DNA from: Pyrinomonadaceae bacterium | GTDB taxonomy: Bacteria; Acidobacteriota; Blastocatellia; Pyrinomonadales; Pyrinomonadaceae | Assembly: GCA_035248565.1 (NCBI GenBank) | Contig: DATFHH010000149.1 | Span: 2,497-66,496 of the forward strand | Length of the DNA: 64,000 bases | Direction: 5' to 3' | Part shown: positions 1-64,000 of the stretch, one piece after another | Numbering within the stretch: the stretch's first letter is position 1 | Layout of the letters: each line of letters starts with the position of its first letter | Notes under the pieces: model-generated | Databases searched by the model: none | What the model saw: the letters and a program-made list of their open reading frames with translations, nothing else | Told to the model about the DNA's origin: nothing | Program-made: the position numbers and the translations under genes

Positions 1-609
1 GACGATGCGATCTTCGATAATGGTTAACGGAGTTTCGCGGCCCAGAAATTCTTCCATCGAGGTTACTGGTTCGCCGTCGCAGGCGATGATTAGATCGAAA
101 TAATTGAGATCTGTGTTGACGTTGAGTGCAAAACCGTGCGTTGTGACCCAGCGTGCGATGTGTACGCCGATCGCTGCGACTTTGCCGCGTTGCGTGTGAA
201 CGCCAGTTAGACCTTCGATGCGAAAAGCCTCGATACCAAAATCGGCCATCGTGCGAATCAACACTTCTTCGAGATCGCGTACATACTTGTGGACATCTTC
301 CCGATCGGGACTAAGATTGATAATCGGATATCCGACCACCTGGCCCAACCCGTGATAGGTCACTTTTCCGCCGCGGTTGGTTTCAAACAGCGTAACGTTG
401 CGCGATTTGAGTTGTTCTTCGTTGAGAAGGACCGACGAGGTGTCGCCTCGGCGGCCGATGGTTAACGTGTGCGGGTGTTCGAGCAATAGAAGTGTGTCAG
501 GCTGGGTGCCATTTTTAACGGCCAGTTCAGTATCTTTCTGAGTTCTGAGCGCCGATTCATAGTCAACCAGGCCCAAACGTTGGACCAGCAGCTTTCTTTC
601 CTTCATCAT
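1..609 (-). CDS. lipB: octanoyltransferase LipB (3' end cut by window edge)
   Basis: Not in the ORF track because it runs off the window. Manual translation from ATG at 609: MMKERKLLVQRLGLVDYESALRTQKD..NRGGKVTYHGLGQVVGYPI..GKVAAIGVHIARWVTTHGFALNV. Shows LipB hallmarks (RGG-x-TYHG-x-GQ, K-x-AAIG). Confidence 0.85.
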   Translation of the reverse strand, partial: MMKERKLLVQRLGLVDYESALRTQKDTELAVKNGTQPDTLLLLEHPHTLTIGRRGDTSSVLLNEEQLKSRNVTLFETNRGGKVTYHGLGQVVGYPIINLSPDREDVHKYVRDLEEVLIRTMADFGIEAFRIEGLTGVHTQRGKVAAIGVHIARWVTTHGFALNVNTDLNYFDLIIACDGEPVTSMEEFLGRETPLTIIEDRIV

Positions 610-715
610 GCAACCAGAGCGTATACTCTCGGCGTCATTCTACCAGTCGCGTTGGTCTTTGGTACAATCACCCGCCAACCCAACTGAGAACAACTAGAAG
701 AGGAGACAAACTACC

Positions 716-1243
716 TTGAAACGAATCGTAATCACTTTAATGGCCACAATCCTTTTAATTCCCTCTTCCGCGTTCTCCCAATCGCGAACTCGGTCAACTA
801 CACGGTCCAAGACGCCGCCGGCCGCGACCCAAACTCAGCGCGCAGCCCAAGTGCGCACCGCGGGAGCGACGAAAGTTGCAGATCAAATCAAGTTTTTGTC
901 GCGGTTTATGTACCTGCTTGGCGGCGTGACTAGCGGCATCGCGCAAGTGGATGAGGCCGTGCGCCGCAATGAAGCGTCACCGGCCCTTGTCCAACAGAAT
1001 CAACAGAGCAAGGCAACCCTCAAATCGAGTATTGCGGGGTTTCGTGAGAGTCTGGATAAACTCGAGATCGAGTTTCGTGGGACACCGGAGCTTCAGCCTT
1101 ACTACATCAAACTCGCCGGCGTAGCCGCTGGGGCCGCGACCGCGGAAGAGCAGGCTGCAGCGAATCAGTTCGACGCCGCCGGCCGTACACTGCTCAATGT
1201 GATCAATCGATTGACGGACGTGCTGGTGGTCATGCGACAGTAA
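716..1243 (+). CDS. hypothetical secreted protein (signal peptide, Ala/Gln-rich)
   Basis: 175-aa ORF with a TTG start and GAGGAG upstream. N-terminus MKRIVITLMATILLIPSSAFSQS looks like a signal peptide. No family recognised. Confidence 0.55.
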   Translation: MKRIVITLMATILLIPSSAFSQSRTRSTTRSKTPPAATQTQRAAQVRTAGATKVADQIKFLSRFMYLLGGVTSGIAQVDEAVRRNEASPALVQQNQQSKATLKSSIAGFRESLDKLEIEFRGTPELQPYYIKLAGVAAGAATAEEQAAANQFDAAGRTLLNVINRLTDVLVVMRQ

Positions 1244-1284
1244 CCACAAAGAGGCACAAAGAGTTTCTTTTGTGCCTTTTGTGG

Positions 1285-2406
1285 CTATTGCTTCTTGGGG
1301 TAGTAGCCCTGGCGGGCGCGGACGCGCACGTCGCCGCGTGCCGGAACCGAAACCTGGATTCGCCTGAATACCCCCGGCGGCGCTTCGGCATTCGCGTAAT
1401 ACTGCAACAAGTACTGCCCGCGCAACTCCGCCGCAACCTGACGAAAGACTTTCTCGAGATCCTTATCGGAATCAGGCACGAAAGCAGTTCCCCCAGTCGT
1501 TTCGGCAATCGCTTCCATCCCGCTCTCCGCACGCATGCTGATCTGATTCAACTTCACCGACGGACCACCAGGATTGACGGAATAAAAGATCACGTCTGCC
1601 TTTTGCACTTCTTTTTGTACTTCCTGAACGGCGCGGCGGTGTTTTTCCTGCAAACCGGCGCGAGTGCTGGCGACAGTCTGCTGCCCGTTCTGCGCCGCGC
1701 GTGCTTCCGCAATCGATAAATCACGGATCTGTTCGCTGAAGTTGTCGTCGCCATCCGAGATCACCACGATAACTCGGCGGTAATTGCTCGGTGCCTTGTC
1801 TGTTAAATACTTTGCGGCTGCTGAGACGGTGTCGTAAAACGCGGTAGGCACCGGAGTCGTTGCAGCGGGAATCGTCAACATCTTGGCCGCGGATGTTTCC
1901 GCCGAAGCAAGCGGTTGGACCAACGTAGCTTTGTCGGTGATAGTAAAGATAGCAGCTCTATCGGACGGCTTCATCACTTGCTTCAAAAACGCGGCCGCAG
2001 CATCTTGTTGAAACGCGAAGAACCCTTTTTGACTGACGCTGCTCGAAACGTCAAACAACAGCGCGATCGCCAGAGGCACTTGCTCCGGATCGCCAATGCC
2101 GGAGATCTCCTGTTGCTTGCCTTCTTCCTGTAAACGAAAATCCGCAACCTGAAGTCCCTGCACGGCCTGACCCTGCTGATCGGTGACCGATACCGGCACC
2201 ATCACCAGGTTTGAAGTGAAGCGAACAACGTCGAGCTTTTCCTGCTCGGGCGGCTTTGGCGTCGGTGTTGGTTTTGCTTTCCAGGCCGGCGGAGGCGGCG
2301 GCAGATCTTTAACGGATTGCGCCTGAACAGCAGGCAGGCACAAAAAAACAGCCAGCACTCCGAAAAGGAATGCCGGCCGCAGAAATTTTTTCTCAACCCC
2401 CATCAT
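1285..2406 (-). CDS. VWA (von Willebrand factor A) domain secreted protein, acidobacterial VWFA-like
   Basis: FRLQEEGKQQEI..LAIALLFDVSSSV..VIVVISDGDDN is a MIDAS-type VWA pattern. Signal peptide MMGVEKKFLRPAFLFGVLAVFLCLPAVQAQS if the start is ATG 2406. The ORF is open to a GTG at 2454. Confidence 0.75.
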   Translation of the reverse strand: MMGVEKKFLRPAFLFGVLAVFLCLPAVQAQSVKDLPPPPPAWKAKPTPTPKPPEQEKLDVVRFTSNLVMVPVSVTDQQGQAVQGLQVADFRLQEEGKQQEISGIGDPEQVPLAIALLFDVSSSVSQKGFFAFQQDAAAAFLKQVMKPSDRAAIFTITDKATLVQPLASAETSAAKMLTIPAATTPVPTAFYDTVSAAAKYLTDKAPSNYRRVIVVISDGDDNFSEQIRDLSIAEARAAQNGQQTVASTRAGLQEKHRRAVQEVQKEVQKADVIFYSVNPGGPSVKLNQISMRAESGMEAIAETTGGTAFVPDSDKDLEKVFRQVAAELRGQYLLQYYANAEAPPGVFRRIQVSVPARGDVRVRARQGYYPKKQ

Positions 2407-2553
2407 CTGGACACCCTTCGAGTCTTGTCTCATGCCGCCAGATTTGCTGGCCACATGCTGCCTATCCTACCGCTTCTCTGACGGCATGATCCACGACTCT
2501 TTGGTGCCACGTCACATCCGCGGAGTTGCACTAATCAAATCCGCGATGCTTGA

Positions 2554-3585
2554 TTAGTTGCCCGAACCGGAACCCGAAGTGCCCGGATTCATCGTCGGCG
2601 CCGGGGATGTCAATCCCTTGTTCACAAGCAATTTGATTTCAACACGTCGATTCTGAGCACGGCCCTCACGCGATGTGTTGTCCGCCACCGGATTCATTTC
2701 ACCATAACCATACGGCGTTACGATTCGTCGCAGTGGGATATTGTGACTCTCAACCAGGTAACGAATGACGGCGTCAGCACGACGCTGGCTTAGCTGACGA
2801 TTGAGATTAACGCTTCCTCTTGAATCGGCATAACCAGAAACTTCAAGCACATAGCCCTTGGCATTCATTGCTTTGCTGGCGATGTCATCAAGTGTTGTCT
2901 TCGACTCAGGTGAAAGCACCGCACTGCCTGTCTTGAAGTTCACTGCGGCAGTATCCTGCGGTGTGTAGTCGTCCAAAGCCGAGATGCGCTCATTGGTCGC
3001 ATTAACGCCGGCGACGGCCGCATCAGCGGTTGCTTGCGCTGCTTTCGCGCCGCCACGGGCAGCGTTGGAAACAGCAGCCAACTCTTCCAACTGACCCGAA
3101 AGCCGCTGTGCATTGGCTTCAACCTGCGTCAACTTGTTTTCGGTGTCGGTTGCTCTCTCTTCGAGCGGCGCAGCTCGCGACTCAACAGCGCGTGCTGTCC
3201 GCATGTCTGTTTCGTTGAACCGGATCTTCTCGGCAAGCAGTTCGCCGGTAGAGTTCCCTCGTCCTTCAACCTCGAGGTTCAAGCCACGGAGGATGCTGGT
3301 CTGTGCATAGTTGCTGCCGCCGCGCAGGAACCCACCATGGGTCTTCACACTGGTCTTGTCGTCCAGGCGCACAACCGTATCCACGCCATTCATGTCACGG
3401 ACCGTAAATGTATCCGCATCACGTCGGGTAACCACGCCTTTGATTTTCATCTTTTGGCCGCTGGTCACGGTACGCGAACCGGCGGGGTTGGTTGTATCTT
3501 GTGCCAGGATTGGGGAGGCTGAGAAGACTAACAGGCAGGTAGTAAGCACTGCCGGGGCAAACATTTTATGTTTAGTGAATACCAT
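2554..3585 (-). CDS. OmpA family protein (coiled-coil middle, C-terminal OmpA/peptidoglycan-binding domain)
   Basis: C-terminus NFKTGSAVLSPESKTTLDDIA..GYADSRGSVNLNRQLSQRRADAVIRYL..NRRVEIKLL. AAGGAG Shine-Dalgarno before ATG 3585. Signal peptide present. Confidence 0.85.
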   Translation of the reverse strand: MVFTKHKMFAPAVLTTCLLVFSASPILAQDTTNPAGSRTVTSGQKMKIKGVVTRRDADTFTVRDMNGVDTVVRLDDKTSVKTHGGFLRGGSNYAQTSILRGLNLEVEGRGNSTGELLAEKIRFNETDMRTARAVESRAAPLEERATDTENKLTQVEANAQRLSGQLEELAAVSNAARGGAKAAQATADAAVAGVNATNERISALDDYTPQDTAAVNFKTGSAVLSPESKTTLDDIASKAMNAKGYVLEVSGYADSRGSVNLNRQLSQRRADAVIRYLVESHNIPLRRIVTPYGYGEMNPVADNTSREGRAQNRRVEIKLLVNKGLTSPAPTMNPGTSGSGSGN

Positions 3586-3850
3586 TGATTTTCTCCTTCA
3601 AACTAGTAACTGATTGACGCGCTCCTTGAGCCGCGCGTCCTCCTCAAGCTGTTCGTGGCGAGTCCTTGCTCCTCGCCTCCCGCGTATTAAATTTTGCGGA
3701 TGACATGTCTTAGAACTTCATCGGAGTTAAGTCAATAGCCTCCGCATTTCTTCATCTAATCACCACTTTATCGCAATGAATGAGTACACAGATATGCGCA
3801 GATTAACACGGATTAGAAACGATCTGTGTTAATCCGTGAAGATCTTTGGG

Positions 3851-5272
3851 CTAAAGTGAGAAATCGCCTGCCTCGAGTTGCTCTTTAATAAATGCCAGAA
3901 ATCTTTCAGCATCCGCGCCGTCAATCACGCGATGATCGAAGCTCAGCGCGAAATAGGCCATCCAGCGAATGCCGATGAAATCATCGCCGTCTGCGGTGGT
4001 CATGACCTTCGCGCGTTTCTCGATTTTTCCGATGCCCAGGATTGCCAGTTGCGGCTGGTTGATAATCGGTGTGCCGAATAGACCACCAAAGACGCCCGGA
4101 TTCGTAATGGTAAACGTTCCGCCGGTAACTTCGTCAGGTTTGAGTTGTTTGGTCCGCGCACGATCGGCGAGGTCATTTGCCGCGCGAGCGAGACCAGAAA
4201 TACTCAGATCATCAGCTCGTTTGATCACCGGGACGATCAACCCCCAGTCGAGCGCGACGGCCATGCCGAGATTGATGTCCTGCTTGTAAATGATCTGCTC
4301 ACCATTAACCTGCGCATTAAAAATCGGAAACTTCCGCAATGCTTTGTTCACAGCTTCGAAAATGAATGGCATGAACGTTAGCTTGGTGCCGGTGCGTTCG
4401 TAGAACGCATCGCGATGCTGGTCTCTGAGTCGCGCAATGCGCGTCATGTCAATCTCGTAAACGGTGGTGACATGCGCGGAGGTACGCCGAGACAGGACCA
4501 TGTGCTCGGCGATCTTCTTCCGCATCACGCTCATCTGTTCCACTCGATCGCCAACCTGTGGCTTCGGTGGCGACGGAGGAGGAATTTCATGGACCTGCGG
4601 TGCCGCAGACGGAGCGGGAGTTTCCGCTTTGCGTTGCGGCGGCGCGGCAGTAACGCCCGATTCGATGAAGCTGAGTATGTCGTTCTTGGTTACTCGACCA
4701 CTTAGACCAGTGCCTTCGAGTTGTGAAATGTCGACGCCGTGCTCCTGCGCGATCTTCCGAACTAACGGGCTTGACTTGGTCCGTCGAAGCTCTTCCGCAG
4801 TCGCAGTCGCTCCATCTTTCTTGGCCGGCGGCTCAGGTGTTCGAGCCGCGGTTGGTTTCGTTTCAACCGGTTCTGGCAGAGGAGGCGCAGCGGGTGTGGG
4901 TGGTTTTGGCGCTGGAGCTGGTGGTGGCGTGGTTGCTTGTGGCGCGGGCGGCGTTGGGGCTGGCGGCGTTGGCGCTGGCGCGGCAGGCTTGGCTTCAACA
5001 GGCTGGGTCTTCGCTGGTGCAGCCGCCGTCGACTGGTCTCCATCAAGCACAGCCACGACTGTATTTACTTCAACTGTCTCGCCTTCATTGAACCTGATCT
5101 CGGTCAATGTTCCCGCAGCGGGCGACGGAATCTCCGCGTCGACTTTGTCGGTCGAGATCTCAAACAGCGGCTCATCACGCTCGACACGCTCGCCAACTTT
5201 CTTCAACCATTTTGTAATCGTGCCCTCCGCAATGGACTCACCCATCTGAGGCATCACCACTTCAGTGCTCAT
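3851..5272 (-). CDS. 2-oxoacid dehydrogenase E2 (dihydrolipoamide acyltransferase), single lipoyl domain
   Basis: Lipoyl domain (EISTDKVDAEIPSP), long Pro/Ala linker, subunit-binding domain (SPLVRKIAQEHGVD), catalytic DHRVIDGA motif. Confidence 0.9.
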   Translation of the reverse strand: MSTEVVMPQMGESIAEGTITKWLKKVGERVERDEPLFEISTDKVDAEIPSPAAGTLTEIRFNEGETVEVNTVVAVLDGDQSTAAAPAKTQPVEAKPAAPAPTPPAPTPPAPQATTPPPAPAPKPPTPAAPPLPEPVETKPTAARTPEPPAKKDGATATAEELRRTKSSPLVRKIAQEHGVDISQLEGTGLSGRVTKNDILSFIESGVTAAPPQRKAETPAPSAAPQVHEIPPPSPPKPQVGDRVEQMSVMRKKIAEHMVLSRRTSAHVTTVYEIDMTRIARLRDQHRDAFYERTGTKLTFMPFIFEAVNKALRKFPIFNAQVNGEQIIYKQDINLGMAVALDWGLIVPVIKRADDLSISGLARAANDLADRARTKQLKPDEVTGGTFTITNPGVFGGLFGTPIINQPQLAILGIGKIEKRAKVMTTADGDDFIGIRWMAYFALSFDHRVIDGADAERFLAFIKEQLEAGDFSL

Positions 5273-5314
5273 CTCTTCTCCAGGAATCAGTGTTCATCTG
5301 CGCAAATCCGCGGC

Positions 5315-6343
5315 TCAATAAGCCGCCAGCTTGCGAGCCGCATCGACCACGCCCTTCGTTTGCGGCAAATAGTAATCTTCCAGCGGCGGTGAATATGGGA
5401 CCGGCGTATCGATCGAGCCAATGCGTATCACCGGCGCGTCGAGCCATTCAAAACACTCTTCCGCGAGCATCGCCGCTATCTCACCGCCAATGCCGCCAGT
5501 GCGCGAAGCTTCGTGCAGCACGATCGCTTTGCTCGTCTTCTTAACGCTCGCCAGTATCGCCGGTTTGTCGAGTGGCGCGAGCGTTCGCAAGTCCACGACT
5601 TCAACGTCCAAACCTTCTTTCTCGAGCTCTTCGGCAGCATCGAGCGCCGTCAACACCATCGCGCCAAAGGTGATGATGGTCAAATCGCGTCCCGCACGGG
5701 CCACGCGTGCTTTGCCGATCTCGACGATGTAATCATCCGAAGGTAATTCCTCGCGCAGTCGCGGCAGTCGATACAGCTTTTTGTGTTCGAAAAAGAGAAC
5801 CGGATCGGGATCGCGAATCGCGGCTTTGATCAAGCCTTTGGCGTCGTATGCCGTCGCAGGTTCGACAATCTTGAGTCCCGCCGTGTTCAGGAAAAACGCT
5901 TCCGCGTTCAGCGAATGAAACGGACCGGCTCGTACACCTGATCCACATGGGCCACGAAAGACGGCCGGAATTGCCGCGCCCCAACGATAACGACACTTCG
6001 CCGCGTAATTTGTAAGGAGATCAAAACCAGCAGAAATAAAATCGATAAACTGAAATTCGGCGACTGGCCGCATACCCATCAACGCCGCACCACACGCTGC
6101 GCCAACGATTGCGCCTTCGGAGATCGGCGTGTCGATTACGCGTTCTTTGCCAAATTCGTCGAACAAGCCGTCTGTGACTTTGAATGCACCACCGTAAACG
6201 CCCACGTCTTCGCCGATCACAAACACGGTCGGGTCGCGTTCCATCTCTTCCCAGATGCCCTGGCGAATTGCTTCAACCATCGTGGCCTGACCGCCACGTT
6301 CTGGGCGTGCGGATTTGTGTTCTTTTTTGACGGCAGTGGACAT
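5315..6343 (-). CDS. 2-oxoacid dehydrogenase E1 component beta subunit
   Basis: Transketolase-like pyrimidine-binding and C-terminal domains (VIGEDVGVYGGAFKVT..DTPISEGAIVG). ATG at 6343 preferred over the TTG at 6361. Confidence 0.9.
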   Translation of the reverse strand: MSTAVKKEHKSARPERGGQATMVEAIRQGIWEEMERDPTVFVIGEDVGVYGGAFKVTDGLFDEFGKERVIDTPISEGAIVGAACGAALMGMRPVAEFQFIDFISAGFDLLTNYAAKCRYRWGAAIPAVFRGPCGSGVRAGPFHSLNAEAFFLNTAGLKIVEPATAYDAKGLIKAAIRDPDPVLFFEHKKLYRLPRLREELPSDDYIVEIGKARVARAGRDLTIITFGAMVLTALDAAEELEKEGLDVEVVDLRTLAPLDKPAILASVKKTSKAIVLHEASRTGGIGGEIAAMLAEECFEWLDAPVIRIGSIDTPVPYSPPLEDYYLPQTKGVVDAARKLAAY

Positions 6344-6353
6344 CGTTAAATAC

Positions 6354-6770
6354 TCAGGCAACTCGCTTAACTGTTCTGATATCGTCAGGATTCACCAGCA
6401 GCCTTTCTCCTTTGGGATCTATGAACGCATCCAGTCCTTCGAGTGGAAATGCACCTAGCAAGACTTCTGACGTTTGTGGCAACACAACAGCTCTTACAGT
6501 AGTGGCACGATTCTCGAAACGCACCTCCACCGGACCGACGATGTCCACATCCAACCACGTTTCGTCGGCCATTTGGACGGTCCCCCGCCCAAGCACCCGC
6601 AAGTTCAGTCTTTTTTGGACGTCTTTGTTAATAACGAGATCCCACGCGCCACTGTCCACGAGCGCCCTGCAGGTAACTCTCCTTATTTCATCTTCTGGCA
6701 AAAATCCGCGCTGGTTGAGCGCTATATCATCTTCGCTTGTCAGCTCAATGTCCGCATACACATATCCCAT
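6354..6770 (-). CDS. retropepsin-like (clan AA) aspartic protease family protein
   Basis: MGYVYADIEL..CRALVDSGAWDLVI..LLGAFPLEGLDAFIDP. D-S-G-A motif in a ~138-aa protein. Strong GGAGGAAAAGGA SD before ATG 6770. The ORF is also open to ATG 6842. Confidence 0.62.
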   Translation of the reverse strand: MGYVYADIELTSEDDIALNQRGFLPEDEIRRVTCRALVDSGAWDLVINKDVQKRLNLRVLGRGTVQMADETWLDVDIVGPVEVRFENRATTVRAVVLPQTSEVLLGAFPLEGLDAFIDPKGERLLVNPDDIRTVKRVA

Positions 6771-6842
6771 TCCTTTTCCTCCGGTAAGTGAGGTACCAGT
6801 GGTACGTCGTCGATAACTATGGTTAGCTGGTTTGACTGTCAT

Positions 6843-7967
6843 TTATCCCTCCAGTACTTTCGGTCTAAACGCCGGCGGCACGATGTTGTTATCAAACACT
6901 CCATACGCCGCCTGCTCGCCTTCGGGCATCGGTGAAGACTCTGCCCAGGCGCAGTCTTCGTCAATCTCGCGGAGAACGCCCGCCACGATCTCCTCGAGCT
7001 TCTCTTTCGTCGCCAGGTTACATTCAAGCAAGTAACGCTCGTAACGATCGACGGGATCGTTATTCTTCTCCCACCACTCGATCTCACCCGGCGCAACGTA
7101 ACGCTGATCGTCGTGCTCCGCGTGTCCTTTACGACGATAGGTCTTCGCCTCAATCAATACCGCGCCACCGCCGCGTCGTGCATATTCGGCTGCCTGCTTT
7201 GTCACTTCATAACAAGCGACTACATCATTGCCGTCGACGACGTGCGCAGGTATGCCATAACCCGCTGCTTTCTCGGCGAGATCTCGCACGGCGGTTTGTA
7301 AATTCGTCGGCGTTGAATACGCGTAGTGGTTGTACTCGGCAATAACAATCAAAGGAAGTCGCTGCACGGCGGCGAAGTTGAGTCCTTCGTGAAAGGCGCC
7401 CGTGCTCATGCCGCCGTCGCCGATGTAAGCAACGGCAACAAACTTCTTCCTAAGCATGCGACCACCGAGAAGAATTCCACTCATCACGGGAATCATATCG
7501 CCCAGGTGAGAGATTGGACCAATGAATCCCTTCTGTACATCGCCGAAATGAATGTTGAGATCTTTTCCGCCGGAAGGTCCCCAGGCCTTGGCCATGTACT
7601 GCGCAAAGATCTCGCGCGGCCGAACTCCTTTTATGAGTACTGCGCCCAGATCTCTAATCAATGGAGTGACGAAATCCTGCGGCTGGAGTGCATAGGCACT
7701 GCCGACAGCCGTCGCCTCCTGGCCCAAGGAACGAAATACGCCGCCGACGACTTTGGTCTGGCGATAAAGATTCACGAGTCGTTCTTCGACTAATCTAGTG
7801 AGTTTTAGATAGCGATACAGTTCGAGATGCTGCTCTGGTTTGAGTGTGGTCTCGGTCGTACAGCTTAGCGGTTTGCCGTCAACTGCTTTGCGCGGCGCGT
7901 ATTTAGTGCTCACGCGCATCTGGAAACGCGGACGCGGTCGCCGGCGACGTTTGTTGGTTTTTTCCAT
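6843..7967 (-). CDS. 2-oxoacid dehydrogenase E1 component alpha subunit (TPP-dependent)
   Basis: TPP-binding GDGGMSTGAFHEGLNFAAV..IAEYNHYA. ATG 7967 (MEKTNKRRR) preferred, because the upstream ATG at 7985 lies inside repeat A1. Confidence 0.9.
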   Translation of the reverse strand: MEKTNKRRRRPRPRFQMRVSTKYAPRKAVDGKPLSCTTETTLKPEQHLELYRYLKLTRLVEERLVNLYRQTKVVGGVFRSLGQEATAVGSAYALQPQDFVTPLIRDLGAVLIKGVRPREIFAQYMAKAWGPSGGKDLNIHFGDVQKGFIGPISHLGDMIPVMSGILLGGRMLRKKFVAVAYIGDGGMSTGAFHEGLNFAAVQRLPLIVIAEYNHYAYSTPTNLQTAVRDLAEKAAGYGIPAHVVDGNDVVACYEVTKQAAEYARRGGGAVLIEAKTYRRKGHAEHDDQRYVAPGEIEWWEKNNDPVDRYERYLLECNLATKEKLEEIVAGVLREIDEDCAWAESSPMPEGEQAAYGVFDNNIVPPAFRPKVLEG

Positions 7968-7977
7968 AACATGAAGC

Positions 7978-8031
7978 CCATCCACAGATTACGCAGATTT
8001 CTGTTAAGTAATCTGCGTAATCTGTGGATGG
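7978..8031. repeat. Family A palindromic element, copy A1 (complete)
   Basis: CCATCCACAGATTACGCAGATT (7978-7999), 10-nt loop, then AATCTGCGTAATCTGTGGATGG (8010-8031). Perfect 22-bp inverted repeat between the lpdA stop and the E1alpha start. Confidence 0.9.
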
Positions 8032-8033
8032 CT

Positions 8034-9500
8034 TTAGATATGCACAGCGAGATCGTGAACGCCTTCGGCAGCTTCCATCACCGCCTCAGAAACAGTCGGA
8101 TGCGCGTGCATCGTTCGACCGAGTTCTTCAGCAGTTGATTCAAGCTGCATGGCAACGCAAGCTTCGGCGATCAACTCAGTGGCATGCGGGCCAATTATGT
8201 GCACACCCAAAATCTCGTCGTATTTCTTCTCGCTGACAACCTTGACGAAGCCTTCTTCCTCACCAAGTATGCGCGCTTTGCCTGACGCGGAAAACGGAAA
8301 TCTTCCAACCTTAACGTCGTAACCTTGTTCTTTCGCCTTCGCCTCAGTCAGTCCGACAGAGCCAATCTCCGGATCGCAGTAAGTGCAGTTTGGCACTAAA
8401 CGCAGATTGATCGGACGCACGTCCTTACGTCCGGCAAGATGCTCGACCGCGACTATCCCTTCCTTCGACGCCAGGTGGGCCAACAAAGGTGTCGGCACAA
8501 CGTCGCCGATAGCGTACACGCCTTTCTCGGCAGTCTGCTGATATTCGTCGACCTGAATAAAACCCTTTTCGACCTTGATCTTCGTGCCTTCGAGTCCGAG
8601 TCCCTGCGTGTAAGGCATTCGTCCGACAGCAACCAGCAACATCTCAGCTTCGAGACTCACCGGCTCGCCCTTCGATGTCTTGCCCGTAACACGCACGCCT
8701 GTTTCAGTCTTTTCCAGCTTCTGGAGTGTCGTGTCTACCTGCGTCTTGATTCCGCGTTTGCGGAAACTGCGTTCGAGCTCCTTTGACACCTCTTCATCTT
8801 CGAGCGGTACAATCTGTGGCAATAACTCGACAATTGTCGTTTCGGCGCCGAAACGTGAGTAGACCGAAGCAAACTCGACGCCGACTGCGCCACAACCCAT
8901 CACGATCAACGACTTCGGCACCTGTTGTAGATCGAGAATGTGATCGCTGTTTACAACCTTGTTGCCGTCAGTCTCAAATCCGGGAATAGGCCGCACGACT
9001 GAACCTGTAGCGATAATGATGTTCTTGGTTTGAAGTGTCTGCTTTTTTCCTTCCGCGTCGATGACTTCGACTTTACCCGGCAGCGCGAGCTTGCCCGTGC
9101 CTTTGAAGACTGTGACTTTGTTCTTCTTCATCAAATACTCGATGCCTTTCGAGTTCTTGAGCACGACTTTGTCTTTTCTCTTTTGCACGTCGGCGAAAGC
9201 TAATTGAATGGCTGAGGCTTGCACGCCAAAATCCGCTGCATGCTGCATCTGTTCGTAGATGTGGGCCGACATCAACATCTGCTTGGTAGGAATGCAACCG
9301 CGCAGTGTGCACGTGCCGCCGAGCCGGTTATCTTTCTCGATAATTGCAGTTTTAAGACCCAACTGACCGGCGCGAATCGCCGCCACATAACCGCCCGGTC
9401 CACTGCCAATAATCGTTACGTCAAACTGTTCGTTCGCCAATTTTGTAGGTATCTCCTCATGGGAGCAGTAATGAAATAAAAGACCGGGCATTATAATCAT
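8034..9500 (-). CDS. lpdA: dihydrolipoyl dehydrogenase (E3)
   Basis: FDVTIIGSGPGGYVAAIRAGQLG, redox-active GGTCTLRGCIPTK, C-terminal HAHPTVSE. True start may be downstream of ATG 9500 (a TTG before ANEQFDV is possible). Confidence 0.9.
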   Translation of the reverse strand: MIIMPGLLFHYCSHEEIPTKLANEQFDVTIIGSGPGGYVAAIRAGQLGLKTAIIEKDNRLGGTCTLRGCIPTKQMLMSAHIYEQMQHAADFGVQASAIQLAFADVQKRKDKVVLKNSKGIEYLMKKNKVTVFKGTGKLALPGKVEVIDAEGKKQTLQTKNIIIATGSVVRPIPGFETDGNKVVNSDHILDLQQVPKSLIVMGCGAVGVEFASVYSRFGAETTIVELLPQIVPLEDEEVSKELERSFRKRGIKTQVDTTLQKLEKTETGVRVTGKTSKGEPVSLEAEMLLVAVGRMPYTQGLGLEGTKIKVEKGFIQVDEYQQTAEKGVYAIGDVVPTPLLAHLASKEGIVAVEHLAGRKDVRPINLRLVPNCTYCDPEIGSVGLTEAKAKEQGYDVKVGRFPFSASGKARILGEEEGFVKVVSEKKYDEILGVHIIGPHATELIAEACVAMQLESTAEELGRTMHAHPTVSEAVMEAAEGVHDLAVHI

Positions 9501-9531
9501 TCAGCAAACTACAACACAAAAGGACCAGATC

Positions 9532-9900
9532 ATGAAGCATTCCGAAGGTTTCTTAAAACTAGTAGACGACGCAAAGAGCCGGATTCGAGAGGTGAGTGCG
9601 GACGAAACTCAGCGGCGAATGAGCGATGACAGCAACGTAAAACTGATCGACGTTCGCGAAGACAACGAGTGGAACGAAGCACATGCGAAGGGCGCAATGC
9701 ACCTTGGCAAGGGCGTCATTGAACGCGATGTTGAGAACACAATTCCCGACAAGAACGCGGAACTGATTCTCTACTGTGGCGGTGGTTATCGCTCGGCGTT
9801 AGCGGCAGACGCGCTACAAAAAATTGGCTATACAAACGTGTTTTCGATGGCTGGTGGCTGGAGGGCGTGGAAAGAAACAGGTGGTGACATCGAGAAATAA
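9532..9900 (+). CDS. rhodanese-like domain protein
   Basis: 122 aa with active-site loop YCGGGYRS and flanking rhodanese pattern (IDVREDNEW..GHA). Confidence 0.8.
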   Translation: MKHSEGFLKLVDDAKSRIREVSADETQRRMSDDSNVKLIDVREDNEWNEAHAKGAMHLGKGVIERDVENTIPDKNAELILYCGGGYRSALAADALQKIGYTNVFSMAGGWRAWKETGGDIEK

Positions 9901-9902
9901 AA

Positions 9903-9945
9903 CATCCACAGATTACACCGAAAAATCTGGCGTAATCTGTGGATG
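9903..9945. repeat. Family A element, copy A2 (internally deleted)
   Basis: CATCCACAGATTACACCGAAAAATCTGGCGTAATCTGTGGATG. Outer 14-bp arms are intact and the inner words are degraded. Sits between convergent stops 9900 and 9964. Confidence 0.8.
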
Positions 9946-9963
9946 CTCTAGCTTCCTGATTAC

Positions 9964-12900
9964 CTAGAACTCGAATCGAGCCGCAAACTGCACCTGGCGC
10001 TCGCGGAACAACGTGCTGTCAGCTCCAGTGACATTGCGGAATGGATTGGTTCCCGTGCCGTTAAAGGTCAACGTGGAACCGGACAAGTTATAGAGAGTGC
10101 CGTTAACAATGGTGACTTGAGTGCGGTTGAAAACGTTGAAGCCTTCTGCCAAGACCTCAAGTTTCATCCGTTCATTGAGGCTGAACCGGCGTGAAAGCCG
10201 CGCGTCAAGGTACCAGATGTTGGGTTGCTTGAAGAAGTTTCGCGGCACCAGCGCAAAGCGGTTCGCACCACCGGAACCATTCGCACCTCCGCCCGGAGTC
10301 TGATTGGAGGCGAAACCGAACGACTGCGGATTGATACTGTTGGCAATGTTTCCTGTAAATCGCTGGCCGGAGAACGCATTGAGAATCGGTGCGATGGTCC
10401 AACCGTTGAAAATGTGCTTTGCCGGTCCATCCGCGAACGGATTCGGATTGTAGACCACACTCGCCACAAGTTTCTGCCTGCGATCAAACGCCGAGAGTCC
10501 GCTCTCGCCCGACTGGTTAAAAGCATTGAAGGGTACATTGTTCGCAGTAAACGTTGTCGAGGTTTGACCGTTATCAGAAGCACGAGACAGCGTGTAGTTC
10601 GTCTGGAACTGCAGTCCCTTGGTCAACCGGCGATTCCCTTGCAATACCAACGCATGATACTTCGAATAGACGTCACTGCGGATTTCCGTGATCTGTTGGA
10701 ACGCGGTGTTCGGACGCGGTCCAACAAACAGCGGTGTTAGGTAAGTCTGCCCGGCGAATGGTCCACCAACAATGCTCAATGCAACCGTGCGTCTGGGCAG
10801 CGGCAGATTGGTGTCGACAAAGTTTGGCAACGAATTTCCGAAACTGCCGAGGTATGACGCAGAGACAACCGTGTTTCTCGCAATTTCACGTTCGATGATG
10901 AAATCCCACTGATGAATCTGCGGGAGCTGGAAATTGCTTGCAAAGTACTGCACTGCACCAACCGGCGGATTAGAAGCGGGCAGCAGGTTTGGATAAATCG
11001 GCAATAACGTGCAGTTATCGGCGCTGATGCTACTGCCCGTGCAGGCGGCCGGTAAGTTGCTGTTGCTCGTTGTGAACTGGCGCTGACCTTGATCGGTACC
11101 TACACCTGTATTAACAAGTGCGTTGTAAACCGTGGAGTTGATCACGCGCCCGTAATACAATCCCCAGCCACCGCGAATGCTTGTTTTGCCATCGCCGTTC
11201 AAATCGTAAGCAAAGCCGACGCGCGGTCCAAAGTTATTGCGATCGTCGACCTTGTTGTTTGTCTGCGGCAGCGCCGGATTAACGTTCACAGGATCGGGAT
11301 TGAGCTGGTACTCGTAACGCAGACCAAGATTCAAGGTGAATCTCGGACTGACGCGCCAGTCGTCCTGCACGAAGTAGTTAAAGTCGGTGGTCTTCATGTT
11401 GAGACCGAGAACACCAAATCCCTGGTTGAAGTTGCCGGCATAACACTTACCGACACGTCGCGTTGAGCTGACGCACAACCCGAGATTGCCGTTCGGCGTG
11501 GCCGAGAGCGCACGAATTGCGCCGTTGGTTTGGAAGTTGACGTAGTCGACGATGAAATCGGCGATTCCGGTAGTGGCTCCGGTGTAGTTGAACTCGCCAC
11601 CGGAGAAGCGCAGGTTATTGATGATGTCTTTGACAAAGTTGATGTCACCGCCAAACTTGACCGTGTGATTGCCGGAGGTAAGCGTCACTGTATCCGCAAA
11701 CTGCCAACGCCGTTCATCCGGAAACGCAGCACGCTCGAGGAACTCGGGCATACCAAACGAGAAGGTCGTCGCACCGACGAGAATTGTTTGCGGCGATCTG
11801 CCGCCAATGGCGTTCGTTGGCTCACCCGTGATCGGAGGCTGGCTAAATTGAAACTCGTTGTCGCGTCCCCACTGGAAGCGAAATTCGTTCAGCAGGTTGG
11901 GCGTTAGAGTAGAGGCGAGCTTCGTGTTTAGCGAATCGATCTGAACAAAGTCATCACCAAAATTATCGACCGCTCGTGTATTGGTCGCTTGCGTCTGAAT
12001 ACCTGCCGGCGAGGCCCAGCGCAGACGGTTGTAGCTCACTGTCAAAGTGTTTCTGTCATTCAGAACCCAATCCACTTTTGGTAAGAAGAGCTTTTGGTCG
12101 CCGGTCCTTGGGACCGCACCCGAAAGGCTGGCCAGGAAGCCAAGCGTGCTATCGATCTGTGCATTGGTCAGGCCGCGTGCAATCAGCGCGGTCCGATTGC
12201 TGGAGCTTAGGTTTAGGAAACCATTCTGACCAAACACCGCCAAACCGGGGAAGTTACGTTTCTGTTGATCGTAGCTGAAGAAAAAGAAAGCTTTGTCTTT
12301 TACGATTGGTCCACCGATCGTGCCGCCAAATTGGTGGCGCACGTCTGTCGGTTTGAAGCCTACCGAAGTAAAGATGCCATTGATTAATTCCTGACGGACT
12401 GCCAGTGGATTACGAGCGCCCCACTTGTTGTTGCGTTGATAGTAGAACGCACCACCGTGAAACTCGTTCGTACCACTCTTCGTGATTGCGTTGACCACGC
12501 CGCCCGCCGAACGGCCGTATTCTGCCGAGTAGCTGGAAGTGTTGACCTGAAACTCGCGAATAGCAGCCTGGCTGATGGAGTAGCTGATACGCGTTCGGCC
12601 ACGCTCTTCAGCGAAGAACGCCTGGTTGTTGTCGCCGCCGTCGATTGTGTTGTTGTTCAGCAGGCCGGAAATACCGCGGAAGCTGATCAAGCCAAATGTT
12701 CCATCAGGCACCGCACCTGGCGTCAGCAAGGCGAAGTTTGACCAGCGACGGCCGTTGATCGGCAGCTCGTTGATCGAAGTCTGATTGATGTTGGTTGAAA
12801 AGTCCTGCTGCGTGGTGTTGATGACAGGCGCCTCAGCAGTGACATCCACCTGGCCCGTTACGGGGCCAACCGCTAACGCGACTTCAAGACTTGTTTCGCG

Positions 12901-13203
12901 TCCGATTTCGACGGTCACGTTTTCCGTGGTCATGGGACTAAAACCAGAAGCATTCACGGTCACCGAATAGTTTCCGGGTTGCAGGTTTGCGACCTTGAAA
13001 CGTCCGGTGTCGTCGGTCGTCGCTGAATCTTCTTTATTGGTTCCGGTGTTCTTCACCGAAACTGCAGCGCCCGACACGACCTCTTTGGCAGGATTAGTAA
13101 CAACCCCGCCGATAGCGCCGGTGGTCGTCGACTGCGCAAACGCGACAGCGCTGAGAGCGAGCAATAACAGGCATACACAGAAGAGCTTTATTGCTTTCGA
13201 CAT
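9964..13203 (-). CDS. Oar-like TonB-dependent outer-membrane receptor (CarboxypepD_reg N-domain + plug + barrel), paralog 1
   Basis: Signal peptide. GRFKVANLQPGNYSVTV (carboxypeptidase regulatory-like fold). Plug region INELPINGRRW..ISFRGISG. C-terminal aromatic ..AARFEF. Confidence 0.85.
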   Translation of the reverse strand: MSKAIKLFCVCLLLLALSAVAFAQSTTTGAIGGVVTNPAKEVVSGAAVSVKNTGTNKEDSATTDDTGRFKVANLQPGNYSVTVNASGFSPMTTENVTVEIGRETSLEVALAVGPVTGQVDVTAEAPVINTTQQDFSTNINQTSINELPINGRRWSNFALLTPGAVPDGTFGLISFRGISGLLNNNTIDGGDNNQAFFAEERGRTRISYSISQAAIREFQVNTSSYSAEYGRSAGGVVNAITKSGTNEFHGGAFYYQRNNKWGARNPLAVRQELINGIFTSVGFKPTDVRHQFGGTIGGPIVKDKAFFFFSYDQQKRNFPGLAVFGQNGFLNLSSSNRTALIARGLTNAQIDSTLGFLASLSGAVPRTGDQKLFLPKVDWVLNDRNTLTVSYNRLRWASPAGIQTQATNTRAVDNFGDDFVQIDSLNTKLASTLTPNLLNEFRFQWGRDNEFQFSQPPITGEPTNAIGGRSPQTILVGATTFSFGMPEFLERAAFPDERRWQFADTVTLTSGNHTVKFGGDINFVKDIINNLRFSGGEFNYTGATTGIADFIVDYVNFQTNGAIRALSATPNGNLGLCVSSTRRVGKCYAGNFNQGFGVLGLNMKTTDFNYFVQDDWRVSPRFTLNLGLRYEYQLNPDPVNVNPALPQTNNKVDDRNNFGPRVGFAYDLNGDGKTSIRGGWGLYYGRVINSTVYNALVNTGVGTDQGQRQFTTSNSNLPAACTGSSISADNCTLLPIYPNLLPASNPPVGAVQYFASNFQLPQIHQWDFIIEREIARNTVVSASYLGSFGNSLPNFVDTNLPLPRRTVALSIVGGPFAGQTYLTPLFVGPRPNTAFQQITEIRSDVYSKYHALVLQGNRRLTKGLQFQTNYTLSRASDNGQTSTTFTANNVPFNAFNQSGESGLSAFDRRQKLVASVVYNPNPFADGPAKHIFNGWTIAPILNAFSGQRFTGNIANSINPQSFGFASNQTPGGGANGSGGANRFALVPRNFFKQPNIWYLDARLSRRFSLNERMKLEVLAEGFNVFNRTQVTIVNGTLYNLSGSTLTFNGTGTNPFRNVTGADSTLFRERQVQFAARFEF

Positions 13204-13254
13204 GGGGAACTCCTTATGCGGATGGGTTAATGACTGAATGCGCTCGACGCGCGA

Positions 13255-13283
13255 CTTCTACCACGCTTGGCCAGCTTTAGCAA
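13255..13283 (-). promoter_or_regulatory. putative sigma70-type promoter of receptor paralog 1
   Basis: Minus strand reads TTGCTA-17 nt-TAGAAG. The same architecture and flanking GCGTGrTAGAAGTCGCG are conserved upstream of paralog 2. Confidence 0.5.
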
Positions 13284-13326
13284 GGTTTTATTGGCCGAGG
13301 ATGGCGCCCAAATTTGAGGTTTTCTT

Positions 13327-13378
13327 CATCCACAGATTACACAGATTCTATTAAAACAAATCTGCGTAATCTGTGGAT
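13327..13378. repeat. Family A palindromic element, copy A3
   Basis: CATCCACAGATTACACAGATT, loop ctattaaaaca, then AATCTGCGTAATCTGTGGAT. Lies between the two receptor genes. Confidence 0.9.
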
Positions 13379-13391
13379 ACCGGATCGTTAC

Positions 13392-16300
13392 CTAAAACTC
13401 GAAGCGAACGGCTAATTGAATCTGACGTTCGCGGAAGAAAAAGCCATTCGAAAGGTCACTCGGCGTGCCGAACGTCGGATCGAAAGTCGCAACTACGTTC
13501 GAGCCGGACGTGGAGACCACATACATTCGGTTATTCACACCTGTCACCTGTGTGCGATTGAAAATGTTAAAGCCCTCGGCGAGTAATTCCAACTTCGCGC
13601 TTTCCTTTATCGTAAACCGGCGTGACAGGCGCAAGTCGACATACTTGATGGACGGCGTATGGAAGGCATTGTTTGGCGTTAAGGCGAAACGAAGCGAGCC
13701 GTTCGAACCATTAATGCCGCCTGCCGGACTGGCGCCGAAGACCGAGGAAGTACTAAAACTGTTCGTAACGGCGGTGTAGCGGAATCCTGAATACATATTG
13801 ACGATCGGTGCAATCGTCCATCCATTTAGGATCGCCTTGCCTGTGTTATTCAGACCGTTGAAGTTCGTGTTGTAAACGACACTCGCTACGAACTTATGCC
13901 GGCGATCGAAAGGTGAGAGACCGTTATCTGCCGTCGCGTCGAACGGGTCGAAAAGCGCTGAGAAGCCAGGCGTGAAGGTGGCTGAACTTTGCGATCCGCC
14001 ATTGTCCTGTGCTCTCGACAGCGTGTAGCTACTCTGAAACTGCAAGCCATGTGTCAGACGTCGGTTTGCCTGCAACACGAGGGCGTGATACTTGGTCGAG
14101 ATGCTGTCGCGGATTTCGAGAATATTGCCGAAGTTAGTGTTAGGCCTGGAGCCGCGATAATAAGGAAACACCCAGACGTTACCGGCGAATGGTCCATCGA
14201 GAATACTGATTCTACCCTCGCTGGAGGGGGGATTCAGATTCGTGTCGACGAACGTCGTCAAGTGATTTCCAAAACTGAACAGGTAGCTGGCTGACACTAC
14301 GGTGTTTCGCGCCACTTCGCGCTCAACGATCAGGTCTCCTTGATGGATGAGCGGATTTTGAAAACCATCTCTAAAGTAATTGACTGCCGCTGTTCCCAGA
14401 GGTGCGGAAGACAGAATATTCGGGAAAAGCGGAGCCGCCGGATTTCCTGCGGGGTCGGTAGCATTAGCACTACCGCACAGCGCGGCGGTACAGGCAGCTG
14501 GCACCGAGCTCAGTACCTGTCCGCTGTTAAGGCCGGTGTTGATCAGCGAGTTAATGATGATCGTGCCATTGATTCGGCCGTAGTAAATGCCGTATCCGCC
14601 ACGCAAGCTCGTCTTACCATCGCCACTCAGGTCTGCGGCAAAACCGATACGTGGTCCAAAATTGTTTTTATCACTCGGGCGGTTCCCGGTTTGCGGCAGA
14701 GCGGGATTCACCAGAAAAGGCTCCGGGAACTGTTCATAATCCCAACGCAATCCTAAATTGAGAGTTAGCCGCGGAGTAACGCGCCAATCGTCCTGTGCAA
14801 AGAAGGCCCAATCAGTTGTGTTGAATTGGAAACGCGGTGGGCCAAAGCCCTGTTGGTAATTGGCTGTGTAGCACTTTCCAGCGGTGCGCGTGCTCGTCGC
14901 ACATACTTTGTTCGCCGTTCGCAGGGAACCATTAGTACTGAAGTTTACATAATCAACGATGAAGTCGTTGATGTTGCCATAGGTATAGGCGCCGGCGCCC
15001 GTAAACAGATTTTCATCGATGTCGCGCACGCGGTTAATGTCAGTACCAACTTTGAACGTATGGTTGCCGGTCGAGTACGTAAGACTGTCTGCAAACTGGA
15101 ACCGCCTCTCATCCGGCAACGCAACGCGATCCAGGAAGTTGGCTTTGCCGAACGTTAGTCCGTTTGTCAATGTCACCTGCGGCGAGAAACCGTCTGCTGT
15201 GGTCGGCTCGCCCGGCAGTGGTGGTTGGGCAAACGCGGAGTCAAGCTCATCGGCCCACTGGAAACGAAACTCGTTGATGAGTTTGCTTGTTAGAGTCGAA
15301 GCGAGACGGAGATTGAGCGAGTCGATCTCGACGAAGTCATTACCAAAGCCTGCGCGGTCGCGCGTGACAGTCGCGCCGGTTTGAACTCCAGCGGGTGAAT
15401 TCCAACGCAAACGATTGTACGTGGCACTGAATTGGTGCTTTGAGTTGATGTGCCAATCCAGTTTCGGCAGGAACAGCTTTTGATCGCCTCGCCGTGGCGT
15501 TTCGCCGGTCAGGCTGTTAAGAAAGCCCAACGCGGAATCGATCTGTGTGTTGGTCAAGCCGCGTGCTGCGGCAGTAAGGGTGGTTCGGTTAACTGTATTC
15601 AGGTAACCCGGAGTGCTAAACACTGCGACGCCTGGGAAATTGCGCTTCTGCTGATCGTAGCTGAAGAAGAAGAACAGACTATCTTTGACGATTGGGCCAC
15701 CCACAGTTCCACCAAACTGATAGCGTACATCCTTTGGCTTTAACGCCTCTCTCGTCGAGACTCCGTTGACTAACCGATTTATAAAAGTATTCGGGTTGCG
15801 AGCGCCCCACTTGTTGTTGCGGTCGTAAAGAAAAGCGGAGCCGTGAAACTCATTGGTGCCCGACTTCGTGACGGCGTTGATAACACCGCCCGCCGAACGG
15901 CCATACTCGGCAGCGAAGTTTGAGGTGTTAACCTGAAATTCGCGAATGGCAGCCTGACTGATTGAATACGCACTACGAGTGCGTCCTCTCTCTTCCGAAA
16001 AGAAAGCCTGATTGTTGTCGCCACCGTCTACCGTGCTGTTGTTTAGCAGTCCAGAGATACCGCGAAAACTGATTAAGCCGAAATTACCATCGGGAACAGC
16101 GCTGGGTGTAAGAATTGCAAAATTGGACCACCGGCGCCCATTGACGGGAAGCTCATTGATCGACGTCTGATTAAGGTTGGTGGAAAAGTCTTGCTGAGTG
16201 GTATTGATTACTGGCGCTTCGGCAGTGACATCTACCGTACCTGTAACGGGGCCAACCACGAGCGCAACTTCAAGATTTGTCTCACGTCCGATTTCAACCA

Positions 16301-16589
16301 CGACATTTTCTACGGTGATTGGACTGAAGCCGGATGAGTTTACGGTTACGGAATAATTACCAGGTTGAAGGTTTGCAACCTTGAAACGGCCAGTGTCGTC
16401 AGTCGTGGCGCTGTCTTCTTTATTGGTGCCGATGTTCTTAACACTAACGGCGGCGCCGGGAACAACCTCTTTATTCGGATTACTAACGACCCCTCCGATT
16501 GAACCGGTGGTGGTCGACTGCGCAAAAGCTACCGTGCTAAGAATGAGCACGAACAAACTCACAAAAGAGAGCTTTACTATTCTCCACAT
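13392..16589 (-). CDS. Oar-like TonB-dependent outer-membrane receptor, paralog 2
   Basis: Start set at MWRIVKLSFVSLFVLILSTVAFAQS (ATG 16589, AAGGAG SD). The N-terminal ~150 aa are near-identical to paralog 1. Ends ..AVRFEF. Confidence 0.85.
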   Translation of the reverse strand: MWRIVKLSFVSLFVLILSTVAFAQSTTTGSIGGVVSNPNKEVVPGAAVSVKNIGTNKEDSATTDDTGRFKVANLQPGNYSVTVNSSGFSPITVENVVVEIGRETNLEVALVVGPVTGTVDVTAEAPVINTTQQDFSTNLNQTSINELPVNGRRWSNFAILTPSAVPDGNFGLISFRGISGLLNNSTVDGGDNNQAFFSEERGRTRSAYSISQAAIREFQVNTSNFAAEYGRSAGGVINAVTKSGTNEFHGSAFLYDRNNKWGARNPNTFINRLVNGVSTREALKPKDVRYQFGGTVGGPIVKDSLFFFFSYDQQKRNFPGVAVFSTPGYLNTVNRTTLTAAARGLTNTQIDSALGFLNSLTGETPRRGDQKLFLPKLDWHINSKHQFSATYNRLRWNSPAGVQTGATVTRDRAGFGNDFVEIDSLNLRLASTLTSKLINEFRFQWADELDSAFAQPPLPGEPTTADGFSPQVTLTNGLTFGKANFLDRVALPDERRFQFADSLTYSTGNHTFKVGTDINRVRDIDENLFTGAGAYTYGNINDFIVDYVNFSTNGSLRTANKVCATSTRTAGKCYTANYQQGFGPPRFQFNTTDWAFFAQDDWRVTPRLTLNLGLRWDYEQFPEPFLVNPALPQTGNRPSDKNNFGPRIGFAADLSGDGKTSLRGGYGIYYGRINGTIIINSLINTGLNSGQVLSSVPAACTAALCGSANATDPAGNPAAPLFPNILSSAPLGTAAVNYFRDGFQNPLIHQGDLIVEREVARNTVVSASYLFSFGNHLTTFVDTNLNPPSSEGRISILDGPFAGNVWVFPYYRGSRPNTNFGNILEIRDSISTKYHALVLQANRRLTHGLQFQSSYTLSRAQDNGGSQSSATFTPGFSALFDPFDATADNGLSPFDRRHKFVASVVYNTNFNGLNNTGKAILNGWTIAPIVNMYSGFRYTAVTNSFSTSSVFGASPAGGINGSNGSLRFALTPNNAFHTPSIKYVDLRLSRRFTIKESAKLELLAEGFNIFNRTQVTGVNNRMYVVSTSGSNVVATFDPTFGTPSDLSNGFFFRERQIQLAVRFEF

Positions 16590-16732
16590 ACTTGAGAACT
16601 CCTTAGGCAATGGATTGAACGTTGAACGCACCTCGACCCCTCGGGCTGCGCTGATAATTAGCCAAATTTGAGAGCACCTAAAACAATTCAAGCAGGATTG
16701 TTTACGCGAATGGCCTACTAAGCAAGACGCGA

Positions 16733-16761
16733 CTTCTATCACGCCCAGCTTGCATTCGCAA
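16733..16761 (-). promoter_or_regulatory. putative sigma70-type promoter of receptor paralog 2
   Basis: Minus strand reads TTGCGA-17 nt-TAGAAG followed by TCGCG, homologous to the 13255-13283 promoter. Confidence 0.5.
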
Positions 16762-16950
16762 GTCTAAGTCGTGATTGAACCTATTAAATCTTTATGACGC
16801 ATTATGAGTCGAGTGAAAGCCTGACCGGCCAATTGGCGGTCGAGAAAAACTCGCAAGAGCCGTGCCGGTTAAGATCTCGGGTGTTTCAGCAAGACGGCCG
16901 CCGTGATCCGCACAAGATTTTGGATTTGATCTAAAAATCGGGAGACAAAA

Positions 16951-16973
16951 TTAGCCGCGGATAAACGCGGATA
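16951..16973. repeat. Family C tandem-word element, copy C1
   Basis: TTAGCCGCGGATAAACGCGGATA, 7 nt downstream of the thiolase stop. Confidence 0.8.
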
Positions 16974-16979
16974 GTTTCT

Positions 16980-18161
16980 TCAAACGCGCTCCACGATCAT
17001 CGCGATGCCCTGACCCCCACCGATACACGCAGTCGCCAAACCATAGCGTCCGCCGCGACGATGAAGCTCATGCAACACTGTCAAAACGAGTCGCGTGCCC
17101 GTAGCTCCCAAAGGATGTCCCAGTGCGATAGCGCCGCCGTTAACATTCGTCCGCGCACGATCCAATCCCAACTCTTTCTCAACCGCCAGATACTGCGCCG
17201 CGAAAGCTTCGTTCACTTCCACGAGATCCATATCGCTTAACGATAATCCCGCCCTCGCGAGTGCGGAACGAGTTGCCGGCACCGGGCCAATGCCCATGAT
17301 CTCGGGCTCGACTCCCGCATATGCCCAACTCACAATCCGGCCCATCGGAGTGAGATCTCTCTGCTTCACAAACTCTTCACCCGCGATCACGAGCGCCGCT
17401 GCGCCGTCGACAATTCCCGACGCATTTCCCGCCGTGACAAAACCATCATGAGCAAACGCGGGTTTCAACTTGGCAAGACCTTCGAGTGTCGTTTCAGGTC
17501 TCGGATGATCGTCTTGATCGACTTGAATAGTTCCTTTACGCGTCTTCACTTCAACAGGAACAATCTCTTCAGCAAAGAAGCCTGCGTCTTTCGCACGCTT
17601 CGTCTCCTGCTGCGATCGCAACGCGTACTTGTCCTGCTCTTCGCGTGAGATCTCAAACTTGCGCGCAAGATTTTCCGCAGTGCCGGCCATCGGCGTGTTG
17701 CAGTAGGTATCAAGCAACGCAACCATCAAACTGTCTTCGAGTTTTCCCTGGCCCAACGCAAAACCTGAGCGCGCGCCACGAATGACGTGCGGCGCCTGCG
17801 ACATAGATTCCATGCCGCCAACCAAACACGTTTGCGCTTCGCCGAGCTGAATCATGTGCGCGCCTGACACGATCGACTGAATGCCACTGCCGCAGAGTCG
17901 ATTGACAGTCAGCGCGGGACGATCAAACGGGACGCCTGCTTTCAAAGCAACGTGACGAGCGCCGTAGATCGCGTCGCCCGAGGTCTGTAAGGCATTTCCG
18001 ATAACTGTGTGATCGATCTCGTCGGGGTTAATGTTTGTTGCTTCCAATGCACCACGCGCGGCGACTGCTCCGAGATCGATTGCCGATATATCTTTGAGCA
18101 CGCCGACATACTCGCCCATCGGCGTGCGCTTACCACCTAATATAAAAACGTCTTTACTCAT
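16980..18161 (-). CDS. acetyl-CoA C-acetyltransferase (thiolase II)
   Basis: MSKDVFILGGKRTPMG.., active-site NRLCGSGIQ, C-terminal GHPLGATGTRL and ACIGGGQGIAM. ATG 18161 chosen. Confidence 0.9.
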   Translation of the reverse strand: MSKDVFILGGKRTPMGEYVGVLKDISAIDLGAVAARGALEATNINPDEIDHTVIGNALQTSGDAIYGARHVALKAGVPFDRPALTVNRLCGSGIQSIVSGAHMIQLGEAQTCLVGGMESMSQAPHVIRGARSGFALGQGKLEDSLMVALLDTYCNTPMAGTAENLARKFEISREEQDKYALRSQQETKRAKDAGFFAEEIVPVEVKTRKGTIQVDQDDHPRPETTLEGLAKLKPAFAHDGFVTAGNASGIVDGAAALVIAGEEFVKQRDLTPMGRIVSWAYAGVEPEIMGIGPVPATRSALARAGLSLSDMDLVEVNEAFAAQYLAVEKELGLDRARTNVNGGAIALGHPLGATGTRLVLTVLHELHRRGGRYGLATACIGGGQGIAMIVERV

Positions 18162-18185
18162 CTGAATTCCTCTGTAAGAGATTTT

Positions 18186-18206
18186 GCCACAAAGAGTCGC
18201 AAAGAC
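18186..18206. repeat. Family D half element, copy D4
   Basis: GCCACAAAGAGTCGCAAAGAC, between the RDD-protein stop and the thiolase start. Confidence 0.6.
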
Positions 18207-18211
18207 ATAAA

Positions 18212-19033
18212 TCAAGCACTAAAGCGATGTTCCTGGAGATAGCGGTGCAGCAATTCTTCCAGAAAGCCTTCGTATGTAAACGTGGCTAGATCGTAGGCAG
18301 GTCGAATCTTGTAAAGAATCGGGATGGCAACTCGCCACGCCATCCACTGGCGCGGCACGTCAGATAGATCCCAACGACGGCGCAGAAACGTTTCCACTAC
18401 CTGAATCTCCGACTCCGTCAAACTGCCGAGGCTGGCAGTGAAGTCAACCGGCTTAAAAGATCGACGCAGCGCCGGATCGCTTACCGGTGTTGCAAAGACT
18501 TGCGAGAACTCCGGTGCTTCGGCTTCGCGTTCGCGAACGACAACAGTGCCCGCCACCATGTCGCCGATACGTTGATCGCGATTGGTTACAAACACAGAGA
18601 TCAGCCCGATCGAGTAGAACGGAAACGGCATCATGTCGAAACTGCGAAGCAGATTTCGCACTGACGCTTCCCAAAACGTGATCGGACGTCCATCTTCTCG
18701 AATCACGCGCAACTTCAACCAACGCTTGCCTGGAGTTTGTCCGCTCCAAATCCACTCGAAGAAGGCAAAGTAACCCGAGAACGTCAGAAACAGCAGCAGG
18801 ATCATCACGGCGTAGACCCACTTCGGCGCGCTCGACAGCGACTGTTCTACGGTCGAGTAGTTCGCCACGACCATCGAGGCGATGGCAATCAGCGCCAGCG
18901 ATAGACCTTGAATGGCGTGGTCTATCGCACAGGCGAGAAAGCGGTTGCCGATCGAGGCGAGTGCAAAATGCAGCGGCACGCGCTCGGGCGTCTCGATGAT
19001 CAGAATGTCTTCAGTTGCGACTGTCGCCGACAT
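18212..19033 (-). CDS. RDD family membrane protein
   Basis: N-terminal RDD-type domain (RFLACAIDHAIQ.., multiple TM helices, ..GKRWLKLRVIREDG). C-terminal soluble extension. Confidence 0.7.
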   Translation of the reverse strand: MSATVATEDILIIETPERVPLHFALASIGNRFLACAIDHAIQGLSLALIAIASMVVANYSTVEQSLSSAPKWVYAVMILLLFLTFSGYFAFFEWIWSGQTPGKRWLKLRVIREDGRPITFWEASVRNLLRSFDMMPFPFYSIGLISVFVTNRDQRIGDMVAGTVVVREREAEAPEFSQVFATPVSDPALRRSFKPVDFTASLGSLTESEIQVVETFLRRRWDLSDVPRQWMAWRVAIPILYKIRPAYDLATFTYEGFLEELLHRYLQEHRFSA

Positions 19034-19066
19034 AATCCGTCTTCATCCGCGTCATCCGCGGCTTAC
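19034..19066. repeat. Family C element, copy C2
   Basis: AATCCGTCTTCATCCGCGTCATCCGCGGCTTAC. Contains the tyrS stop and abuts the RDD-protein start codon. Confidence 0.85.
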
Positions 19067-20266
19067 TATTCTTACAAACCTGCGCTTTCCAACTTGGATC
19101 AAGTACGATCGATCTCCACTCAGCTCGACTTCGAAATCCGTTTGCGTCCGTCGTTCACCCTCGACATAAACTCCGCCTTGTTCGATCAGCCTCCGCGCTT
19201 CGGCCATCGAGGGCGCCAACGCGAGTTCGACCAACAACCGCGGCAACTTCCACGTTCCCGATTCCAACGCACGCTCCTCAACTTCCTCCGGCGCCTGCTT
19301 GTTTCGAAACATCGCATCAAACTCGGCTTCCGCCTTGCGCGCTTCAGCGTCCGAGTAAAAATCACTCACGATTAGTTTCGCGAGTTCGGCTTTGATGTCG
19401 CGCGGATTGCGCTGCCCGCGCTCGGCACTCTCGCGCAACGATCCTATCTGCGCGATCGAAAGATCGGTACATAGTTCGTAGTAACGCCACATCAATTCAT
19501 CGGAGATCGACATCACCTTGCCGAAGATCTCCTGCGGCGGCTCGTTGATGCCGATGTAGTTGCCTAAACTCTTCGACATCTTCTGCACGCCGTCAGTGCC
19601 TTCCAACAACGGCGTGATCACCGCGACCTGCGACTCCTGTCCATATTCTCTTTGCAGATTACGGCCCATCAACAAGTTGAACTTCTGATCAGTTCCGCCG
19701 AGTTCGACGTCGGCTTCGAGCGCAACCGAGTCGTAGGCCATCACCAATGGGTACATCACTTCGTGCAGCGCGAGCGGACGGTTCGCTTCGAGTCGTTGTT
19801 GAAAGTCATCGCGCTCGAGAATCTGTTTGACGGTGACGTGTGCTGCGAGTTTGAGAAATCCGGCCGAACCCAGCGTGTCCATCCAACGCGAGTTGAAATC
19901 GATGACTGTCTTTTCCGGGTCGAGTAGTTTGAAGATCTGGTGCTTGTAGGTTTCGGCGTTCGCGTTGATTTCGTCGCGCGTGAGTTGCGGCCGCGTAGCG
20001 TTCTTGCCTGACGGATCGCCGATCATGCCGGTGAAATCGCCGATCAAAAAGATCGCCGTGTGGCCCAGCTCTTGAAACGCGTGCAGCTTGCGGATCACGA
20101 CTGTATGGCCCAAATGGATGTCGGGGGCGGTTGGATCGGCGCCGAGTTTGACGCGCAGAGGCTTGCCAGTCTTGGCTGATTTCTCAAGCTTCGTGCGCAG
20201 CTCTGCGTCGCGAATAACCTCGGTGGTGCCTTTGCTTAGATATGCGAGTTGTTCGTCGATCGTCAT
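19052..20266 (-). CDS. tyrS: tyrosine--tRNA ligase
   Basis: HIGH motif (PDIHLGH), KMSKS motif (KMSKSLGN), C-terminal S4-like domain. ATG 20266 (MTIDEQLAYL). Confidence 0.9.
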   Translation of the reverse strand: MTIDEQLAYLSKGTTEVIRDAELRTKLEKSAKTGKPLRVKLGADPTAPDIHLGHTVVIRKLHAFQELGHTAIFLIGDFTGMIGDPSGKNATRPQLTRDEINANAETYKHQIFKLLDPEKTVIDFNSRWMDTLGSAGFLKLAAHVTVKQILERDDFQQRLEANRPLALHEVMYPLVMAYDSVALEADVELGGTDQKFNLLMGRNLQREYGQESQVAVITPLLEGTDGVQKMSKSLGNYIGINEPPQEIFGKVMSISDELMWRYYELCTDLSIAQIGSLRESAERGQRNPRDIKAELAKLIVSDFYSDAEARKAEAEFDAMFRNKQAPEEVEERALESGTWKLPRLLVELALAPSMAEARRLIEQGGVYVEGERRTQTDFEVELSGDRSYLIQVGKRRFVRIVSRG

Positions 20267-20314
20267 GAGCGAATAGAGTAGCTCAACTATTGAATGGTGC
20301 GCTATCCTCATTTC

Positions 20315-21184
20315 ATGGCTACTGAAACACCTGACATCAGTCCTCTTAGCAACTGCCGTCTGGCTTTTATCGGTTGCGGCGTGATGGCGGAAGCGATTAT
20401 CGCGGGACTACTGCGCAAGAAGTTGGTTGGTCCTGAACAGATCGTGGGCATTCATCCGCGGCAGGCTCGACGCGAAGAGATGCACGTGAAGTATGGCATC
20501 GAAATGTTTGAGCAGAACCGTGAGGCAGCACTGGCTAGCGCCCCTGAAACACCGGATGCTGGTTCGATGATCATCCTCGCAGTAAAACCGCAACGTCTTC
20601 ATCGCGTGCTGGAAGAACTGAAGGGTTCGCTGCATCCGGAGCAGCTCGTCATTTCAGTTGTTGCCGGTGCGAGGATTGAAACGATTTCCGATCATCTTTT
20701 GCACGCGCCGGTCGTGCGGACGATGCCAAACACGCCCGCACAGATCGGCGAAGGTGTAACTGCGTGGACCGCTAGTCCCGAGGTGAGTGCAAAGCAGGAG
20801 AGTCAGGTTCGTGCAATGCTCGACGCACTAGGCAAGGGTGTACATGTTGAAAACGAACGACAGATTGACATGGCAACCGCGCTGAGCTCCACTGGTCCTA
20901 CGTATATCTTTCTGGTGATGGAAGCGCTGGTTGATGCCGGTGTGCACATGGGCTTCTCGCGACACGTGGCCCAGGAGCTGGTCCATCAAATGATGCTCGG
21001 ATCGGTGTTGTTTGCGATCGAGTCGCACAAGCATCCAGCGGAGTTGCGAAACATGGTGACTTCGCCAGGCGGAACCTCGGCGGAAGCGATTTATCAGATG
21101 GAGAAGGGCAGCTTGCGAACGGTGATGTCGAAGGCTGTTTGGGCAGCGTATCAGCGCGCACAATCCCTCGGGGGAAAGATTTAA
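20315..21184 (+). CDS. proC: pyrroline-5-carboxylate reductase
   Basis: FIGCGVMAEAI Rossmann N-terminus and C-terminal VTSPGGTSAEAI motif. An alternative ATG exists at 20294. Confidence 0.88.
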   Translation: MATETPDISPLSNCRLAFIGCGVMAEAIIAGLLRKKLVGPEQIVGIHPRQARREEMHVKYGIEMFEQNREAALASAPETPDAGSMIILAVKPQRLHRVLEELKGSLHPEQLVISVVAGARIETISDHLLHAPVVRTMPNTPAQIGEGVTAWTASPEVSAKQESQVRAMLDALGKGVHVENERQIDMATALSSTGPTYIFLVMEALVDAGVHMGFSRHVAQELVHQMMLGSVLFAIESHKHPAELRNMVTSPGGTSAEAIYQMEKGSLRTVMSKAVWAAYQRAQSLGGKI

Positions 21185-21213
21185 TCTGCGTCACCGCGTT
21201 CATCCGCGGCTAA
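21181..21213. repeat. Family A/C hybrid element, copy C3
   Basis: TTAATCTGCGTCACCGCGTTCATCCGCGGCTAA. Carries both convergent stop codons (proC TAA 21182-21184, purN TAA 21181-21183 on the minus strand). Confidence 0.85.
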
Positions 21214-21771
21214 AACTAATGCTACCGCTTCGGAATACAACTGGTGTTCCTGCTCCAAAATTCTCGCCGACAACGTCTCTTCAGTATCATCCTCCATTAC
21301 GGGCACAATCCGCTGCGCGATGATTGGCCCACCATCAAGCGTCTCGTCGACAAAGTGCACCGTGCATCCACTCACCTTCACACCATGAGCGAGCGCTTGT
21401 CGCTGTGCGTCCAGCCCGGGAAACGCCGGCAGCAGACTTGGATGAATGTTCAATATTCGCCCCTTGAACGCCTCGATGAAGCACGGCGACAACAATCGCA
21501 TGTATCCCGCTAAGCAAACCAGGTCAACCTTCTGTTCTTGTAAGATCGAGATGATCTCGCGTTCGTGTTCTTCACGACTGCGACCACGGCGTTCGACCAC
21601 ACGCGTTTCGAGTTCACGTTCTTCTGCGAGTTGTAGCCCACGCGCATCAGCTTTGTCGCTGATCACGATCGCGATCTCAGCCTTTGGGATCTTTCCCACG
21701 CTGACAGCATCACTCAGCGCAAGCATGTTTGATCCACGACCGGAGATGAGAATCGCGATTCTTTTCTTCAC
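21181..21771 (-). CDS. purN: phosphoribosylglycinamide formyltransferase
   Basis: ILISGRGSN, NIHPSLLP, GCTVHFVDE..DGGPII motifs. GTG start. Confidence 0.9.
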   Translation of the reverse strand: MKKRIAILISGRGSNMLALSDAVSVGKIPKAEIAIVISDKADARGLQLAEERELETRVVERRGRSREEHEREIISILQEQKVDLVCLAGYMRLLSPCFIEAFKGRILNIHPSLLPAFPGLDAQRQALAHGVKVSGCTVHFVDETLDGGPIIAQRIVPVMEDDTEETLSARILEQEHQLYSEAVALVLAADERGDAD

Positions 21772-21776
21772 GAGAC

Positions 21777-22808
21777 TTAAATCAACACCTCACGATTCCC
21801 GCTTATCACTTTTCCGATCGTGTAAACAGTCTCGCTACGACCGCGCAGGTCATTCTCGACTGTTTCAGCATCACCGGGCGAGCAGACGATCACGATGCCG
21901 ATTCCCATGTTGAACGTGCGATACATTTCACTGTCAGAAACGTTTCCAAGTCGGCGCAAGAGTTCGAATAGAGGAGGTATGGTCCATGAGTCTCGTTGGA
22001 TCTTCACCGCTGTGCCGTGCGGTAGTATTCGCGGAATGTTGTCAGTCAATCCTCCGCCAGTGATGTGCGCCAGGCCTTTGATTACGCCTTTGTCGAGCAG
22101 ATCGTAGAGGGGTCTGAGATAACTGAGATGCGGCAGCAGCAACGCGTCGCCGGCAGTCATTTCCAGTTCCGGCAGGTGAGTCTGTGGCTCGTATCCTGCA
22201 ACTTCAAAAAAGAGCTTGCGAGCGAGTGAATATCCGTTTGTGTGTAGTCCAGCAGATGGCAAGGCAAGCAGAACATCGCCGGCAGAGATGGTTTTTCCGT
22301 CGATGATTTTTTCTCGATCGACAACGCCGACAATAAAACCTGCAATATCGTATTCACCGTCCTGATAAAAACCCGGCATCTCCGCCGTTTCTCCGCCCAA
22401 CAACACACAACCATTGTCACGACAACCATTCGTCACGCCTTCGACAATGCTCGCCACAACATCGGGCGATAATTTTCCCGTCGCAATGTAGTCGAGAAAG
22501 AATAGTGGTCGCGCGCCCTGGACCAGAATGTCGTTGACGCAATGATTGACGAGATCGCGGCCGACTGTGTTGTGCACGCCTGTCGCAAAAGCGATCTTGA
22601 GTTTCGTGCCGACGCCATCAGCTGACGCAACCAGTACCGGCTGCTTCAGCTTTGGAAATGCGGCGTCAAACATGCCGCCGAAGCTTCCGATCTCGGAAAG
22701 CGTACGATCGTTGAAGGTCTGTCGCGCGAGCTCCTTGATCCTGTCCGTTGCTCGCGTCGCGGCGTCGATGTCAACACCCGCATCGCTGTATGAAATCGGC
22801 TTTTTCAT
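21777..22808 (-). CDS. purM: phosphoribosylformylglycinamidine cyclo-ligase (AIR synthetase)
   Basis: MKKPISYSDAGVDID.., DGVGTK, GGETAEMPG motifs. ATG 22808 lies inside repeat C4. Confidence 0.9.
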   Translation of the reverse strand: MKKPISYSDAGVDIDAATRATDRIKELARQTFNDRTLSEIGSFGGMFDAAFPKLKQPVLVASADGVGTKLKIAFATGVHNTVGRDLVNHCVNDILVQGARPLFFLDYIATGKLSPDVVASIVEGVTNGCRDNGCVLLGGETAEMPGFYQDGEYDIAGFIVGVVDREKIIDGKTISAGDVLLALPSAGLHTNGYSLARKLFFEVAGYEPQTHLPELEMTAGDALLLPHLSYLRPLYDLLDKGVIKGLAHITGGGLTDNIPRILPHGTAVKIQRDSWTIPPLFELLRRLGNVSDSEMYRTFNMGIGIVIVCSPGDAETVENDLRGRSETVYTIGKVISGNREVLI

Positions 22809-22830
22809 CCGTGTTATCCGCGGCTTATTG
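22806..22830. repeat. Family C element, copy C4
   Basis: CATCCGTGTTATCCGCGGCTTATTG. Contains the stop of the ComEC-like gene and the ATG of purM. Confidence 0.8.
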
Positions 22831-23964
22831 ATTCTTTTTTGCCGGTCTCGGAGGTGGACCGAAGTCACCATACGCAATAAATCCCGACCGCGATGAATCA
22901 TCCTTCTGCGCGGTCCGGCCCGCCCAGAGATCCTCCGTCGTTTCCTTCGCCGTTTTAATCGTCATGTCATTCTCTTTGCCGCGCGTCGTAATCGTGATCT
23001 CGCCCTGCAAGTCAGTGCGATAGAGTTTCACGTTCGCTGCACGCAAACGATCGAGCACTGGCTGCGCCGGATGACCATAACGGTTCCACGCGCCGCACGA
23101 CACAATCGCCACTTCCGGCTTCACGCGATTCAAAAAATCAGCCGACGACGCGTACTTCGAACCGTGATGCGCGACTTTCAAAACCTTCACTTGCAGATCC
23201 AAGTCCTTCGTCAACAGTCGATGCTCAGTCTGACTTTCAGCATCACCTGCCAGCAACATCGAAAACGATCCATAATCCAAACGCGCCACGATCGAATTCG
23301 CGTTTACATCATTGCCGCCCGTGCTCATCTTGTCTTTCGTGAACATCGGTTCTGACGGCGCCAGGATAGTCAACAACACACCGCCACCGAGATCGTATTT
23401 GGTTCCCGGTCGCGCTTTTTCATAATGCGCGCCGCTGCCGTTCACCGCTGCTTTGTAATCGTCATAAAACTTAGTCAGCGATGCTGGTTTGTTTGACTTC
23501 GCAGTGGTCGGCGGTTTTTTGGCGGTCGTTTGCTTTTGACCCGCCGCGGCAGCGAGCTCCGGCGGCACAGCCGGCGGCTGACCATTGTCGATCACATTCA
23601 AAACTTTGACGGCTTTGAAAACTTCAGCAGCTCCGCCGATGTGGTCGGGATGTGGATGCGTGGCGATGAAATAGTCGACTTGCTGGATGTTGTAGCGCTT
23701 CAACGCGTCGACAACAACCTTGCCTTTCATCGTATCGCCGGCATCGACGAGCACCGTCTTGCCTGACGGTGAAGAGATGAGGATCGAATCGCCGTTGATT
23801 GGACCAACATCAAGTATGTGGATCGTCAGTTCGCCACCTGAAGCGGGCGGTGGCTGGCTCTTCCACCACGGAAGTACGTACTTCCAACCGACGAACGCCG
23901 CAGCTCCGGCTAAAACCAAAAGTACGGCAACTGCACAACCACAGCCTCTGGTAGCTCGTCCCAA
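22825..23964 (-). CDS. membrane-anchored MBL-fold hydrolase, ComEC/Rec2 C-terminal-domain-like
   Basis: N-terminal TM helix. HPHPDHIGG metallo-beta-lactamase motif, ..LLAGDAE.., HHGS. Low-complexity Ala/Pro/Lys/Thr insert. TTG start. Confidence 0.72.
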   Translation of the reverse strand: MGRATRGCGCAVAVLLVLAGAAAFVGWKYVLPWWKSQPPPASGGELTIHILDVGPINGDSILISSPSGKTVLVDAGDTMKGKVVVDALKRYNIQQVDYFIATHPHPDHIGGAAEVFKAVKVLNVIDNGQPPAVPPELAAAAGQKQTTAKKPPTTAKSNKPASLTKFYDDYKAAVNGSGAHYEKARPGTKYDLGGGVLLTILAPSEPMFTKDKMSTGGNDVNANSIVARLDYGSFSMLLAGDAESQTEHRLLTKDLDLQVKVLKVAHHGSKYASSADFLNRVKPEVAIVSCGAWNRYGHPAQPVLDRLRAANVKLYRTDLQGEITITTRGKENDMTIKTAKETTEDLWAGRTAQKDDSSRSGFIAYGDFGPPPRPAKKNQ

Positions 23965-23990
23965 TCTCGACCCGCCTCAAAAATTTTTTT

Positions 23991-24079
23991 GCCACAAAGA
24001 GGCACAAAAGTCACAAACGATTAATCAAGCTTAACGCTTCATCCCAAATGCATTTGTGCTTTTTGTGCTTCTTTGTGGC
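23991..24079. repeat. Family D inverted repeat, copy D2 (long form)
   Basis: GCCACAAAGAGGCACAAAAGTCACAAA (23991-24017), 33-nt spacer, then CATTTGTGCTTTTTGTGCTTCTTTGTGGC (24051-24079). Abuts the purF stop. Confidence 0.85.
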
Positions 24080-25495
24080 TCAAGTTACCGATTCATGGTC
24101 GCGTTCCCACATTGTTTCCGCTTCACTCGTGATGCGCGTGGGGTATTTCCCGTTCCAGCAAGCAACGCATGAGGAGTCGGGGCTGATTCCAGTCGCTGCA
24201 ATCATTCCTTCGAGCGACAGGTAACCAAGCGAGTCGGCCTCGATGAATTTGCGAATCTCTTCCACCGACATCTGCGCGGCGATCAGTTCAGACTTGTTTG
24301 GTGTATCGACGCCGTAGTAACACGGGCTGATCGTCGGCGGACAACTGATACGCACGTGAATCTCTTTCGCGCCCGCTTCACGCACCATGCGCACTATCTT
24401 CTTCGACGTCGTGCCGCGCACGATCGAGTCGTCGATCAAGACTACGCGTTTGCCGGTGATCAGATCTCGAACGGGATTGAGTTTTATTCGCACGCCAAAC
24501 GAACGAATCGATTGTCGCGGTTCGATGAAGGTCCGGCCAACATAGTGATTGCGAACCAGCCCAAAACGAAAACTCAGACCACTTTCAGCCGCATAACCGA
24601 TCGCCGCGACCACGCCCGAGTCAGGCACCGGAACGACGATGTCAGCATCCGCAGGCTGCTCGACTGCAAGTTGCCGGCCCATCTTGTGTCGCGACTTATT
24701 GATCGATTTACCGTAGATCAACGAATCAGGCCGCGCGAAATAGACGTGCTCGAACAGACACATCGAATGCTTGCGCGGCGGCAGCGGATTCGACGATCGC
24801 AAACCTTCTCGATCGATCACTATCATCTCGCCCGGTTCGACGTCGCGCACGTACTGAGCGTCGATCAAATCAAATGCACACGTTTCGGAAGCGATCACCC
24901 ACGCATCGCCAAGCCGTCCCAAAGCGAGCGGACGAAAGCCGCGACTATCGCGAATCGCGATCAGCTCCGTGGGCGTCAGGAAGAGCATCGAAAATGCGCC
25001 TTCCGTTTCGCACAAGACCTGCGGAATCGCCTCGCGGATGGGCGAGCGCGATCGGGCCACACCATGAAGCACGACCTCCGTGTCGGAAGTTGAAGAAAAG
25101 ATCGCGCCGTCGCGTTCGAGGCGTTGCCGCTCTTCGCGTGCGAATGGGAGATTGCCGTTGTGACAAACTGCGATCTGCCCGTGCTGGCAATTGACGAGAA
25201 ACGGCTGCGCTTCGAGCAACGACACCTCGCCGGCGGTTGAATAGCGCACGTGTCCAATCGCGCTCATGCCGCGCAAACGATCGAGATGCGTCTGACCAAA
25301 TGCTTCGGACACGTGACCCATCGCGCGTTCGAGACGCAGTTCGGCGCCGTCGGAAGCGACGATGCCGCACGACTCCTGACCTCGATGCTGCAGCGCGTAT
25401 AAACCGAGGTAAGTCAATCGCGCGGCTTCCGAATGTCCGTAGATTCCGAAAACACCACACTCTTCATGCAGTTTGTCGTTCTCGTTTTCAGTCAC
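24080..25495 (-). CDS. purF: amidophosphoribosyltransferase (propeptide + Fe-S type)
   Basis: MTENENDKLHEE|CGVFGIYG (Ntn Cys after an 11-residue propeptide), PRTase VLIDDSIVRGTT, Cys ligands CPPTISPCYYG and CVACWNG. GTG start. Confidence 0.92.
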   Translation of the reverse strand: MTENENDKLHEECGVFGIYGHSEAARLTYLGLYALQHRGQESCGIVASDGAELRLERAMGHVSEAFGQTHLDRLRGMSAIGHVRYSTAGEVSLLEAQPFLVNCQHGQIAVCHNGNLPFAREERQRLERDGAIFSSTSDTEVVLHGVARSRSPIREAIPQVLCETEGAFSMLFLTPTELIAIRDSRGFRPLALGRLGDAWVIASETCAFDLIDAQYVRDVEPGEMIVIDREGLRSSNPLPPRKHSMCLFEHVYFARPDSLIYGKSINKSRHKMGRQLAVEQPADADIVVPVPDSGVVAAIGYAAESGLSFRFGLVRNHYVGRTFIEPRQSIRSFGVRIKLNPVRDLITGKRVVLIDDSIVRGTTSKKIVRMVREAGAKEIHVRISCPPTISPCYYGVDTPNKSELIAAQMSVEEIRKFIEADSLGYLSLEGMIAATGISPDSSCVACWNGKYPTRITSEAETMWERDHESVT

Positions 25496-25542
25496 GCGTG
25501 GAGATTACTTTGCCTTCGCAAAGCTTTCAACTATAAAACAGA

Positions 25543-25570
25543 CATAGATTTCCGCAGATGAAGACGGATA
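25543..25570. repeat. Family A/C-like three-word element
   Basis: CATAGATTTCCGCAGATGAAGACGGATA. The ATG of the cytochrome c gene (25558) is inside the middle word. Confidence 0.5.
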
Positions 25571-25938
25571 TGGCTTTTGATATGATTCGAAACGTGATGC
25601 AGATTGCCTTGTCAGTATTGTTGATCATCGCTGTGAGTTGGCTGATCTACGCTAAAGCGAACACCGCGCGTCCAGCGCCGCAGTTGTATCGTCGCTATTG
25701 CATCTCGTGTCATGGAAATGACGGAAAGGCGAAGACTTCGAAAGGCAAGTTTAGCCATGCGCGCGATCTTTCTGACCCGCAGTGGCAAGCAGACGTCAGC
25801 GACGAACGCATCTTCAACTCGATCATGAATGGGCGCAATGTGCGCGGTAACATGCCCTCCTTTAGCAACAAACTGAATGAAAAAGAGGCCGACTCGCTGG
25901 TGGATTTTGTGCGCCAGCTTAAAGCACAGCAGCAGTAG
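25558..25938 (+). CDS. membrane-anchored c-type cytochrome (class I-like)
   Basis: N-terminal TM helix, CISCHG haem-binding motif, distal NMPSF Met. Confidence 0.7.
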   Translation: MKTDMAFDMIRNVMQIALSVLLIIAVSWLIYAKANTARPAPQLYRRYCISCHGNDGKAKTSKGKFSHARDLSDPQWQADVSDERIFNSIMNGRNVRGNMPSFSNKLNEKEADSLVDFVRQLKAQQQ

Positions 25939-25944
25939 CAATTC

Positions 25945-26439
25945 ATGTTTTCATTTCGCAGTTTAGTCATTCTCGCCTTGCAAGTCGGCTTATTGATCGT
26001 GCTCTTCGGTGCAGGTTGGGCGATCTATAGACAACTTCCTTCGAGCGCGGCGGACGTTAGATCCGATCAAAAGACCACGACACTGCAAATTATTATTCGA
26101 CAGCCTCCGGAGAGTGTTGGACCAGCGCTGGACGTCGCGGTGAGTCTTTACCCGGTGGATATTGTCGCGGTGCGTCACGAGTTCTTCACTGAGCCGCGTG
26201 CTGGTAAGCGCTTTGAAGATTTTCTGAAAGAGCGCATGAAAGGGCGTTCGCCGATCAATGCACAGTTGGACAAGCAAGGACAGGGATCGGTGACGTTGGC
26301 GCCCGGCAGTTGGTGGTTGCATGCGACGCTTTCCGGTGACGAACAGCTCGAGTGGCGTTTGCCGGTGACAGTCACCGGTGCGAGGCAAGTCGTCGAACTA
26401 ACACCTCAGAACGCCTACACGAGAAGCAAGACGTTTTAG
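25945..26439 (+). CDS. hypothetical membrane-anchored protein
   Basis: 164-aa ORF starting 6 nt after the cytochrome c stop. One N-terminal TM helix. No family recognised. Confidence 0.5.
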   Translation: MFSFRSLVILALQVGLLIVLFGAGWAIYRQLPSSAADVRSDQKTTTLQIIIRQPPESVGPALDVAVSLYPVDIVAVRHEFFTEPRAGKRFEDFLKERMKGRSPINAQLDKQGQGSVTLAPGSWWLHATLSGDEQLEWRLPVTVTGARQVVELTPQNAYTRSKTF

Positions 26440-26456
26440 CCACAAAAAGGCACAGA
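26439..26456. repeat. Family D half element, copy D3
   Basis: GCCACAAAAAGGCACAGA, fills the gap between stop 26437-26439 and ATG 26457. Confidence 0.6.
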
Positions 26457-27410
26457 ATGCTGGCACTGCGGGTACAGAACAAACATCTGGCAGTCGAAGA
26501 TGTCGCGAAGCCTCATCAACCTGACGAGGCGCTGGTGCGTGTGCTCTTGTCCGGCATCTGCAATACCGATCTCGAAATCGCGCGCGGCTACGCTGGTTTT
26601 AACGGCACGATCGGACACGAGTTTGTTGGCGTTGTTGAAGACAGCACCGATCGCAAACTCGTTGGTCAACGCATCGTCGGAGAAATAAACGCCGGCTGCG
26701 GCAAGTGCGATCTTTGTCGTGCAGGCGACTCCCGCCATTGCCCAAATCACACCGTGCTCGGCATCGTCGGCCGCGATGGCGCACACGCCGAGTTTCTTCA
26801 ACTTCCTGCACGAAACCTGTTGCTCGTTCCTGACAACATTACTGACGAACACGCAGTCTTTACTGAACCACTCGCTGCAGCGTGTGGAATTCTCGAGCGC
26901 GTCGCGATTTCGAAGTCAGATCGCGTTGCAGTGATCGGCGATGGCAAACTCGGACTGCTCTGCGCACAGGCGCTCGTGGTGACCGGCGCACAGTTGCTCC
27001 TCATCGGCAAACACGAATCCAAACTGCGCATCGTGGATAAGCGTGGCATCGAAACTACATCTCCGGAAGAAGCAGCCAAACGCCGGCGACAGTTTGACGT
27101 GGTTGTCGAAGCATCAGGCGCCGCAGCGGGTTTCGGACTCGCGCTCGATCTTCTTCGTCCAAAGGGTCAACTGGTCCTGAAATCCACTTTTCACGGCAAG
27201 ACAGAAATCGATGCCGCGCGGATCGTCGTTGACGAGATCTCAATCGTCGGTTCGCGTTGCGGGCGCTTCAAACCAGCCCTACATCTGTTACAGAAAGGCG
27301 CGGTCGACGTCGATAGTCTGATTAGCGAGGAATACCCGCTATCAAGAGGTGTTGATGCAATGCGCCGTGCCGCCATGAAAGGCGTGCTAAAAGTCCTGCT
27401 ACGACCATAG
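26457..27410 (+). CDS. zinc-dependent alcohol dehydrogenase family (MDR) oxidoreductase
   Basis: GICNTDLE..GHEFVGVV catalytic Zn motif and structural Zn CGKCDLCRAGDSRHC. ATG 26457 (MLALRVQNK). Confidence 0.85.
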   Translation: MLALRVQNKHLAVEDVAKPHQPDEALVRVLLSGICNTDLEIARGYAGFNGTIGHEFVGVVEDSTDRKLVGQRIVGEINAGCGKCDLCRAGDSRHCPNHTVLGIVGRDGAHAEFLQLPARNLLLVPDNITDEHAVFTEPLAAACGILERVAISKSDRVAVIGDGKLGLLCAQALVVTGAQLLLIGKHESKLRIVDKRGIETTSPEEAAKRRRQFDVVVEASGAAAGFGLALDLLRPKGQLVLKSTFHGKTEIDAARIVVDEISIVGSRCGRFKPALHLLQKGAVDVDSLISEEYPLSRGVDAMRRAAMKGVLKVLLRP

Positions 27411-27415
27411 ATTGA

Positions 27416-27514
27416 GCGCCTCCTTGGAGTGCGGCGGCTTGACGCCGCTTTGTTATCGATCACGCCCCGATCGAGGCCAAAGCGGCGTCAAGCCGCCGCA
27501 CTCCAAGGAGGTGC
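27416..27514. repeat. Family B element, copy B1 (34-bp perfect arms, 25-nt spacer)
   Basis: CCTCCTTGGAGTGCGGCGGCTTGACGCCGCTTTG (27419-27452), spacer ttatcgatcacgccccgatcgaggc, then CAAAGCGGCGTCAAGCCGCCGCACTCCAAGGAGG (27478-27511). Confidence 0.92.
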
Positions 27515-27597
27515 CTTCTTCTAATGGCAAATGGAAAACCCTTTCGCTATACTCTAGCCCTTTCCCTGGGCTTGGATTTTCCAGAAGGTGGTGAAAT

Positions 27598-29196
27598 ATG
27601 TTTGACGTTTCTCAGAACAGCTCGACGGACCAGGAACGGACCATTCTCCGGAAACTGCGCATCTGGATTGCCGCGCTGGCAGTTGCTTGTTTACTCGCTG
27701 GCATCGGCATCGGCGCGATGTTGTCAGGCCGGTCGACTATAGCGCAGTCTGAAGCGCAGATCGCGCGCGCTCCCGAAGCCTTGTCCGCCTCATTTGCCGA
27801 GATTGCGCGGCGCGTGGAGCCCGCCGTCGTCAACATTGAAACCACCCAGCCCCAGCTGGAAGTCAGCGAAAAGGACGAAGATAAAGAAGATCAGTCGTCG
27901 AACAATCCACTGCTTGACATGTTCCGGCGTCAACAGCGACGGCCCGCGCGCGGAGTCGGCAGCGGTTTTATCGTCAGTCCGAAAGGCTACATCCTGACGA
28001 ACTATCACGTGATCGAGGACGCTGCGCGAATCACAGTCGGTCTGCAATCAGGTGAAAAATATCGCGGCACGGTTGTTGGCTTTGATACTGAAACCGACGT
28101 AGCCGTGATCAAGATCGACACGCCAAAGGATCTTCCGACCGTGACTCTCGGCGATTCGAACGCCGCGCAGGTTGGTGATTGGGTACTCGCGATGGGTTCC
28201 CCGTTTGGTCTCGATCAAACGGTGACGGCGGGAATCATTTCCAAGAAAGAACGCGAGAGTCCGTACTTCAACGTCTTCCAGCGTTTTCTGCAAACTGACG
28301 CCGCCATCAATCGCGGCAACAGTGGTGGACCACTCGTCAACATGCGTGGCGAAGTGATCGGGATGAATTCGCAGATCGCGACTTCGACCGGTGACTACAA
28401 CGGTATCGGCTTCGCCCTGCCGGCCAATGAAACCAATTTCGTCTACAAGCAGTTGATCGCCCAAGGCAAAGTAAAGCGCGGATATCTCGGAATAACTCTC
28501 GACTCCGTGCATGACGAGTTTGCAAAAGTTTATGGTCTGCCCGAAGCGAAGGGCGCGATCATTACTCAGGTTGCGCCGATTGAAAACGGCCAACCCACGC
28601 CCGCAGCGAAAGCTGGTCTTCAAGCAAGCGACATAATCGTAGAGTTTGAAGGCACGCCGATCCTCAATGCACAGGATTTGATTCAGCGCGTTGCCAGTAC
28701 GCCTGTGGGCCAGCAAGTGACGCTGGTTTATCTGCGAGACAACAACGGCAAGATGGAACGGAAGACTGCAACCGTGGCCTTAGGCGAACGGCCTCCGTCA
28801 ACCACGCGCGAATGGGAAGAACCAACAAAAGCGACGCCGAAGACGAGCGATCCCCGCGGCAACGCTCTGCATCTTGGCGTCACACTCGCAGAACTGACTC
28901 CGCAACTGAGAACCGATCGACATCTCACGGACTTGCAGGGTCTTTACGTTAAAGATATCGATCCCAACGGCCTGCTCGCGGAAGTTCGCATTCCACCAAC
29001 AGGCACCCCGGCGTTAAACGAAGGCGACGTCATCAATCGCATCAACCGCACTCCAGTGACTTCACTCGCCGATTTTCAACGTGTGTTGAGTGGATTGAAG
29101 ACAGGCGATCCGATCGTCTTGAACATTACGAGAATTGTGCGAGATGCGAAAGGCGATCGACCGGTCCCGCTGATCGTGCAGTTTACTTATCAATAA
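27598..29196 (+). CDS. htrA: Do/DegP/HtrA family periplasmic serine protease with two PDZ domains
   Basis: TNYHVI (His), DVAVIK (Asp), GNSGGPL (Ser) triad. Two PDZ-like regions. N-terminal TM anchor. Confidence 0.9.
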   Translation: MFDVSQNSSTDQERTILRKLRIWIAALAVACLLAGIGIGAMLSGRSTIAQSEAQIARAPEALSASFAEIARRVEPAVVNIETTQPQLEVSEKDEDKEDQSSNNPLLDMFRRQQRRPARGVGSGFIVSPKGYILTNYHVIEDAARITVGLQSGEKYRGTVVGFDTETDVAVIKIDTPKDLPTVTLGDSNAAQVGDWVLAMGSPFGLDQTVTAGIISKKERESPYFNVFQRFLQTDAAINRGNSGGPLVNMRGEVIGMNSQIATSTGDYNGIGFALPANETNFVYKQLIAQGKVKRGYLGITLDSVHDEFAKVYGLPEAKGAIITQVAPIENGQPTPAAKAGLQASDIIVEFEGTPILNAQDLIQRVASTPVGQQVTLVYLRDNNGKMERKTATVALGERPPSTTREWEEPTKATPKTSDPRGNALHLGVTLAELTPQLRTDRHLTDLQGLYVKDIDPNGLLAEVRIPPTGTPALNEGDVINRINRTPVTSLADFQRVLSGLKTGDPIVLNITRIVRDAKGDRPVPLIVQFTYQ

Positions 29197-29214
29197 GATC
29201 ATTGCCAATAACTT

Positions 29215-30783
29215 ATGTCTCAGGCAAAAAAGGCAATCTCAAAAACCAGCGGGAAAATGGCGGCGCGCAACGCAGCCCGCGCGGCAGTCAAGACTTATCA
29301 AAACTACATCGACGGAAAATGGGTCGGCAGCCAATCAGGTGAGATGTTTGAAAACATCAACCCTGCCGATAACCGCGATGTTGTTGGACGTTTTCCTCTC
29401 TCAACCAGCGACGACGTTAATGCGGCTGTGAATGCCGCGCAAAATGCGTTCGATCGCTGGCGCAACACTCCCGCACCCAAGCGTGCGGAACTGCTGTTTC
29501 GTCTCGGCGAGATCCTGATCCACAACAAAGAACGCTTTACCGCCGACATGACACGCGAAATGGGTAAGGTCTTAAAAGAAGCCGGCGGCGACGTGCAGGA
29601 AGCGATTGACTGCACCTATTACACCGCGGGCGAAGGCCGGCGGCTTCACGGATTTACTTCACCGGCTGAGATGCGCGACAAGTTTGCGATGTGCGTGCGC
29701 CAACCGGTCGGTCTTTGCGGTTTGATTACGCCGTGGAATTTTCCGATGGCGATTCCGTCGTGGAAACTGATTCCAGCATTGATCTGCGGCAACACGGTCG
29801 TCATCAAACCCGCCGAAGACACGCCACTTTCAACCTACAATCTGGTCAAAGCATGCGAAGAAGCCGGCATTCCGCCGGGAGTCGTGAATCTCGTGACCGG
29901 CTATGGTGAAACTGTCGGCGCAGCAATGACCAATCATCCCGCGTTGCGCTTGATCTCATTCACCGGTTCGACTGAAACGGGTCGCATCGTCGCTTCCGCC
30001 TGTGCGGAGCGAAACGCGATCTGTTCGCTCGAGATGGGCGGCAAGAATGCCATCATCGTGATGGACGATGCCGATATTGACTTAGCTGTTGAGGGCGCCA
30101 TTTGGGGCGCCTTTGGTACGTCAGGACAGCGCTGCACTGCGTCGTCGCGGCTGGTGGTCCATAAGAAAGTTTACAAGCAGTTTGTAACGAAGCTGGTTGA
30201 AAACACGAAGGCGCTGCGGGTTGGCGATGGCGCGGATCCGAAGACTGACGTTGGCCCAGTCATAAACGCCGACGCAGTCGAGAAGATCATGGGTTACATC
30301 CGCATCGGACGCGACGATGACGGCGCTAAGCTGGCATGCGGCGGCAAACGACTCTCGCGCGGCGACTATGCCAACGGTCATTTCATCGAACCGACAGTCT
30401 TCGCCGATGCCGCTCCTGACATGCGCGTCTCTCAGGAAGAGATATTTGGACCAGTCACTACTGTCATTCCGGCAAACTCACTCGAAGAAGCGATTCAGAT
30501 CGCCAACGGAGTTCGTTACGGACTCTCGGCTGCCATCTATACGCAAAATGTCAATCGTGCGTTCAAAGCGATGAACGAGATGTACACCGGCATCTTCTAC
30601 GTCAATGCTTCAACCATCGGCGCTGAAGTGCACCTTCCTTTCGGGGGCACCAAAGCGACTGGTAATGGACATCGTGAAGCAGGCACGCAGGTGCTGGACA
30701 TCTTCTCTGAATGGAAGTCTATCTACGTCGACTTCAGTGGCAAGCTGCAACGCGCGCAGATTGATTTAATAGAATCTGCGTAA
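29215..30783 (+). CDS. NAD(P)-dependent aldehyde dehydrogenase family protein
   Basis: [10 protein letters not shown] (catalytic Glu) and [10 protein letters not shown] (catalytic Cys). 522 aa. Substrate not assignable from sequence. Confidence 0.88.
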
Positions 30784-30794
30784 TCTGTGGATGG
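30755..30794. repeat. Family A element, copy A4 (left outer arm missing)
   Basis: CGCAGATT, loop gatttaatag, then AATCTGCGTAATCTGTGGATGG. Encodes the last residues and stops of both convergent genes. Confidence 0.8.
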
Positions 30795-31194
30795 TTTTAA
30801 TCAGTTCTTCCGGCGACACCGGCTTCGCCAGAAACGCATTCACCTGCTCAGATTCGTCAGTCGAATTCTTCGGATCGAGCGCGCTCAACAAGATAATCGG
30901 TAAGTTGGTCAGATGCTGACTACTCCTCACAAAGCGGCACAACCCATACCCATCCAAATTCGGCATCAGCGCATCGGTAACTATCACGTCGACGCGCGCG
31001 GTCAGTAAAACTCTCATCGCCTCCAGACCATCGCCGGCAGAAATGACGTCGTAGCCGGCACGCTGAAGCACCACTTCGAGATAACGTCTGAGCGCAGGAT
31101 CGTCCTCGACCAACAAGACACACGGGCGCTGCTCGGGTGATTGTGCCGAGTGCAATCCATTGCCGGGTCTTTCCAGTTTATTCGATACGATCAT
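30766..31194 (-). CDS. stand-alone response regulator receiver (CheY-like)
   Basis: [11 protein letters not shown], ..[13 protein letters not shown].., ..LSAL.., AFLAKP receiver motifs. ATG 31194 preferred (ORF open to 31293). Confidence 0.75.
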
Positions 31195-31304
31195 GGCTGC
31201 TGCGCAGGACTTCCGCGGGCGTGAGGGCTCTGAAGGTCGGAGCCAGGGAGGACTCGCCAAATGCAGATTAGACTGACCCAACGTGATTGTCAATGTTTAA
31301 CGAA

Positions 31305-31335
31305 GTTATCCGCTCAATCCGTGTTTCATCTGCGG
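31305..31335. repeat. Family A/C-like three-word element
   Basis: GTTATCCGCTCAATCCGTGTTTCATCTGCGG, just downstream of the asnB-like stop (31345). Confidence 0.55.
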
Positions 31336-31344
31336 CAAAAGTCC

Positions 31345-33282
31345 TCAGTCGATAAAGGTGCGGTGCCAGAGCTCAAGCCCGAGGAGCTGAAAAACCTGCA
31401 AATTGTAGTCTTCACGGCCCGAAAAATTAGCTTCCAGCACCCGTTTGACGGCATTCGGACGGAAGATGCCGCGCCGCCTCACAGACTCCTCAGAGAGCAG
31501 ATCGTTAATCAACGGACGCAGAGGCCCGCGCAGCCAGGAGCGAATCGGCGCGCCGAAACCAGCCTTCTTTCGCCAAACCACGTCCTTGGGCAGCATGGTT
31601 TCCATGGCCCGCTTAAAGATGTACTTGCGCTTCAGTCCGCGCAGTTTCAATCGCGGCGGCATACGTGCCGCCATCTCGATCATCTCGCGATTGAGAAACG
31701 GCACTCGCACTTCGAGATTGGCGGCCATCGACGTCTTGTCAGTCGTCATCAGGTTTAGACAAGGCAGAAAAGTCTTTAAATCGACGTAAAGAAGTTGATT
31801 CAAAGGCGCCGCGTTCGTCACGCTCGCGAAGTAAAGGCGATGAGTCGAGTAAGGATCATAGTCGTGCGTGAGGGCGCGCCACTCATCTGAATACAGTCGC
31901 TGCTTCATCTCGTTCGTGAAGTAAGTGCCATAACCGAGATAACGATCTTCAAAGTCGAGCGCGGCACTGCGAGCAAACTTCTTCGCGTTGCGAAGCGGCG
32001 CAGTTAGTTTCCCTGGCAATCCGCCCGGCAACGCACCCGCAACTGTCTTCATCAACGGCCGTCGCAGCAGTTGCGGCACTGGATCGAATGCCGACGCAAT
32101 TTGCATCGCCATCTGGCGCGGATAGCCGGCAAACACTTCATCGCCTCCCATGCCCGAAAGCATCACCGTCAGAGTCTCACGTGCGACATGGGAAATGAGA
32201 TAACTCGGAATCGCCATGTCGATCGGCGGCTCTTCCATGTGATAGACCAGCTTCGGCAGCAGATCGGCGACCGATGGTTTCAACATGATCTCGTGATAGT
32301 CAGTCTGCAACTGCTCGTTGACGCGCCTGGCCCAACGCACGTCGTCGGGAATGATGTCATAACGCAGATCTTCGCTCTCGATGCCGACGGTGTACGTGCT
32401 GATTCGCTGGCCGTTGCTGTGGCGTTCCATCATCGCGACGATACCGGAAGAGTCGATGCCGCCTGAGAGAAACGATCCGAGTGGAACGTCGGCGACCATC
32501 TCCCTCTTTACGACGCGATCGAAAGTGTCGAGCACACGCTCGCGCCACCATGCCTCGTTCTTGCCTTCTTCGATCGTGTCGAATGAAACGTCCCACCATT
32601 GTTTCAGCGTCAGTTCGTCATGATGAAACTGAAGCAAGTGGGCCGGAGGCACAGTCTTCACGTTCGCAAACAACGTATTTGGATCCGGCGACCAGAGGAA
32701 CGTTAGAAACTGATGCAGCGCTTCGGGATTCAACTCAGGCTTCACTAAACCTGTTGCGAGGATTGCTTTGATTTCTGAGCCGAAGACAAACGTTGCGGAG
32801 GCATCGTCGCGGGCGGGAATGAACGTGTAGTAAAGCGGCTTAATGCCGACGTGATCGCGGACCAGCGTCAACATGCGTTGGTGGTTGTCCCAGACGGCGA
32901 AAGCAAACATGCCGTTGAGATGAGTTATCGCATCCCAGCTCCACTCCGAGACCGCCGCAAGCAAGACTTCGGCATCTGAATCGGTGCGGAAGTTATGGTC
33001 CAGGGTTTTTAATTGTTCGCGGAGTTCGCGATAGTTGTAGATCTCGCCGTTGAAAATGAGGACGTAACGGCCGTCGGCCGAGAGCATGGGTTCGTGACCC
33101 GCAGGACTCGTGTCGATGATCGCGAGCCGGCGATGGCCCAAACAGGCGCGCCGATTGTTTGAATCGATCGGCTCTGAAACCCAAACACCTTGATCGTCTC
33201 GACCGCGATGCTCCACACTCGCGAGCATCGGACCAATAAACTTCACCGGTTCGATGCCGACAATTCCTGCAATACCACACAT
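31345..33282 (-). CDS. asparagine synthase (glutamine-hydrolysing) family amidotransferase, paralog 1
   Basis: MCGIAGI Ntn-Cys start, GATase-II domain, PP-loop SFLSGGIDSS. Confidence 0.88.
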   Translation of the reverse strand: MCGIAGIVGIEPVKFIGPMLASVEHRGRDDQGVWVSEPIDSNNRRACLGHRRLAIIDTSPAGHEPMLSADGRYVLIFNGEIYNYRELREQLKTLDHNFRTDSDAEVLLAAVSEWSWDAITHLNGMFAFAVWDNHQRMLTLVRDHVGIKPLYYTFIPARDDASATFVFGSEIKAILATGLVKPELNPEALHQFLTFLWSPDPNTLFANVKTVPPAHLLQFHHDELTLKQWWDVSFDTIEEGKNEAWWRERVLDTFDRVVKREMVADVPLGSFLSGGIDSSGIVAMMERHSNGQRISTYTVGIESEDLRYDIIPDDVRWARRVNEQLQTDYHEIMLKPSVADLLPKLVYHMEEPPIDMAIPSYLISHVARETLTVMLSGMGGDEVFAGYPRQMAMQIASAFDPVPQLLRRPLMKTVAGALPGGLPGKLTAPLRNAKKFARSAALDFEDRYLGYGTYFTNEMKQRLYSDEWRALTHDYDPYSTHRLYFASVTNAAPLNQLLYVDLKTFLPCLNLMTTDKTSMAANLEVRVPFLNREMIEMAARMPPRLKLRGLKRKYIFKRAMETMLPKDVVWRKKAGFGAPIRSWLRGPLRPLINDLLSEESVRRRGIFRPNAVKRVLEANFSGREDYNLQVFQLLGLELWHRTFID

Positions 33283-33303
33283 AATCTGTGTAATCTGTGG
33301 ATG
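33283..33303. repeat. Family A half element, copy A5
   Basis: AATCTGTGTAATCTGTGGATG, exactly fills the gap between the oxidoreductase stop (33306) and the asnB-like ATG (33282). Confidence 0.75.
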
Positions 33304-33305
33304 TT

Positions 33306-35459
33306 TCAGAGTTCGAAGGGTCTACGCTCGCGCAGTGAATCAAGCACTCGGAAAGTGGCCCTCGTGGTAGCCGCTAACTCATCGAGAGCGATCGGAACAG
33401 CTCCGCCGGCAAGCACGTTCGAACAAACCGCACGCACCTGCGCCTGCTGACCTTTGTCTTGTGCCTTCATCGTCAACTGCTCCTCACGCCCGTCTTTGTA
33501 GAGCGTCGCACGTCGAAAGTCATCGAGCACAAAGACTCTTCCCGCGCCAAATATCTCCACGCGTTCCTTCGCCAACGATTTGTCGCCCTCGCTCAGATAC
33601 GCCACCGCGCCATTCGAACCATCAGCGAAACGCAGCGTAATGAAAACAGAGTCAGCATCGACGATCTTGCTCGACTTCGCACTTAGCGACTCCGCAAAGA
33701 CCGACACAGGTTGCGCGCCCGTCACATATTGTATGAAGTCGATAAAGTGACAGACCTCGCCAAGGATTCGGCCACCACCTTCTTCAGCGTCCTGCATCCA
33801 GTGCTCGTTCGGAATGCGGCCGGCATTCACTCGATAAAGAACCGAGAGGGGAGCGTCGCAGTGGGCAAAGAACTCTTTTGCGCGTTGTCCGAGCGGCGCG
33901 AACCGGCGATTGAATCCGACCATCAGTTTGGCGGTTGAACTCTTTGCTGCGTCGAGGACCGATTCGAGCTGCGCGTCGTTGAGTGCGAGTGGCTTCTCGA
34001 CGAAGACGTGCTTGTTGCGTTCCAGGGCTTTGCGCGCGAGTTCAGCGTGTGTGGCGTTTCGTGTGCCGATGACGACGAGATTCACACTCGCGTCGTCGAG
34101 CACTTCATCAGCACTCGAAACGGCATAGGCGAAACCAAATCGTTTCCCTACGTTCTGTGCGGAAACCCCTGTCGCAGTAGCTATCGAGCGGAGTTCAACT
34201 CCCTCGTTTTTGAAGTGCGGCAGCAACATCGCCGGAACGTAACCACCTGCGCCAATCACTCCTAAAACGATCGACTTCTCGGACTTCCTTGCTGCCGGCG
34301 CCGCGCCCAGCGAGACTTTCCGGACGACTTCCGCTTCCGGATCGTAATTGAGCACCACGCCCAGATAAGGTTCCTGCACATCTCCCGAGATCAAACGATA
34401 AGCATGCTCCGCTTCGGTGATCGGGAAGCGGTGAGTCGTCAGGCGCTCAACATCGACGCGCCTGTCGCCGACGAGTTGCAGAAAGCTCTCGATGTTTCGA
34501 TTCTCCGTCCAGCGCACGTAAGGTAGCGGATAATCATGACCTCTCTCTTCGTAATCGGGATCATAACGGCCTGGTCCATACGACATCGACACGATCAGTT
34601 TTAATTCGCGACTGAAGAAAGGCGCGCGTGGAATGTCCATTCCGGTCATGCCCACGACGATCACACGGCCTTTCAAACGCGATACTTGCGCCGCCAACTC
34701 GACTGGCTGGTTCGAATCAGTTGCGGCTGTGATCAGCACCGCGTCAGCGCCGTGACCGCGAGTCCACGTCTCGATCTCTCTTGCCGCATCTTCATTCGAA
34801 ACCAGAGCTCTATCAGCGCCCAACTCGAGCGCCAGCGAAACTCGCGACTGCTCCAGCTCTAAACCGAACACGCGACACCCATTCGCCTTCAGCAGTTGAA
34901 CCGTAAGTTGGCCCACTAAACCGAGACCGATCACCACGACCGATTCGCCAAGCGTCGGTTCAGCAAGCCGGACGCCTTGCAAAGCGATCGCGCCCAACGT
35001 GCCGTATGCCCCCGACTCAAAGCTCACGTCGTCAGGAAGATGAACACAAAGATTCTTCGGCACCGACAACACTTCCGCATGCGCAGCAAAACCAACGCCC
35101 GCACAAGCAACGCGATCTCCTATCTGAAACTCCGTCACGTCATCCGCGACGGCTGAAACTATACCCGCAGCGCTGTATCCCAACGCCTGCGACGCGGCCA
35201 TCTTGTCGCGCACCGATGCAAACGTGTTGAGTAGTCCCTCATTTTTGACTTTCGCGACTACAGCCTTGACGAGATCAGGTCTTTGCCGTGCTTCCTGGAC
35301 CAGTCCTTTGCTGACGAGTTCAACCGCGGCGCGCTCGGTCCCGGCGCTAATCAACGAAGCGACCGTACGCACCAACACTCGGCCCTTCTGCAACGCAGGC
35401 ACCGGCACTTCACCAACAAATGGCCGCCCCGTCTTCCTATTTTGCAGAACCTGTTTCAT
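33306..35459 (-). CDS. bi-domain oxidoreductase (N-terminal MDR/Zn-ADH-like + C-terminal Gfo/Idh/MocA)
   Basis: N-terminal half has an MDR fold (VVIGLGLVGQL Rossmann). C-terminal half has VIGAGGYV..FVEKPLA, typical of Gfo/Idh/MocA. Confidence 0.8.
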   Translation of the reverse strand: MKQVLQNRKTGRPFVGEVPVPALQKGRVLVRTVASLISAGTERAAVELVSKGLVQEARQRPDLVKAVVAKVKNEGLLNTFASVRDKMAASQALGYSAAGIVSAVADDVTEFQIGDRVACAGVGFAAHAEVLSVPKNLCVHLPDDVSFESGAYGTLGAIALQGVRLAEPTLGESVVVIGLGLVGQLTVQLLKANGCRVFGLELEQSRVSLALELGADRALVSNEDAAREIETWTRGHGADAVLITAATDSNQPVELAAQVSRLKGRVIVVGMTGMDIPRAPFFSRELKLIVSMSYGPGRYDPDYEERGHDYPLPYVRWTENRNIESFLQLVGDRRVDVERLTTHRFPITEAEHAYRLISGDVQEPYLGVVLNYDPEAEVVRKVSLGAAPAARKSEKSIVLGVIGAGGYVPAMLLPHFKNEGVELRSIATATGVSAQNVGKRFGFAYAVSSADEVLDDASVNLVVIGTRNATHAELARKALERNKHVFVEKPLALNDAQLESVLDAAKSSTAKLMVGFNRRFAPLGQRAKEFFAHCDAPLSVLYRVNAGRIPNEHWMQDAEEGGGRILGEVCHFIDFIQYVTGAQPVSVFAESLSAKSSKIVDADSVFITLRFADGSNGAVAYLSEGDKSLAKERVEIFGAGRVFVLDDFRRATLYKDGREEQLTMKAQDKGQQAQVRAVCSNVLAGGAVPIALDELAATTRATFRVLDSLRERRPFEL

Positions 35460-35461
35460 GC

Positions 35462-35495
35462 TTATCCGCGTTCATCCGCGGTCATCCGCGGCTAA
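35462..35495. repeat. Family C element, copy C5 (three words)
   Basis: TTATCCGCGTTCATCCGCGGTCATCCGCGGCTAA. Contains the glycosyltransferase stop (35472). Confidence 0.9.
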
Positions 35496-36668
35496 AACTC
35501 TTTGGATCAACTCACTAACCCACTCCGCGCGCGCGTCCCACGTGCCCGAAGCGACCGCCGCCTGTCGTCGCGCGGCCGCGTTCGCATCCGTGTCATGAAG
35601 GGCTTCATCGACTAACCGAATAAAGTCATCTCGCGTGCGGGCGATCCTGAGAATGTCGCGCATCGGTTCGTACTCCGGCAACGGCGAGATGACGACTGGC
35701 TTTCCCGTCGCGAGGTACTCCCGAACTTTAATCGCCGAGCCGTAACTCGTAAAAGACTGCTCAGTTTCCCACGGCAACACGCAAACGTCGAATCCCGCAG
35801 CGTAAGACGGAAGATCGTTATAAGCAACGGGTGGCAGAAAATGAACATTCGGTAAGGCCTCAATGTCGAGACCACGCGAGCGATTGCCGATAAATATCCA
35901 TTGCCACTCAGGACGCTCCTGAGAGGCGCGCTTGATTAATTCCTGGTCCACCAACCACGGCTCAATCGCTCCAAAGTAACCCAAACGAGGTCGCGGCAGC
36001 CTCATGATCTCAGGCGCTACAGCTCTTTCTGCGACACGTCGCCAGTGTTCAAAATCAACACCTTGCTCGAGTAAATGCGATCGTTCACATCCGCGCGTCG
36101 CTTCCGTAAAAAGTTTTCGACCCGAATAGAAAATCAGATCCGCGGCGTCGATGGCGCCTTCGTGAAGCTTGCGTATCAATGCCGGATCCGTAGCATGATC
36201 CATCGTGTTTGCATCATACTTGTCTGAGACTTGATAGACCACCATCGATTCATCGAGCGTGCCGATCATATCGGCAGCGGTGGGAATAGCGATCCACAGA
36301 ATCGGCTTTTTCAGACCACGGCTCCGCGCGAGACGTTTGATTTGCGCTCCGATCAAACGCCGGTTCATCGTTCGCGCTGCTGCCGTGCCGAAAAAAGGTA
36401 AACTGGCGGGCGAGACAACGGTGATACCTTCGTCTGTTTGTCGCGCGAGTTTGGAATAACTGCCGAGCTTGCGCTTGATTCGCGGCAGCAGATCTTTGTG
36501 CGCCAGACCAGGGAGACCCATCGAGATGGAGTTGACGAAGATCACTTTGTTTCCGGCGCGCGCAAACTTGCGCATCAGGTGTGCCTTGGAGTGCGGGTGG
36601 TGATACCACCAGTCTTCTCCACCAAAACAGATTATCGATTGGTCGCGCAGCATTCGATCCGTAAGCAT
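35472..36668 (-). CDS. glycosyltransferase (GT1/GT4-like, TuaH-like N-terminus)
   Basis: IICFGGEDWWYHHPHSKAHL.. N-terminus and C-terminal GT-B region (..REYLATGKPVVISPL..). ATG 36668 lies in repeat C6. Confidence 0.72.
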   Translation of the reverse strand: MLTDRMLRDQSIICFGGEDWWYHHPHSKAHLMRKFARAGNKVIFVNSISMGLPGLAHKDLLPRIKRKLGSYSKLARQTDEGITVVSPASLPFFGTAAARTMNRRLIGAQIKRLARSRGLKKPILWIAIPTAADMIGTLDESMVVYQVSDKYDANTMDHATDPALIRKLHEGAIDAADLIFYSGRKLFTEATRGCERSHLLEQGVDFEHWRRVAERAVAPEIMRLPRPRLGYFGAIEPWLVDQELIKRASQERPEWQWIFIGNRSRGLDIEALPNVHFLPPVAYNDLPSYAAGFDVCVLPWETEQSFTSYGSAIKVREYLATGKPVVISPLPEYEPMRDILRIARTRDDFIRLVDEALHDTDANAAARRQAAVASGTWDARAEWVSELIQRVLAADDRG

Positions 36669-36687
36669 CCACGTTAATCCGCGGCCC
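36666..36687. repeat. Family C element, copy C6
   Basis: CATCCACGTTAATCCGCGGCCC. Holds the methyltransferase stop (36674) and the glycosyltransferase ATG (36668). Confidence 0.7.
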
Positions 36688-37459
36688 TGACTTTCGCGAC
36701 ACACAATCCCGATACCCCAAACGGCAGGTTCATATATCGCAAAACCCAACTCTCCGCCCCAAACAGTCTCCCCAGAATTCCGTTGAGCGCCGGCGCATTG
36801 ATGTTGTTCTCACTCGACGTTCGGATCCCGGTTAACTGCATCAACTTTCTCACCATCAGAATCGGCAGAAAGAACGTGATGTTCGCGTAGGTCATGCGCT
36901 CAACTTCAAACCCAGCCTGTTCGAGCACGCGGCGCAGTTGTGGTAGACGATAGCGCCGGCGGTGATTGCTGACTTCATCCTGCACGCCCCATAAAAACAT
37001 GAACGTCGGCACAAACAGCAACACTCGTCCGCCCGGTCGCAACACTCGTCGCATCTCACTCAAGCCCGCCAGATCGTCGTCCATGTGTTCGACGACATCA
37101 AACGCCGTCACTAAGTCAAACGTGGCGTCCTCGTAAGGAAGTTCTTCGCCTGCGCCGAGCCGTACTTTGTCGAGTCCGCGTTCTCGACAGAACGCCAGCG
37201 CGTCCTCTGACACGTCGACGCCTTCCGCGTCTCCATACTTCGAAAGCAAAAGCAGATTCGCGCCGGTGCCGCAGCCTACGTCGAGAATACGCGGACGTCG
37301 ATCCGTTACACGACGACAGATATCTTCGAGGAAGCTGGCGATGATCTTTCGTCTGCCGGTGTACCACCAATGCGACTGCTCCACGCGAAAGAGAATCGGG
37401 TACGTGTGCTCCATCATCTCGCGGGGGAGCGGATTTGCGATATCGGAACGTAATTTCAT
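36674..37459 (-). CDS. class I SAM-dependent methyltransferase
   Basis: Motif I ILDVGCGTGANL. Post-I and motif II are consistent (DLVTAFDVVEH). Confidence 0.85.
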   Translation of the reverse strand: MKLRSDIANPLPREMMEHTYPILFRVEQSHWWYTGRRKIIASFLEDICRRVTDRRPRILDVGCGTGANLLLLSKYGDAEGVDVSEDALAFCRERGLDKVRLGAGEELPYEDATFDLVTAFDVVEHMDDDLAGLSEMRRVLRPGGRVLLFVPTFMFLWGVQDEVSNHRRRYRLPQLRRVLEQAGFEVERMTYANITFFLPILMVRKLMQLTGIRTSSENNINAPALNGILGRLFGAESWVLRYMNLPFGVSGLCVAKVRAAD

Positions 37460-37465
37460 GAAATA

Positions 37466-37489
37466 TTAGCCGCGGATGACGCGGATTAA
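37466..37489. repeat. Family C element, copy C7 (opposite orientation to C5)
   Basis: TTAGCCGCGGATGACGCGGATTAA. Encodes ..IRVIRG* of the upstream membrane protein. Confidence 0.9.
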
Positions 37490-38830
37490 GCCGTTGACAC
37501 CAGCGCCCGCGAAAACAATTAACAAGGCGTGCATCGGTAGCACGTAGCGAATCTCAGTGTGCGCGGCTGTGCCTGGAACTAGATAGTAAAGTACGGTCAA
37601 GAGCAACAAACAAGTCAACCTCCAATTCGTTCGCGCCGCGACGTAAATTCCAAAGGCAGCCAACGGTAAGAACAGATAACGCACAACACTCTGAATCATA
37701 CCGAGCAAATTCACGGCCGCGGCGAGCACTCCGCCCTGCCACTGCGGCGACAAGCATTTCCTGCTCGTCACGTTGATGCCACTCGTTCCACAATACGGCA
37801 CCGGATCGCCGCCGCCGACTTTCAGCATGCCCCACATCCGGCCGGCCATCACGCCGATATACCAGATCTTATGTTGCCAAATAAATGCCATCGCTTCACG
37901 CGTTCGTTCGCGGTCGCGGCGAATTCCGTCAGGCCATTGCGGGTCGAGTGGAACGCCGGGCGGCAAGTTCATCTTCACGCGCTCGCGTTCGACCATCTTG
38001 TCATCTCCGAAAATGAATCCACCGCTTCTGCCCAATTCTGTTTCGCCAAGACCTTCCCACAAATTCACGCCGATCGTTCCACCGGTCGGAGTGAAATCAG
38101 GAAAGACGAAGTAGTTGCGTATAACTATCGGCGCGATCGTGACGAATGTTCCGAGTACAACTGCACCACTGAGTTTTAGTTTGCTTCGCCACGTCGTTTG
38201 CACAAAAACGAGCAGCCCGATGGCCCATGCGAAACATAAAAACAACGGATTCACCCGCAGCCAGCAAGCGATGCCGAGCGTCACGCCCGCCGCCAATGCG
38301 AGCCACACCTTCCTTCGTTGTGCGGCGAGCAGCAACAGCCAGTTGCCACCAAGCACAAACCACGTCGTCGGCATATCAGCCGACGGATAAGCCGCATACA
38401 ACGCAAATAGTGGTGACAGCGCAACCAAAAAACCACTCGCGATTGCGACGCGCCAACCGAATACACTAGCGGCGATTCCTCCGATCAAAAACAACGAAAG
38501 AATCAGATCGGCAAACCACAATACGATCTGAACTGAATAAGCTGAACGTTCGCCGGAGAGCTTGTAGATCAGCGCCACCAACGCGGGAAACGCCGGCGGA
38601 TATTGAACGAGGTCAGTGCGAGTAGGATCGTCGATCCAAAAGAGCTTTTGCCGGCCGTCGAGAATATCGCGTGCTTGTCGATCGAATTTTGCGTAAGAGC
38701 CAACTTGAAACCAACCTGGATCGTTGAGGTGCGCACGCATGAAATGCAGCGTGAGGACACGCACGCTAATCATGATTAGCAGCAACGTAAGGAGAGCTCC
38801 GGATGAACGCGGATGAAGGCGAATCGTCAT
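37466..38830 (-). CDS. polytopic membrane protein, GT-C/GT39-like glycosyltransferase or polymerase candidate
   Basis: 454 aa with more than 10 predicted TM helices and a periplasmic loop after TM1 (YAKFDRQARDILDG..FWIDDPTR). ATGA overlap with the upstream methyltransferase stop. Confidence 0.6.
   Translation of the reverse strand: MTIRLHPRSSGALLTLLLIMISVRVLTLHFMRAHLNDPGWFQVGSYAKFDRQARDILDGRQKLFWIDDPTRTDLVQYPPAFPALVALIYKLSGERSAYSVQIVLWFADLILSLFLIGGIAASVFGWRVAIASGFLVALSPLFALYAAYPSADMPTTWFVLGGNWLLLLAAQRRKVWLALAAGVTLGIACWLRVNPLFLCFAWAIGLLVFVQTTWRSKLKLSGAVVLGTFVTIAPIVIRNYFVFPDFTPTGGTIGVNLWEGLGETELGRSGGFIFGDDKMVERERVKMNLPPGVPLDPQWPDGIRRDRERTREAMAFIWQHKIWYIGVMAGRMWGMLKVGGGDPVPYCGTSGINVTSRKCLSPQWQGGVLAAAVNLLGMIQSVVRYLFLPLAAFGIYVAARTNWRLTCLLLLTVLYYLVPGTAAHTEIRYVLPMHALLIVFAGAGVNGLIRVIRG
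38799..38819. repeat. Family C words inside coding sequence, copy C8
   Basis: CCGGATGAACGCGGATGAAGG. Its complement encodes residues LHPRSSG (5-11) of the membrane protein. Confidence 0.6.
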
Positions 38831-39636
38831 TTGATGGCGGTGACGATCACGTTCCAGCCGATCTTTTTTTGCAGTGTCTCAAACATTGATTCGGAAACAA
38901 GTGGTGAGAGGAAGCGTAGTTCAGCGCGTGTTAACTGTTCTACTTCGACCTTCACGTCCGTGAACTGGCTGAAGAGCTCGCGCGCCTTTCGCCTGCTGTA
39001 GACTTTCACCAGTGGCCGCGCGTCGTGATCGCTGTGTTCGATCACGCGGCTCATTATTTCTTCCGCCGATCGTCCACGCAAAAACTCAGCGCCCAGCAAC
39101 CCGCGTCGCAAAACGATCTCGATCCAGTAGTTCAATGAGTTGCGATGGTAAAGCATCACTTTCGCCATGCCACCTGGCCGAAGCACACGATGCACTTCGC
39201 GTATCGCTCCGGCGGTATCGGGCGTGTGATGCAACACTCCGTTGGAGTAGACCACGTCGAAACTCTCGTCGCGAAACGGCAAATGCTCGCCGTCGGAAAT
39301 CATGAACGCGCCGTCAGCGTCGTATAGCTTGAAACGATGCCGAGTGATTTCGATCGAGCGCGGCGTCAGATCGATGCCGACGCACCGTGCTCCGTTGCGC
39401 GAAAACTGCAACAGGTCAGTGCCCATGCCGCAACCAATCTCGAGCAACTTTGCACCACGAAACTTTTCAAAGTCCATCACGCGTGGCATCCACGGTGCAT
39501 ACTCTGTGTAGCGATGTCGCTCGATAGCATCAAAAAACTCGCGCGTGCCGAGCTCGTGTTCGCGATCGTATTCAGCACCACAGGGATCCTGTGCCCAGTG
39601 CTCGCGAGCGCGAAGCTTTTCTTCAGCCAAGCTCAT
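38827..39636 (-). CDS. class I SAM-dependent methyltransferase
   Basis: Motif I LLEIGCGMGTDL, ..VVYSNGVLHH.., RVLRPGG. Confidence 0.85.
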   Translation of the reverse strand: MSLAEEKLRAREHWAQDPCGAEYDREHELGTREFFDAIERHRYTEYAPWMPRVMDFEKFRGAKLLEIGCGMGTDLLQFSRNGARCVGIDLTPRSIEITRHRFKLYDADGAFMISDGEHLPFRDESFDVVYSNGVLHHTPDTAGAIREVHRVLRPGGMAKVMLYHRNSLNYWIEIVLRRGLLGAEFLRGRSAEEIMSRVIEHSDHDARPLVKVYSRRKARELFSQFTDVKVEVEQLTRAELRFLSPLVSESMFETLQKKIGWNVIVTAIK

Positions 39637-39640
39637 CTGG

Positions 39641-41269
39641 TCAATCCTGCCGCAGGTTTTGATACGCCTCTAACACGCGCCGCGCATTGTGCGCCCAGGT
39701 AAAATTCTCGACGACAACTTCCCTCGCTCTCGCGCCCAATTTCTTCCTCAACTCAGCCGACTGAACCAGTTCGATGATAGCCGCCACGAGCTCTTTCACA
39801 TTTCCCGGTTCCACCAACAATGCTGTTTCTTTATCACTCAGGACTTCGCCGATCTGTCCGAGTCGACTCGCAACGATCGCCTTCCCCATCGCCATGTACT
39901 CAAATACTTTCGTCGGCGAACCAAAGAACTCGCTTCCGTCGGCGAGCGGCACGTGAGGAGCGACGAGTATGTCGCAGGCATCGAGCAGCGCCGGCACTCG
40001 ATCGTGCGCCACCGCGCCAGTAAAGATCACTCTGCCTTCGCGCGTTTCAACTTCCAGCTCTTTTTGGACTTCCGCAAGCAAACTGCCGCTTCCGATCAGC
40101 AGAAACCGCACCGGCAACTCACTCGAAATCGATTTGATTGCCGCAGCGAGCTTTTCGACGCCGTGCCATGGACCAAACGTCCCGACAAAACCAGCCGCCA
40201 CGTCATCGTCGTTCAATCCTAATTCGCGTCGCGCCGCGGCGCCCCCAACACCCGGTCGAAAACGTTCTACGTCAACACCATTCGGATTAACGACGATCTT
40301 GCTCGTGTCAACTCCGCGCGCCTCGAGATTCCGGCGCTCAACCTCAGAGACGACAAAAATACGCGCCGCAGCGTCAAGGTTCAATCGTTCGTAACGTTCC
40401 AACAGATCCAGCCGTCCGACTCGGTCCCAGTGTCGCCCAACCCACACCTCGGAACCGTTGTATTCGAGAAACAGCGGCCGCTTCGTGCGCAGGGCCGCAA
40501 CCACGCCGGCCCAACTGAACCGCGCATATCGTTGGTAAATAAAATCCGGCCGAGCGCGCTCGACAAGCGGCACTGCGCCACGCGTGAATACGAGATTGTT
40601 ATGAATATCGAAAAGTGCGCGCGTGCCACCGCCGGGTTGCGGCGGGACGACGGTAAACCGATCGTTCGCCGCCTCTATCCCCGCGATCAGATCGTTGCTG
40701 ATAATGTGCACTTGAACACCGAGTGCCTCGAGCGCTTCGACCACACCTTTAATATGACTCGCGGCGCCGCCCGCCTGCGTGCCTGGTCCTGGCGTGGCGC
40801 GAAGGTAAACAACTCGAGAGGCGTTTTTTTTGGACGGCTTTGCGTGGCCGCTCGTAGAATTCTTCTGAACTTCTTGTTCAAGCCTCAACAATTCACAGCG
40901 CGACTGCGCGACATCAGTCGCACCCGTTAACGTTTCACGGCTCAGCCGAACCGGCGCGCCGGCGAGCAGATTCGCTCGCGACTTGCGCACCAGTCCACCA
41001 TGCGCGTCGATCATCAATACTTCGCGAGCTCCGGCGAGTGCACCAAACAGCATGAACAGATGTTGTCCGCGTTGCCACGGCAATCGTTCTGTCGCAATCG
41101 CCAGCACGTCCGGACGCAACGCGCGCAACGACTTCAAACGTTTCAAATGACTACCAGTCTCAAATTCAGCGCGCGAGATGAGATCGATCGAGCATTGGGG
41201 ATAGAGTTGGACCAATTGGTCTTGCCAGCGAGACAAGTCGCCGCTGAGTGCCAGCAGAACAACCTTCAT
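39641..41269 (-). CDS. glycosyltransferase family 1/4 with ~190-aa N-terminal domain of unknown function
   Basis: GT-B C-terminal region with EFFGSPTKVFEYMAMGKAIVAS (E-x7-E). ATG 41269 forms an ATGA overlap with the flippase stop. Confidence 0.8.
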   Translation of the reverse strand: MKVVLLALSGDLSRWQDQLVQLYPQCSIDLISRAEFETGSHLKRLKSLRALRPDVLAIATERLPWQRGQHLFMLFGALAGAREVLMIDAHGGLVRKSRANLLAGAPVRLSRETLTGATDVAQSRCELLRLEQEVQKNSTSGHAKPSKKNASRVVYLRATPGPGTQAGGAASHIKGVVEALEALGVQVHIISNDLIAGIEAANDRFTVVPPQPGGGTRALFDIHNNLVFTRGAVPLVERARPDFIYQRYARFSWAGVVAALRTKRPLFLEYNGSEVWVGRHWDRVGRLDLLERYERLNLDAAARIFVVSEVERRNLEARGVDTSKIVVNPNGVDVERFRPGVGGAAARRELGLNDDDVAAGFVGTFGPWHGVEKLAAAIKSISSELPVRFLLIGSGSLLAEVQKELEVETREGRVIFTGAVAHDRVPALLDACDILVAPHVPLADGSEFFGSPTKVFEYMAMGKAIVASRLGQIGEVLSDKETALLVEPGNVKELVAAIIELVQSAELRKKLGARAREVVVENFTWAHNARRVLEAYQNLRQD

Positions 41270-42516
41270 CCACGCAAACTCCCCAGCACAAAGACTTCTG
41301 TGAACGAACGTCCGGTGCTGGTGTGAAAGTGCAAAGCGACCAGTGCGAAGATCGCAGCGTAACTGATCGTCGAAGCGATCGCAGCACCCTGTGCGCCGAA
41401 GCGCGGCACTAGCCCAAAAACCAGAATCAGGTTCAACACTAACGTAATAACCCAATAGATCGGGATCGCACGAGGCAGTCCGAGAGCGTTGAAGTGTTGG
41501 ACCAGCACCGATTCCAAACCCATGAGATAAACGCCGGGCAAGAGGATCAGCAGCAACTTAGTCGCGTCGGCGAACACGTTGCCGTACACCAGCGGCAATA
41601 ACAGGCTCAACGGCACTGCAGCCAGGCAACAGATAAACATGATCAGCGTCGTGTAGCGTGTGACCAAACAAGTCGTCTCACCACGCGCGTCCTGTTCGGC
41701 AGTAACCCTCGGAAACAGTAATGTTGCAATCACACCCGGCAACAGCATCAACAAAAGCGCGAATTGCGAAGCGACACTGTAAACACCGGCTTCGGCGGCC
41801 CCACGAAAATGATTGACGACGAGCAAGTCGGCGCGGAGGATGATCGCACCCGCCAGAATCGAAATATGAAACTTGATGCCGTAGGTGATCATGCGTCGCA
41901 GCAGAGTCACGTCAGCTCGCCATTGCGATTGCGCGAGGTTCTTGGCGGAAGCCACCAGCAGCGAACCGATAACGATACTGACCAAAATGCTGGCGACGGT
42001 GTTGAACGTCACCAGCGTTTTTAGTCCGCTGCTGAGAACGATCAGAGCCAGCAGCGCATTGATCAGTACAAACGATTGTCCCGCGAGATCGAGCAGATTG
42101 AACTCTTTTATTTTTCCAACCGCGAGCAGAATGTTTAGCCCAATCAATGCGATCAGTTGAAAAGGAATTGAGATCGCCGCGATGCGAATGAGTTCAGGTG
42201 AGACGAAGCCAAACCAGTCGGCACAAAGCGAGGCCATTACACTTAACGCGATTGCGAGAATCGAGCCGATGACGAGAGCAAAAATCAGCGAGTTGATCGC
42301 GGCAGAGCGGAAGCGCGCCTGGTCCTGCGCGATGAAATAAGTATTCGAAGAAGGAAGACCAAAACTGCCGAGCTGAACGATTGTTGCCACTGCGACGTTG
42401 ATGACGGCCAACTGACCGACTCCCTCAGCCCCAAGCCATCGCGCCACGATGATGCCCGCGGCCACGCTGTTGAAGATCATTAGCAGACGTGTCGCGAAGG
42501 TCCATGCAACTTTCAT
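41266..42516 (-). CDS. wzx: Wzx-type polysaccharide flippase (MOP superfamily)
   Basis: ~416 aa with about 12-14 TM helices, typical polysaccharide-biosynthesis (PST) protein pattern. ATG 42516 lies in the left arm of repeat A6. Confidence 0.78.
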   Translation of the reverse strand: MKVAWTFATRLLMIFNSVAAGIIVARWLGAEGVGQLAVINVAVATIVQLGSFGLPSSNTYFIAQDQARFRSAAINSLIFALVIGSILAIALSVMASLCADWFGFVSPELIRIAAISIPFQLIALIGLNILLAVGKIKEFNLLDLAGQSFVLINALLALIVLSSGLKTLVTFNTVASILVSIVIGSLLVASAKNLAQSQWRADVTLLRRMITYGIKFHISILAGAIILRADLLVVNHFRGAAEAGVYSVASQFALLLMLLPGVIATLLFPRVTAEQDARGETTCLVTRYTTLIMFICCLAAVPLSLLLPLVYGNVFADATKLLLILLPGVYLMGLESVLVQHFNALGLPRAIPIYWVITLVLNLILVFGLVPRFGAQGAAIASTISYAAIFALVALHFHTSTGRSFTEVFVLGSLRG

Positions 42517-42555
42517 CCACAGATTACGCAGATTTAATCTGTGTAATCTGTGGAT
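42514..42555. repeat. Family A palindromic element, copy A6 (almost no loop)
   Basis: CATCCACAGATTACGCAGATT, t, then AATCTGTGTAATCTGTGGAT. Overlaps the asnB-like stop (42524) and the wzx start. Confidence 0.9.
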
Positions 42556-44482
42556 TGCTTCTGTCGATCCAACGCTCATACCAGAGGCTCAAATTCAGTA
42601 ATGCCCAAAGATGAAATCCCCAATCTTTCGTCTGCCTGCGGTGCTCATCCAACATGCGGCCGACAAACCCGTAATCGAGTAGATCTCGCCTGCGCATGGT
42701 CGAGTTCATCACATGTTCGTCAAACCATCCTCCGAGACTTTCTCTAAACCACTCACGCACGGGTGCGCCAAAACCGCGTTTGCGTTCGTAAAGCAAATCG
42801 CGCGGCAGGACCTCTTCGAGCGCGCGTTTGAGAATGTGTTTGCCGCTCGCCCCTTCGACCTTCAAAGAGCGCGGCAAACCGAGCGCGTATTCAACGAGGT
42901 GATGATCGAGAAACGGCACGCGCGCCTCGACGCTCGTCGCCATCGTGATCTTATCAACTCGCATCAACAACAGTTCCGGTAGGCGCAGTTTCAACTCGAG
43001 ATAAGTCATGCGCGCCAGGAAATCCGAGTCGGGCCGCTCTCGCTCGACGTGCTTTAGATACGACTCGACCACCCGCAGCGATGAGAGACCATTCAAACGT
43101 TCGCGGATTTGCTGGGAAAGCACTCGCGGTTTGAAAGTCTCGTCGTAGACCACCACGCCACCCCAAAACAACGGCTCGTCAGCGCCGAGGCGGCGGATCA
43201 ACTCGATCGCCGCGCGTTTGCGACCGGTGGCTTCAAGCGCCGGTCGCGAAAGATTTGAGATCGCGCGACGCAATGAAAGTGGCAACGCTTCAGCGTGTCG
43301 CCAAAAATTCTCATAGATGCGCAAATGGCGCACGTAATTTTCATATCCGCTAAAGATCTCGTCTGACCCTTCGCCGACCTGGACCACGATGGTTCCCGAA
43401 TCGCGCGCCAACTTTGAAACGTAATAAAGCGGCACGCAAACCGGATCGGCGATCGGCTCGTCCTGATGAAACACCATTTGCGGCAGAAAGTCGTGCATCT
43501 CTTTTTCGGAGATGATCACTTCGTGATGGTTCGTGCCAAACTCTTTTGCGATTCGACGTGCGGGTTCCAGCTCGTTCAGGTATTCGGCGTCACTGAAGCC
43601 GACCGTAAATGTTTCAACAGGGCGCGACATCTGTTCCGACATCAACGCGACGTTTGCAGACGAATCAACGCCGCCTGACAGAAAAACTCCGAACGGCACG
43701 TCAGACATCATCCGTTTGCGAATCGAGTCGCGTAGCAGTCGAAGGATTTCGGCGCGCTGCTCTTGTTCGTCACGTGCGATAGTTTGTTGCGGAGGAAGCG
43801 CATCCCAGTATCGCTGCATGTTGAGCGAACCGTCGCGCTTGACGATCAAAGTATGACCTGCGGGGAGCTTGTGGATGTCGCGAAACAGCGTGGTTGGCGC
43901 TGGAGTAGTTAAAAAAGTGAGGTAGTGATAGAGCGCTTGCTCGTCGATGTCGGGTGTTACTGCCGGATGTTGCAGGATCGATTTGATCTCTGACGCGAAA
44001 ATGAAACGCCCGTCCTTGTGATAGAAGTAGAGCGGTTTGACTCCGACGCGATCGCGAACGAGCACGAGTCGTTCTTTACGTGCGTCCCACAACGCGATCG
44101 CATAATCACCTTCGATCTCGTGAATGAAATCGAGGCCGCGTTCTTCGTAAAGATGCAGAATGGTTTCAGAGTCGGTGCGGGAGGCGTATTTGTGCCCACG
44201 CTTTTCGAGATCAGCGCGTAGTAACGCGTGGTTGTAGATCTCGCCGTTGAAGACGAGCCAAGTGTCTTCGTCACAGCCGTGCATCGGTTGATGACCGGCG
44301 GCGGAGAGGTCGATGATCGAGAGCCGCCTAAAACCAAAACCTCCCCGACGATCGTCAAAGATCAACTCACCGGCGTCATCCGGTCCGCGATGGACCATCT
44401 CATCACGCATACGCGCGAGGAGCGACTCTTCAATCGAGCTCTCACTCGCCCCGTATTCCCAAACTCCACAAATCCCACACAT
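42524..44482 (-). CDS. asparagine synthase (glutamine-hydrolysing) family amidotransferase, paralog 2
   Basis: MCGICGVW start and PP-loop VFLSGGVDSS. The last 10 codons (NPQITQIKSA*) are repeat A6. Confidence 0.88.
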   Translation of the reverse strand: MCGICGVWEYGASESSIEESLLARMRDEMVHRGPDDAGELIFDDRRGGFGFRRLSIIDLSAAGHQPMHGCDEDTWLVFNGEIYNHALLRADLEKRGHKYASRTDSETILHLYEERGLDFIHEIEGDYAIALWDARKERLVLVRDRVGVKPLYFYHKDGRFIFASEIKSILQHPAVTPDIDEQALYHYLTFLTTPAPTTLFRDIHKLPAGHTLIVKRDGSLNMQRYWDALPPQQTIARDEQEQRAEILRLLRDSIRKRMMSDVPFGVFLSGGVDSSANVALMSEQMSRPVETFTVGFSDAEYLNELEPARRIAKEFGTNHHEVIISEKEMHDFLPQMVFHQDEPIADPVCVPLYYVSKLARDSGTIVVQVGEGSDEIFSGYENYVRHLRIYENFWRHAEALPLSLRRAISNLSRPALEATGRKRAAIELIRRLGADEPLFWGGVVVYDETFKPRVLSQQIRERLNGLSSLRVVESYLKHVERERPDSDFLARMTYLELKLRLPELLLMRVDKITMATSVEARVPFLDHHLVEYALGLPRSLKVEGASGKHILKRALEEVLPRDLLYERKRGFGAPVREWFRESLGGWFDEHVMNSTMRRRDLLDYGFVGRMLDEHRRQTKDWGFHLWALLNLSLWYERWIDRSNPQITQIKSA

Positions 44483-44515
44483 AATCCGTTACAAATCCGC
44501 GTTATCCGCGGCTAA
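44481..44515. repeat. Family C element, copy C9
   Basis: ATAATCCGTTACAAATCCGCGTTATCCGCGGCTAA. Holds the heparinase-like stop (44489) and abuts the asnB-like ATG (44482). Confidence 0.85.
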
Positions 44516-46366
44516 CACCCACTTAATCTTGCGCGGCCTACCTGAAATGCGCCAGCACGCCGCCAACGATTCCTTCATTTCACCATAGTCCCGCGATACC
44601 GCCGGCCTCTCCAACACCGCCTCAAGCTCGGTAATTATTCTCAATCGAGCATCACCCATGCGCGCCTCAACACCCTCACCCGTCAGCTTTACCTCAACCT
44701 CCGGCGCGAAATGAAATCTCACCTCGTAATCATGCTCGCCTTCACCAAAAAACTCGTCCTCAATTAACCAACGCCGCTCACGCTTCTCGAACGTAACCGA
44801 CCGCCGGTGAACGACCGAATATCCATAGTGTTCCGCAACAACCTTGTCAAAGTCGTCGCTTGTTTTCCACTCCAGCACACGCGGCTTCGCTTCATTTCCG
44901 ATCACAAACGGCATTTGCGGATCAATCGTATTCTGCTCTTTGCCGTCGATCTTCACCGTTGAATGATACGCAGTCGAACGAAAGTCATGACGCTTCTGAA
45001 GATCGGCGGAATAGACATACGTTCCGGGATCGATAATGAACGCGTGCCCGCCGGCCGAGACCTCGATGCTCAGCGCATCATTGTGTCCATGCGACCCTCG
45101 ACCATTTATTCCCGCATCACTCGCGTTGAAGTAAAGATAGAGATCGCCATCGCGCATGATGTAAGTGCCCGCATGCGGAAACGCCTTCGACACCGCGCAT
45201 GTCTCGAGATCATCGAAGACAGTCGAGCCGATCGCCAAAAGATAAGCGTGGTCATCGGCGCGGCGACGCACAAATGGTAGAACCTGTCCGCTATCTGTAT
45301 CACCAATCAGGGGAGCAAATCCGTCCGGGCGTAAGTACGCAGAAATGTATACCAGCATTTGCCGCAACTTGGCCCAATACCGCGCTTCGATCTCGACATT
45401 GTTGGCGCGGCAAAGCAGAAATGAATAGAGAAACAGTTCCGTAACGAAGCGATGATAGCCGGTTGACGCTTCGAAATCTGCTCCGTCACCAAGCACCTGC
45501 TTGTCCATCTCGCGGAGCATTTCGTTCAAGCCAAAATCGCGCCACTCTTCAGCGGCACGAAGCTCCGGCAGCATCAGTCCCAACCAGAGCAGTCCCACGA
45601 CATCGGAGAGGTAGTGGTTGCTGGTGGCAATGTAAGAGAACTCGAGATTGCGTCGTATATATTTGCCATGCTGCTGGAGCAGTTGCAGAAAGTGCAACAG
45701 AAAATCGGCAGTCAATTCCGGCGAATGCCGGAACGTTTCAAATGCCGCCACCAAATTCATCGCACGCAGTGCCACTTCCATGGCACAGGTCCAGTTTGGA
45801 CCACGCCCGTAAGGATTTTGCTCGACCCAGCTGCCGACTTGTGCAAAAAACTCGGCGGCATGTCGCTCATCTTTCGTCAGCGAGTAAGCACTGGCGAGCA
45901 TGAGGAAATGGCCCAGGCGGTTCAGCTCCCACAGCACGCGCACATCTGAACCATCGTTGCGCATTAACTTGATATCGCGATGGTAATCCAGCGACCAAAC
46001 ATAATTTGAAAGCGGATCGCGCGTCCATTGAATGTCTTTACCGAAACACTTCTCGCCGAAACCGAGCAAAGGCCACGAATGATCGTTAACGATGCGGTTT
46101 GCCGAAGAGAGCAGCTCTGCCGCGTCTTGCTCGACAACCATGTCAAAGAGCTTCGCCTGACGAGCACTACGAAAGTGCGCCAGCAATTCATCCGCGCTCA
46201 TGCCTGCGAAACTACTCGTTAGCGCCAGTGGTTCATTGTCGTTTAGACCGGCGCGTTCTTTCCGTTGCTGAAGCGACACTCGACTACGCCGCCAGGCTTC
46301 GAGCGCCGCGGTCGTCAGTTTCACTTCTCCTCTAACTGCGCGTTTGATTTTCTTTAGAACTGCCAT
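44489..46366 (-). CDS. heparinase II/III-like (alginate-lyase-fold N-domain + heparinase II/III C-domain) protein
   Basis: ~625 aa. WELNRLGH.., ..NHYLS.., HGHNDALS motifs resemble heparinase II/III family members commonly found in O-antigen/EPS clusters (recognition from memory). Confidence 0.7.
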   Translation of the reverse strand: MAVLKKIKRAVRGEVKLTTAALEAWRRSRVSLQQRKERAGLNDNEPLALTSSFAGMSADELLAHFRSARQAKLFDMVVEQDAAELLSSANRIVNDHSWPLLGFGEKCFGKDIQWTRDPLSNYVWSLDYHRDIKLMRNDGSDVRVLWELNRLGHFLMLASAYSLTKDERHAAEFFAQVGSWVEQNPYGRGPNWTCAMEVALRAMNLVAAFETFRHSPELTADFLLHFLQLLQQHGKYIRRNLEFSYIATSNHYLSDVVGLLWLGLMLPELRAAEEWRDFGLNEMLREMDKQVLGDGADFEASTGYHRFVTELFLYSFLLCRANNVEIEARYWAKLRQMLVYISAYLRPDGFAPLIGDTDSGQVLPFVRRRADDHAYLLAIGSTVFDDLETCAVSKAFPHAGTYIMRDGDLYLYFNASDAGINGRGSHGHNDALSIEVSAGGHAFIIDPGTYVYSADLQKRHDFRSTAYHSTVKIDGKEQNTIDPQMPFVIGNEAKPRVLEWKTSDDFDKVVAEHYGYSVVHRRSVTFEKRERRWLIEDEFFGEGEHDYEVRFHFAPEVEVKLTGEGVEARMGDARLRIITELEAVLERPAVSRDYGEMKESLAACWRISGRPRKIKWVLAADNADL

Positions 46367-46388
46367 CAATGGAGTGTTTGAATCGGGC

Positions 46389-46482
46389 GTCTCCTTGGAG
46401 TGCGGCGACCTGGCGCCGCTTTGTTATCGATCAAGCGTGACCGATATTAAAGCGGCGCCAGGCCGCCGCACTCCAAGGAGAC
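46389..46482. repeat. Family B element, copy B2
   Basis: GTCTCCTTGGAGTGCGGCGACCTGGCGCCGCTTT (46389-46422), 26-nt spacer, then AAAGCGGCGCCAGGCCGCCGCACTCCAAGGAGAC (46449-46482). One arm mismatch. The wecB stop is inside the right arm. Confidence 0.92.
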
Positions 46483-47586
46483 ACCCAGTTCACTCTCTTC
46501 GAGCGCATTGAGGATACGCTCAGAGGTGCGCCCATCCCAAAGAGGCGGCTGGCGGGTAGCCCTTTTTGCCGAACCATTTAAGGCGGCGGTCGCTTCGGCG
46601 ATGATCCTGGCAGTGTCAGTGCCGACGATGACATTTGTGCCTATCTCGACGGTGATCGGGCGTTCCGTATTTTCCCGCAGCGTGAGGCAGGGAATACCGA
46701 GCGCGGTCGTCTCTTCCTGAATACCGCCGGAGTCTGTCAGCACCAGTCGCGCGCTGCTCGAGAGGTTCAGAAAGTCGAGATAACCGAGCGGATCGATAGT
46801 GCGCAACTCTTTTATCGATTCGACTCGATTGCTCAAACCGAGTTCAGCGATTGTCTTGCGTGTTCGCGGGTGCACTGGAAACAGGATCGGTACCTTCTGT
46901 GCGATCACTTCCAGCGCGGCGAGGATTCGCTCGAACGAGTCGCGCAGATCGACATTTGATGGTCGATGAAGCGTTAGCAGCGCGTAATCAGCCCCGCTGA
47001 GGCCGAGCTTTTCTCTCGTGCGCAGATCTCGCGCTGTTTCGAGGTTTTTTTGCAGCGAGTCGATCATCACATTGCCGACCAGACGAATTCGTTCGCGCGG
47101 GATTCCTTCGGCGAGCAGGTTCTCGTCAGCATCGTGCGACGGCGTGAAAAGCAGATCGGCGATCTGATCGGTGAGCAGCCGGTTGATCTCTTCCGGCATC
47201 GACCGATCGCGGCTGCGTAGTCCCGCTTCAACGTGCGCCACCTTTACGCCCAACTTCACACAAACAAGCGCGCAAGCAAGTGTTGAGTTAACGTCGCCAA
47301 CGACCAAAACCCAGTCAGGTTTTTCGCGCAGCACGACCGGTTCGAAGCGTTCCATCACCGCTGCGGTTTGAGCGGCATGCGAAGCGGAGCCAACGCCGAG
47401 ATGAGTGTCAGGTTGCGGCAGATCGAGATCGTGAAAAAACGAATCAGACATTGCTGAGTCGTAATGTTGGCCGGTGTGAACGACGAGCGGTTGAAAGCGC
47501 GTGGGACGCCGCTTCATTGCGGCGACAATGGGCGCCACCTTCATGAAGTTGGGCCGCGCGCCGACAACATTTATCACTTTCAGCAT
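46447..47586 (-). CDS. wecB: UDP-N-acetylglucosamine 2-epimerase (non-hydrolysing)
   Basis: VVGARPNFMK, ..VHTGQHYD.., VVGDVNSTLA, HVEAGLRS, TDSGGIQEE motifs. The C-terminal SLECGGLAPL* comes from repeat B2. Confidence 0.9.
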   Translation of the reverse strand: MLKVINVVGARPNFMKVAPIVAAMKRRPTRFQPLVVHTGQHYDSAMSDSFFHDLDLPQPDTHLGVGSASHAAQTAAVMERFEPVVLREKPDWVLVVGDVNSTLACALVCVKLGVKVAHVEAGLRSRDRSMPEEINRLLTDQIADLLFTPSHDADENLLAEGIPRERIRLVGNVMIDSLQKNLETARDLRTREKLGLSGADYALLTLHRPSNVDLRDSFERILAALEVIAQKVPILFPVHPRTRKTIAELGLSNRVESIKELRTIDPLGYLDFLNLSSSARLVLTDSGGIQEETTALGIPCLTLRENTERPITVEIGTNVIVGTDTARIIAEATAALNGSAKRATRQPPLWDGRTSERILNALEESELGVSLECGGLAPL

Positions 47587-47598
47587 TGATCGTTTGTA

Positions 47599-47627
47599 GC
47601 CACAGATGACGCGGATGAAGACAGATT
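47599..47627. repeat. Family A/C hybrid three-word element, copy C10
   Basis: GCCACAGATGACGCGGATGAAGACAGATT, between the dehydrogenase stop (47629) and the wecB ATG (47586). Confidence 0.75.
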
Positions 47628-47628
47628 T

Positions 47629-48963
47629 CTACAGCCGTATGATGCGTGCCTTGCTCTGGCGCCGCACATCACCATTCAACGCGTTGCGTGTGTCGACGAT
47701 CACCGATGCCAGCGAACACACGTGTTTGTAGTCGATGCCGCTGTGGTCGGTGACAATAATCACGCAATCGGCCGACTTTAACTCTTCATCGGTGAGCGGC
47801 ACGGAGCTGATCGGCTCATGCGTCGCCTCTGTATGCGCGTCGTCAAACCGCAGCTCGCTCACAAATGGATCGTGATAACGAACGTTCGCGCCTTTCGCAC
47901 GGAGCCGGTCGATGATCGAGAGCGCCGGACTCTCACGCACGTCGTTGATGTCGCGCTTGTATGCCACACCAAGCAGCAATACATTCGATCCTTTCATCGA
48001 CTTGCACTCGTCGTTGAGCCCGTCAGAAACGAGTTGGACGACGTGCTCTGGCATGCGCGAATTGACTTCTTCAGCAAGACTGATGAAACGCGAATCAAAA
48101 CCGTGCTGCCTCGCCTTCCACGACAAATAGTGCGGATCGAGTGGGATGCAGTGGCCGCCAATCCCAGGGCCCGGATAAAAAGGCATAAAACCAAACGGCT
48201 TGGTAGCAGCCGCGCGGATTACTTCCCACGTATCGATATTGAGCGCATAACAAAGCCGCGCCATCTCGTTGGCCATGCCGATGTTGACCGCGCGAAAAGT
48301 GTTCTCCAAAAGCTTCGCGGCTTCCGCAACACGCGCCGAGCTGACAGCGTGAACGTCGTTGACGATCTGTGAATACAAGTGCGCCGCAACCTCAGTGGAG
48401 TCGTCTGTCACGCCACCGACGACCTTCGGAATGTTGTGCGTCATAAACTGAGGATTGCCTGGATCGACGCGTTCGGGTGAAAACGCCAGCAGGAAATCCT
48501 GGTCGAGTTTCAAGCCGGTCTGCTCGAACATCGGCAGCAGCACTTCATCGGTTGTGCCGGGATAAGTGGTCGACTCCAGAATTACCAGATGGCCGCGACG
48601 AAGTCGCTTCGTGATCTGCTCGGCCGCAGCGAAGATGTAAGAGACGTCCGGTTCTTTTGTTTTGCGCAGCGGCGTGGGCACGCAGATGATGATCGCGTCG
48701 CACTCGCTGAGATGACTGAAATCTGTTGTGGCGCGCAGACGCTTCGCATCGACAACTTGCTTCAATCGCTGCGACGACACGTCGCCGATGTAAGAGACGC
48801 CTTCATTGATGCTGCCGGCTTTGGTTTCGTCTACTTCAAAGCCGGTGCCCGTGAAACCTTTGGAGGCAAACTCGACTATCAAAGGCAAACCAACATATCC
48901 AAGACCAATCACGCCGACGTGCGCCTGTTTGTTTGTTATTCGACTAATCAGTTCGTTCTTCAT
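47629..48963 (-). CDS. UDP-N-acetyl-hexosamine (ManNAc/GlcNAc) 6-dehydrogenase, WecC/WbpA-like
   Basis: VIGLGYVGLPL Rossmann fold and catalytic GIGGHCIPLDP. Adjacent to wecB. ATG 48963 (MKNELISRI). Confidence 0.87.
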   Translation of the reverse strand: MKNELISRITNKQAHVGVIGLGYVGLPLIVEFASKGFTGTGFEVDETKAGSINEGVSYIGDVSSQRLKQVVDAKRLRATTDFSHLSECDAIIICVPTPLRKTKEPDVSYIFAAAEQITKRLRRGHLVILESTTYPGTTDEVLLPMFEQTGLKLDQDFLLAFSPERVDPGNPQFMTHNIPKVVGGVTDDSTEVAAHLYSQIVNDVHAVSSARVAEAAKLLENTFRAVNIGMANEMARLCYALNIDTWEVIRAAATKPFGFMPFYPGPGIGGHCIPLDPHYLSWKARQHGFDSRFISLAEEVNSRMPEHVVQLVSDGLNDECKSMKGSNVLLLGVAYKRDINDVRESPALSIIDRLRAKGANVRYHDPFVSELRFDDAHTEATHEPISSVPLTDEELKSADCVIIVTDHSGIDYKHVCSLASVIVDTRNALNGDVRRQSKARIIRL

Positions 48964-48967
48964 AGAA

Positions 48968-49030
48968 CCATCCACAGATTACGCAGATTATACATTACAC
49001 AGATCTGTGAAATCTGTGTAATCTGTGGAT
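48968..49030. repeat. Family A element, copy A7 (nested/composite)
   Basis: CCATCCACAGATTACGCAGATT (48968-48989), then an inner ATTACACAGATCTGTGA with 12-nt palindrome CACAGATCTGTG (48998-49009), then AATCTGTGTAATCTGTGGAT (49011-49030). Sits in a divergent intergenic region. Confidence 0.9.
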
Positions 49031-49034
49031 AAAA

Positions 49035-50552
49035 ATGAGCCGGGAACCCCCCAAACTCGTCCGTGGCCTGAGCCTGCTGGACGCAACGATGATCGTCGTG
49101 GGCTCGATGATCGGTTCCGGCATCTTTATCACCTCGGCGGAATCATCGCGGCTGGTGGGCTCACCTGGCTGGCTAATCGCAGCCTGGGCTCTCGGCGGCG
49201 TGCTCACGATCACCGGCGCACTGTGTTGTGCGGAGCTGGCAGCGATGTGGCCGCGCGCCGGCGGCCAATACGTCTTTCTGCGAGAAGCTTATGGTCCATC
49301 GGTCGGATTTCTCTTCGGCTGGGGCCTGTTTCTGATTATTCAATCAGGCACCATTGCGGCGGTCGCGGTCGCTTTTGCGAATTTCACTGGCGCGCTCACT
49401 GATTTGATCTCAGCCGAACGTTATCTCATTCCACCACTCGTACTGATAAAACCATTCACGATCGGCCAACTCTCATTCAATGGTTACGCGTTGAGTCTGT
49501 CAACCCAGCAACTTCTCGCAGTTGTAATGATTCTCTTTCTCACTATTATCAACACACGCGGACTGCAAACCGGCAAGATTATTCAGAACACATTTACTTT
49601 TACAAAAACCGCCGCGCTGGTCGGATTGATTTTGATCGGACTGATTCTCGGCTGGAATCACGGCAGTGCGGCTTACACGTCGTCGTGGTGGCAACCGTGG
49701 CAGAACGGTTGGAGACCTTCCGCATCGGAGGTTTGGTTTAATCCGGCGGGCCAGGGTCTGCTCGTTCTGGCGCTCTTGATGTTGCTTGGCCGCGCGATGG
49801 TTGGGCCACTCTTCGCGCAATCCGCCTGGAACAACGTGACGTTCACGGCCGGCGAAGTGCGAGAGCCCGGTAAGAACTTACCGCGCGCGTTGTTGCTCGG
49901 TTGTGGTCTGGTAGTGACTTTGTATCTGCTGGCGAACCTGGCTTACGTCGTGACGCTGCCCTTAGCGGGCATTCAGAACGCGCCGCAGAATCGAGTTGCG
50001 ACAGCGGTGATGCAAGCAGTGCTTGGCCCAAGCGGCGCCATCATCATGGCGATCGCGATCATGATCTCCACATTTGGTTGTAATAATGGACTGATACTCG
50101 CCGGCGCGCGTGTTTACTTTGCCATGGCGAGAGATGGGCTCTTCTTCAAACGAGTGGACAGCGTAAACAAGCATCATGTGCCGGCCGTGGCACTGATTGC
50201 ACAGGGCGTGTGGGCGGCGTTTCTGGTGCTTCCTCGCACCGTAACGAGCAATCGACAGACAGGCGCGTACACCTTTGGCAACGTTTACACGCAGTTGCTG
50301 GAGTACATCGTTTCGGCGGATCTGATCTTTTACGTGTTGATGGTGGGAGCGGTGATAGTGATGCGCCGCAAAGCGCCGGAGATTGAGCGGCCGTATCGAA
50401 CGTTTGGATATCCGATCGTGCCGCTGATTTATCTCTTGATTGCGGGATTGTTTATTGTTGATTTAGCGGTGCTGGCGCCGTCCACGTCGGGGATTGGGTA
50501 TTTGCTGGTGGCTACAGGCGTTCCGATCTATTTCGTTTGGAGCCGCGGATAA
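49035..50552 (+). CDS. APC superfamily amino acid permease
   Basis: 505 aa with about 12 TM helices. N-terminal GSMIGSGIF signature of amino acid/polyamine/organocation transporters. Confidence 0.85.
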   Translation: MSREPPKLVRGLSLLDATMIVVGSMIGSGIFITSAESSRLVGSPGWLIAAWALGGVLTITGALCCAELAAMWPRAGGQYVFLREAYGPSVGFLFGWGLFLIIQSGTIAAVAVAFANFTGALTDLISAERYLIPPLVLIKPFTIGQLSFNGYALSLSTQQLLAVVMILFLTIINTRGLQTGKIIQNTFTFTKTAALVGLILIGLILGWNHGSAAYTSSWWQPWQNGWRPSASEVWFNPAGQGLLVLALLMLLGRAMVGPLFAQSAWNNVTFTAGEVREPGKNLPRALLLGCGLVVTLYLLANLAYVVTLPLAGIQNAPQNRVATAVMQAVLGPSGAIIMAIAIMISTFGCNNGLILAGARVYFAMARDGLFFKRVDSVNKHHVPAVALIAQGVWAAFLVLPRTVTSNRQTGAYTFGNVYTQLLEYIVSADLIFYVLMVGAVIVMRRKAPEIERPYRTFGYPIVPLIYLLIAGLFIVDLAVLAPSTSGIGYLLVATGVPIYFVWSRG

Positions 50553-50572
50553 ACGCGGATGACGCGGATTAT
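50541..50572. repeat. Family C element, copy C11 (three words)
   Basis: AGCCGCGGATAAACGCGGATGACGCGGATTAT. Holds both convergent stops (permease TAA 50550-50552, polymerase TAA 50569-50571 on the minus strand). An inverted word TCATCCGCGA follows at 50582-50591. Confidence 0.88.
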
Positions 50573-52344
50573 TTTACCCATTCATCCGCGATTTCAGTTT
50601 CGACTTTAATGGGCACCGTCTTCAGGTATTCCTGGCCCGCGGCGCACATCAGGCGTTCGACTTTTTCAGCAACTGCCTGCGCTTCATCAGCATCCGTCTC
50701 GACGACAATCTCATCATGAATGATGTTCACGATCTGTGCGTTCGTATCGCTTAATTCTTCTTTCAACAACTTGAGCGCGCGTTTCAGGATGTCAGCACTT
50801 GTGCCTTGAATCGGCGTGTTCTTCCCGTTGCGTTGCGTCATCGAGATCTGTTGTCGATCATTTTCGTCGTAACGAAAGCGCACCAGACGTCCCGAGGCCG
50901 TGCGCGCCTGCCGCTCACTGACTGCGCGGTTCGCCGCGTCGCGCAAGTAAGCATCCAGTTGCCGATACGTCGCAAAATAGCGGCGCAACACGTTCTCAGC
51001 ATCTGGCACGCTCAAGCCAGTCATCATCGCAAAGCGTTGCGCGCCGATGCCATAAACCACACCGAAGTTCAATCGCTTTGCAAAATCACGCTGCTCTTTT
51101 GTGACCTGGTCCAGCGAAGCGTTGAAGACCTGCGCGGCCGTCACACGATGAAGATCCGCGCCGGAATTGAAAGCCTCCATGAAACCGCGATCGCCGGAAA
51201 ACTCCGCCAGGATTCGCAACTCGATCTGCGAATAGTCGGCGATGATCAACTTTCGTCCTTCCGGATAACCACTGAAACATCGCCGGTATTCGATCGTGTG
51301 CGGCACCTGCTGAATATTCGGATTCGTGCAGGCGAACCGGCCGGTTGGCGCGCCGATTTGGCGGAAGTCGGCATGCAGTCGCTTCGTCATGGGATTGATC
51401 ATCTCGATCATGTTCTCGCCGTAACTCGTGAGCGCCTTCTGCACAGTGCGATACTCGAGCAACGTTCCGATGATCGGATATTCCGCCGCGAGTGGCTGGA
51501 GTTTCCAGTTGCGCGTCGATTCAGGGACCGGAATGCCGAGGCGGGTCAGTGCTTTAGTCAACTGCTGCTGCGAATCAAGGTTGATGTCTTCGCGCTGTGG
51601 TCCACCAAACAACGAACCTTGCGACGATTCTTCCGCCAGCACTTCCTGCAACTGTTCGGCAAGCTCGCGCCGCCGTTTTTCGACAATGCTCAACTGCTCG
51701 AGCCAGCGGTCCTTGTGCATGTAAAAGCCAGCCAACTCGATGTCGACCACCGGCATCACGCATTCAAATTCGAGTTGCGCACACCTCACCAGGGACTCGG
51801 CTTTTAGTCTCTCGATCAACTTCTCACGCAGCGGCAGCAGGATGGCGGCGTCGCGCGCGGCGTATTCCAGTTGGGCTTCAGACAACTCGAAATTCCAGTC
51901 GCTCAAACGTTCGGTTTTGTCGACAGATTGATTTAGATAACGACTGGCGACTGTTTCGAGCCCGTGGCGTTCTTCGATGTCGCCCGCGCCGACGAGTTGA
52001 CTTGCCAGCAACGTATCGAACAGTCCACCAAGATCGACGCCGAGATTGTGCTTGATGAATTTCGCGTCGAACTTTGCGTTGTGCGCGATCTTGATTGGGC
52101 GTGGAGCAGCGAGGAGTCGTCGCAGTGGCGCGAGTGCTTCGCTCTTCGCTGCGTCGCCGTTGCTGAAGTGATCGAAGTCGAAGATGAAAACGCAATCAGG
52201 CCCGGCGAGTTGGAGTAGTCGCAATCGCGAGGTAAATGGATCGAGTTCGGTGGTTTCGGTGTCGAGCCCCACGACGGGTTGGGTCGTGAGGGTTTCAATT
52301 GCTTTCCGAACTTCTTCGGCAGTTTTGATTATTTGATAATTCAT
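50569..52344 (-). CDS. family A DNA polymerase, Klenow-like (3'-5' exonuclease + polymerase, no 5' nuclease domain)
   Basis: Exo I VGLDTETT, Exo II AHNAKFD, Exo III YAARDA. Pol motif A DYSQIELR, motif B RDFAKRLNFGVVYG, motif C HDE. 591 aa. Confidence 0.88.
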   Translation of the reverse strand: MNYQIIKTAEEVRKAIETLTTQPVVGLDTETTELDPFTSRLRLLQLAGPDCVFIFDFDHFSNGDAAKSEALAPLRRLLAAPRPIKIAHNAKFDAKFIKHNLGVDLGGLFDTLLASQLVGAGDIEERHGLETVASRYLNQSVDKTERLSDWNFELSEAQLEYAARDAAILLPLREKLIERLKAESLVRCAQLEFECVMPVVDIELAGFYMHKDRWLEQLSIVEKRRRELAEQLQEVLAEESSQGSLFGGPQREDINLDSQQQLTKALTRLGIPVPESTRNWKLQPLAAEYPIIGTLLEYRTVQKALTSYGENMIEMINPMTKRLHADFRQIGAPTGRFACTNPNIQQVPHTIEYRRCFSGYPEGRKLIIADYSQIELRILAEFSGDRGFMEAFNSGADLHRVTAAQVFNASLDQVTKEQRDFAKRLNFGVVYGIGAQRFAMMTGLSVPDAENVLRRYFATYRQLDAYLRDAANRAVSERQARTASGRLVRFRYDENDRQQISMTQRNGKNTPIQGTSADILKRALKLLKEELSDTNAQIVNIIHDEIVVETDADEAQAVAEKVERLMCAAGQEYLKTVPIKVETEIADEWVK

Positions 52345-52349
52345 ATAAA

Positions 52350-52399
52350 GCCATCCACAGATTACACAGATTAATCAATCTGCGTAATCTGCGGATGGC
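52350..52399. repeat. Family A palindromic element, copy A8
   Basis: GCCATCCACAGATTACACAGATT, aatc, then AATCTGCGTAATCTGCGGATGGC (two A/G differences between arms). Contains the MFS stop (52375). Confidence 0.9.
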
Positions 52400-53583
52400 T
52401 TCACAAAGATCAACAGCAGCACGGCAGCAGTTGCACCCATAACTGCGCTGACCAGAAACGCCGTTGTCGGTCCTTTCCAATCCCAAATCATACCCATCAA
52501 CAGCGAAGCAGGAAACACCGTGATACCGAAAGCAAGATTGTACAAGCCATACGCGGTGCCGCGTTGTTCCGGACGCACAAGATCCGCCACCAACGCCTTC
52601 TCAGCGCCCTCCGCCAACCCAAAGTAAAGACCGTAAATCAAAAACAGAATCCACAGCGACGCTTTGCTCGTCGCAAAGGCAAATCCGGCGTAAACAGCCG
52701 CGTACAATGCCCATCCCGAAACGATCAAACTCTTGCGTCCAAACCGATCTGAAAGATCTCCACCAAACAGCGAACTCAGAACTTTGCTGCCATGATGAGC
52801 GGCCCAAAGCAACGGCACCATCGCGGTCGACACTCCTGTGTTCGTCGCCCGCAAGATGAGAAAACTGTCAGATGAGTTTGAAAGGGTGAACAGCGCAAGC
52901 ACAAGCAGAAAGCGTTTGAAGTTGTTGTCAAAACCACGCAGCGTGAATCTCGGAATCTCCGCTCCTCGTGGCGCTTGCACCGGCGACTCGCGCATGAAAA
53001 AGATCGCGACTAACACTGCCATGAATGCCGGCACTGACGCGATGAGGAATATCCGTGTGAACTCACCCGCAGTCGGAAAGCCGTAGTTAGCAACGAATAG
53101 AACGACAAGTAAGTAGCCGATAAGTGGTCCAATAACCGCGCCCGCGTGGTCCATCGCACGATGAAAACCAAACGCGAGTCCGCGTTGCGAGATGTTGACT
53201 GTGTCGGCGATCATCGCATCACGCGGGGCTGTCCGCACTCCCTTACCGACGCGATCGGTCAGCCGGATCGCAAGCACCTGTGTCCACGATTGAGCAAACG
53301 CTAAAAGAGGACGCGCAATCGATGCGAGCGAGTAACCGGCGACGACCAGCAGCTTTCGTTTTGCAAGCCGATCGCTGAGATAACCGGCAAATAGTTTCAG
53401 CAGACTTGATATCGACTCGGCGAGTCCCTCGATGATCCCGATCGCTCTAGCTGAAGCGCCCAGAGTCATCGTGAGAAAGACGGGCAGCAGCGGATAAATG
53501 ATCTCGCTCGAGGCGTCGTTGAGCAGGCTAACCAGACCAATCGCGACTACGTTTCGTGGAAGACTGCGATACCGGCCCCACAA
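52375..53583 (-). CDS. MFS transporter
   Basis: About 12 TM helices and an MFS loop motif (DRLAKRK). The ORF is open to ATG 53694, but that would overlap queF by ~100 nt. A TTG at 53583 is proposed, so the start is uncertain. Confidence 0.72.
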   Translation of the reverse strand: MWGRYRSLPRNVVAIGLVSLLNDASSEIIYPLLPVFLTMTLGASARAIGIIEGLAESISSLLKLFAGYLSDRLAKRKLLVVAGYSLASIARPLLAFAQSWTQVLAIRLTDRVGKGVRTAPRDAMIADTVNISQRGLAFGFHRAMDHAGAVIGPLIGYLLVVLFVANYGFPTAGEFTRIFLIASVPAFMAVLVAIFFMRESPVQAPRGAEIPRFTLRGFDNNFKRFLLVLALFTLSNSSDSFLILRATNTGVSTAMVPLLWAAHHGSKVLSSLFGGDLSDRFGRKSLIVSGWALYAAVYAGFAFATSKASLWILFLIYGLYFGLAEGAEKALVADLVRPEQRGTAYGLYNLAFGITVFPASLLMGMIWDWKGPTTAFLVSAVMGATAAVLLLIFVKPSADYAD

Positions 53584-53590
53584 ACCTGTT

Positions 53591-53971
53591 TCAGTTTTTC
53601 CTGGTGTAAGAGGCACGAACGATCGTCTTGATGTTTCCGCGGACGTGAAAGTCACCTTCGATTTCGACGCGCAAAGGATCGCATGCGGCGACAAAGTCTT
53701 CGAGAATTATGTTGATTACGTGCTCGTGAAAGATCTTTACGTTTCGGAATGAGTTTATGTAGAGCTTCAGACTCTTGAGCTCGATGCATTGCTCGTTTGG
53801 AACGTATTCGATCCGGATAGTGGCGAAATCAGGGAAGTCTGAGAACGGACAGATCGCGGTGAACTCGGTCATCTCGAAATTGATTTTGATTTCGCGACCC
53901 GGAAATTCATAGGCGAACGTTTCCAGCAGAAATAGATTCATCTCCTCGCGCGGCGTCGACTGGATTTCCAT
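53591..53971 (-). CDS. queF: NADPH-dependent 7-cyano-7-deazaguanine reductase (type I QueF)
   Basis: Catalytic Cys in [13 protein letters not shown] and the QueF motif [13 protein letters not shown]. Confidence 0.88.
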
Positions 53972-54000
53972 TGCCGGATCTTAACCCATCCGCACAAGCG

Positions 54001-54098
54001 GCGCCTCCTTGGAGTGCGGCGGCCTGGCGCCGCTTTGGCCTCGATCAAGCGCCATCGATAACAAAGCGGCGTCAAGCCGCCGCACTCCAAGGAGGCGC
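54001..54098. repeat. Family B element, copy B3 (inverted orientation relative to B1/B2)
   Basis: GCGCCTCCTTGGAGTGCGGCGGCCTGGCGCCGCTTTG (54001-54037), 24-nt spacer (reverse complement resembles the B1 spacer), then CAAAGCGGCGTCAAGCCGCCGCACTCCAAGGAGGCGC (54062-54098). A single CCATCCGCACA word lies just outside at 53986-53996. Confidence 0.92.
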
Positions 54099-54863
54099 TC
54101 AACTCAACGCTGCACGATTGCCACGGCCTATGGCGAAGATCTTGATCAGCACGAGGCCGGCGACAAAACCACCAACGTGCGCCGCGTACGCAACGCCACC
54201 TTGTTGTGAGCCGCCGCCAAACACGCCCAAACCACTGATCAACTGAAACGCGAACCAGATCCCGATTGCCACCCACGCAGGAACAGCTGTGAGAAAGCGG
54301 AAGAGAATCACCGTAACCCGCCTTGAAGGATAAAGCAGGATGTAACCACCCAACACTCCTGAAATCGCTCCCGATGCGCCGAGACTCGGAACCAGCAGAC
54401 TGCTTTGATCCGTCGCGAACGCTGCCGTTGCAAACACATGGGCCAACGAAGCGAGCACTCCGCAAATTAAGTAGAAGAAAAGATATCTTGTATGGCCCAG
54501 GCGATCCTCGATGTTGTCGCCGAAGATCCAGAGGAAGAGCATGTTGCCTCCGATGTGCAAAATGCTTCCGTGCATGAACATCGACGTGAACAGCGTCGTG
54601 TAGACTGAAACCGGCGTTACAGCCAATCCGGGTTGCAGGAGTCGTTGTCCCGTAATTGCATCAACTACCACATGGCTTTGAGTAACGACGTCGTGACCCG
54701 TAATAATCTCCAAAGGCACGGTTGAAAACGCATACGTAAATTGAGTGTCGCTTCCGAGCTTCTGTAGAACAACAAAGACAAAGATATTCAGGGCAATGAT
54801 CCCGTAGTTGATAATCGGCGTGATCGTTCTGTCTGAGTTGTCGTCGTACAGCGGAAGAACCAT
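54099..54863 (-). CDS. rhomboid family intramembrane serine protease
   Basis: HIGGNMLFL (H..N) and GASGAISGVLG (catalytic Ser) motifs. 6 TM helices. Confidence 0.88.
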   Translation of the reverse strand: MVLPLYDDNSDRTITPIINYGIIALNIFVFVVLQKLGSDTQFTYAFSTVPLEIITGHDVVTQSHVVVDAITGQRLLQPGLAVTPVSVYTTLFTSMFMHGSILHIGGNMLFLWIFGDNIEDRLGHTRYLFFYLICGVLASLAHVFATAAFATDQSSLLVPSLGASGAISGVLGGYILLYPSRRVTVILFRFLTAVPAWVAIGIWFAFQLISGLGVFGGGSQQGGVAYAAHVGGFVAGLVLIKIFAIGRGNRAALS

Positions 54864-54883
54864 GGTCCTCTTACCTCATCCCG

Positions 54884-54923
54884 ATGTGACGCGGATTCTA
54901 ACGCCTGTTGTATGCGCAGATTA
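54884..54923. repeat. Family A/C-like words (degenerate)
   Basis: GATGTGACGCGGATT...TGCGCAGATTA, between the transporter stop (54945) and the rhomboid ATG (54863). Confidence 0.45.
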
Positions 54924-54944
54924 TGACGTGGCTGTTACAAAGAG

Positions 54945-56390
54945 TTAATCCATGCCACGGTCCGCGAGCGAAACACCTGCATGAACCAGCGCAGGCTCGT
55001 GCGGCTTCAGCAATTCGTAGCCCTCCGAACGCGCGACGTATGTTGCGGCCGTAATGTCGCCGGTAACGTTCAGCGTGGTGCGACACATATCGCATAAACG
55101 ATCGACTCCGAGGATGATCGCGATCAAAGCTGGATTGACACCGATCGTAACCAGCACTCCAATAATGAACGGTATCGAGCCTGAAGGTACGCCCGCCGTT
55201 CCGATGCCGCCGAGAATCGCCAGATAGACCACCATCAACTGTTGGCCCAGGCTGAGATCGACGCCTGCAAGCTGGGCCAGAAATAACACGGTGACTCCTT
55301 CGTACAGCGCCGTGCCGTTCTGATTTGCAGTGGCGCCGACAGTCAGCACGAAGCTGTTGATCTCCTGTGGCACTCCGAGGTTCTGTTCTGACACTCGCAG
55401 CGCTGTCGGTAGCGTAGCGTTAGATGAGGAGGTTGAGAAGGCGGTCAGTATTACAGTCTTTATTCGTCTGAAAAACTCCAGCGGAGACATGCGCGACAGG
55501 AAATAGATCGAGAGCGAGTAAACGCCAAACATGTGTATCGCCAGGCCAAGCAACACAGTGACGACAAACCACGCCAGCGCTTGCAGCAGGTCCAATCCAA
55601 ACCGCGCGGTGTTGTTAAAGAGCAGGCACGCCACCGCGTACGGCGCAAACTTCATAATGATCTCAATGATCTTCGCCGTGATCTCGTAAATGCCCTCGAG
55701 GACGCGCAACACCGGCGCGGTGACAGTCACGGGCAGCAGCGTGATCGCAATTCCAACGACCAGTCCGAAAAACATGAGGTGAAGCATGTTTGGATCTTCC
55801 TTGCCCGACACAGCATAGAAAGGATTTTTCGGAACGATCGTTTCGACTACAGCCATCAGAGGCTTGGGAGTCGCGCCGCTTGCCTGCTTTGCAGCTTCGA
55901 CGTTTTTGGTAGCATCGCCGGCGTAACGTTGTTGCAGCGCTGCTGAGGTGTTTGGATCGATGCGCTTGCCGGGCTGGATCGTGTTAGCGAGAGTGATGCC
56001 AATCGCAACCGAGATTGCGGAGATTACGAGACAATAACCAAACGACTTAAGACCAACGCGCCCGAGTTTGCGAATATCGCCTATGCCGGCAACGCCTACG
56101 ACGAGTGAAGAAAACACCAACGGCACGACGATCATCAGCAGCAGTCGCAGAAATAACTGGCCGACCGGCTGCGTGACGTTGTCGACGATCCAGACGACGC
56201 GCGGATGATCGCCGCCCCAAAAACGATTTACAGCAATGCCTGCGATCACGCCGACTGCGAGGCCAATGAGAATGCGTGTGTGAAGCGGCATGCCTTTCGG
56301 CTTGTCGGGAGTCTCTTCGTCGAGATCGGTTGCTATCTCGCGCTCGAATGCGTCTCGAGCGACTCGGTTTTGGTCTTCTTTTTCCGGCAT
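54945..56390 (-). CDS. dicarboxylate/amino acid:cation symporter (DAACS family)
   Basis: Typical SSSNATLP, ..TVGATANQNGTALY.., ..DRLCDMCRTTLNVTGD motifs of GltP/DctA-type carriers. Confidence 0.88.
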   Translation of the reverse strand: MPEKEDQNRVARDAFEREIATDLDEETPDKPKGMPLHTRILIGLAVGVIAGIAVNRFWGGDHPRVVWIVDNVTQPVGQLFLRLLLMIVVPLVFSSLVVGVAGIGDIRKLGRVGLKSFGYCLVISAISVAIGITLANTIQPGKRIDPNTSAALQQRYAGDATKNVEAAKQASGATPKPLMAVVETIVPKNPFYAVSGKEDPNMLHLMFFGLVVGIAITLLPVTVTAPVLRVLEGIYEITAKIIEIIMKFAPYAVACLLFNNTARFGLDLLQALAWFVVTVLLGLAIHMFGVYSLSIYFLSRMSPLEFFRRIKTVILTAFSTSSSNATLPTALRVSEQNLGVPQEINSFVLTVGATANQNGTALYEGVTVLFLAQLAGVDLSLGQQLMVVYLAILGGIGTAGVPSGSIPFIIGVLVTIGVNPALIAIILGVDRLCDMCRTTLNVTGDITAATYVARSEGYELLKPHEPALVHAGVSLADRGMD

Positions 56391-56393
56391 TGG

Positions 56394-57302
56394 TTATCGA
56401 CCCCAGCGCAGTTTGTCGCGCAACACGTCGAAATAGTTTCGATTCATCGGTTGAATGAGATTGAAAGTCGTGCGGCTTTTGCGAATCGTCACTTTATCTT
56501 CCGGTTCGAGGGGAAATCCAACTTGTCCGTCGAGCGTCAATGCAACCTCTTCATGCTCAGTCTTCAGCAACAACTCGATCTCGGCATTGTCCGGCACGAC
56601 GATGGGACGGTTGGAAAGCGTAAACGGACAAATCGGAGTTATGACCACTGCATTCATTGAGGGAAAGATTACTGGTCCACCGGCGGAGAGGTTGTAAGCG
56701 GTCGAGCCTGTGGGCGTTGAAACGATCAAGCCGTCAGCGCGGAACGAATTAACAAAGTGGCGGTTAAGATAAGCTTCGATCTCGATGATGCGGGCCAGCG
56801 CTGATTTGTTGATTACAACATCGTTGAGAACACGATTACTTGTAATGACGATGTCGCCGCGACGAAGCTCCACCGACAGCATGACGCGTTTATCGAGTTG
56901 GTAATTGCCCGCGAGGATCGACTCGAGCGCGCTGTAAAGTTCTTCAATGCGAAACTCGGCGAGATAGCCGAGGCCGCCGTAGTTGACTCCGAGTACCGGC
57001 ACTTCCTGATCGCCGATCGTCCGCGCGGTGGCGATCATCGTTCCGTCGCCGCCGAGCACGAGGATCAAATCGACCTTGTCGGCGAGTTTGTCCTCTTGAA
57101 CTTCATCGACCGGACAGCCGGTCTGGTGCTCGATGCGTTCGCGCTCGATTTCCGGACCACCGACGAGCTGAATGTTTCGCTCGGCAAGCCACACGACCAG
57201 CTCGCAGATCGTCTTCAGGGCGTCAGGTTGGTGCGGTTTAAGGACGATGCCTATCCGCGTGATTGGCGACATTTGCGTTGCAGGATACGCATCCGTGTTC
57301 AT
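56394..57302 (-). CDS. nadK: NAD+ kinase
   Basis: LVLGGDGTMI motif, NxGxLGFL-like NYGGLGYL, C-terminal beta-sandwich domain. ATGA overlap with the tlyA stop. Confidence 0.9.
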   Translation of the reverse strand: MNTDAYPATQMSPITRIGIVLKPHQPDALKTICELVVWLAERNIQLVGGPEIERERIEHQTGCPVDEVQEDKLADKVDLILVLGGDGTMIATARTIGDQEVPVLGVNYGGLGYLAEFRIEELYSALESILAGNYQLDKRVMLSVELRRGDIVITSNRVLNDVVINKSALARIIEIEAYLNRHFVNSFRADGLIVSTPTGSTAYNLSAGGPVIFPSMNAVVITPICPFTLSNRPIVVPDNAEIELLLKTEHEEVALTLDGQVGFPLEPEDKVTIRKSRTTFNLIQPMNRNYFDVLRDKLRWGR

Positions 57303-57322
57303 CCGCGCAAATCCGCGGCTAA
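57289..57322. repeat. Family C element, copy C13 (three words)
   Basis: GCATCCGTGTTCATCCGCGCAAATCCGCGGCTAA. Spans the tlyA stop / nadK start overlap. Confidence 0.88.
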
Positions 57323-58057
57323 TTCATACAAAACGAGGAACTCCACATTTCCTTCCGCGCCTTTAATTGGCGACTCAATCACGTTCACAACTCTCAACCC
57401 AAGCGCCGTCGCCGCACGGTTGACTTCCTCAATCACCCGCGCTCGCTTTTCCGCATTGCGGACAATGCCGCCACTGCCAACCTCTCCTTTACCAACCTCA
57501 AACTGTGGTTTGATTAGCGTCACGATCGAGCCATCATCCACCAGCAACGGAACGATCGCCGGCAGCACTTTCGTCACCGAAATAAACGATACGTCGATCA
57601 CCGCCAGATCAAATCTCTGCGGAAAGTCTTCGGGTTTCAGATATCTCGCATTCACACCTTCTCTAACTTCCACGCGCGCATCGTTGCGCAGTCGCCAGTC
57701 AATTTGGTTGTGTCCCACGTCAAGAGCAACAACTCTCTTCGCGCCATGTTGCAGCAGACAGTCAGTAAATCCACCGGTTGAAGCGCCAACGTCGAGACAC
57801 GTCAGTCCTCGAACGTCGATCTGAAACTCGCGCAGTGCGGCTTCGAGTTTCAGTCCGCCGCGTCCGACGTAACGAGTCGTCGGATCCTCAGCGCCTTTAA
57901 CGCGAATTGTTGAGTTTGTATCGAACAGGTAGGAAGGTTTTTCGACGCGCTGGTCGTTGACGAGCACCACTCCGGCCATCACCATCGCCTGGGCTTTGGT
58001 GCGCGATTCGGCGAGGCCTCGCTCGACGAGCAGTTTATCGATACGCTCACGCTTCAC
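57299..58057 (-). CDS. tlyA: TlyA family rRNA (cytidine-2'-O)-methyltransferase
   Basis: N-terminal S4 domain (RIDKLLVERGLAESRTKAQ) and FtsJ-like MTase (CLDVGASTGGFTDCLL). GTG start. Confidence 0.88.
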   Translation of the reverse strand: MKRERIDKLLVERGLAESRTKAQAMVMAGVVLVNDQRVEKPSYLFDTNSTIRVKGAEDPTTRYVGRGGLKLEAALREFQIDVRGLTCLDVGASTGGFTDCLLQHGAKRVVALDVGHNQIDWRLRNDARVEVREGVNARYLKPEDFPQRFDLAVIDVSFISVTKVLPAIVPLLVDDGSIVTLIKPQFEVGKGEVGSGGIVRNAEKRARVIEEVNRAATALGLRVVNVIESPIKGAEGNVEFLVLYELAADLRG

Positions 58058-58097
58058 AGGACTTACAGGATAATCTTTATCATGTAAATCCTGGTAC

Positions 58098-58349
58098 TTA
58101 AGCGCGTCGCGTCACGGCCCGCGGCGTGTCACTCAAGCGCAACTCCGCGGCGCACTCGTGACACAACCAGACGAGTATGTGTGGCGCATCGGACCAAAAG
58201 AATGAACTCACCTTGCCTGCTACTCTCACCGCATCGTCGACGCGTAACCGCTGCAACGCCTGAATATAAAACGCCCCATTGTAGAAATCACCATCCGCGC
58301 CTTCGTCACGATGAATACACTCCCGCTCACGAAACATCTGCCTGGTCAT
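58098..58349 (-). CDS. hypothetical small protein (Cys/His-containing)
   Basis: 83-aa ORF with ATG start. Contains ECIH and CHEC. No family recognised, so coding status is uncertain. Confidence 0.35.
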   Translation of the reverse strand: MTRQMFRERECIHRDEGADGDFYNGAFYIQALQRLRVDDAVRVAGKVSSFFWSDAPHILVWLCHECAAELRLSDTPRAVTRRA

Positions 58350-58487
58350 AATGTTTCACCATATTCCTCGCGCCACCCGCGCGAAATATGAACGTTATTC
58401 AAGTGTCGGGAAATTGTTACTGTGTGAGTTGAAAAACAGGGCACCCACCTGGTTGGAGTCAGATGATGCCATTCGATCAGGTTCTCG

Positions 58488-59105
58488 TCAATACGGTTTT
58501 TTGCGACCCTCGAATATCTCATCCAGGTTCGAGAGATCGCGCTCGTCGTGGTGATCGGCACGGTTGCGGCGCTCGCGCCTCATCACGCGACGTGCGCGTC
58601 GTTCCTGCCACTGATCGTAAAGCACGGCGTCGCGAATCTGTTGAAGCTGGTCTTCCTCGCTCACGTTTGGCAGATCGCGGGGCTCAATCGATTCTGAAGG
58701 ACGTTTCACTACGGCTCTACGTTTAACGACTGGATCTTTCTTCGGTGCGTCTGTCGCAGTGACAGAACTATCTGCAGGATTCTCAGCCGCCGATACTTCG
58801 CTCATGACGCTTTCATCTACCGGTAACGGGGCTGTGGTGACCACCGGCGTCGCGATTTGAGTACCTAAGTTGGAAGCAGTTCGCAGTCTCAGATACGCAG
58901 CCAACAGTGCCGAACCGGCGCCCAGCAACATCGCGAGCGCAAACGCGCCGCCCAGAAACCAGTGTCTGCGATGTCTCACCCTCGCGTTGATTTTTTCCAG
59001 AGGCACGACTGGCCGCGCCGTCAGAATCGTTCGCTCGTCATCGAATTGCGGCGACAGTGGCGGCACAGAGGTTTCGGGTGAGTTCTCCAACGTGTATTCG
59101 TTCAT
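58488..59105 (-). CDS. hypothetical single-pass membrane protein
   Basis: ~205 aa. Basic stretch then TM helix (HWFLGGAFALAMLLGAGSALLAAYL). C-terminus is Arg/Asp-rich. No family recognised. Confidence 0.5.
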   Translation of the reverse strand: MNEYTLENSPETSVPPLSPQFDDERTILTARPVVPLEKINARVRHRRHWFLGGAFALAMLLGAGSALLAAYLRLRTASNLGTQIATPVVTTAPLPVDESVMSEVSAAENPADSSVTATDAPKKDPVVKRRAVVKRPSESIEPRDLPNVSEEDQLQQIRDAVLYDQWQERRARRVMRRERRNRADHHDERDLSNLDEIFEGRKKPY

Positions 59106-59232
59106 CTTCAATTGCTACTCGGAAATCGTTGCAATCACGAGGCCACGCCATTTTTGGTACGGTTTGAGTGGGGAGAAGGACGAAAATCTTCCGATTTGGT
59201 GCACTAAAACAACGCGCTGGTTGTTGTGATTT

Positions 59233-59247
59233 TTAGCCGCGGCTTAA
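59233..59247. repeat. Family C core (near-palindromic single unit), copy C14
   Basis: TTAGCCGCGGCTTAA. Encodes ..SRG* of dxs on the minus strand. Confidence 0.6.
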
Positions 59248-61155
59248 AAACCCAGTTTTGGCCCGGCGCTCATCCAGCACTTCGATGCTCTCTCGGACGC
59301 GGTTGTAAATTCCGTCAGCATCGAGGCCGTACTTGGCAAGCAGTAACTTGGCGTCGCCATGCGTGATCAACCGATCCGGGACTCCCATTCGCACTACGCG
59401 AACTTTGTCTTGCAGACCATTCTCTTCGAGCAGCTCGACTATCGCTGAGCCGAAACCACCCGCAAGATATGCTTCTTCAACGGTAACGATCAGTCGCTTC
59501 GTTCGGGCCAGCGCTAGCAGCAATGGCGCGTCGAGCGGCTTCGCAAACCTGGCGTTGACGACAGTGGTTTCGATCCGGTCCTTCGCGAGATGCTCGGCAG
59601 CAGCAAGCGACGGATGGGCCATCGCACCGTAAGCGACAATCGCGACCTCGCCGCCATCGCGCAATATCTCGCCTTTTCCGATCTCGAGCAGTTCAGGTTC
59701 GCGATCGATCGGAACGCCGACGCCATTGCCACGCGGATAACGCATCGCGGCTGGTCCGGTGTGCTCGATCATCGTGAACAACATGTCGCGCATCTCGCCT
59801 TCATCTTTCGGCGCCATCAAGATGATGTTTGGAACGGCACGCAGGTACGCGATATCGAGTAAACCGTGATGAGTTTGTCCGTCGCCGCCGGCGATGCCGC
59901 CGCGGTCGAGACAGAACTTAACATTCAGATCCTGAATGCAGACGTCGTGAATGACTTGATCGAAAGCGCGCTGGAGAAAAGTTGAATAGATCGCGCAGAC
60001 TGGGATCAGTCCCTCGCACGACATACCGGCAGCGAAAGTGACGCAATGTTGCTCGGCGATGCCCACGTCAAACGCGCGATCGGGAAACTTCTCGAGCGCG
60101 GTGCAAATGCCCGTGCCGTCGGGCATGGCAGCAGTCAAAGCGACGACCTTCGGGTTCTTTTCCATCAACTGGCTAAGCGTGTCGCCAAATACAGAGGTAT
60201 AAGTCGGAGCTTTGGCCGAACTTTTGTGTGGTTTGCCAGTGGCGAGATCGAATGGACCGGTTGCATGCCAGCGATAGTAATCAGGCTCAATTTGCGGAAA
60301 ACCTTTTCCTTTCGTGGTCAGTGCATGAACGATGACTGGTCCATCCTTGATCTGTTTCGCTTCTTCGAGCGCGGCAACGAGTGCGCGCGGATTATGTCCG
60401 TCAACATAGCCGATGTACTTGAACCCGAGCTCGTGCACCAGCGCGCCCGGCAATACCGCGGCCGCGATGACGTCCTTCATCGTCTTGGCCGCGTGATGCA
60501 GACGCTCGCCGACTGAAGGAATCGCTAACAACTTCTCTTCCACTTCGTCTTTGAAACGATGATAGCCGTGTGCGCCGCGAATGCGATTCAGGTAACCCGT
60601 CAACGCTCCAACGGCGGGCGCGATCGACATCTGATTGTCGTTGAGTACGACGATGAGACGGCTCTTCAAGTGACCGGCCTGGTTAATCGCTTCCATCGCC
60701 ATGCCGCCTGCGAGTGAAGCGTCGCCGATCAGCGCGACGACGTGATGATCCTCGCCTTTGCGGTCGCGTGCGATGGCCATTCCGAGCGCGGCGGAAAGCG
60801 ACGTCGATGCGTGACCTGCGCCAAACGTGTCGTACTCCGATTCGTCGCGCCGCAGAAAACCGCTAATGCCGCCGTACTGTTTGATGGTCGGGAGTAACTC
60901 TCGACGACCAGTCAGGATCTTGTGTGCATAGGCTTGATGTCCGACGTCCCACACCAGACGGTCGCGGGGCGTGTCGAAGGCGTAATGCAGCGCGACGGCT
61001 AGTTCGACGGCGCCGAGTGACGCGCCGGTGTGACCGCCTACACGAGACATGGTCTCGAGGATGTAGGTGCGAATCTCGTCGGAGACTGTTCGTAACTGAT
61101 CGATTGGTAAAGCCCGCAGGTCGGCTGGCGAGTTAATACTCTCAAGAAGCGTCAT
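59233..61155 (-). CDS. dxs: 1-deoxy-D-xylulose-5-phosphate synthase
   Basis: GHTGASLG, GDASLAGGMAMEA (TPP GDG..N), transketolase-like domains. ATG 61155 (MTLLESINSPADL) preferred over the TTG at 61176. Confidence 0.92.
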   Translation of the reverse strand: MTLLESINSPADLRALPIDQLRTVSDEIRTYILETMSRVGGHTGASLGAVELAVALHYAFDTPRDRLVWDVGHQAYAHKILTGRRELLPTIKQYGGISGFLRRDESEYDTFGAGHASTSLSAALGMAIARDRKGEDHHVVALIGDASLAGGMAMEAINQAGHLKSRLIVVLNDNQMSIAPAVGALTGYLNRIRGAHGYHRFKDEVEEKLLAIPSVGERLHHAAKTMKDVIAAAVLPGALVHELGFKYIGYVDGHNPRALVAALEEAKQIKDGPVIVHALTTKGKGFPQIEPDYYRWHATGPFDLATGKPHKSSAKAPTYTSVFGDTLSQLMEKNPKVVALTAAMPDGTGICTALEKFPDRAFDVGIAEQHCVTFAAGMSCEGLIPVCAIYSTFLQRAFDQVIHDVCIQDLNVKFCLDRGGIAGGDGQTHHGLLDIAYLRAVPNIILMAPKDEGEMRDMLFTMIEHTGPAAMRYPRGNGVGVPIDREPELLEIGKGEILRDGGEVAIVAYGAMAHPSLAAAEHLAKDRIETTVVNARFAKPLDAPLLLALARTKRLIVTVEEAYLAGGFGSAIVELLEENGLQDKVRVVRMGVPDRLITHGDAKLLLAKYGLDADGIYNRVRESIEVLDERRAKTGFLSRG

Positions 61156-61214
61156 CTTGGCCGCATTGTACTCCAATCGCTAAGTTTTGCTAACGCGTAG
61201 CGACTTCATGATGC

Positions 61215-61243
61215 AAAGTACTCTACTGTGCTTCGATTGTCAA
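61215..61243 (-). promoter_or_regulatory. possible dxs promoter
   Basis: Minus strand reads TTGACA-17 nt-TACTTT. The -35 is the mirror half of the palindrome shared with the tRNA promoter. The -10 is weak. Confidence 0.3.
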
Positions 61244-61249
61244 TTAAAT

Positions 61250-61277
61250 TTGACAATCCGCGACTGCCGACTAGAAT
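61250..61277 (+). promoter_or_regulatory. sigma70-type promoter of tRNA-Ser
   Basis: TTGACA (61250-61255), 16 nt, TAGAAT (61272-61277), about 24 nt upstream of the mature tRNA 5' end. Confidence 0.7.
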
Positions 61278-61300
61278 TGGTCTTCGCCGAATTGCGGCAC

Positions 61301-61391
61301 GGAGATGTGGCCGAGTGGCTGAAGGCGGCGGTTTGCTAAACCGTTAAGGGTCAAAAGCCCTTCACAGGTTCGAATCCTGTCATCTCCGCCA
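61301..61391 (+). tRNA. tRNA-Ser (anticodon GCU), class II with long variable arm, CCA encoded
   Basis: Acceptor GGAGATG/CATCTCC. Anticodon stem GCGGT/ACCGT with loop TTGCTAA. Variable arm AAGGG..CCCTT. T-arm ACAGG-TTCGAAT-CCTGT. G discriminator plus CCA. Confidence 0.9.
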
Positions 61392-61396
61392 GAAAC

Positions 61397-61495
61397 CCAC
61401 CAAAAAAAAGCACAAAAAGCTCGAATGATTTTCAGGTGGATCTTTTTCGCCTTTTGTGCTTTTTTGTGGCTTGAAGTTTGTGCCTCTTTGTGGCC
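61397..61495. repeat. Family D composite, copy D5 (inverted repeat plus extra half copy)
   Basis: CCACCAAAAAAAAGCACAAAAAGC (61397-61420), then GCCTTTTGTGCTTTTTTGTGGC (61449-61470), plus GTTTGTGCCTCTTTGTGGCC (61476-61495). Ends 1 nt before the gltX ATG. Confidence 0.8.
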
Positions 61496-61496
61496 C

Positions 61497-62987
61497 ATGT
61501 CTGTTCGAGTACGTTTCGCTCCATCGCCGACCGGCTACCTCCATATCGGCGCCGCACGTTCGGCGCTCTTCAACTGGCTCTACGCGCGTAAGACCGGCGG
61601 CAAATTCCTGCTGCGCATCGAAGATACCGATCTTCAACGCTCAACCGAAGAATCCACTCGCTCGATCATCGAAGGCCTCGAGTGGCTCGGACTCGATTAC
61701 GACGAAGACCTCGTTTTCCAGTCGGCCAATGCACCGCAACACAGGGCCGCCGCAAATCGGCTTCTCGAAGAAGGCAAGGCGTATCGCGATTTCATACCGA
61801 AGGAACAACGCGACGACAAACAGGTGAAGCAGACGATCGCCGAACGTGCACGTGCGAATACGATGGAGGGCGTGGACCAGCGCAGCAATCCGTTTCGCGA
61901 GCTATCCAAAGAAGAATCAGATCGGCGTGCCGCAGCGGGCGAACCGTTTGCGATCCGCTTGAAAGTGCCCACGCACGGGCAGACAAGATTTGACGACATT
62001 GTTTACGGACCGCAGGAGCGCAGTTACGCGGAGATTGAAGACCTGGTGTTGCTGCGTTCTGATGGTCATCCGCTTTACAACCTGTCGGTCGTCATCGATG
62101 ACATCTCGATGGGCATCACGCACGTCATACGCGGTCAGGACCATCTCACCAACACACACAAGCAGGTCCTTTTGTACGAGGCTTTGGGCGCAAAAGTGCC
62201 GCAGTTTGCACACTTGCCGCTGATACTTGCTCCGAACAAAGGCAAACTGTCAAAACGCAAGCACGGCGAGGTTGTATCGCTGACAACTTATCGCGATCGT
62301 GGTTTTGTACCGGCCGCATTTCGCAACTTTCTGGCGCTGCTTGGCTGGTCGCCGCCTGAAGGCAAGGAGATTCTCAGCAAAGAGGAGTTGGTCCAGTATT
62401 TTTCGCTGGAAGGAATTGGCCGCGCCAATGCGATCTTCAATTTTCACGAGAACGACCCGCGCCGTTGGACCGACGACAAGGCGCTGTGGATGAATGCCGA
62501 GTACATTCGCACGATGCCGCTCCACGAGTTGTTGCCGATGGTCAAAGCGGAGTTTCGTGCAAACAAACTCTGGCGCGAAGAGTATGATGATGAAGACCGC
62601 GAGTGGTTTAGTAAGACGGTCGATCTAATTCGCCAGCGCTACTTTACTTTGAAAGATTTTTCTTCGCAGGGACGGGCTTACTTTTCCGACGATTTCGATT
62701 TTGATGAAGCGGCAGTCAATAAGAACTTGCGAAAAGAGCCGCAGTTACGCGAGTTGCTGAATGGACTCGCGGACAAGCTCGAAACGGTTGAGCCGTTCAA
62801 CGCAGAGACTGCGGAAGCGGCGTTGCGCGGTTTTGCCGATCAGGCGGGAGTGAAGGCTGGTTTGCTGATAAACGGATCGCGTACGATGCTGACGGGACAA
62901 GCAGTTGGACCATCGATGTTCGAAATCTTCGAGGTGCTCGGCCGCGACCGCTCGGTGCAACGATTGCGAAGCGGCCTGCCGTGGTGA
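61497..62987 (+). CDS. gltX: glutamate--tRNA ligase
   Basis: RFAPSPTGYLHIGAAR (HIGH) and KLSKRK (KMSKS). ATG 61497 (MSVRVRFAPSP). Confidence 0.92.
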   Translation: MSVRVRFAPSPTGYLHIGAARSALFNWLYARKTGGKFLLRIEDTDLQRSTEESTRSIIEGLEWLGLDYDEDLVFQSANAPQHRAAANRLLEEGKAYRDFIPKEQRDDKQVKQTIAERARANTMEGVDQRSNPFRELSKEESDRRAAAGEPFAIRLKVPTHGQTRFDDIVYGPQERSYAEIEDLVLLRSDGHPLYNLSVVIDDISMGITHVIRGQDHLTNTHKQVLLYEALGAKVPQFAHLPLILAPNKGKLSKRKHGEVVSLTTYRDRGFVPAAFRNFLALLGWSPPEGKEILSKEELVQYFSLEGIGRANAIFNFHENDPRRWTDDKALWMNAEYIRTMPLHELLPMVKAEFRANKLWREEYDDEDREWFSKTVDLIRQRYFTLKDFSSQGRAYFSDDFDFDEAAVNKNLRKEPQLRELLNGLADKLETVEPFNAETAEAALRGFADQAGVKAGLLINGSRTMLTGQAVGPSMFEIFEVLGRDRSVQRLRSGLPW

Positions 62988-62990
62988 AAA

Positions 62991-63012
62991 CCATCCAGAG
63001 ATTACGCAGATT
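62991..63012. repeat. Family A half element, copy A9
   Basis: CCATCCAGAGATTACGCAGATT (one substitution in the outer word). No inverted partner. Starts 3 nt after the gltX stop. Confidence 0.7.
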
Positions 63013-63024
63013 AGGGGGCTGTTA

Positions 63025-63654
63025 ATGATGAAGGTGATTATTTTTTTACTAATGTGTGGCGTTGTCTTGGCCCAGAATTCAAATTCATCAAGCACACCGC
63101 CAAGCCGCCAACGAACCACAAATACAAACCGCGCGACGCCGACTCCAACGCCCACTCCACAGCCCACACCGAAGAGGCCCGCGGCTGCACCGCAAGAAGT
63201 ACCTGGCTCCGACGCCGTGCTCGCCGCGTTCAATAGTCTGCTCGATGGCATCCGGCACGCGAACGTCAACGAAGTAATGTCTGCTTACTGGAATTCTCCA
63301 CGTCTGAGTCTTTTCAACTACAACGGCAGTGTGACGAAAGGTTGGGAGCAGGTGCGCAACAACCGCCAGAGCTCGTATCCCGAGATCAAAGACGTGAAGC
63401 TCGACGTGCGCGATGTTTCAGTCACCATGCTCGGACGAGACGGCGCTGTCGTTACTTGCCAGTGGACACAGTCACAAAACTACAAAGGCACGCCTGAAAC
63501 GGTGACCGGCCGCATGACATTGGTTTTCAAACGATTCGGCACAGCCTGGAAAGCTATTCATTTGCACTCTTCGCCCGATAATCCGAATCCGGCAGTCATT
63601 CCGCCGTCGGAACAGCGACCATCTCCGTCTCCGTCGCCTTCGCCCACACCTTGA
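63025..63654 (+). CDS. secreted SnoaL-like/DUF4440-like (NTF2 fold) protein with Pro/Thr-rich linker
   Basis: Signal peptide MMKVIIFLLMCGVVLAQ. ..AYWNSPRLSLFNYNGSVTKGWEQV..VTCQWTQ..GRMTLVFKRFGTAWKAIHLHSS resembles NTF2-like DUF4440 proteins (from memory). Confidence 0.6.
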   Translation: MMKVIIFLLMCGVVLAQNSNSSSTPPSRQRTTNTNRATPTPTPTPQPTPKRPAAAPQEVPGSDAVLAAFNSLLDGIRHANVNEVMSAYWNSPRLSLFNYNGSVTKGWEQVRNNRQSSYPEIKDVKLDVRDVSVTMLGRDGAVVTCQWTQSQNYKGTPETVTGRMTLVFKRFGTAWKAIHLHSSPDNPNPAVIPPSEQRPSPSPSPSPTP

Positions 63655-64000
63655 TAGGTGAGCACCTCCTTGGAGTGCGCCGACTTGTCGGCGCTTTGGC
63701 CAAAGCGGTGCCAAGGCACCGCACTCCAAAGAGGAGCCTTGATCGTCGACGCGCCCGCGCCGGCGAGAATGATCAAGAACGGAAAGATCTCGACCGCATA
63801 ACGCGGTTCGGGATTTTCGAGCGTCGCGAAGAAACCGAGCCGCAAGAAGATCAGCAGCACCGCGAGCAGCAACCATCTTCTTGCGTTGGGATCTCTTGAA
63901 CGCCAGAGCAACCAACCACCAAGCACCCCCAACAAAGAGTAGAGCCCAGTCAACCCGGCAAACAGCGGCAGCCAATACTGCTGATGAATGTCATAGTCGA
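63558..64000 (-). CDS. C-terminal part of a polytopic membrane protein (5' end outside window); annotated stop probably an artefact of read-through into repeat B4
   Basis: Frame is open from the window edge (..DYDIHQQYWLPLFAGLTGLYSLLGVLGGWLLW..EPRYAVEIFPFLIILAGAGAS). After ~63736 the frame runs through repeat B4 and overlaps the convergent gene by ~100 nt before the stop at 63558. Confidence 0.5.
   Translation of the reverse strand, partial: DYDIHQQYWLPLFAGLTGLYSLLGVLGGWLLWRSRDPNARRWLLLAVLLIFLRLGFFATLENPEPRYAVEIFPFLIILAGAGASTIKAPLWSAVPWHRFGQSADKSAHSKEVLTYQGVGEGDGDGDGRCSDGGMTAGFGLSGEECK
63665..63734. repeat. Family B element, copy B4 (no spacer, diverged arm interiors)
   Basis: CCTCCTTGGAGTGCGCCGACTTGTCGGCGCTTTGG (63665-63699) directly followed by CCAAAGCGGTGCCAAGGCACCGCACTCCAAAGAGG (63700-63734). 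Confidence 0.88.

Follow-up and report, generated by a model that had tools for sequence, protein, structure and literature searches.

Inverted palindrome doublets behind genes of a Pyrinomonadaceae bacterium as probable new members of the REP/REPIN kind of elements

Results

The window, that is the whole 64-kb stretch of DNA analyzed here, originates from a Pyrinomonadaceae bacterium and carries four intergenic palindromes (B1 to B4, together Family B), which had been noticed in a reading of the sequence alone and which our analysis confirms at the positions given in Table 1. Each palindrome is composed of two GC-rich hairpins of 18 nt, inverted to each other and framed by GGAGT...ACTCC and TTT/AAA. 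The window thus holds eight REP units of about 29 nt each in four intergenic doublets, and a search of the window for additional copies or solo units yielded none besides these. The 12-mer of the outer stem, CCTCCTTGGAGT, was matched eight times with at most one mismatch, forming four inverted pairs, compared with 0.13 matches in shuffles of the 64-kb window. The motif GCGGCG-N6-CGCCGC was observed six times in the window (1.1 expected), all six being arms of B1 to B3.

According to Pfam, all four copies follow a real gene, in agreement with the proposed location at 3' gene ends, and B1 to B3 are, in addition, immediately upstream of the gene that comes next. The orientation of B2 relative to transcription is opposite to that of B1 and B3, and the C-terminus of the epimerase product encoded within B2 reads ...SLECGGLAPL*. 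Most of the anatomy described in the sequence-only reading was reproduced. The arms of B1 are perfect over 34 bp or more by repeat search and sequence reading, and every arm of B1 to B4 is self-complementary. The proposed arm form, GCGGCG-6 nt-CGCCGC, applies to B1 to B3 and has to be replaced by a 7-bp stem with a 4-nt loop as the general form; in B1 to B3 the seventh pair is mismatched (G.A or A.G), and their arms therefore look like 6 bp with 6 nt. The two arms of B4 differ at six positions as stated, which correspond to 6 of 18, or 6 of 12 interior, positions and not to 6 of 13; each arm keeps a perfect internal stem, the length of which is 7-8 bp instead of the claimed 8. B3 is indeed a hybrid: its left arm belongs to the B2 type, and its right arm is the same as that of B1. 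It is also inverted relative to B1, its center being the reverse complement of the B1 center.

Table 1. Features of the Family B palindromes and their surroundings (positions in the window).
Feature	Position	Strand	Details	Evidence
B1 doublet (REPIN-like)	27416-27514	+		repeat search, reading, folding
B1 left REP unit	27426-27451		GGAGT tag 27426-27430; hairpin 27431-27448; TTT 27449-27451	
B1 weak central hairpin, in the spacer	27456-27474		27456-27461 paired with 27469-27474	
B1 right REP unit	27479-27504		AAA 27479-27481; hairpin 27482-27499; ACTCC 27500-27504	
B1 outer frame			lineage-specific extension GCGCCTCCTT / AAGGAGGTGC around the whole doublet	
B1 neighbors			zinc-ADH gene stop 27410; HtrA-like protease gene start 27598	Pfam
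B2 doublet (REPIN-like)	46387-46484	+	hairpins 46402-46419, 46452-46469	
B2 tags			GGAGT 46397-46401; ACTCC 46470-46474	
B2 overlap			last ~12 codons of minus-strand UDP-GlcNAc 2-epimerase gene; stop 46447-46449	
Partial tag copy TGGAGTGT	46370-46377	+	within 22 extra bases between B2 and heparinase start codon	
B3 doublet (REPIN-like)	54001-54098	-	hairpins 54016-54033, 54066-54083	
B3 tags			54011-54015, 54084-54088	
B3 neighbors			rhomboid gene 3' end (stop 54099); QueF gene start 53971	Pfam
B4 short heterodimer doublet	63662-63737	unassigned	without central spacer hairpin (TTTGGCCAAA)	
B4 hairpins			63677-63694 (GCGCCGACTTGTCGGCGC); 63705-63722 (GCGGTGCCAAGGCACCGC)	
B4 tags			63672-63676, 63723-63727	
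B4 neighbor			follows stop of SnoaL-like gene, 63654	Pfam

In four syntenic relatives with epimerases of 89-95% identity, the epimerase stop overlaps the heparinase start (TGATG). The window has about 110 extra bases at this junction, B2 included, which are missing from the relatives. Relative to these four genomes, B2 is therefore a sporadic insertion, and the partial tag copy TGGAGTGT might be left over from an earlier unit.

In order to compare pairing within and between arms, 76 distinct doublets from many genomes were chosen by anchors only, blind to pairing, and placed in an anchor-defined alignment. Within arms, 93.2% of cells were paired, with a covariation score of 0.452 (0.129 in shuffles) and double changes in 174 cells, distributed over 11 of the 14 pairs. 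Between arms, the same columns were paired in 80.5% of cells (shuffle mean 76.2) and scored 0.236. Variable pairs were left unpaired in 35-41 of 76 cells between arms versus 0-4 of 76 within them. Pairing of the outer stem beyond TTT/AAA was weak (63% overall versus a shuffle mean of 57%), with 36-58% at the five outer pairs. The alignment replaced a comparison of fixed 18-nt arms without length control (intra-arm 0.735 versus inter-arm 0.636; 0.767 versus 0.575 in the RAYT-derived set), because the latter was blurred by arms of 17-20 nt. Exchange of whole base pairs is also apparent among 147 distinct 18-nt hairpins, where pair 4 is GC in 93, CG in 40 and AT in 9 cases, and pair 5 is CG in 69, TA in 35, AT in 19 and GC in 14.

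The larger set thus bears out that compensatory change maintains the arm hairpins, and does so more effectively than inter-arm complementarity is maintained. A general lack of compensation inside the arms, or a consistently better conservation between them, was not seen, as the intra-arm advantage holds on the 76 pairing-blind doublets. With the intra-arm stems conserved and inter-arm pairing close to shuffles, it is the single hairpin, together with its 5' tag TTGGAGT and 3' TTT, that forms the conserved unit.

From the covariation, the sequence-only reading had gone on to a dedicated branched RNA or cruciform. A structured RNA, either cis-regulatory or a small RNA, would take the form of a four-way junction of outer stem, two arm hairpins and central stem under RNA-level selection. 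It would agree with the strong covariation of the arm stems, with the position of every copy after a gene 3' end and with the minimum-energy fold of B4, which alone among the four is predicted to be branched. The central stem recurs as a third hairpin in a subset of the related elements (about 40% of spacers; 42% fold at -8 kcal/mol or better versus 17% of shuffles), and is not a general feature. However, one long hairpin is the minimum-energy fold of B1 to B3 and of 122 out of 149 doublets; such thermodynamic folding speaks against a branched minimum-energy structure in general and cannot decide the form taken on transiently single-stranded DNA. An Rfam search of the whole window at gathering threshold matched only a tRNA-Ser, and an E-value scan of B1 returned only generic long-hairpin miRNA models at about half their thresholds. 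A tRNA-like cloverleaf was considered as well and rejected, as ARAGORN detected only the tRNA-Ser at 61301-61391 in the window. Units that stand alone as often as in doublets, the variable orientation to transcription, the lack of B2 in close syntenic relatives and the presence of the identical kind of units around transposase genes (see below) further argue against a structured RNA, which we consider very unlikely.

The basic unit consists of 5'-TTGGAGT, an 18-nt GC-rich hairpin (7 bp with a 4-nt loop, usually CTTG-like) and TTT-3'. Scanning species-representative genomes with the pattern TTGGAGTGCG-N10-16-CGCTTT revealed at least 119 loci (L001-L119) among the matches listed, with Acidobacteriota, Verrucomicrobiota, Planctomycetota, Lentisphaerota, Kiritimatiellia, Sumerlaeota, Hydrogenedentota, Armatimonadota and Chloroflexota as hosts of the loci listed. 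Conservation of GCG...CGC and TTT in this set is partly due to ascertainment, because the pattern demanded both; the RAYT-derived set is free of this bias. GGAGT stood directly 5' of a hairpin of at least 6 bp in 20% of its occurrences, compared with about 1.2% for permuted anchors. The tag is strongly conserved as TTGGAGT(GC), and the fourth position of its internal GTGC does not fit the canonical GT[AG]G. Among the matches listed, the related loci contained 120 doublets (109 distinct), and about half of 485 units lay outside any doublet. At least one arm-to-arm mismatch was present in 87 of 102 doublets of the hairpin-filtered set, with a mode of 4-6; spacer length is bimodal, and a third hairpin is frequent in the spacers. 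The pattern was also seen in 115 stretches of IMG/VR viral contigs.

The location of the elements just past stop codons might also be read as that of host-selected intrinsic terminators or mRNA 3'-end stabilizers, bidirectional in doublets and spread by recombination without a transposase. In B1, B2 and B3 the gene-facing arm is followed by TTTGTTAT or TTTAATAT and is flagged by a permissive terminator scan, and the REP/BIME elements of E. coli are known for terminator and mRNA-stabilizing effects. Family-wide, though, the T run is only three long (TTT, then G or C), the 5' tag conserved across phyla is left unexplained, and both the RAYT association and the insertion of B2 into a formerly overlapping stop/start junction point to a mobile origin. 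As the primary explanation, termination thus has little probability; as a secondary function, it is compatible with REP/REPIN elements.

The link to a transposase comes from related genomes. A tblastn search with E. coli RayT revealed no credible RAYT gene in the 64-kb window and produced a single, weak match across all loci. This match, in locus L118 of Ca. Hydrogenedens, led to an ORF of 185 aa that matches NCBIfam REP_Tyr_transpos (E 2e-22, 79.6 bits, 0.4 bit under the equivalog cut-off of 80) and also Pfam Y1_Tnp. It sits exactly between two copies of a doublet of about 185 nt of the Family B type. With a profile built from its homologs, the one PDB match was E. coli TnpArep (4ER8, E 1e-8), and the alignment brings the HUH and Y..NP motifs into register. 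In 80 metagenome loci found through the RAYT protein alone, the tag 8-mer GGAGTGCG was present in 74 and flanked the RAYT gene on both sides in 61, with 272 occurrences in total; permuted 8-mers averaged 7.9 and did not exceed 26. The same flanking is seen in named MAGs of Hydrogenedentota, Acidobacteriota and Verrucomicrobiota, including Thermoanaerobaculaceae and Akkermansiaceae; loci with this flanking include L207 and L208. In L143, the right arm of a RAYT-flanking REPIN is identical to the right arm of B1. At E <= 1e-20, the RAYT clade numbers over 2000 clustered proteins; a search with the L143 RAYT gave no homolog named as Pyrinomonadaceae among the 120 listed.

The inverted-repeat architecture and the presence/absence polymorphism would also suit a MITE that a DDE transposase moves or, alternatively, a palindrome-associated element belonging to an active IS200/IS605 IS, instead of a REP/RAYT system. 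However, the four copies show no target-site duplication; the palindrome simply runs on 2-3 nt into the flanks. The L118 protein fits the model of REP-associated tyrosine transposases better than the generic Y1_Tnp (21.9 bits). No TnpB partner was present in the RAYT loci examined, and the short units themselves flank the RAYT gene. Such an origin is therefore extremely improbable.

Discussion

We posit that Family B very probably consists of REP sequences in inverted doublets (REPINs), whose spread would be driven by a tyrosine transposase that has been domesticated (RAYT). Its compensatory changes are genuine, and they are ordinary for this class of elements. They do not set Family B apart from copy-paste repeats as had been supposed, considering also that B2 is a sporadic insertion, and with hairpins that occur alone, mostly long-hairpin folds and RAYT flanking they do not imply a dedicated branched structure. 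Family B is a new member of the already known REP/REPIN kind and does not represent a novel type of RNA or DNA structure.

From homology with E. coli TnpArep, we infer cleavage, mobility and a single-stranded DNA substrate for Family B. On single strands, a single-copy domesticated HUH/Y1 RAYT would recognize the hairpin together with the tag 5' of it, as described in the REP/RAYT literature, and would nick and rejoin at the tagged hairpin, so that units may spread and persist in intergenic DNA. Most plausibly, the arm hairpins are conserved because of this recognition, which would keep each arm stem paired through compensatory change while the stem sequence drifts. Arm-to-arm complementarity would then be a by-product of the kinship between the two units. 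Following insertion behind genes, hairpin and T stretch may also act as a weak terminator or mRNA-end stabilizer, as E. coli REPs do.

Family B shares with the E. coli REP/BIME elements and TnpArep (RayT, 4ER8) imperfect palindromes that are short, GC-rich and preceded on the 5' side by a conserved unpaired tag, their occurrence solo or as inverted pairs in intergenic positions after genes, and a single-copy HUH/Y1 enzyme gene flanked by repeats, whose clade aligns to 4ER8. The tag differs (GTAG in E. coli versus TTGGAGT(GC)), as do the HUH motif (EHMH versus NHYH in the RAYT clade) and the hosts, which are Enterobacteria on the one hand and Acidobacteriota, PVC phyla, Chloroflexota and others on the other. 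Residues W94, Q95, E100, H101 and R104 of TnpArep contact GTAG (Quentin et al., 2018, PMC6006769); by the residue numbering mapped in the present analysis, W-Q...E-H (IWQPRFWEH) of E. coli stands against a clade consensus of W-F...D-T.

REPINs of Pseudomonas fluorescens are inverted REP pairs with a spacer that form a long hairpin and are presumed to be the replicating unit, with singlets as their remnants and RAYT genes flanked by REPINs (Bertels and Rainey, 2011, PMC3116915). Inverted doublets able to form a long hairpin and RAYT flanking are likewise found in Family B, which differs in being mostly heterodimeric, in the bimodal spacer, often with a third hairpin, and in a tag that recurs across many phyla. 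Subfamilies with alternative complementary stems, homo- and heterodimers, and the degenerate tags GYAG, GYRG, GTRG, GTMG and GTGG have been reported for the GTAG superfamily (Di Nocera et al., 2013, PMC3733652). It resembles Family B in stem-loops with a terminal unpaired tag, head-to-head and tail-to-tail dimers, repeats that occasionally extend ORFs, and a presence in PVC phyla and Chloroflexi; GGAGT/GTGC lies outside its degenerate tags, and the Family B sequence is absent from the portion of that article's supplementary text covered. IS200/IS605 elements (IS608) also employ a Y1 HUH enzyme that reads imperfect hairpins and a guide or tag on single-stranded DNA, with different hairpins at the two ends, whereas Family B elements contain neither a transposase nor TnpB, and the short repeats lie around an enzyme gene that is single-copy-like. 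Literature searches with Family B sequence strings returned only unrelated primer matches.

One genome with matching REPs is CaurA01, which we take to be Chloroflexus aurantiacus. There, GG[AC]GTGCGGCAGCCATGCTGCCG is given for the REPs beside the TnpArep gene ABY36092.1, with the REP foot listed as 'GGAGTG' (Quentin et al., 2018, PMC6006769, Table S1, subclass 2.2). GGAGTGCGGCAGCCATGCTGCCG equals tag and hairpin of the Sumerlaeota loci L042 and L056 and belongs to the same family as the window units; the entry concerns a single genome, and the likeness is one of REP sequence. On the evidence of this table, the REP type of Family B is already tabulated once, for Chloroflexus if CaurA01 is so read. 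No description of doublets, cross-phylum spread or heterodimer architecture was found in the searched text of Quentin et al. (2018, PMC6006769).

It may be the branched form that works, with the heterodimers selected to destabilize the long hairpin. A RAYT dimer would then be presented, on single-stranded DNA, with two different tagged hairpins side by side, in many cases separated by a third hairpin of the GACATGTC type, similar to IS608 TnpA, which binds hairpins that differ between the left and the right end. REPIN-RAYT systems are generally described as restricted to lineages and inherited vertically, and work on them has centered mainly on Proteobacteria. Here, a single REPIN-RAYT lineage whose tag is fixed as GGAGTGCGG would in addition have persisted in, or spread across, roughly ten phyla. 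This joint reading is tentative, and we regard it as rather unlikely.

For genome annotation, Family B explains a very common cause of small ORFs that are spurious and of C-termini that are altered (ECGGL..., ...PHSK) in soil Acidobacteriota, Verrucomicrobiota, Planctomycetota and others; the similar peptides that the sequence-only reading had suggested for Verrucomicrobia, Planctomycetes and Acidobacteria match the distribution found. TTGGAGT followed by an 18-nt hairpin and TTT provides a simple pattern for masking the elements. To REPIN biology, Family B adds a large RAYT clade with a non-canonical tag and predominantly heterodimeric doublets in many poorly studied phyla.

Anatomy and gene context of the palindromes

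The four Family B palindromes (B1-B4) are very probably mobile repeats of the REP/REPIN type. REPs are short tagged palindromes, and REPINs are inverted, hairpin-forming REP doublets. The genes of REP-associated tyrosine transposases (RAYTs) are flanked by REPINs, and these enzymes are proposed to mobilise them (PMC3116915, PMC3337134). Eight occurrences of the 12-mer CCTCCTTGGAGT (at most one mismatch; 0.13 expected) form four inverted pairs in the window. Each element runs from an outer stem ending in TTGGAGT through an 18-nt self-complementary GC-rich arm and TTT(G) to a centre of 2-26 nt, and from there through (C)AAA and another self-complementary arm of 18 nt to ACTCCAA. Within the window, GCGGCG-N6-CGCCGC matches only the six arms of B1-B3 (shuffles: 1.1). 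The arms of B4, GCGCCGACTTGTCGGCGC and GCGGTGCCAAGGCACCGC, are each a perfect hairpin, with their mutual complementarity broken at 6 of 18 positions. The centre of B3 is the reverse complement of that of B1.

The flanking ORFs were checked and are real genes, and every element starts at most ~10 nt from the upstream stop codon; B2 overlaps the last ~12 codons of the epimerase gene, whose product ends ...SLECGGLAPL*. Apart from minor corrections, the sequence-only reading had thus described Family B accurately with regard to 12-mer pairs, self-complementary arms and location at gene 3' ends. A search of the window for additional copies or solo units yielded none besides B1-B4. The CCTCC.../...GGAGG outer extension of the window copies is lineage-specific and common to several Pyrinomonadaceae loci.

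Positions of repeats and associated features (window coordinates, except for the ORF of locus L118)
Feature	Position	Strand	Context
B1	27416-27514		between zinc-ADH gene and HtrA-like protease gene
B2	46387-46484		between UDP-GlcNAc 2-epimerase gene and heparinase II/III gene
B3	54001-54098		between rhomboid gene and QueF gene
B4	63662-63737		3' of SnoaL-like gene
Extra bases beside B2	46365-46389		22 bases between B2 and heparinase start
TGGAGTGT	46370-46377		inside those 22 bases
Second palindrome family	7978-8031, 9898-9950, 13328-13378, 30755-30799, 33274-33302, 42515-42555, 48970-49030, 52348-52401, 62985-63013		intergenic; 52351-52398 flagged terminator-like
Third short repeat family	5286-5315, 19042-19065, 21194-21217, 22804-22827, 35464-35499, 36657-36692, 37467-37490, 44492-44515, 47597-47620, 50550-50573, 57291-57326		both orientations
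A/T-rich palindromes	23991-24079, 61400-61469		second copy directly after tRNA-Ser(GCT)
tRNA-Ser(GCT)	61301-61391
Similar segments	12067-12706, 15453-16092		3386 nt apart
L118 ORF	4498-5055	minus	185 aa, RAYT candidate

Covariation and folding

The hairpins inside the arms had been proposed to be kept by compensatory change, and this was taken to indicate a branched RNA or cruciform. We compared pairing within arms (intra-arm) and between arms (inter-arm) in A2, an alignment built from 76 distinct doublets that were picked by the anchors GGAGT-N18-TTT...AAA-N18-ACTCC alone, pairing being no criterion, and brought to equal length by taking out the spacer. Standard pairs filled 93.2% of intra-arm versus 80.5% of inter-arm cells in the same columns (shuffle means 75.2% and 76.2%), with 174 versus 98 double-change cells, covariation scores of 0.452 versus 0.236, and double changes in 11 versus 8 of 14 pairs. 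Every intra-arm measure exceeded its value in all 500 shuffles, and sliding the register always lowered the score greatly. Because the sequences share ancestry, the shuffle counts do not amount to probabilities, and the TTT and the three basal pairs were already set by the pattern of the genome scan. At variable pairs 4 and 5, 35-41 of the 76 doublets were unpaired between arms versus 0-4 within them. The 7th pair is exceptional: in 21-30 of 76 doublets it is mismatched (G.A type) inside the arm, yet it usually pairs across arms. A cruder fixed-length comparison of transposase-found loci gave 0.767 intra-arm and 0.575 inter-arm. Among hairpin-filtered doublets, pairing was 95.9% versus 76.7%, with 76 doublets favouring intra-arm and 9 favouring inter-arm pairing. 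A2 shows neither of the two patterns that would have spoken against the proposal, namely arm-internal variation lacking compensation and complementarity between arms that is always better kept than that within them, and the inference of selection on the arm hairpins was correct.

The step from this covariation to a dedicated branched structure did not hold. On either strand, RNAfold predicts that B1-B3 each fold into one long hairpin (-84 to -92 kcal/mol). A branched fold, in which both arms form their own hairpins, is predicted for B4 alone (-44 to -47 kcal/mol). Among 149 full doublets folded together with spacers, the minimum-energy structure is a long arm-to-arm hairpin in 122, branched in 15 and mixed in 12. 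The outer stem beyond TTT/AAA pairs weakly (63% overall versus a shuffle mean of 57%; five outer pairs at 36-58%). A third, central hairpin is striking in some lineages, e.g., CTGGGAGACATGTCTCCCAG between GCGCGGACATGTCCGCGC and GCGGCGACATGTCGCCGC, and among 20-40-nt spacers, 42% reach -8 kcal/mol or better on folding (shuffles: 17%); the centres of the window elements are weak (-5 to -7 kcal/mol). No Rfam family matched, the sole hits being generic models of miRNA-precursor hairpins that scored about half of the respective thresholds. The elements are best read as REP/REPIN-type mobile repeats, and a novel structured RNA or cruciform is improbable.

In one RAYT sub-lineage (loci L138, L146, L164, L185, L186, L196 and L197), the flanking REPINs are consistently heterodimers with arms GCGGCGAC-ATGT-GTCGCCGC and GCGCGGAC-ATGT-GTCCGCGC. 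Between the arms sits an untagged third hairpin with the same apex as theirs, GACATGTC, and all three stems covary between loci.

Distribution of the repeat unit

With one genome taken per species, at least 119 loci match TTGGAGTGCG-N10-16-CGCTTT, a pattern that itself fixed three basal pairs and the TTT of the units. Among the matches listed, sources include Acidobacteriota (Pyrinomonadaceae, Blastocatellia, Terriglobia, Thermoanaerobaculia), Verrucomicrobiota, Planctomycetota, Kiritimatiellia, Lentisphaerota (including Victivallis vadensis), Sumerlaeota, Hydrogenedentota, Armatimonadota, Chloroflexota and a few others. In the loci read, what recurs is a single tagged hairpin, TTGGAGT + 18-nt hairpin + TTT, rather than the ~100-nt palindrome. 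It is found singly and in inverted pairs with about equal frequency, and some larger elements carry extra untagged hairpins. A hairpin of at least 6 bp directly follows GGAGT in 20% of 2094 occurrences (permuted anchors: ~1.2%), the modal form being 7 bp with a 4-nt loop, most commonly CTTG. The pattern was also present in 115 stretches of a viral-contig collection (IMG/VR; L209-L288 and further loci), which may derive from prophage flanks, host DNA or genuine phage.

The putative cognate transposase

A tblastn search of the 119 loci with E. coli RayT gave one weak match, in L118 (Ca. Hydrogenedens). The ORF found there matches NCBIfam NF047646 'REP-associated tyrosine transposase' (E 2e-22; 79.6 bits, cut-off 80) and Pfam Y1_Tnp (21.9 bits), and is exactly flanked by two copies of a ~185-nt Family B-type doublet. 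At E <= 1e-5 its homologues number 470, several of them named REP-associated tyrosine transposase (Sumerlaeia, Anaerolineae/Chloroflexi, Hydrogenedentes, Thermoanaerobaculaceae, Akkermansiaceae). The RAYT of locus L143, used as second query, has 2250 at E <= 1e-20, including Armatimonadota, Planctomycetota, Pontiella and Lentisphaeria. The phyla with RAYT homologues are those carrying the repeat. N-H-x-H and Y...N residues are invariant in a 28-sequence alignment, whose profile matches solely E. coli TnpArep in the PDB (4ER8, E-value 1e-8), and hhalign against the E. coli RayT sequence gave a probability of 95%. No RAYT was found by tblastn within the 64-kb window, and no Pyrinomonadaceae name appears among the homologues listed. 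Under the Ca. Hydrogenedens MAG naming of L118 (WGMK01000022; GC168_ locus tags), there are two homologues, P0001 and P0047 (54% identical), so that two or more RAYTs of this clade may occur in a single genome.

Association was assessed in 80 metagenome loci found through the RAYT protein alone. The tag 8-mer GGAGTGCG or its complement was present in 74, on both sides of the gene in 61, and typically 10-200 nt from the gene ends. It occurred 272 times in 216 kb, compared with a mean of 7.9 and a maximum of 26 for permuted 8-mers. The tag likewise flanks the RAYT genes in two MAGs, one from Thermoanaerobaculaceae (L207) and the other from Akkermansiaceae (L208). The RAYT gene of L143 lies between two copies of one REPIN, whose right arm GCGGCGTCAAGCCGCCGC equals the B1 right arm exactly.

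Under the label CaurA01, presumably Chloroflexus aurantiacus, Table S1 of Quentin et al. (2018; PMC6006769) lists GG[AC]GTGCGGCAGCCATGCTGCCG REPs beside the subclass 2.2 TnpArep gene ABY36092.1. The hairpin of these REPs is identical to one in our Sumerlaeota loci. REP subfamilies with alternative complementary stems, REP homo- and heterodimers, and ORFs extended by REP-encoded sequence have also been reported (Di Nocera et al., 2013; PMC3733652). The kind is thus known, and this family has been tabulated once before. In the REP literature and supplements searched, we found no description of its cross-phylum spread, non-canonical tag or mostly heterodimeric doublets.

Insertion of B2

The window epimerase matches a protein from a Pyrinomonadaceae MAG with 100% identity. 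Four relatives with epimerases 89-95% identical share the order UDP-glucose dehydrogenase, epimerase, heparinase, with the heparinase start overlapping the epimerase stop (TGATG). At this junction the window carries ~110 extra bases, B2 among them, which marks B2 as an insertion rather than a conserved regulatory element of the epimerase-heparinase operon. The epimerase has 379 aa in the window versus 369-377 aa in the four relatives; among the matches listed, most homologues have 365-369 aa. The 22 bases between B2 and the heparinase start are absent from the relatives and contain a partial copy of the REP tag, TGGAGTGT, which may be the relic of an earlier unit or an insertion footprint.

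Other repeats in the window

A second palindrome family, ATCCACAGATTACGCAGATT ... AATCTGCGTAATCTGTGGAT, has at least 9 copies with arms of 20-25 nt. It is presumably the Family A of the sequence-only reading and appears to be a further REP-like family whose tag differs. A third family (D9, D10, D17, D18) consists of short (T)CATCCGCG...ATCCGCGGCT units, and two A/T-rich palindromes have the form CACAAAAAG.../...CTTTTTGTG. The two similar segments (D1, D8), which share 73-76% identity over 114 and 300 nt, probably represent paralogous genes in tandem.

Mechanism and possible role

The data show the anatomy of unit and doublet, covariation within arms, association with RAYT genes and one insertion polymorphism. 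A secondary role in termination is possible: in B1-B3, the arm facing the gene runs into TTTGTTAT or TTTAATAT, and a permissive terminator scan flagged it. By analogy with E. coli TnpArep, and following the REP literature, the RAYT would bind the hairpin, reading the 5' tag on single-stranded DNA, and would cleave and rejoin at the unit, thereby spreading and maintaining units. In the alignment, this RAYT clade reads W-F...D-T where the E. coli tag-contact residues read W-Q...E-H, and the different tag would go with different residues at these positions. Recognition of hairpin plus tag would explain why each arm's stem is under selection whatever its sequence.
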